IMG/VR virus record: IMGVR_UViG_2061766007_000581
Length of the DNA: 24,040 bases
From: an uncultured virus (IMG/VR IMGVR_UViG_2061766007_000581)
Taxonomy: Duplodnaviria; Heunggongvirae; Uroviricota; Caudoviricetes
Strand: one strand, 5' to 3'
The notes below the pieces were generated by a model. That model was not told the DNA's origin. It made no database searches and saw only the letters and a program-made list of their open reading frames with translations. The translations under genes were made by a program, and so were the position numbers. This document shows, in pieces, positions 1 to 24,040 of the stretch; the first letter of the stretch is position 1, and every line of letters begins with the position of its first letter.

Positions 1-420
1 CTCATCTTCAGACGTGTCGAAATCACACCTGATATATTCGTGGGTATCCTCATCAGCTACCCAAACAGTCTTCTTCCATTTGAACTCCATGATCTCCTTG
101 TCAGAGATACGAGGCATCTTGAACCTGTCCTCGATCCCGGTAGTCCAGCACATGTCATACATCGAGCCGTATGATACAAACGTATCATTGATCTCAAGTG
201 AATCGGATCTATCTCTCAGTTCTTCCTCAGAGTAGTCTCCTATGTGTGCCAGTCTGCATCCATCAGGCATCGTCATGAGATGACCTATGACTGCATTGCG
301 GAATGTCTGACCGACCCACGAGTGTTCCATTAATTTCAGTCCCGCCCAGTTGTAGTCGATCGGATACATGTACTTCCTTTCATCTATGAATAATGTCTCA
401 TAGTATTGTCCCATATTCAT
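1..420 (-). CDS. Conserved phage hypothetical protein (MGQYY...GLKLMEHSW...GDY type), 3' end runs off window
   Basis: Hand translation (not in ORF track): MNMGQYYETLFIDERKYMYPIDYNWAGLKLMEHSWVGQTFRNAVIGHLMTMPDGCRLAHIGDYSEEE...; ATGA overlap with upstream stop; motif pattern recalled from phage hypotheticals. Confidence 0.85.
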   Translation of the reverse strand, partial: MNMGQYYETLFIDERKYMYPIDYNWAGLKLMEHSWVGQTFRNAVIGHLMTMPDGCRLAHIGDYSEEELRDRSDSLEINDTFVSYGSMYDMCWTTGIEDRFKMPRISDKEIMEFKWKKTVWVADEDTHEYIRCDFDTSEDE

Positions 421-686
421 TCCTCCATTTCGTATTCATCTACGATGATGTGCTGCTGTCTGTATGATCTTCCGCCGGACACTCTGCCTCTATTTGATAC
501 ACTGATCCTAGATGATGAGAATGATTGGAAGTGAAGGATGTACCCTTTCTCATTCTCTTCGATCTTCACCTTCCCGGATACCTCATAGACCTTGCTGTCT
601 TCATCGCCATTCTTCTTCACGGTTGTCACGATCACGTGACCTGCCTTGAAGAACCCACCGTTCTTTATGGTTGCCTTCTTAGTCAT
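417..686 (-). CDS. Hypothetical protein, 89 aa
   Basis: ORF track; GAGGGT RBS; coupled to neighbours. Confidence 0.8.
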   Translation of the reverse strand: MTKKATIKNGGFFKAGHVIVTTVKKNGDEDSKVYEVSGKVKIEENEKGYILHFQSFSSSRISVSNRGRVSGGRSYRQQHIIVDEYEMEE

Positions 687-698
687 ATGTTTACCCTC

Positions 699-917
699 TT
701 ATTCGAAACGATCAGTGACCTCATTCAGGAAATCATCCATCGTTATGTCATCAACACATTCATCACACATTACAATTCTTTCAACAGAATCGCGATGGCA
801 ATCTTCACATTCCATTCTGTTGTAAAGAGTTACCTTCTCTGTATCCTTATCGAATCTCAATGTGATCAGACCGCGATACATTGTTTCTCCGCCGCAATAA
901 GTACATACCATATTCAT
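699..917 (-). CDS. Small Cys-rich, putative zinc-binding protein
   Basis: CTYC, CEDC and CDEC motifs; ATGA overlap. Confidence 0.75.
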   Translation of the reverse strand: MNMVCTYCGGETMYRGLITLRFDKDTEKVTLYNRMECEDCHRDSVERIVMCDECVDDITMDDFLNEVTDRFE

Positions 918-1111
918 TCCTCCACAATATCATCGATGTCGAAATCATCCAGAAGATTCTCTGGATCATACGAATCATCATACCTGGTAAGTGTGACAGT
1001 ACAACACTCACGAACATAACCATCTATGATGTCATAAGCATCATCAGGGTTGTCTGCTTCTACTGTTACTGTGAATCCTCTCGGGTGTACTACAGCATTG
1101 TATTTTGGCAT
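914..1111 (-). CDS. Hypothetical acidic protein, 65 aa
   Basis: ORF track; GGAGG upstream. Confidence 0.75.
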   Translation of the reverse strand: MPKYNAVVHPRGFTVTVEADNPDDAYDIIDGYVRECCTVTLTRYDDSYDPENLLDDFDIDDIVEE

Positions 1112-1115
1112 GTTA

Positions 1116-1394
1116 TCATTCCTCCTCTATTGTGAATCCGTCTTGTTTCATGGTCTCTTGTATCTCGGTGAAGGTATCGTATGTCTCTTCGTCGAAAAGA
1201 TATTCGATATCACTGGTGAGTTCACCAAGGATCTCATTCTCTATGCTGGCCTTAGTGTTGATGACCTCGTCGGAAGTGAATGATTTTGTATCCCTCCAAT
1301 CATCATCACTCCATCTTCTTTGAAGTTCGCTTATCGTCTCACGAACGACGCGTGCTTTCAGTTCTTCGTATAATGTGTTGAATGCTTCTGTCAT
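1116..1394 (-). CDS. Hypothetical acidic protein, 92 aa
   Basis: ORF track; GGAGTGA RBS. Confidence 0.8.
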   Translation of the reverse strand: MTEAFNTLYEELKARVVRETISELQRRWSDDDWRDTKSFTSDEVINTKASIENEILGELTSDIEYLFDEETYDTFTEIQETMKQDGFTIEEE

Positions 1395-1398
1395 TATA

Positions 1399-1722
1399 TC
1401 ACTCCTCTTCCAATGAGTATCTCGCGTCTTCCGGAATGTACTTGGCGATCCTTACTGTAAGGATATGCTTGCTGTTGATCCAGGTATTGCTAAGCTCGAT
1501 GATCTCTTCATTCTCCATTGCCGATACAAGACGCTGCAGTTTCTCTTTCGCTTTGTCTATCGTGATCGGGAAGCTGAACACTCTCTGTCCACCGATCATG
1601 CGTATCGAAAGGATGTATTTGATACCGGGATTGTTCAGATCATCGATGGCCTCTTCAAGATCTTCCTGTGTACACGCATACAGTTCTTTCGTATCGAATT
1701 TATATCCACCAACTGACGGCAT
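1399..1722 (-). CDS. Hypothetical protein, 107 aa
   Basis: ORF track; AGGTGA RBS. Confidence 0.8.
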   Translation of the reverse strand: MPSVGGYKFDTKELYACTQEDLEEAIDDLNNPGIKYILSIRMIGGQRVFSFPITIDKAKEKLQRLVSAMENEEIIELSNTWINSKHILTVRIAKYIPEDARYSLEEE

Positions 1723-1726
1723 GATA

Positions 1727-1975
1727 TCACCTGTACACGCACTTCTTCAGGAAGTGATAGAGCATCGCGAGTTCTCTGAACGAGCCCTGTGCTACGACCG
1801 AATCGTTGATGACCACCTGGTTGTAGTCGAGATCCTTGTCGATCCTCAGATCCACTGTGCATTTGCTGTAATCGGAAAGATCATCTCCGAGATTCCTTCC
1901 GAGCTGTTTGCAGATCATTCTGTATTTCTTTCTGTTCTTGTGGTCGTCGACCATTGTCTTTAATTTTCCTATCAT
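1727..1975 (-). CDS. Hypothetical protein, 82 aa
   Basis: ORF track; GAGGA RBS. Confidence 0.75.
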   Translation of the reverse strand: MIGKLKTMVDDHKNRKKYRMICKQLGRNLGDDLSDYSKCTVDLRIDKDLDYNQVVINDSVVAQGSFRELAMLYHFLKKCVYR

Positions 1976-1976
1976 T

Positions 1977-2527
1977 TTATTCCTCTATCTTTATCACTAC
2001 TGTGCAGGTGCCTATCGGGCTTCTGTGCAGCTTGGCGCTTTCCAGAATCTTCAAGGCTTCCGCCTGGGTGAGTGAAGTGAACCCTTTGTTGCATATCAGT
2101 ATGTTNNNNNNNNNNNNNNNNNNNNNNNNNNNNNNNNNNNNNNNNNNNNNNNNNNNNNNNNNNNNNNNNNNNNNNNNNNNNNNNNNNNNNNNNNNNNNNN
2201 NNNNNNNNNNNNNNNNNNNNNNNNNNNNNNNNNNNNNNNNNNNNNNNNNNNNNNNNNNNNNNNNNNNNNNNNNNNNNNNNNNNNNNNNNNNNNNNNNNNN
2301 NNNNNNNNNNNNNNNNNNNNNNNNNNNNNNNNNNNNNNNNNNNNNNNNNNNNNNNNNNNNNNNNNNNNNNNNNNNNNNNNNNNNNNNNNNNNNNNNNNNN
2401 NNNNNNNNNNNNNNNNNNNNNNNNNNNNNNNNNTCTCTTCTTCCTTGACATCTATAGGTAACACTGGGTCATAGGCCGGTGTAAAAGGTATTTCATCGAA
2501 TATCTCCTCCATCTTATACTCAGGCAA
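1977..2527 (-). CDS. DUF3846-like protein spanning an N gap
   Basis: N-terminus (TTG start) PEYKMEEIFDEIPF...; C-terminus NILICNKGFTSLTQAEAL...IEE*. The allele at 3387-3704 supplies the middle. G-N-ILI...FTSLT resembles DUF3846 (from memory). Confidence 0.5.
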
Positions 2528-2875
2528 TCACACATCCTCCATCATCAGTATGACAGCGAATGTCAATGATCCATCCTTCACATCTATCCGCAGCTCCGTC
2601 CCGCGGAGTTCGATACCGGTGATGATACCGACATCCGCGGAATGATCGTCATCTATCTTGATGGCGAGCCTGAGGAATGATGTGTATATGCCTCCGGAGA
2701 AACGACGATCTACATCCACCATGAACAGATTGTTCAGTCTGCCCTTGTTGCCGATCGCCCTGAGTATCTCGCGATACATCGCCTCCAGGTCTCCGACGAG
2801 CTCTGTCTTCAGCGGGTTATTGAAGATCGTCATCAGGGCCTGAACCTTTCTCCTTGTGAGATATATCATCGACAT
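2528..2875 (-). CDS. Hypothetical protein, 115 aa
   Basis: ORF track; stop abuts next start. Confidence 0.8.
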   Translation of the reverse strand: MSMIYLTRRKVQALMTIFNNPLKTELVGDLEAMYREILRAIGNKGRLNNLFMVDVDRRFSGGIYTSFLRLAIKIDDDHSADVGIITGIELRGTELRIDVKDGSLTFAVILMMEDV

Positions 2876-2902
2876 GCTATCTACTAATGATATAGCTTAC
2901 AT

Positions 2903-3376
2903 CTACTTATACTCTTCGTCCAGCATCTTCATGTAATCAAAGGCCATCTCCAGGATCTCCGTCTGTTCTTCACCGGACAGTCTTGAAAGAAGTCCGGTCA
3001 TACACACCATGATGTGCTGAATGGCCGAATCCACCTGGAACTTCTTCATATCTTCCACCGGATAGATGGTCATATTGAAAGTACCTGATGTCTTGACACC
3101 GACCTTGATCGCTTCTCTCTTGTTGTTCTCATATGTATCCAGCGCTATTATCTCCTCATACCCCTTATGATCGGTATACAGGAAGAGATTCTTCCTATCT
3201 GCATCTTCATCGACGAATCTGTACAAGCAGATCATCTTCGTAGAACCATTGGAGAATCCGTTGAAAGAGACGGATGATGTTCCTTTTGATCTCTGGAACT
3301 TCACGATAGCATCGAACGTTTCACGATCGACAGCTATCTCTTCGAAGCTGGATCTCTGTATGAACGGATGGTCGGT
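2903..3376 (-). CDS. Hypothetical protein, 5' end lost in gap
   Basis: Frame stays open upstream of 3304 to the gap (TDHPFIQRSSFEEIAVDRETFDAIVKFQRSKG...). Confidence 0.75.
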   Translation of the reverse strand, partial: TDHPFIQRSSFEEIAVDRETFDAIVKFQRSKGTSSVSFNGFSNGSTKMICLYRFVDEDADRKNLFLYTDHKGYEEIIALDTYENNKREAIKVGVKTSGTFNMTIYPVEDMKKFQVDSAIQHIMVCMTGLLSRLSGEEQTEILEMAFDYMKMLDEEYK

Positions 3377-3386
3377 NNNNNNNNNN

Positions 3387-3704
3387 CCCTTTTACATCGA
3401 TCCCTTGTCCGTTGTATATTAGTGCATCTTTGAAACAACCTTTGCTTTCATTGTTCTCGATTATCATCTTGTTACCAAGGTTATAGAATTTGATGAGGTG
3501 TGAGTAACGTGTTACGCATCCAAGATTATGCATTATGCTATCGACATCTCTTTCTACCCTCACGGTCTCTACGCTGCATGTTGGAAGGAAACGTACGCAC
3601 AGTATCCCTCTTTCTTCTTCCTTTACGTCTACAGGTAACACTGGGTCATAGGCCGGTGTAAAAGGTATCTCATCGAATATCTCTTCCATCTTATACTCAG
3701 GCAA
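3387..3704 (-). CDS. Second allele (fragment) of the DUF3846-like gene
   Basis: 3611-3734 near-identical to 2434-2557; bounded by N gaps; ends ...IDVKG, which would join NILIC at 2105. Confidence 0.7.
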
Positions 3705-4613
3705 TCACACATCCTCCATCATCAGTATGACAGCNNNNNNNNNNNNNNNNNNNNNNNNNNNNNNNNNNNNNNNNNNNNNNNNNNNNNNNNNNNNNNNNNN
3801 NNNNNNNNNNNNNNNNNNNNNNNNNNNNNNNNNNNNNNNNNNNNNNNNNNNNNNNNNNNNNNNNNNNNNNNNNNNNNNNNNNNNNNNNNNNNNNNNNNNN
3901 NNNNNNNNNNNNNNNNNNNNNNNNNNNNNNNNNNNNNNNNNNNNNNNNNNNNNNNNNNNNNNNNNNNNNNNNNNNNNNNNNNNNNNNNNNNNNNNNNNNN
4001 NNNNNNNNNNNNNNNNNNNNNNNNNNNNNNNNNNNNNNNNNNNNNNNNNNNNNNNNNNNNNNNNNNNNNNNNNNNNNNNNNNNNNNNNNNNNNNNNNNNN
4101 NNNNNNNNNNNNNNNNNNNNNNNNNNNNNNNNNNNNNNNNNNNNNNNNNNNNNNNNNNNNNNNNNNNNNNNNNNNNNNNNNNNNNNNNNNNNNNNNNNNN
4201 NNNNNNNNNNNNNNNNNNNNNNNNNNNNNNNNNNNNNNNNNNNNNNNNNNNNNNNNNNNNNNNNNNNNNNNNNNNNNNNNNNNNNNNNNNNNNNNNNNNN
4301 NNNNNNNNNNNNNNNNNNNNNNNNNNNNNNNNNNNNNNNNNNNNNNNNNNNNNNNNNNNNNNNNNNNNNNNNNNNNNNNNNNNNNNNNNNNNNNNNNNNN
4401 NNNNNNNNNNNNNNNNNNNNNNNNNNNNNNNNNNNNNNNNNNNNNNNNNNNNNNNNNNNNNNNNNNNNNNNNNNNNNNNNNNNNNNNNNNNNNNNNNNNN
4501 NNNNNNNNNNNNNNNNNNNNNNNNNNNNNNNNNNNNNNNNNNNNNNNNNNNNNNNNNNNNNNNNNNNNNNNNNNNNNNNNNNNNNNNNNNNNNNNNNNNN
4601 NNNNNNNNNNNNN

Positions 4614-5213
4614 CTTCTGTTCGTTGTATGTCACCATATCATTATGCGATGCATCGTGCCAGCATTCTTCAGCCTCTTCCGCTGTTCCGAATACCTTTGC
4701 CTGTCTGTCCTCCGGCTGTATCAGATCATCCTGTTTACCGCCGAAGCTGAATGTGATGTGATAGTTCGGAGGGATCATCAGACCTCCGGCGATCGCATCT
4801 TTCACAAGCTTCACTGATTTGGTATACGAATAGAAGTTGACATCCATGTTACGCCAGGCAATCGATACGAGCTTGGAGAAATACGAGGCATTGTAGATAT
4901 CCCCAGCATCATTCCATCTGATATAGATCTTCTTATCTGGTTGTCTCCTATGCAATCTCTGAAGTTCTTGATCTACGATGAAGCCGAAGTCGTCACGCTG
5001 TGACAGCTCGTAGTTCTTCTTCATCTTATTCTTCACGCTCGGGAACAGATACCTGCCGGTCTTGGCATAGCACCACGATTCACATTCTCCCGCTTGCGGA
5101 CATGTGAGTCCGGGCGGAGTGTTGAAGTTGTAGAAGACAGTACCTGGGTTGGCTTCTTCTGTCGATTCCATCTTCTCATTATGTCCGAATATCTTTGATT
5201 TCACAAACCCCAT
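4614..5213 (-). CDS. GP88 (gene product 88) family protein, 3' end in gap
   Basis: FNTPPGLTCPQAGECESWCYA (Cx5Cx3C) ... IRWNDAGDIY ... FYSYTKS matches the GP88 signature. Confidence 0.85.
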
Positions 5214-5464
5214 TGTTTCACTACCTTTGTCACATCGAGCGTCGCACGAACACACCCGTTGTATGTCAGCAGAAGATCCTTGCTATTAAGATCCTCTATG
5301 TCATCATAAGGGACGCTGATGATCAGATCATCTTTGCTGTTCCTTACCTGGAGCATGCATATTTCTGAATTGATACGCCTGCATACGAGCTTGACACCGC
5401 AGTCATCGAATGATACAGAGCCCTCGTTCGGCAATGCTGCTCTTTTGAATTCTTCTTTGTCCAT
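5201..5464 (-). CDS. Hypothetical protein, 87 aa
   Basis: ORF track; GAAGGT RBS; first gene after a motif copy. Confidence 0.8.
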   Translation of the reverse strand: MDKEEFKRAALPNEGSVSFDDCGVKLVCRRINSEICMLQVRNSKDDLIISVPYDDIEDLNSKDLLLTYNGCVRATLDVTKVVKQWGL

Positions 5465-5494
5465 AATACCTTCCCGATATCTAGAAAAAGATAT

Positions 5495-5517
5495 CTAAAA
5501 AGTTTCATTGAATGTAA
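5495..5517 (-). promoter_or_regulatory. Element-specific promoter-like motif
   Basis: TTACATTCAATG-AAACTTTTTA-G, intergenic, co-oriented with genes. Confidence 0.75.
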
Positions 5518-5519
5518 AT

Positions 5520-6362
5520 TCACTCCGATACTCTCGTGTTGAATTTATTCACAGCCTCTTCAGGTGTGGAAGCATACGGGCCTCTCGCACAGCAGTTGCC
5601 GTTCGTGCACATGTAGTACATCCTCTTACCGCCGTCCTCTTCGACAAGTCTTACCTTCGAGTTGCAGTACGGACATGTTTTCGGCTTGTCGACGATCCTC
5701 CACACGCCTTCCATCTCTGCTGCAGAAGGGTATGCGATGACTACGCCGGGGTTCGCGGATGATGTCAGACCTTTCTTCTCCCCATCCATGATGGCGTAGA
5801 TGTATCCAGAGACAGCTGAGACGACACGGTACCCGTGATACAGTTTGTCAAGGGCCTCGACGAATGTGAGCTTGCTGAAGAATTCTGCAATCGTCTCACC
5901 CATCTTCTCTACCTTCTCTTTGTTCTTCTCTGCCTCATCATCTTTCTTCTTTTCTACTGTAGCAGGTTCATGATTCTTGAATGCGATCCTGTCTTGCAGT
6001 TCATTCGGAATGAAATTCATATTCGGATTCTCATCGGAGAGTTTCTTCGCTTCCTCATATACCGTGATGAAATTCTTTCCGGCTTTGTAGAAGAAGATGC
6101 TTACACTTTCAATCCTTCCGCTGCGGTTCTTCTTGACAGTGCGCCTTTCTCTGCAAAGGATATCATTGTCATACATGCTCTTCATCATCACGGAAATGAG
6201 ATTCGGATCCATTCCCTTATCATCCGGCCATGACTTGCTGTAAAGATCATAGGCATCTTCGACAGTCAGTTCTTTGTTCTTGTTCTCAGCGAACATGTGA
6301 AGGATGTTCGCTTCTCTTTCAAGTCTTTTGGCAGACACTTCTCTATTTCTTTCTGTTCTCAT
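5520..6362 (-). CDS. Multidomain protein: N-terminal wHTH-like, central DUF2829/Tad2-like, C-terminal Lar-family zinc ribbon
   Basis: GAGGT RBS before MRTERN; ILHMF..ELTVEDAY..ISVMMKSMYDNDIL; LTFVEALDKLYHGYRV...YPSAAEMEGVWRIV; PKTCPYC...CTNGNC...TPEEAVNKFNTR. Confidence 0.65.
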   Translation of the reverse strand: MRTERNREVSAKRLEREANILHMFAENKNKELTVEDAYDLYSKSWPDDKGMDPNLISVMMKSMYDNDILCRERRTVKKNRSGRIESVSIFFYKAGKNFITVYEEAKKLSDENPNMNFIPNELQDRIAFKNHEPATVEKKKDDEAEKNKEKVEKMGETIAEFFSKLTFVEALDKLYHGYRVVSAVSGYIYAIMDGEKKGLTSSANPGVVIAYPSAAEMEGVWRIVDKPKTCPYCNSKVRLVEEDGGKRMYYMCTNGNCCARGPYASTPEEAVNKFNTRVSE

Positions 6363-6455
6363 TTCGATTACCTCATTGGTATCAGATAAATCGTTTGGGA
6401 TCAATTCGTTTGTTTTAATTTTGTTTTGGAATTTGTTTGTATATTTGATATAGCT

Positions 6456-6620
6456 TCACACTATATCAGGACGAAGGATGTACATCGATTTTTCCAGAGT
6501 GTTATATGTCACTCTCAAAATCCTTGCGAATTCCTTCTCATCCATGTCATCGGTTATCATCGGATTATCATAGATGATACCTGGCAGCATATCCATTATC
6601 TCTTTGTCGATCGCAGTCAT
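6456..6620 (-). CDS. Small hypothetical protein, 54 aa (not in ORF track)
   Basis: MTAIDKEIMDMLPGIIYDNPM...LRPDIV*; start abuts upstream stop. Confidence 0.65.
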   Translation of the reverse strand: MTAIDKEIMDMLPGIIYDNPMITDDMDEKEFARILRVTYNTLEKSMYILRPDIV

Positions 6621-6797
6621 TCAATCATCTTCTTTCTTTTCAAAGCACGGACAATCAGTATCCCTTTCCATATCGAAAGGCATGCGTGGATCGTCGATCA
6701 TATCACATGACCAAACAGGAAGATCATCGCCGGTACATGTAGAGTAACTGCCGTACGGCGGAGCATACTTGCAATTCAAACACTGTTCGTCAGTCAT
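6621..6797 (-). CDS. Small Cys-rich protein, 58 aa (not in ORF track)
   Basis: AGGTGA RBS; MTDEQCLNCKY...WSC...DCPCFEKKEDD*. Confidence 0.75.
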   Translation of the reverse strand: MTDEQCLNCKYAPPYGSYSTCTGDDLPVWSCDMIDDPRMPFDMERDTDCPCFEKKEDD

Positions 6798-6842
6798 TCG
6801 ATATCACCTTAATAAAAAGGTAAAAGGTTTGATGATGAAGCT

Positions 6843-7286
6843 TCACTCGTCGAGTGCAGCGTCGATCATCTTTCTGAGTTTTCTGAGGAAACTTCCCGCA
6901 GTGTCATCAGAACATTTGTTCGTCGAGTGGTCACAGCACTTGTATGTGCATTTGTAATCCGTCTCGATTGCCTGGCATGCTCTGCCGAGGACATCGAGGA
7001 CGTCATCATCATACGCTTCGTCATCGTGGAAGATCGTGGTCGTGCATCCGTTCCTCTTCTTGTATGCAGAGACATCGTACTCACCATCATCGAGAACCTC
7101 TACGACGATGCTGATTCCATACTCATCGTTGAGCATGCCTTCGTATCTTGAAAGTTCATCGCCGATGTGTGCATCGTAGTTGGTCTTCTCGTCGACCATG
7201 ACTACTTTTCCGTTCGCATTCAGACCGATCCTGTTAGGAAGGTCAACATACCTGGTCTCAGTTACTTCATAACTTGCCATATTCAT
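6843..7286 (-). CDS. Hypothetical protein
   Basis: Start MNMASY chosen from ATGA overlap and GAGG RBS. Confidence 0.8.
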   Translation of the reverse strand: MNMASYEVTETRYVDLPNRIGLNANGKVVMVDEKTNYDAHIGDELSRYEGMLNDEYGISIVVEVLDDGEYDVSAYKKRNGCTTTIFHDDEAYDDDVLDVLGRACQAIETDYKCTYKCCDHSTNKCSDDTAGSFLRKLRKMIDAALDE

Positions 7287-7573
7287 TCCTCTTTGTACAG
7301 TTCTTTGGTAAGCAGTTTCGTGAAATCGTTTAACGTATCTACAACACAATTATACTCTATAAGTTTTTCGCAGATTGTGTTGTTATCATACATACATTTC
7401 ATGTACATGTAATCAACATCTTCCGGTTGCATGAATATCTTCATGTCCGGAATGACCGCGTCTCCATCGTACGATGAAACGAATTCGTATTCGAAGTATT
7501 CTTTTTGAGTCTGGTTTTCTTTTTTCATTCCTCCTTTCAGAATATATTTTCCCACTTTGAGAGAGTCCGGCAT
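7283..7573 (-). CDS. Hypothetical protein
   Basis: GAGGT RBS before MPDSLK. Confidence 0.75.
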   Translation of the reverse strand: MPDSLKVGKYILKGGMKKENQTQKEYFEYEFVSSYDGDAVIPDMKIFMQPEDVDYMYMKCMYDNNTICEKLIEYNCVVDTLNDFTKLLTKELYKEE

Positions 7574-7588
7574 ACACTTTACCTCTCT

Positions 7589-7611
7589 CTTGATTTCGAT
7601 ATTGAATGTAC
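7589..7611 (-). promoter_or_regulatory. Degenerate copy of the promoter-like motif
   Basis: GTACATTCAATA-N10-G (10/12 core match) in a 44-bp intergenic gap. Confidence 0.45.
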
Positions 7612-7617
7612 AAGTTC

Positions 7618-7977
7618 TCATTTGTAACATGCCTCCTTGTCATCCCATACCAAAGCTTTCATCTCTCTCAGATACGACGGAGATAACGATCCGCATTTCT
7701 CATACACATCGTTTTCCGTCAGCATCTCTGCGAAGTAATCATCAATCCCGAGACCAGTACATTCCATCTCGTCAGCCAATGTGAAGTACGTAGCTATCCT
7801 GGCCCGGATGTACAATTGGTGATCTCCTGTCCATTGATATATATACGTATCCGCTACAGGATTATACTTTACATCAGAAGTATATACCAGAACACTGTCT
7901 TCATTCGAAAGATACCTATCGAACTTATCTTTGACAGAACCTTTGATCTCGATGATGACGTCGTTGTATTCACCCAT
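7618..7977 (-). CDS. Hypothetical protein
   Basis: MGEYNDVIIEIK...; GAGG RBS. Confidence 0.75.
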   Translation of the reverse strand: MGEYNDVIIEIKGSVKDKFDRYLSNEDSVLVYTSDVKYNPVADTYIYQWTGDHQLYIRARIATYFTLADEMECTGLGIDDYFAEMLTENDVYEKCGSLSPSYLREMKALVWDDKEACYK

Positions 7978-8563
7978 TGATGTCCCTCTTCTTCGATACC
8001 TCATCCTTTATTCCCGAAAGATTCTTTGCGGAGAGTATCATTCCATCTTTGACTGCGAAGTATTTCATCTTGCCATGGCCTTCACTGATGTTCCATGCAC
8101 GATAGATGTTCCAGCTTTTGTATGGCTTCTTTAAATGCAGTTTACATGTCTCTCCTCTTATCTTGGTGTATGGTTCACCATCGATTGCCACATCTTCCAG
8201 AACATCGTCCTCCTCATCCACACCATATCCATTGTCTATGAACGCAGTGAGGAATGTGTTGATCAGAAGCTCGGTCGTGGTGTCCCCCATCCACAATGAT
8301 TCAGGGAATCCATTTACATCGATGAATCTTTCTTTGATGACATCGACAGTGATACGCTGCTTGCATCCTTCTACCGTTTGAGCAGAGGAACCGAGGTACC
8401 TCAGCTCATCTTTCACGAAGAATGCTACCACAGATGAGAACCATTTCATGGGCCAGAGGACGCCGTACTTCGCATAGAACCAGCCGGCATTGTATTCCAG
8501 AGCGTTTTTTGCCATCTGATTTGCGGTCGCTCTGTCACACCTGGTCAGAACAAGATCTGTCAT
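7970..8563 (-). CDS. Hypothetical protein
   Basis: MTDLVLTRC...; ATGA overlap. Confidence 0.8.
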   Translation of the reverse strand: MTDLVLTRCDRATANQMAKNALEYNAGWFYAKYGVLWPMKWFSSVVAFFVKDELRYLGSSAQTVEGCKQRITVDVIKERFIDVNGFPESLWMGDTTTELLINTFLTAFIDNGYGVDEEDDVLEDVAIDGEPYTKIRGETCKLHLKKPYKSWNIYRAWNISEGHGKMKYFAVKDGMILSAKNLSGIKDEVSKKRDING

Positions 8564-8859
8564 GCTACCGTCATCTCCTCGAAGTTCATTATGAAGATGC
8601 CGTTGTCCTCGCAATCATCCTCGTTGTCCTCTATGGTGACGTCATTGCCTTCCGCATTCATGCCCAGCCACATCACGAAGCGGGCGATGATGCGTCCGAC
8701 ATAACAATCATTGCGCATGAATGCCGCATCATCTTTCATCTCATTCATGAACCTCTGTGCGAGTGCCAGAAGTTCTCTGCCCATCCAATGGCTGTGGATG
8801 GTGATGTCGGAGGAATCTCCGTCTATGTCTACGACCTGAATTCCTATTCTGTCTCCCAT
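8560..8859 (-). CDS. Conserved phage hypothetical protein (MGDR...HSHWxG type)
   Basis: MGDRIGIQV...TIHSHWMGREL; pattern recalled from phage early proteins. Confidence 0.75.
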   Translation of the reverse strand: MGDRIGIQVVDIDGDSSDITIHSHWMGRELLALAQRFMNEMKDDAAFMRNDCYVGRIIARFVMWLGMNAEGNDVTIEDNEDDCEDNGIFIMNFEEMTVA

Positions 8860-8860
8860 T

Positions 8861-9043
8861 CTATCTCTCCATATCTTTCTTGTAATGTTTGTGAAGGCAG
8901 ACAGGACAGCAGAGCTTCGTACCATAGTAGCCCCAGTATCCTTTCTCTCCTTCGTAGTGGCGATGACCACACTCATCACAGTACAGCCAGTCACCATCCT
9001 TCTTAACTCTCGAGAGTATCCCCTCTATCAGTTTTCTGATCAT
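8861..9043 (-). CDS. Small zinc-finger-like protein
   Basis: GGTGA RBS; CDEC...CPVC. Confidence 0.7.
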   Translation of the reverse strand: MIRKLIEGILSRVKKDGDWLYCDECGHRHYEGEKGYWGYYGTKLCCPVCLHKHYKKDMER

Positions 9044-9503
9044 GGTAATCACCGATGAGATCCATTATGTATCTGTAGTCCTCATTGGTACTGACAGTGT
9101 ATTTGTTATACCCATCCCTCTTTGCATACGCTGAGAGATCCAGACCTGTGACCTCTTCCGCTTTCTTCAAATTGAGTTCGAGACACTCCGGATGATACTG
9201 AACGAACCATGCGAACAATCCCGTACTGAGAATTTGTTGCATGTTCACACCATTCTTTGCAACGCGCATTCTGTATGCGGTGAATGTCCCATCGTCCGAA
9301 GAGATCGGCTCATAGTCATCGACAGATTCCATCAGCCTGTCCACCTCTTTCACCAGCTCCGATATCCTCTCGCTGTTCTTCATGACGACCTTGAATGATG
9401 AGCTCTCTTTCTTGATGCCTTCATTCTCTTCGTTGAGTTCAGCGATCAGATTCATTTTGTTCTTGATTGTTTCTTTGATGTTGTTTTTGTTTTTGGTTTT
9501 CAT
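9003..9503 (-). CDS. Hypothetical protein with N-terminal coiled coil, 166 aa
   Basis: GAGGTG RBS; first gene after a motif copy. Confidence 0.8.
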   Translation of the reverse strand: MKTKNKNNIKETIKNKMNLIAELNEENEGIKKESSSFKVVMKNSERISELVKEVDRLMESVDDYEPISSDDGTFTAYRMRVAKNGVNMQQILSTGLFAWFVQYHPECLELNLKKAEEVTGLDLSAYAKRDGYNKYTVSTNEDYRYIMDLIGDYHDQKTDRGDTLES

Positions 9504-9548
9504 TGTTCCACCTCAGATTGTTTGAGTAATCGGTTTGGTAATCGATTT

Positions 9549-9571
9549 CAAAACAAATTCATTGATTGTAA
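9549..9571 (-). promoter_or_regulatory. Element-specific promoter-like motif
   Basis: TTACAATCAATG-AATTTGTTTT-G, intergenic. Confidence 0.75.
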
Positions 9572-9577
9572 ATATCA

Positions 9578-9874
9578 TCACCAACTTCTTTCTACCCATT
9601 CGAATCTGATCTTCTTTGCCATCTTCGAATCGATATCGGGAAGCAATTCTTTTATGTCAATGTTCTTTTCTTCCTCCAAGAATTTCTTTCTATTCAGTCT
9701 GGTGATCTTGATACACTTTATGATACGATCACCCACCCTTCCATCAGGTATACATTCGAATTCGTCGAATAATTCTTCGGCAGTTGCCACCTCTTTCGTG
9801 ATGACATGTACACCATGATGGATGAATACTATGTATTCAGTGTTCTCTTTCGAATCCGCTGCGACTATATTCAT
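9578..9874 (-). CDS. Hypothetical protein, 98 aa
   Basis: GGAGG RBS. Confidence 0.75.
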   Translation of the reverse strand: MNIVAADSKENTEYIVFIHHGVHVITKEVATAEELFDEFECIPDGRVGDRIIKCIKITRLNRKKFLEEEKNIDIKELLPDIDSKMAKKIRFEWVERSW

Positions 9875-10292
9875 GCCTCCTGTTGTATGCTCTTTCGATC
9901 ACATCACAATCGATTATCTTATCGCATATCGTGTATCCGAAACTGTTCGAAACGATTCTAGCGACATCTTTGAGACTGCAATCTTCGGTCAGATCCAATG
10001 TATACTTGTCCTTGAAATCGATACGCGGTTCTCTTTTCGATCTGAATATGTCGACCGAAGATGAGAAGATTCCGATGGACATGATCGGCTTCTTACATTT
10101 GTGATCATATGATCTTCCTGTTCCTATGAGACAGACAAAGGTCTTGCTGTCCTCGTACACGGAATACCATCCCTCCCATTTTCCAGGTGTTTTCTTATTG
10201 TTCCTGAAATTCTTCGAGGTCTGATCGAAGACATCATCGAGATCCCCTGCATCAGTATTCTTTATGATGTTCATTTTCATATCCACATTCAT
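9837..10292 (-). CDS. Hypothetical protein
   Basis: TGATG overlap start (MNVDMK). Confidence 0.75.
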   Translation of the reverse strand: MNVDMKMNIIKNTDAGDLDDVFDQTSKNFRNNKKTPGKWEGWYSVYEDSKTFVCLIGTGRSYDHKCKKPIMSIGIFSSSVDIFRSKREPRIDFKDKYTLDLTEDCSLKDVARIVSNSFGYTICDKIIDCDVIERAYNRRHEYSRSGFEREH

Positions 10293-10807
10293 CAGTACCA
10301 CCCATCAATAAGACTCTCTACTTCCTTATCGATCATGTCGATGATGTATTCCGGCATGGGTATGCTGCATCTCTCGCCCCACCAGTATCCTTCTATGTTA
10401 CCTGTTTCTGTATCGATCCAGATACCTGGACCGCCAGTCGCCACACATATCTTGCATGACCTGTACGCTTTGTCTCCGCCGTAAAGATCGTAGACAACTC
10501 TCAGTCCGAAATTATCATACAGATAATAGTCACAGAAATACTGGTACCTTTCTCCGTCATAATCACATTCGGAACCGTCGATCATCTTTTGTTCCATCGT
10601 ATCGTAGACCATGCCTTCACCGAATTGTTCCAAGGTCTCGAGAATTCTTTCACAATATCCTTTCATATCCTTTTCAGTTTCTGTCAAGGTATGAGGAGCA
10701 AGTCTGTCACAGAGATCCGGAAGAAGTTGCTCGATGGACATCGCATATCCCATCAAACCCTCCTTCTTCATCGAATCGATGTATTCTTTTAGCTTCTCTA
10801 TTGCCAT
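10292..10807 (-). CDS. Conserved phage hypothetical protein (xxGGPxIWIDT...GYW type)
   Basis: AGGTGA RBS; YRSCKICVATGGPGIWIDT...IEGYWWGE. Confidence 0.8.
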   Translation of the reverse strand: MAIEKLKEYIDSMKKEGLMGYAMSIEQLLPDLCDRLAPHTLTETEKDMKGYCERILETLEQFGEGMVYDTMEQKMIDGSECDYDGERYQYFCDYYLYDNFGLRVVYDLYGGDKAYRSCKICVATGGPGIWIDTETGNIEGYWWGERCSIPMPEYIIDMIDKEVESLIDGWY

Positions 10808-10821
10808 GTTATCACCTTTGA

Positions 10822-10849
10822 TAAAAAGATAATCGGGACTTTCGTCCCG
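10822..10849 (-). terminator. Hairpin CGGGAC-GAAA-GTCCCG followed by ATTATCTTTTT
   Basis: Perfect 6-bp stem with GNRA loop 10 nt after a stop codon, then a T tract. Confidence 0.6.
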
Positions 10850-10858
10850 TAAATAGTT

Positions 10859-11479
10859 TTACATATCCGCTTTGAACATCAGACCATTCCACTTTATCCA
10901 GTCGTACAGATCCAGAATTTCTTTCTTGGATACTTCTGCCTTATCGATCATACAATCGAAGTTCATCAGACTCTGTCTGAGATCATTGTACATCATTTTG
11001 GCTGCAGTTCTGATCACATCCTCGGATGCTTCCTTCAGACGTTTATCCAGAACGATCACGCCGAGTGTGGCAGCGGTATGTCCGACGGTTCCTTTCTCTT
11101 TCATGGTCCAGTAGACAGGTATGCCGTTGATCTCCATGAAAGGTTCTCTCTCGTAACCATTTCTGGAAAGGAACACTGGCCTCTGTTTTTCTCTCATCTC
11201 TTGTGAGATAAGTTCAGCATTCAGACGACTGGAGTATCTTCTGTGTGGAAGATCGATCATCTTTTCAAAGGTTATGTCTATGAGATCACCCATGCTTTCA
11301 GATGACATACCAATAAGATAATCACTTACCTTTATCTCTGCCCATTTGTACTTGATGTGAGACCAGGATACCTTGAACCTCTCATACTTCTCGAAGGTTG
11401 CAGTGACTTCAGAGTATCCGTATTTCTTTCCGATCTCTGTTGCAATCTCCGTGAGCTGATCATTATTGTATACATTCAT
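10859..11479 (-). CDS. DUF45/YgjP (SprT-like) metallopeptidase homologue lacking HExxH
   Basis: IGKKYGYSEVTATF..Y..FKVSW...KWAEIKVSDYL...QRPVFLSR...YWT...VGH....GVIVL resembles a Methanomassiliicoccales family (recalled); no HExxH present. Confidence 0.6.
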   Translation of the reverse strand: MNVYNNDQLTEIATEIGKKYGYSEVTATFEKYERFKVSWSHIKYKWAEIKVSDYLIGMSSESMGDLIDITFEKMIDLPHRRYSSRLNAELISQEMREKQRPVFLSRNGYEREPFMEINGIPVYWTMKEKGTVGHTAATLGVIVLDKRLKEASEDVIRTAAKMMYNDLRQSLMNFDCMIDKAEVSKKEILDLYDWIKWNGLMFKADM

Positions 11480-11925
11480 CAGTACCACGGCTCCTCATTC
11501 ATCTTTTCATCTACACGACTGTCGATCTCGGTATCGATCTCTATACGAAGATCGGATATGATCTCTTTGGCCAGATCTAGAAGTGTCTTATCACCGAAAT
11601 GATAATTCTCTTTGAATTCAAGATCGATATCGATATCCATCTCATCGAATCTGTCGACATCTTTCTGGATATTTTCACATACAGATCCGCTCAGTGACAG
11701 TTCGCATGCCATACTGCTGTCGTCATACACCGAATTATCTACAGAGATCGTGACACCGGTATCATCGATCATGTAATCGATGTAATGAATGAAGAGATCG
11801 TCCGCAGTATAATCTATACCGGGAACAGGTTCGTATCCGAATGCCGGAAGATATCTTGCAGGAACCTCTGCAAGATATTCTTCCATCTCATTCTGTTTCC
11901 ATTCTTCTATTCTCTTCTTCACCAT
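11479..11925 (-). CDS. Hypothetical acidic protein, 148 aa
   Basis: ORF track; overlap coupling. Confidence 0.8.
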   Translation of the reverse strand: MVKKRIEEWKQNEMEEYLAEVPARYLPAFGYEPVPGIDYTADDLFIHYIDYMIDDTGVTISVDNSVYDDSSMACELSLSGSVCENIQKDVDRFDEMDIDIDLEFKENYHFGDKTLLDLAKEIISDLRIEIDTEIDSRVDEKMNEEPWY

Positions 11926-12347
11926 TCCAATTCCTCCATCGTGTATTCTCCTGTTTTATCTTTGTCCTTATCTATCAGAGGACGCAGCACGAATATGTTG
12001 CACCCGTCATGATGCCATGCCTTCACGAGTACAGAATTATTCGGAGCAGTTGTCTTCCATTGTGCCGAATATCTCTGAAGCTCGGAGACATCCTGTTCTT
12101 CATCGACGAAATATATCTCGAAGGCTCTGATGTCACTGTTGAACATCTTCATGAAATCATCGAACGAGAATGCTTTCACGGGAAGAATATCATGAGGCCC
12201 GTCCCATCTGCCGAGACGGCCTGTGATCAGGATGCCAGGATGGTTCTTCACCATCCTGTTGTACAATGCTTCGAGATCCTCCAGGACGAAATCGAATTCA
12301 TCTCTGTCGGCGATGTTGTCCTCATCAAAGCACATCAGGCTTCTCAT
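11919..12347 (-). CDS. Hypothetical protein (GRLGRWDG...HHDG motifs); start uncertain
   Basis: AGGTG RBS before MRSLMCF. Confidence 0.7.
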   Translation of the reverse strand: MRSLMCFDEDNIADRDEFDFVLEDLEALYNRMVKNHPGILITGRLGRWDGPHDILPVKAFSFDDFMKMFNSDIRAFEIYFVDEEQDVSELQRYSAQWKTTAPNNSVLVKAWHHDGCNIFVLRPLIDKDKDKTGEYTMEELEW

Positions 12348-13929
12348 CGCTGCCACCTTCATCGAAGTCTTCCAGAGTGACATCGTCCTTATCGATGTCC
12401 TCACCCTTGCAGTACTTCTCCCATCTCCTAGAGATCTTTACACCGATCTTGTTGAGCTCTTCCATCTCCTTCTCGGTAGCATACCTGTTGAACTTACCGC
12501 GGATCTGGATCATCTCATATGTCTTCGGTGATATCTCCACAGTGAGCAGTGTCTTCTCATCACCCTTTGGCCTGAATGAACCGACGATGGTATCTCCGTT
12601 GGCACACCTGGTGATGTATGATGCCACACAGTTGGAGTTCTGAGCTGCCTCGTCTGCGAAGTCCTGAGACTTCCTGAGCACGCGGAACTGGTATCCTTTC
12701 GTGTTGACATCACAGATCTTCGAAGCCAGAGCTGTTGCATCCATGAGCTTCTTCTCTTCGATGGTGTTCTTGATGAGATCGAATTTCTCGCTGTAGATAT
12801 CGTGATCGATCTGAAGATACTCGGGATACTTCTCCTTGATCTTGTCATCCACATACTGACACATGAGGATGTAATCCTTCCAGAGATCGATGTAGTTGTC
12901 CAGACTCTTCCCTCTTCCTATGCATGTTGCATACAGGATGTATTCCCAGAATCTCTTCTTGTCGAATTGTATGGCCAACTCATCGAGCCTTGGATTCTTC
13001 CCTTCATACAGAAGCGAAGGCCCGCCGACATGCTCGCCGTCCACTCTCTGGTTGTAGTCCCTCTTGACATTCGACTTCCTGTTCGTCAGGGTGAACAGCG
13101 AGAGGAGTTTCTTACCATTGAGACCGCTCAGATTCAGATCATTCAGGTATTCTTCCATGCATTTCATAGCGAATGGTTCATCGTATCTGTTAGCGATGAC
13201 GATGAATGCATCGAGCGCATCCCTCTTCACATGCTTCAGGCCATTGTCGATCTCATCTCTGCCGGTTCTGCCGTAGTATCCTCTCGAGGTCGTGTAGATG
13301 CTCTTCAATGCTTCACTCTGAGACAGACCGAATGTGTTCATCTCATGTTCGACAGCATATCTTATGATCTTCGGATGGATGTTGTTGAACATCTGTTCCG
13401 ACATCCTGTTGATCTTCACGATCTCATCATCCCAGCTGTCCTCTCCGATGAACCACGGCGAACATTTGTCTCCGTATCTGTCTGCGTATCCTTCGAGAAG
13501 ACATTCGAGATCATACACTCCCATCTTCGCAAGCTTGATGCACTTGTGTGAGTGGATGAATGCCCACAGTGCCTTGATGTATGATGCTCCTTTCCTCAGG
13601 TAAGGGATGGCCGTGCATCCTGTCTTCACAGGATGAATATCCAGATCTCCGTCAAGGAATGATGCGAGTGTTCTCTCACTCACTTCAAGAAGCTTGCCCT
13701 TCTCCTTCATCATGATGACAGGCTTGCCATCCTCATCGACCTGCGAAAGAAGCAAGACCAATGTCCTTGTCTCCTTGTCATTCAGGATACGTGTGACCAT
13801 CATGTCGATTCCTGATGCTTCGATCTTGTAGGTCACTACTTTCTTGTTGTTCTTCTTCTGAGTCTCGAGACTCTCCCTCTTGTCAAGATCCTTCATCAGA
13901 TCTTTGACTGCATTTCCGAATTCACTCAT
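12325..13929 (-). CDS. PcfJ-domain protein, 534 aa
   Basis: C-terminal WKDYILMC...YPEYLQIDHD...DFADEAAQNSNCVASY..RCANG...LLTVEI...QIRGKFNR; GGAGGT RBS. Confidence 0.85.
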   Translation of the reverse strand: MSEFGNAVKDLMKDLDKRESLETQKKNNKKVVTYKIEASGIDMMVTRILNDKETRTLVLLLSQVDEDGKPVIMMKEKGKLLEVSERTLASFLDGDLDIHPVKTGCTAIPYLRKGASYIKALWAFIHSHKCIKLAKMGVYDLECLLEGYADRYGDKCSPWFIGEDSWDDEIVKINRMSEQMFNNIHPKIIRYAVEHEMNTFGLSQSEALKSIYTTSRGYYGRTGRDEIDNGLKHVKRDALDAFIVIANRYDEPFAMKCMEEYLNDLNLSGLNGKKLLSLFTLTNRKSNVKRDYNQRVDGEHVGGPSLLYEGKNPRLDELAIQFDKKRFWEYILYATCIGRGKSLDNYIDLWKDYILMCQYVDDKIKEKYPEYLQIDHDIYSEKFDLIKNTIEEKKLMDATALASKICDVNTKGYQFRVLRKSQDFADEAAQNSNCVASYITRCANGDTIVGSFRPKGDEKTLLTVEISPKTYEMIQIRGKFNRYATEKEMEELNKIGVKISRRWEKYCKGEDIDKDDVTLEDFDEGGSDEKPDVL

Positions 13930-14931
13930 TCTTCTTACCTCCTATAATAGGATCCAANNNNNNNNNNNNNNNNNNNNNNNNNNNNNNNNNNNNNNNNNNN
14001 NNNNNNNNNNNNNNNNNNNNNNNNNNNNNNNNNNNNNNNNNNNNNNNNNNNNNNNNNNNNNNNNNNNNNNNNNNNNNNNNNNNNNNNNNNNNNNNNNNNN
14101 NNNNNNNNNNNNNNNNNNNNNNNNNNNNNNNNNNNNNNNNNNNNNNNNNNNNNNNNNNNNNNNNNNNNNNNNNNNNNNNNNNNNNNNNNNNNNNNNNNNN
14201 NNNNNNNNNNNNNNNNNNNNNNNNNNNNNNNNNNNNNNNNNNNNNNNNNNNNNNNNNNNNNNNNNNNNNNNNNNNNNNNNNNNNNNNNNNNNNNNNNNNN
14301 NNNNNNNNNNNNNNNNNNNNNNNNNNNNNNNNNNNNNNNNNNNNNNNNNNNNNNNNNNNNNNNNNNNNNNNNNNNNNNNNNNNNNNNNNNNNNNNNNNNN
14401 NNNNNNNNNNNNNNNNNNNNNNNNNNNNNNNNNNNNNNNNNNNNNNNNNNNNNNNNNNNNNNNNNNNNNNNNNNNNNNNNNNNNNNNNNNNNNNNNNNNN
14501 NNNNNNNNNNNNNNNNNNNNNNNNNNNNNNNNNNNNNNNNNNNNNNNNNNNNNNNNNNNNNNNNNNNNNNNNNNNNNNNNNNNNNNNNNNNNNNNNNNNN
14601 NNNNNNNNNNNNNNNNNNNNNNNNNNNNNNNNNNNNNNNNNNNNNNNNNNNNNNNNNNNNNNNNNNNNNNNNNNNNNNNNNNNNNNNNNNNNNNNNNNNN
14701 NNNNNNNNNNNNNNNNNNNNNNNNNNNNNNNNNNNNNNNNNNNNNNNNNNNNNNNNNNNNNNNNNNNNNNNNNNNNNNNNNNNNNNNNNNNNNNNNNNNN
14801 NNNNNNNNNNNNNNNNNNNNNNNNNNNNNNNNNNNNNNNNNNNNNNNNNNNNNNNNNNNNNNNNNNNNNNNNNNNNNNNNNNNNNNNNNNNNNNNNNNNN
14901 NNNNNNNNNNNNNNNNNNNNNNNNNNNNNNN

Positions 14932-15274
14932 TCTTGTCTCATTGTATCCATAAGGAATGATGGTGTTAAAATGGTTGATACAATATATCTCTGCATCATC
15001 CAAGTATTCGAGTTTGGTTTCACACAATATCTCGGCAGTGAATTCTGCACCAGATCTTATCAGATTATCAACTGATATCCTTTTGGATACANNNNNNNNN
15101 NNNNNNNNNNNNNNNNATCGTCTGTCCAATGTAGTCCTTTCTGCTCTTGATAAAGTGGTAGCGATAGATGAACCCGTGGCCCTCTTTAGGCTTGCGAGAG
15201 AACTCAGGGTCATCGATGTTCACACAGTTGCGTTTGATCTGCGTATATCTTTTAGAAGTCCTCTCTTTCTTCAT
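14932..15274 (-). CDS. GIY-YIG (homing-type) endonuclease, gapped, 3' end missing
   Basis: GFIYRY...YIGQT and EIL...LDDAEIYCINHFNTIIPYGYNET on either side of a small gap. Confidence 0.8.
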
Positions 15275-15488
15275 CAGAACCACACGCCCAAGTGCTCATT
15301 NNNNNNNNNNNNNNNNNNNNNNNNNNCATCATCAGGTCCTTGATGATGTCACGAAGCTTGCCTATCTCTATGAAGTCCAGAGAGTTCTCGGCCTGCTGTG
15401 AGAACTCCATCTCATTGAGCTCGGTAGCTGCTCTGTCCACTGCAGCAAGGATGAAGTCTATATCCTCACGTGTCGCTTTCTGTGTCAT
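15274..15488 (-). CDS. Small hypothetical protein spanning a gap
   Basis: MTQKATREDIDF...; likely ends ...NEHLGVWF* with TGATG overlap. Confidence 0.65.
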
Positions 15489-15608
15489 TGTTTCACCATC
15501 TGTTTAGTTCTTATGACAACATCCACCATCTCGCTGACAAGTCTGATGTATCTTGCCATGGTGTCGTGAGACTTCTTATAATCCAGTCCGCAATGCATCC
15601 TAGTGATC
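15485..15608 (-). CDS. C-terminal fragment, diverged allele or paralogue of 16842-17219
   Basis: ITRMHCGLDYKKSHDTMARYIRLVSEMVDVVIRTK vs ITRMHCGLEHMKSRDTMTRYVKLVSEMVDMVIRTK. Confidence 0.7.
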
Positions 15609-15620
15609 NNNNNNNNNNGG

Positions 15621-15653
15621 ACAACCGTCCCCCTCTCCGCGACTCGGCGGGAA
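15621..15653. repeat. 33-bp inverted copy of 21275-21307
   Basis: ACAACCGTCCCCCTCTCCGCGACTCGGCGGGAA, exact reverse complement. Confidence 0.95.
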
Positions 15654-15680
15654 CATGCATAAGGACTTTCGGAACACGAT

Positions 15681-15703
15681 TTACACTCAATGATTGATTT
15701 TCG
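15681..15703 (+). promoter_or_regulatory. Element-specific promoter-like motif, plus-strand copy
   Basis: TTACACTCAATG-ATTGATTTTC-G directly before GGTGA RBS; 22/23 identical to the reverse complement of 22079-22101. Confidence 0.75.
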
Positions 15704-15711
15704 GTGATAAT

Positions 15712-16056
15712 ATGATTGATATGTACGGCAATTACAGGGAAGAGAAGAACGACACATCTGACCACCTCGAGCTCGCAGGGCTGATGACCGATGTCGCGGA
15801 ATGCATCTCGAGGAATATGGTCAGGGCAGGCGTCATCGACAGGAAGGAAGGCAGCTACTTCGGTCTCGGTGCAGGCGCCTTCCTGCACGAGACCGTCGGC
15901 GACGAGATATTCCAGTTCGCAGCGAGGAATGAATCGGTGTCGAAGCTGGCATTCACCGTGTGCTATCTCTACGAACAGGCCCATCCCGGAGAAATGGTGT
16001 CCGTCGGCAAGGAGATGGCAGAGAGCGCCGGCGTAGATCTGGAGGCGGAAGAATGA
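15712..16056 (+). CDS. Hypothetical protein
   Basis: GGTGA RBS, MIDMYGNY... Confidence 0.8.
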   Translation: MIDMYGNYREEKNDTSDHLELAGLMTDVAECISRNMVRAGVIDRKEGSYFGLGAGAFLHETVGDEIFQFAARNESVSKLAFTVCYLYEQAHPGEMVSVGKEMAESAGVDLEAEE

Positions 16057-16496
16057 GGAGCAGCAACTACCACATCATGGATGGGAAGATCATCTCGTGG
16101 TGCAGTGTCTGCGGCATGCGTTTCGTCGTCCCCTGCTCGGAAGAGCAGGAGAAGCGCCTGGAAGAGGAATGCATCCAGGATGTCTTCCCCGATTCCAGCG
16201 ACGATTTCAGGAACTGCATGATCGGCGAGGGCGTCTGCTGTTTCTGCGAGAACATCGACACCACCTTCGTAACTCCCGAATTCGAGAAGAGTGTAGCTGA
16301 TGGTGTCAACGAGATACTTAAGATGTCCAATCTGAGTTACCGTGTGTACGATATCGAACAAGCCCGTCAGCTCGTCGTCGACATGTGGTGCGGAGCGAAC
16401 CCGGATGATGATGATTACGAAGATGTGAGGGCAGTCGTGTTCCTCATCAGGAAGTACGTCAACGCCAGGTATGACTATCTTTTCGATGGTGAATGA
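16053..16496 (+). CDS. Phage-type zinc-binding protein (CxxCG...IQDVFPD...CxxC)
   Basis: ATGA overlap; CSVC, IQDVFPDSSDDFR, CCFC. Confidence 0.75.
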   Translation: MRSSNYHIMDGKIISWCSVCGMRFVVPCSEEQEKRLEEECIQDVFPDSSDDFRNCMIGEGVCCFCENIDTTFVTPEFEKSVADGVNEILKMSNLSYRVYDIEQARQLVVDMWCGANPDDDDYEDVRAVVFLIRKYVNARYDYLFDGE

Positions 16497-16497
16497 G

Positions 16498-16650
16498 ATG
16501 GAACAATACTATTTCGCCGAAAGATACGACCCCAACCCTTCCGTCGAGAGGGTGCAGGCGGTCATCAGGGTACTGCAGCCGTCCGCATCATCGCCTATTG
16601 TGGTGCAGAGGTGGAATCTTTTTGACTTGACTTTCGAATCACAATGTTTC
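16498..16650 (+). CDS. N-terminal part of hypothetical protein; allele of 20167-20442
   Basis: GGTGA RBS, MEQYYFAERYDPNPSVERV; 16528-16650 is the reverse complement of 20320-20442 with 5 mismatches. Confidence 0.7.
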
Positions 16651-16660
16651 NNNNNNNNNN

Positions 16661-16845
16661 CTATCCGCTATGAATGCATAATGGATCTGATACCCTATGT
16701 CCATCTGAGCTCTGGCGATCCTGCCGTCCAGTGTAGTGCGCCAGCGATCGGTGCGTGCTTTACTGTACTTATCTTCGAGATCCCTGATGTTCATGATCTC
16801 TGAGATTATCGCATTCTCTACATCCTCATCACAGATTATCATCAT
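16661..16845 (-). CDS. Hypothetical protein, 3' end in gap
   Basis: ATGA overlap; GGTGA RBS. Confidence 0.7.
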
Positions 16846-17219
16846 GATCTCTTCACCGCCAGCTTCGTCCTGATCACCATGTCGACCATCTCGCTGACAA
16901 GTTTGACATATCTTGTCATGGTATCACGAGACTTCATATGCTCCAACCCGCAATGCATCCTGGTGATCTCCTCGTGTATGACGATGTCATCCACAGTCGC
17001 TCTGACATAGAGCCCTTCTCCATCCAGTTCGATGTGGATGTTCCATTCCGTTTCGGATGGGCTGTCACCGTCGGAGACATAGACGCCGCCATTATACTCT
17101 ATCCAGTCACCATCATCGTCGCTCTCATACTGAGGCCTTACCTTTTCTCCGAAGACCTCGATAGTCTCGGGTACCGAGACTTCTATCTTTGCAGTCAGTT
17201 CGAATTCAGTTGTGTTCAT
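16842..17219 (-). CDS. Hypothetical protein, 125 aa
   Basis: GAGGTGA RBS; ATGA overlap. Confidence 0.8.
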   Translation of the reverse strand: MNTTEFELTAKIEVSVPETIEVFGEKVRPQYESDDDGDWIEYNGGVYVSDGDSPSETEWNIHIELDGEGLYVRATVDDIVIHEEITRMHCGLEHMKSRDTMTRYVKLVSEMVDMVIRTKLAVKRS

Positions 17220-17389
17220 TCTTTCACCTCGAATTCATATATCTCCCGATCGATCCAGTCATTCTTTTCATTCAGTTCTTTCAATCTATTTTTTGCATCC
17301 TTCTTTTTAAGATAGACACAATCATCAACTATCATGTAGTCTGGATAGTATTGGTCTTCACATCTCTCGATCACAGCATACACTTTCAT
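17216..17389 (-). CDS. Small hypothetical protein, 57 aa (not in ORF track)
   Basis: MKVYAVIERCEDQYY...VYLKKKDAKNRL...IYEFEVKE*; fills the gap exactly. Confidence 0.75.
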   Translation of the reverse strand: MKVYAVIERCEDQYYPDYMIVDDCVYLKKKDAKNRLKELNEKNDWIDREIYEFEVKE

Positions 17390-17665
17390 TCAATCATCTT
17401 CTTTTTCATTGATTGGTTGTGCTACCTTCATAGGCGTATCATCTTTACCTATCATGCATGCCATGACATTGCCTTTCATACTATTCAACTGACGTATCAT
17501 CTCATTCAGCATCGGGTTGATTGTCTTGTGTATCGGTGAAGGTACGCGATAATCGACTGCGATCCTGCCTAACTGTTCGATGATGAAATCAAATCTTTCT
17601 GCGATCGCTCCGCCGTTTATCATCCTGGCAACTTTCCTCATTTCCTTTATGTCTTCTCCAGTCAT
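17390..17665 (-). CDS. Hypothetical protein
   Basis: GGTGA RBS, MTGEDIKEM; ATGA overlap. Confidence 0.75.
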   Translation of the reverse strand: MTGEDIKEMRKVARMINGGAIAERFDFIIEQLGRIAVDYRVPSPIHKTINPMLNEMIRQLNSMKGNVMACMIGKDDTPMKVAQPINEKEDD

Positions 17666-18219
17666 TCTTTCACCCTCTCTTTTCTTAATTTGAAATGTTT
17701 GCACCAGGCGAATCTGTATGTTTGGATATTGAGTTCGTCACAGACATACTTGATCGCTCCGTCTCCATATTCTGCCACCCTACTATGTTCACAGTCGATA
17801 CAAGCACAAGTACCATCAGTACATTGCTCGTAGCCTGCTTCCTTGCATCTATCTAATGCAGGAGTTGTACTCTCTGTATCCTTCCTGTATATCTCGTTGA
17901 CATCATGCCAGATGTCTTTGGTGATATGGCCGAGCCTCTTATTCCTTACCTCTGTGCCCAGTCCTTCACTCTCGTATTCGATGCGGACATATCTGCCTTC
18001 GAGCTCACACCAATCTTTTACCTCGGCGACCTCCATCAATCTCAGAAGATCCTCCGCAGCATATGACTGCTGACCGACACCACCCAGGTTGCACATGCCG
18101 TACCCGAGACTGAATCCGTTGTCCATCTCCAGTGTCAGGAAGTATGTGAGCATCGAGTACCCATCATTCCATCCAGATAGTTCTGCCTTCATGATCTGCG
18201 CGTTGTGTATCTCTTTCAT
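17662..18219 (-). CDS. Conserved phage hypothetical protein with Cys-rich C-terminal extension
   Basis: EIHNAQI...LT.FL.L...G.G...LMEVAEV..W.EL.GRYVR...LGHITKDIW; C-terminal CxC-xx-C...C...C. Confidence 0.8.
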   Translation of the reverse strand: MKEIHNAQIMKAELSGWNDGYSMLTYFLTLEMDNGFSLGYGMCNLGGVGQQSYAAEDLLRLMEVAEVKDWCELEGRYVRIEYESEGLGTEVRNKRLGHITKDIWHDVNEIYRKDTESTTPALDRCKEAGYEQCTDGTCACIDCEHSRVAEYGDGAIKYVCDELNIQTYRFAWCKHFKLRKERVKE

Positions 18220-18419
18220 TCTCTCGCCTTCCTTTTCTTCCTTTCTCTTATCCTGTACCTTATATTCCACCAGACCTCCGAGCCATATTCATAGATGATT
18301 ATGGCACCGATGATGCCAAGCACGACGACGATAGGTATCACCACTGAATACAATACCCATTCCCACACACTGATCTCATCCTTGAGCAACAGGATGTCCC
18401 ATAATGAAAGATCACCCAT
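18216..18419 (-). CDS. Small single-pass membrane protein
   Basis: Hydrophobic WVLYSVVIPIVVVLGIIGAIIIY, basic tail. Confidence 0.75.
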   Translation of the reverse strand: MGDLSLWDILLLKDEISVWEWVLYSVVIPIVVVLGIIGAIIIYEYGSEVWWNIRYRIRERKKRKARE

Positions 18420-18420
18420 G

Positions 18421-19101
18421 TCACCATCCTCTTCTCAGCGCAGAGTTCACTTCCTTGATGATGCCTGCCTTGGTGCTGTCCCTCAGCACATTGTCGCCGA
18501 TGATCGCGTAGTACATCTGCTTATACGACGGATACCCAGGAAGTATCTCGTCGTCGTACCTGTCCCTCCTTAACAGCCTCGGGTATGAGTAGATAGGGAA
18601 CGTCGCCATCCATATCTGCTGCTTTTTATGCTCGAATATCGTCGTGCATGCCTCTCCTCCTATGAGTGCATACCTCCTGCCGTAGTCATCAGGCTCAAGA
18701 TACTCCGGCGGCATGTCGACGATGTCGAAGGTATACCCTTTCCTTCTTGCAAGGAAGGTCTGCACTATCTCATTGTTCAGTATCTTAAGCCACGTGTCAC
18801 ATGGGATATCCTCATGCGGCACGCCGACATTCAGCAGCTCTTCCCTCAGCACGTTATAGTCGTGCTGCATAAAGGCCTGATGCTGTGTGATGTCCGCTGC
18901 CATGACCTTGACGCTCTCCCTCGTGACGAAGCAGCAGGCATTGGCGAAGCTGCGTCTTTGATAGAAGCCAGGATAGTAGCGCTCGTAATAATCATCGCCG
19001 TCATCACCACGCCAGACATTGGTCTGCACAATGCCTTTGGCAAAGCAATTAGCGTACTCCTGCACCGATTGTTTCTCATAGCTCTGCACCCACATAGGCA
19101 T
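18421..19101 (-). CDS. Hypothetical protein, 226 aa
   Basis: ORF track; GAGTGA RBS. Confidence 0.8.
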   Translation of the reverse strand: MPMWVQSYEKQSVQEYANCFAKGIVQTNVWRGDDGDDYYERYYPGFYQRRSFANACCFVTRESVKVMAADITQHQAFMQHDYNVLREELLNVGVPHEDIPCDTWLKILNNEIVQTFLARRKGYTFDIVDMPPEYLEPDDYGRRYALIGGEACTTIFEHKKQQIWMATFPIYSYPRLLRRDRYDDEILPGYPSYKQMYYAIIGDNVLRDSTKAGIIKEVNSALRRGW

Positions 19102-19105
19102 GGTG

Positions 19106-19606
19106 TCACTCTCCCAGCTCTCTCAGCACTCTCTTGAGATTTGTGATAGCTTCTTCCATCTTCTCGATGGATGCCTTCAGCTTGATGACTGCCTCTCTGC
19201 TCACCGCAGGTTCCTGATCTTCCTCATCGGCCTCGTCGATGTCATTGTCATCGTCAATGTCATCGTCATCACGGCTGCCCCAGTCGTCGTCAGGCTCGTC
19301 GACTCCCGCAGCGGTGTCCCTCATGTGCCCGATCATCTCCTTGATGGGGTCCATGTACTCTGTCTCGGTGTATATCCTGTACATGAGAGAGAATGTCTCA
19401 TTGAATGTGTCATCATCGGTGAGCATCTCCCTGACGGCGGATGAGCCGAATTGCCTCATGGAATATGCGACGCACACGTTGGCGAAGAGCTCGCTGTCCA
19501 TATCCTTGTCCACTTTCTTCACTCTGTCGGCGAACTTCAGTGTGATGGCCTTGAGGTCATCCACCGAGATGCCGTTCATAGTTCCTGTATTGTCTGTTGT
19601 TGCCAT
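19106..19606 (-). CDS. Acidic protein with C-terminal coiled coil, 166 aa
   Basis: AGGAGG RBS; Asp/Glu tract; first gene after a motif copy. Confidence 0.85.
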   Translation of the reverse strand: MATTDNTGTMNGISVDDLKAITLKFADRVKKVDKDMDSELFANVCVAYSMRQFGSSAVREMLTDDDTFNETFSLMYRIYTETEYMDPIKEMIGHMRDTAAGVDEPDDDWGSRDDDDIDDDNDIDEADEEDQEPAVSREAVIKLKASIEKMEEAITNLKRVLRELGE

Positions 19607-19667
19607 ATTTGTTCCTCCTTGGTAGTGGTGGGATGGAAAGGGTTTGGAATGGGTTTGGAATATGTTT

Positions 19668-19690
19668 CAAAAAACGTCCATTGAATGTAA
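19668..19690 (-). promoter_or_regulatory. Element-specific promoter-like motif
   Basis: TTACATTCAATG-GACGTTTTTT-G. Confidence 0.75.
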
Positions 19691-19819
19691 CGATGTTGCA
19701 TCGTGATGGTTTGATGGGATAATGATGCTTGTTACATGAATGGTAGTGGTGATTTGAAGGAGTGGAAGGAGAGATTTTGATAACAATTATAACATTTATA
19801 ACGTTATAGCCTCCTTATT

Positions 19820-19936
19820 TTCTACTTTTCTACACTTTCTACTAGGGAATAGAAGAATATTGTTTTTATAAATAATATACCAAGTAATATATTTTACATT
19901 CATTTATTATTCAGTAGAAGTTGTAGAAAAGTAGAA
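19820..19936. repeat. 24-bp inverted repeat of 3x TTCTAC flanking an AT-rich 69-bp spacer (candidate origin)
   Basis: 19820-19843 TTCTACTTTTCTACACTTTCTACT vs reverse complement of 19913-19936, 22/24 identical. Confidence 0.8.
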
Positions 19937-20166
19937 GCGAAATTGCAAGGGATGTATGGAAAGGGTAGATGGGATGTGGAAAATGTAGACGGCATGTATA
20001 GAAAAGTTCCAGTGGAAACGAAGGTTTTCTGATAAGGAAAAATGACAAGGTTTTTAAATGATGGTCGGAAATAAGCGTGCAGAAATGGACTAAATCGGAA
20101 TCTGATATATAATGGTTGGTAGGGGAGAGGAAATTTAGGGATTTGGCGTGCTACAGTGTAGCACGG

Positions 20167-20442
20167 TTAAATGGAACCGAATTGCATGAAGTGTTTGAAT
20201 TTTGGATATTTGTTGCACCATTCGTTGACGTATCTTTTTGATGCGAAATGCCATTGTTCTGCATCTCTGTAGAGAGAACCACCTATGTCTTGAGCCGATC
20301 TTAATTCCTGTGATGTCTCGAAACATTGTGATTCGAAAGTCAAGTCAAAAAGATTCCACCTCTGCACCATGATAGGCGATGATGCAGAAGGTTGCAGTAC
20401 CCTGATGACCGCCTGCACCCTCTCGACGGAAGGGTTGGGGTC
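20167..20442 (-). CDS. Hypothetical protein, 5' end in gap
   Basis: DPNPSVERVQAVIRVLQ...FMQFGSI*; N-terminus seen in the allele at 16498. Confidence 0.75.
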   Translation of the reverse strand, partial: DPNPSVERVQAVIRVLQPSASSPIMVQRWNLFDLTFESQCFETSQELRSAQDIGGSLYRDAEQWHFASKRYVNEWCNKYPKFKHFMQFGSI

Positions 20443-21320
20443 NNNNNNNNNNCAGGGAATTGATTAAATCGGAATCTGATATATAATGGTTGGTAGGGGA
20501 GAGGAAATTTAGGGNNNNNNNNNNCATCCTGAGCTGACCTTAATTCCTGTGATGTCTCGAAACATTGTGATTCGAAAGTCAAGTCAAANNNNNNNNNNNN
20601 NNNNNNNNNNNNNNNNNNNNNNNNNNNNNNNNNNNNNNNNNNNNNNNNNNNNNNNNNNNNNNNNNNNNNNNNNNNNNNNNNNNNNNNNNNNNNNNNNNNN
20701 NNNNNNNNNNNNNNNNNNNNNNNNNNNNNNNNNNNNNNNNNNNNNNNNNNNNNNNNNNNNNNNNNNNNNNNNNNNNNNNNNNNNNNNNNNNNNNNNNNNN
20801 NNNNNNNNNNNNNNNNNNNNNNNNNNNNNNNNNNNNNNNNNNNNNNNNNNNNNNNNNNNNNNNNNNNNNNNNNNNNNNNNNNNNNNNNNNNNNNNNNNNN
20901 NNNNNNNNNNNNNNNNNNNNNNNNNNNNNNNNNNNNNNNNNNNNNNNNNNNNNNNNNNNNNNNNNNNNNNNNNNNNNNNNNNNNNNNNNNNNNNNNNNNN
21001 NNNNNNNNNNNNNNNNNNNNNNNNNNNNNNNNNNNNNNNNNNNNNNNNNNNNNNNNNNNNNNNNNNNNNNNNNNNNNNNNNNNNNNNNNNNNNNNNNNNN
21101 NNNNNNNNNNNNNNNNNNNNNNNNNNNNNNNNNNNNNNNNNNNNNNNNNNNNNNNNNNNNNNNNNNNNNNNNNNNNNNNNNNNNNNNNNNNNNNNNNNNN
21201 NNNNNNNNNNNNNNNNNNNNNNNNNNNNNNNNNNNNNNNNNNNNNNNNNNNNNNNNNNNNNNNNNNNNNNTTGCTTCCCGCCGAGTCGCGGAGAGGGGGA
21301 CGGTTGTTCTCTCCCTTCAT

Positions 21321-21354
21321 AAAAAAAATAAAGGGAGAGGGCGACTGCCCTCTC
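21321..21354 (-). terminator. Hairpin plus poly-T terminator
   Basis: GAGAGGGC-AGTC-GCCCTCTC then CCTTTATTTTTTTT, 7 nt after stop. Confidence 0.75.
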
Positions 21355-21360
21355 TTGCGC

Positions 21361-21907
21361 TCAGAAGCTGGGCACCCTGGCTCCAGTCTTCTGCATCTGT
21401 GAGCCCTGGCCGTCAGGCCCTGATTTCAGCCCGAGGGGCTTGATATCGAAGACCTTGTACCTNNNNNNNNNNATCAGGCCCTGATTTCAGCCCGAGGGGC
21501 TTGATATCGAAGACCTTGTACCTGGTCATACCGTTGGCGTCCTTCTTGGCCAGGCCGTCGATTCCGACGTCGACCTTGACACGGCCGACGACCTCTGCCT
21601 CCCTGACGTCGAGCAATGCGTCAACATCTTTCAGGCCGAGAGCGTAGCACAGCTCTGAAAGGGATTCCATCGTGTGCTCGTCCGCGCTTCCGTCCGTCCT
21701 GTTGGCGAACAGGGTGGTGCTGAACTGAGCGCCGTTCCTCTTGGCCGTGTACATCACACGGATGTTCGCACCGCAGTTCTCCTTCGCGACATTCGCGAAG
21801 ACGCACCTGACAATCAGCACCTGAGTGCCGACCTCGGGCTCGACCGCGTTGGCGGGGGTTGCGTTCACAGGCTTGGCTAACAGCTGGGATATCTTTACAT
21901 CCGACAT
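21361..21907 (-). CDS. Putative DUF669-like (OB-fold/SSB-like) protein; internal 50-bp assembly duplication
   Basis: AGGAGG RBS, MSDVK...; ...LSELCYALGL...VVGRVKVDVG...YKVFDIKP; true C-terminus ...GARVPSF* once the duplicate is collapsed. Confidence 0.45.
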
Positions 21908-21935
21908 ATTAGTTCCTCCTAGGTTTCTTATTTCG

Positions 21936-22165
21936 TGCTCAATGATGAGCAAAAATCATTCATTGAATGTAATGTCCATATCCACCCATCCACCACATAC
22001 GTGGTGGGTGGTGGTGGATGGTGACCGTCACAACGACCGAACAAAACACACAACAACGACCTTCGTTCAATCAATGAACGAAAATCAATCATTGAATGTA
22101 ATTGATTCAATCATTCAATGCGATTGATTGCTCTTTTATGAGCAATCACATTTCATTGATTGTAA
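21936..22165 (-). promoter_or_regulatory. Cluster of three promoter-like motif copies, each followed by a short hairpin
   Basis: Cores at 21961-21972, 22090-22101 and 22154-22165; conserved G at 21950, 22079 and 22143. Confidence 0.75.
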
Positions 22166-22278
22166 TGTTCAATCAATCAATTATGAACGAACTCCCGCGC
22201 TACGGAAAGGGGTGCCGTTGTCATCAGAGGGGCGCGACGAAAAACCGCGACCCAATTTCAACGATAATATATTACCAA

Positions 22279-22338
22279 CTGCACAGACGATGCCCTTCCC
22301 GCCTGCACGGACGATACACCCTCGCCTGCGCGGATCAC
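22279..22338 (+). repeat. Three degenerate direct repeats, 23-24 bp period
   Basis: CTGCACAGACGAT (22279), CTGCACGGACGAT (22303), CTGCGCGGATCAC (22326). Confidence 0.6.
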
Positions 22339-22442
22339 ACACGCAGTTCTTTATATACAGTACACAGATATCATATCGAACGGGTAAGCCCGGGGCAGGT
22401 GCCGTTCAGGGTTCGGTATTATCCCATGCACCCCCCTGCCCC

Positions 22443-22685
22443 TCAGATCTCCAGATCCTCCTCTTCCTTCTTCTCCCTGATCCATCTGACGGCCCACACG
22501 TTGCCCCTCTTCCTCCCCCCGCCGACAGGGTAGATCTGTCCGCTGAATGACAGTGCCTTGATACAACCATGCAGGCGCCTCGCGTCGACACCCAGCTCCC
22601 TGGCCAATTCGGCCGCCGACATCGGCCCCCTGACCCTCAACACTTCCAGCACCCGTGCCTTCAATACCCCTTTGGTCTCTCTCAA
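22443..22685 (-). CDS. Winged helix-turn-helix DNA-binding protein, 80 aa
   Basis: ARVLEVLRVRGPMSAAELARELGVDARRLHGCIKALSFSGQIYPVG; TTG start; TA-rich tract at about 22716-22732. Confidence 0.8.
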   Translation of the reverse strand: MRETKGVLKARVLEVLRVRGPMSAAELARELGVDARRLHGCIKALSFSGQIYPVGGGRKRGNVWAVRWIREKKEEEDLEI

Positions 22686-22748
22686 TATACCACGTCTCCC
22701 CTATGCGCATATCCCATATATATAATATATTACACGTTATAAGCAACA

Positions 22749-22756
22749 TTTATTAA
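22749..22756 (+). promoter_or_regulatory. Archaeal TATA box (TTTATTAA)
   Basis: 24 nt upstream of a structured non-coding segment starting at G22780. Confidence 0.5.
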
Positions 22757-22779
22757 CCCCCCTGCAGATCATATACACA

Positions 22780-22851
22780 GCCGAGTCGGGTCCGTGTCCA
22801 CAATAATTTTCCCAATCGGGCGGGTGCCTCCCCGTGCCCGTCCCCTCGGCA
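22780..22851 (+). ncRNA. Candidate small structured RNA of about 72 nt
   Basis: GCCGAG/CTCGGC terminal stem, internal 10-bp stem 22818-22827 with 22834-22843, TATA upstream, pyrimidine tract downstream. Confidence 0.4.
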
Positions 22852-22870
22852 TATCCCTTTCATCTTTATC

Positions 22871-22878
22871 TTTATAAA
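22871..22878 (+). promoter_or_regulatory. Archaeal TATA box (TTTATAAA), probably leaderless transcript
   Basis: -30 to -23 relative to ATG 22901; no RBS in between. Confidence 0.65.
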
Positions 22879-22900
22879 CTCCCCCTTCCTTCTTCATATC

Positions 22901-23503
22901 ATGACAGACATCTCCATTGATGATATGATAACCGCCAGGACGGAGGCGCGCCCTGACTTCAAAAAGGGCGGTCAGCCGCTCGCTCCTTTCAAGAACAAGG
23001 ACGATCTGGAGGCAGACGGCATGGATGCCATGAACGCCTCGATCGCGGCCGCGAGGAACAAGAAGAAAGCGACAGAGTTGGATGCATCCATCGACAAGTT
23101 AGAGCAGAGTATCCTTCAGGACGACCGTGCCGACGCCCCGACACCGGGCGAGCCCACCGAGGACATGCGCACGGCGGCAGCATCCGGCAAGGCGATCGCC
23201 GAAGCCCCCGAGAGGGAGGCGGCGGAGAGGGAGAGCGTGCTGGAGAGCATACTCACCCCGGAGATACTCGAGGGCTACAAGGCCAGGACGCTCCCCAAGG
23301 AGCTGCAGGATGCTATACAGAGCCTCTATGACAACTACGCCATCGTCAAGTCGGCCACTGCGGAGTTCTCCAAGGCGGAGGAGGGCAGCGAGGCGGCCAT
23401 CACCGAGGACGCCGTTGCGGAGTCTGCCGGGGCCCCCTGCGCCGAGGACGCCGAGCCCAAGCACGGCAAAGGCATCGACGCACTGATCGCCGAGAGGCAG
23501 TGA
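22901..23503 (+). CDS. Acidic Ala/Glu-rich protein, 200 aa, possibly virion-associated
   Basis: ORF track; GC-rich third codon positions; TATA upstream. Confidence 0.85.
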   Translation: MTDISIDDMITARTEARPDFKKGGQPLAPFKNKDDLEADGMDAMNASIAAARNKKKATELDASIDKLEQSILQDDRADAPTPGEPTEDMRTAAASGKAIAEAPEREAAERESVLESILTPEILEGYKARTLPKELQDAIQSLYDNYAIVKSATAEFSKAEEGSEAAITEDAVAESAGAPCAEDAEPKHGKGIDALIAERQ

Positions 23504-23504
23504 C

Positions 23505-24040
23505 ATGACGGACATCNNNNNNNNNNCGTGGAAACAGGCCACCGACTCTCCTGAGAGGGCCGGGGAATTCCTCAAGGCAGACTACTACAAGCCCACACCC
23601 GAGGAGACCGCCCAGGTCAGGACCGGCGGGCGCATAAGCATGGATCCGGACGGGATGAGGCTGTACAATTCCGACGGCGTGATGACGTACGGCCCTGAGA
23701 TCACTGCACAGCGTGAGGCTGAGGATGCTGCGATCAGGAGGCGGGGGCGCACACCCATCACATCATCCTCGCCGAACCTGACGGACAAGACGCGCAGGTA
23801 CCTGAAGAGGAAGGAAGAGGCTGAGAGCAAACGCCCGTTCACCGGCAAGCTGCCTGCACAGCAGCAACAGTCGCAGCAGCCCGCTGGCAAGGAGCCCTTC
23901 ACCGGTAAGATGCCTGCACAACAGCAGCCTGCTGCCGGTAAAGAGCCGTTCACAGGTAAAGAACCTTTCACAGGCAAGACACCGTTCACTGGTAAGACTC
24001 CGTTCACTGGTAAGATGCCTGCGCAGCAGCCTGCGGGACA
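23505..24040 (+). CDS. Low-complexity PFTGK-repeat protein, runs off window (not in ORF track)
   Basis: MTDI[gap]WKQATDSPERAGEFLKADYY...KRPFTGKLPAQQQQSQQPAGKEPFTGKMPAQQQPAAGKEPFTGKEPFTGKTPFTGKTPFTGKMPAQQPAG; third-position variation between repeats. Confidence 0.85.
   Translation, partial: MTDIXXXXWKQATDSPERAGEFLKADYYKPTPEETAQVRTGGRISMDPDGMRLYNSDGVMTYGPEITAQREAEDAAIRRRGRTPITSSSPNLTDKTRRYLKRKEEAESKRPFTGKLPAQQQQSQQPAGKEPFTGKMPAQQQPAAGKEPFTGKEPFTGKTPFTGKTPFTGKMPAQQPAG

Follow-up and report, generated by a model that had tools for sequence, protein, structure and literature searches.

The window analysed here is a 24,040-nt stretch of DNA from an uncultured virus, of which 21,056 nt were visible and 2,984 nt were masked. 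The virus is probably an archaeal (methanogen) tailed virus from the rumen. We infer the domain of its host, and an archaeal host is probable because the virus belongs with relatives of a Methanomassiliicoccales-labelled virus and because a TATA/leaderless promoter lies at 22871/22901. In the early region a short intergenic element recurs ahead of genes on both strands, and a gene for a small winged-helix protein stands directly upstream of a cluster of three copies (Table 1).

Table 1. Copies of the element and neighbouring features (positions within the window; G, conserved G downstream of the core)
Feature	Position	Strand	Description
Copy 1	22143..22165	-	core 22154-22165, G 22143; no T-run; distal in triple cluster; 29-nt repeat family D1
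Copy 2	22079..22101	-	core 22090-22101, T-run, G 22079
Copy 3	21950..21972	-	core 21961-21972, T5, G 21950; ATG 21907 is 43 nt past G
Copy 4	19668..19690	-	core 19679-19690, T6, G 19668; ATG 19606 is 62 nt past G
Copy 5	15681..15703	+	core 15681-15692, G 15703; ATG 15712 is 9 nt past G
Copy 6	9549..9571	-	core 9560-9571, G 9549; ATG 9503 is 46 nt past G
Possible degenerate copy	7589..7611	-	2 mismatches, no T-run, G 7589
Copy 7	5495..5517	-	core 5506-5517, T5, G 5495; ATG 5464 is 31 nt past G
Control region (candidate operator array)	22057..22191		ATTGA/TCAAT pentamers and inverted repeats, arms repeating the core's 3' part
Winged-helix gene P0021	22443..22685	-	80 aa; directly upstream of, and in the same direction as, the triple cluster
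TATA-like AT block	22717..22731	-	some 35-45 nt ahead of the TTG start codon of P0021
TTTATAAA box	22871..22878	+	centred about 26 nt before ATG 22901, no SD

Distribution of the core

The core of the element, TTACAHTCAATG, is an asymmetric 12-mer with seven exact matches in the window against 0.02 expected by chance, a number that 0 of 100 shuffles reached. On the minus strand the cores lie at 5506, 9560, 19679, 21961, 22090 and 22154, and on the plus strand at 15681; all seven coordinates given in an earlier note on this DNA proved to be exact matches. No halo of degenerate copies was seen in the window, where allowing up to three mismatches gave 61 matches against 54.3 expected. The earlier note had also proposed a degenerate eighth copy at 7600-7611 (GTACATTCAATA, two mismatches). 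This is one of seven two-mismatch matches in the window and is not significant alone, but it is the only one of them with a G at +11, and it lies in a 44-nt gap in the same direction as the next gene. We consider its membership of the motif plausible.

All seven exact copies fall inside the 2,517 non-coding nt of the visible sequence (P ~3.5e-7, with the gene calls of this analysis), and none lies in called coding DNA. Of the 12 gaps of at least 40 nt, 5 contain these copies and 6 are without any copy; the twelve include the gap 17220-17389, which probably contains a 57-aa ORF. Mechanical ORFs that overlap the copies have non-coding codon usage (scores of -0.13 to -0.64), against +0.30 to +0.55 for the flanking called genes. 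Each of the seven points the same way as the gene downstream of it, including the sole plus-strand copy, which heads the single plus-strand operon (15712-16803), so that the description of the copies as intergenic, co-oriented and flipping with the genes is upheld. The 19679 copy heads the gene block 19606-16842; the long block 15488 to 9578 has no copy in its visible upstream region, and both this and the six empty gaps weigh against a promoter cassette. Three copies, the degenerate one included, begin 2-6 nt past an upstream stop codon: the 5506 core 2 nt past that of gene 5520-6362, and the 7600 and 9560 copies each 6 nt past those of genes 7618-7977 and 9578-9874, respectively. The view of the element as a signal that goes with transcription units is supported; it heads at least five of them in the ORFan-rich early region, most likely marking the promoter of each.

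Flanking sequence and comparison with known signals

With its downstream flank the element measures 23 nt: TTACAHTCAATG, then A-W-N3, a T-run, Y and G. The G stands 11 nt past the core in all seven exact copies and in the 7600 copy, exactly as had been claimed, and the T-rich tract described ahead of it is present in six of the seven exact copies and absent from the 22154 and 7600 copies. Among the exact copies, core+9 is always T, core+6, +7 and +8 are each T in 6/7 (the 9560 copy has G at core+6), and core+1 is A in 6/7. Twelve of the 23 positions are invariant and three or four more are near-invariant (6/7, core+1 counted); the G is invariant. Counted from the G as +1, the invariant block spans -22 to -11 and an AT-rich stretch -6 to -2, with four unconserved positions (-10 to -7) between the core and the T-run. 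Columns 5' of the core carry at most 1.0 bit of information, with only a preference for A at core-7 and for A/C at core-2. A purine conserved at fixed spacing behind a T-run speaks for a promoter cassette.

The downstream Shine-Dalgarno sequences are all 3' of the G, even where the start codon lies 9 nt (15712) or 16 nt (the in-frame ATG 7573 of the degenerate copy) past it. Transcripts starting near the G would therefore keep all ribosome sites, whereas two of these sites would be lost from transcripts that begin much further downstream. No RNA run was found to contain the sequence.

Measured from the G, the interval -30 to -23 is unconserved and neither AT-rich nor TATA-like. The earlier claim that the motif is not a BRE/TATA holds insofar as no such element lies at -26 from the G, but the term 'non-TATA' is arguable, as the 5' end of the core and its flank read (T)TTACAWT, which differs at two positions from the consensus TTTAWATA given in PMC11065993. 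A transcription start 6-8 nt past the G would put this sequence at normal archaeal spacing. The core is far more invariant than usual TBP/TFB sites, which, like the composition of -30 to -23, is a point against a promoter cassette. Canonical TATA boxes had been reported only at the right end of the window; this is only roughly correct, since the gap 19607-20339 has TATA-like 8-mers as well. One TATA-like 8-mer overlaps the 5506 copy.

The lack of sigma-70 geometry was borne out, with 29 sites (-35/-10 hexamers 16-18 nt apart) in the window against 27.2 ± 4.4 in shuffles; of the seven copies, only two overlap with a weak one, where TACAAT from the core stands as the second hexamer. With the site count at shuffle level and no geometry fitting the set, a bacterial sigma-70 promoter was rejected. 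A search for hairpin and T-run terminators found 12 against 10.9 expected, only the 22090 copy overlapping one. An intrinsic terminator was also rejected, as the motif's T-run precedes any hairpin and there is no consensus structure.

The triple cluster and the winged-helix gene

Three paralogous 29-nt copies are arranged in tandem before the first operon, in a repeat-dense region just downstream of the conserved winged-helix gene. Strong early promoters often occur in tandem copies. The 200-nt bin 22000-22199 contains 12 of the 50 ATTGA/TCAAT pentamers of the window, and 21 inverted-repeat pairs lie in 21930-22260. The two distal copies of the cluster sit among inverted repeats built from the 3' part of the core, and for the 22090 copy this part has inverted partners (I8, I9) on both sides. 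The control region may thus be regarded as a candidate operator array.

The winged-helix protein P0021 gave sub-threshold matches to many wHTH Pfam families and has eight homologues, with 74-99% identity by best local alignment and 72-99% by multiple alignment. Its AF2 model (pLDDT 79.9) has an H-H-H-beta-beta topology and Foldseek matches to Z-alpha, MarR, ArsR and TFE-alpha winged helices; a winged-helix fold is shown by this model, and the protein is a candidate regulator of the motif. The AT block at 22717..22731 is a candidate canonical promoter of its gene. The presence of an adjoining winged-helix gene with its own TATA-like box speaks for a promoter cassette. On the other strand, the TTTATAAA box and ATG 22901 look like a textbook archaeal leaderless promoter of a rightward operon, and segment 22901-23020 has a coding score of +0.52.

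Candidate readings of the element

From the structure, placement, direction and statistics observed for the element we infer promoter activity, and we tentatively prefer an early promoter/operator cassette that is specific to the virus and used by the host RNA polymerase. The host enzyme would start at the conserved G or up to about 10 nt downstream of it, the T-run would supply easily melted DNA just upstream of the start, and a sequence-specific protein on the core would keep the core invariant. The best candidate for such a protein would be the 80-aa winged-helix protein encoded upstream of the triple cluster, and (T)TTACAWT may act as a degenerate TATA-like element.

By comparison with known systems, the cassette appears closest to the intergenic repeats of halovirus HF2 and the early consensus of SIRV2, but without a canonical BRE/TATA; as described in PMC8707807 and PMC11065993, these conserved early promoters of archaeal viruses contain normal BRE/TATA boxes. 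The HF2 repeats (class I, 58 bp; class II, 29 bp) are promoters, most class I repeats initiating at the same conserved G (PMC8707807). HF2 is an archaeal tailed virus, as ours probably is, and its intergenic repeats, like our element, are specific to the virus, strongly conserved and aligned with the genes downstream; in both viruses the conserved blocks reach beyond the needs of TBP/TFB (PMC8707807). HF2, however, has an AT-rich TATA at about -26 and a BRE, whereas nothing TATA-like lies 26 nt before the G here; our element is also shorter (23-29 nt), and its promoter role is a predicted one. SIRV2 early genes share a common consensus promoter that is thought to be shut off by the wHTH protein Aca8 (PMC11065993). 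In SIRV2, as here, many small, unrelated early ORFan genes have one regulatory sequence in common ahead of them, and the presumed regulator is a small winged-helix protein whose gene lies at the region's edge (PMC11065993). Unlike our motif, the SIRV2 consensus contains a canonical BRE and TTTAWATA, and the host lineage is a different one.

A serious rival, albeit on the unlikely side, is a stoperator-type site at which a virus repressor bound to the asymmetric core would block initiation at the early control region and elongation at short intergenic sites, as the repressor does at the stoperators of L5 and other Cluster A phages (PMC9283540). It would explain position and orientation equally well: L5 sites are asymmetric 12-13-mers that occur at the early promoter and in the short spaces between genes, oriented according to transcription (PMC9283540), and the strict co-orientation of our 12-mer in 7/7 copies is a feature of this class. 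The three sites just past stop codons, in short gaps, also follow the stoperator pattern and to that extent count against a promoter cassette, and several sites are found at the early control region, next to the gene for a DNA-binding protein, three of them heading the first operon. However, a roadblock would have no use for the T-run and G that are conserved downstream of the binding site, and the L5 sites, as far as PMC9283540 describes them, are without a conserved T-run or a purine at fixed downstream spacing. L5 has more than 20 sites genome-wide, in a bacterial host, and a two-domain monomeric repressor (PMC9283540), whereas here there are only 7-8 sites in 21 kb, most short gaps are without one, and the protein that may bind them is a single winged helix of 80 aa. 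It is hard to see where a separate promoter would fit at the plus-strand copy, which stands 19 nt before the first start codon of its operon and lacks a TATA-like box in the preceding 50 nt. No integrase or lysogeny gene was seen in the visible ORFs.

The earlier note had favoured a dedicated promoter with the G as +1, for which the virus would encode or package the RNA polymerase or initiation factor. We judge it decidedly unlikely that such a promoter dispenses with TBP/TFB and is served by a viral polymerase, encoded or carried in the virion, or by a factor of the virus that re-targets the host enzyme. The geometry of the element does resemble phage single-subunit-polymerase and poxvirus early promoters, the invariant block at -22 to -11 would be too near the start for an archaeal TATA at -26, and the canonical TATA boxes elsewhere in the window would mean that two promoter styles coexist; the masked 2,984 nt, in a genome known only from this window, also leave room for it. 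Promoters of T7-type single-subunit RNA polymerases are about 23 nt long, occur as near-identical copies ahead of operons and have an AT-rich stretch before a G start; our motif resembles them in length, in its near-identical copies and in an AT-rich stretch before the conserved G, the putative start. They are conserved at positions -10 to -7, which are free here, the strongest block of our motif lying further upstream, and we know of no T7-type single-subunit polymerase in archaeal viruses. A virus-encoded or packaged polymerase or initiation factor found no support among the 41-42 visible ORFs of the window, none of which gave an above-threshold match to RNAP, TBP, TFB or sigma families, and no cognate polymerase was found there. 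No RNAP is annotated in vir335, the nearest annotated relative (83 kb, complete), PF00940 or T7-type RNAP had no match in vir335 or genome G001 in a search whose positive control was silent too, and the giant ORFans of relatives show neither RNAP similarity nor a metal-binding motif. Archaeal viruses are, according to PMC5569661, not known to encode RNA polymerases and thought to depend wholly on the host TBP/TFB/RNAP machinery. We find it similarly improbable that this is an archaeal tailed virus with TATA-independent early promoters, in which a virion-delivered or virus-encoded polymerase would read the invariant box and the T-run before a +1 G, or a virus-specified factor would position the host polymerase in place of TBP/TFB; in that case the canonical TATA promoters would serve the regulator gene and other modules.

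We consider it highly improbable that the element acts at the level of RNA or termination, whether as a processing site at which polycistronic early RNA is cut or as an oligo-T terminator preceded by a conserved sequence. Oligo-T is a termination signal for archaeal polymerases, and the T-runs of three copies are among the 10 intergenic sense-strand runs of at least 5 T; two relatives (L121, L122) have a different, hairpin-type intergenic repeat with no room for a promoter. Against this, the seven copies share no consensus secondary structure and the motif has no Rfam match, the three tandem copies and the plus-strand copy have no upstream gene to terminate or process, and the T-run is missing in 2/8 copies. 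Least probable of all is a replication, partition or recombination signal (iterons, Chi-like oriented sites), which would suit the dense direct and inverted repeats at 22057-22191 and the 733-nt non-coding AT-rich gap next to the 19679 copy, but not copies spread over 17 kb, each just before a gene and never in coding DNA, whose orientation tracks gene direction, the flip at 15681 included.

A strictly conserved operon-heading signal without the BRE/TATA layout, in a virus whose probable hosts are gut methanogens, could be of interest in two ways. One option is a compact promoter/operator cassette, with a small winged-helix protein timing the early genes in a poorly known virus group; the less likely one is evidence for TATA-independent initiation in Archaea, which, if true, would make this the first archaeal virus described with an alternative initiation programme. 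The motif offers a handle for finding the early genes of these viruses, probably anti-defence or host-takeover genes, and, at 23-29 nt, a defined template on which binding and transcription in vitro can be studied. It was not found in any of the related loci searched, which weighs against a promoter cassette. In a 93%-identical contig of run X5 no difference is listed for 5483-5530, which is not significant, as coding DNA, too, has a stretch of 53 nt without differences. Contigs of related strains from three runs contain an extra copy of the motif ahead of the PcfJ-like gene, which speaks for a promoter cassette.

A repeated intergenic element with a conserved G

The 12-nt core TTACAHTCAATG occurs exactly seven times in the window, where 0.02 copies are expected by chance, and none of 100 shuffles reached seven; the feature is genuine and far from random. 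An exact search for the core returned all seven coordinates listed in the earlier note. When up to three mismatches are allowed, the window holds 61 matches against 54.3 expected, which marks the motif as a sharply defined family with no surrounding cloud of degenerate copies.

Alignment of the seven exact copies, each named here by the first coordinate of its core, extended the element to 23 nt, from the core through a conserved G. Counting from the end of the core, core+1 is A in six of the seven copies and core+2 is always A or T; core+9 is invariably T, and core+6, +7 and +8 are each T in six. The T-run is missing from the 22154 copy, and the 9560 copy has G at core+6. Core+11 is G in every exact copy and also at 7600, as had been claimed, and the alignment has no conserved position upstream of the core. 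The degenerate copy proposed at 7600-7611 fared less clearly. It lies within a 44-nt gap in the same orientation as the next gene, and it alone among the two-mismatch matches carries G at core+11, but the window contains seven such matches, which makes it a possible eighth copy rather than an established one.

Genes were called from ORFs with Shine-Dalgarno sequences and checked by a codon-usage score. The mechanical ORFs that overlap any copy all score as non-coding (-0.13 to -0.64), against +0.30 to +0.55 for the genes on either side. All seven exact copies fall within the 2,517 non-coding nucleotides of the 21,056 that are visible (P about 3.5e-7). Twelve gaps reach at least 40 nt; five contain exact copies, one contains the 7600 copy and six contain none. 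Every copy is co-oriented with the next gene, and the sole plus-strand copy heads the sole plus-strand operon (15712-16803), in agreement with the earlier description of intergenic copies that flip with the genes. Sites 5506, 7600 and 9560 start 2-6 nt past the stop codon of the upstream gene, and the downstream Shine-Dalgarno sequence comes after the G in every case. A start at the G would give leaders of 9, 31, 43, 46 and 62 nt, with 16 nt for the 7600 copy.

One of the 12 gaps, 17220-17389, probably contains a 57-aa ORF. The window also includes 2,984 masked bases in 13 runs, and because of this masking ORFs that cross the four long runs are unreliable; the length, and even the existence, of those at 1972-2527, 3705-5255, 13942-15213 and 20340-21320 is beyond judging. 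One masked run covers the head of the PcfJ-like operon.

Coordinates of the motif copies, the winged-helix gene and features of related sequences
Feature	Coordinates	Strand	Details
Exact copies (6)	5506, 9560, 19679, 21961, 22090, 22154	minus	core match
Exact copy (1)	15681	plus	core match
P0021, 80-aa ORF	22443-22685	minus	directly upstream of region 22057-22191, co-directional
Repeat of related metagenome locus L122	L122:1558-4091		4 copies; PcfJ-like protein 35% identical
Repeat of related metagenome locus L121	L121:1634-3074		3 copies; PcfJ-like protein 35% identical
Giant ORFan, vir335	L203:8838-15857		2,339 aa; adjoins replication module
Giant ORFan, G001:C10	L213:14891-18469		1,192 aa; adjoins replication module

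A candidate promoter/operator cassette and its rivals

The three rightmost copies form a 29-nt direct-repeat family (D1), 64 and 129 nt apart, and this triple cluster precedes the first leftward gene (ATG at 21907). The sequence at 22057-22191 stands out: of the 50 ATTGA/TCAAT pentamers in the window, 12 fall within the 200-nt bin 22000-22199, a scan of 21930-22260 returned 21 inverted-repeat pairs, and the 3' part of the core is one arm of several inverted repeats (I8, I9 and I21) whose arms lie 11-13 nt apart. The product of the nearby gene P0021 gave many matches just below threshold to winged-helix families. Its predicted fold has three helices and a beta wing (pLDDT 79.9), and the predicted structure matches the winged helices of Z-alpha, MarR, ArsR and TFE-alpha. 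Eight metagenomic homologs share 72-99% identity with it (74-99% by search alignment); alignment against IMG/VR gave only one relative, at 29% and without the motif, and 401 genomes from the phylum of G001, a genome carrying another relative of the virus, yielded generic weak matches only. The TTG start of P0021 is preceded by an AT-rich TATA-like block 35-45 nt upstream.

The location and direction of the copies, their tandem arrangement ahead of the first operon and the fixed purine all point to a signal linked with transcription initiation. Three geometries agree with the sequence. Our preferred reading, held tentatively, is that the host polymerase reads the motif as a promoter/operator cassette; judged from sequence, the copies would most likely be early promoters that incorporate a regulator site. 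The stretch (T)TTACAWT at the 5' end of the core would serve as a weak TATA for the host polymerase and the T-run as the AT-rich region upstream of the start. Transcription would begin 6-8 nt after the G, and the 15712 gene would therefore be leaderless. TCAATG would be invariant as a regulator half-site, an idea that fits the inverted repeats flanking the two distal copies and the adjoining winged-helix gene.

Among known systems, the nearest are halovirus HF2, with its promoter-bearing intergenic repeats, and SIRV2-like viruses, with their shared early regulatory sequence. HF2 (PMC8707807) and SIRV2 (PMC11065993) both have virus-specific conserved cassettes ahead of early genes, with canonical BRE/TATA elements, and the putative pairing of half-site and winged-helix gene would mirror their arrangement. 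The present element differs in being shorter, in the invariance of its 12-mer and in lacking a canonical TATA where one would be expected relative to the conserved purine. It would be a cassette of the HF2/SIRV2 kind, in what is probably a tailed virus of gut methanogens.

Alternatively, the element may be no promoter, with the core acting as an asymmetric repressor site of the L5 type, a stoperator (PMC9283540). Such a site would account for the position and orientation of the copies, and the element has its sequence-level features; however, it leaves the T-run and the G unaccounted for and the plus-strand operon without a recognizable promoter, and we regard it as unlikely. Slightly less probable is the earlier suggestion that transcription starts at the G, which would imply a virus-specified factor or polymerase because a core at -22 to -11 is too close for TBP/TFB. 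Nothing visible speaks for virus-specific initiation machinery, and the alternative transcription program once proposed found no support: none of the 41-42 ORFs scanned in the window has an above-threshold match to RNAP, TBP, TFB or sigma families. The only hint among them is a sub-threshold Sigma70_ner match to one acidic protein, and no more than three gave family matches (GP88, PcfJ-like and a Lar-like C-terminus). To class the element as a T7-type promoter would require a polymerase.

We consider an RNA-level or terminator signal very improbable. The seven copies share no consensus RNA structure, and no Rfam family or tRNA matched. The minus strand has 11 runs of at least five T, 10 of them intergenic and three of those 10 within motif copies; genes contain no sense-strand T5 run where codon shuffling predicts 1.0, a non-significant difference. 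The element failed the tests for both an intrinsic terminator and a sigma-70 promoter. A replication or recombination signal is less probable still.

Coding DNA shows a strong depletion of sense-strand runs of at least five A: the called genes contain 10, and codon shuffling predicts 29.0 +/- 4.5. In the motif-free gaps 10808-10858 and 21321-21412, a GC-rich hairpin and then a T-run come right before the next start codon; these gaps look like terminators, without space for a new promoter.

Conservation among related sequences

The tests of ALTERNATIVES covered RNA structure, a host regulator box, relatives, related strains and termination signals. A scan of IMG/VR with a 21-base pattern gave 119 matches, all single and unrelated. 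Six loci with a two-copy pattern were rejected as motif carriers, being coding tandem repeats with no homolog of a window protein. The motif is absent from 68 metagenome loci and one genome locus, all at most 44% identical apart from one 96%-identical 1.9-kb fragment that contains no intergenic site. In G001 and its phylum, the motif does not behave as a host regulator box, a possibility raised earlier: the core is not enriched in G001 (with at most one mismatch, 12 matches for the core and 7 for the control) and is unclustered in the 401 genomes of the phylum, where the only two closely spaced matches belong to a coding repeat.

Contigs of four related runs were compared, and a 4.8-kb colinear contig is about 94% identical across 5775-10575. 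Contigs from three of the runs continue into a 20-nt segment that bears the motif, about 38 nt beyond the PcfJ-gene end of the compared stretch, so related strains have a further copy upstream of the PcfJ-like operon; on the gene strand this copy has G at core+11 and no T-run. Among the differences listed for the 93%-identical contig of run X5, none falls inside the 5506 element, but an equally long clean stretch also occurs in coding DNA, and the result counts neither for nor against conservation. Loci L121 and L122 have their own co-oriented intergenic repeat, a GC-rich hairpin-like 20-24-mer placed 8-60 nt ahead of the next gene's Shine-Dalgarno sequence. Some of these repeats lie directly after a stop codon and thus leave no space for a TATA promoter.

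Virus group, host and flanking sequence

An archaeal host is probable. The closest match of the GP88-like protein is in Caudoviricetes sp. vir335, the nearest annotated relative (34.8% identity, E 1e-26), a virus recorded with Methanomassiliicoccales as its host. The PcfJ-like protein has no relative in IMG/VR and one in 185,579 species genomes, on a 45-kb contig of a MAG labeled Methanomicrobiales. That contig pairs GP88 with PcfJ and encodes a VapE-like protein, together with a YqaJ/RecE-like exonuclease, an ERF protein and a helicase, a set annotated in vir335 too. The window sequence was found in 20 DNA sequencing runs from bovine and other gut metagenomes, against no RNA run among the runs listed, and comparison with a protein atlas gave no clue to the host. 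Neither sigma-70-like sites nor hairpin terminators are enriched in the window. The ATG at 22901 lacks a Shine-Dalgarno sequence, and TTTATAAA (22871-22878) is centered about 26 nt upstream of it; together they read as a textbook leaderless promoter of the archaeal type.

A viral polymerase was also sought in the relatives, but neither giant ORFan, in vir335 or in contig G001:C10, has a Pfam or PDB match or a credible polymerase metal-binding motif; a 188-aa stretch is weakly similar between them (26% identity, E 1.5e-7). The stop/start overlap GGAGGAATGA recurs at the gene junctions 414-420, 911-917 and 7280-7286, usually with ATG next, and is common to the window and the related loci L121 and L128-L130, which points to translational coupling in this virus group. 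Both strands of the 733-nt AT-rich non-coding gap at 19607-20339 carry TATA-like 8-mers, several in all; short direct repeats are also present, and the ORF at 20135-20326 scores as non-coding by codon usage. An origin, a small RNA or additional promoters might lie in this gap. To the right of about 22200, the GC content climbs from about 45% to about 60%. The winged-helix gene, canonical TATA boxes and the leaderless gene (ATG 22901) lie in this high-GC part (22200-24040), the last ORF of which ends in tandem KEPFTGK-like peptide repeats.
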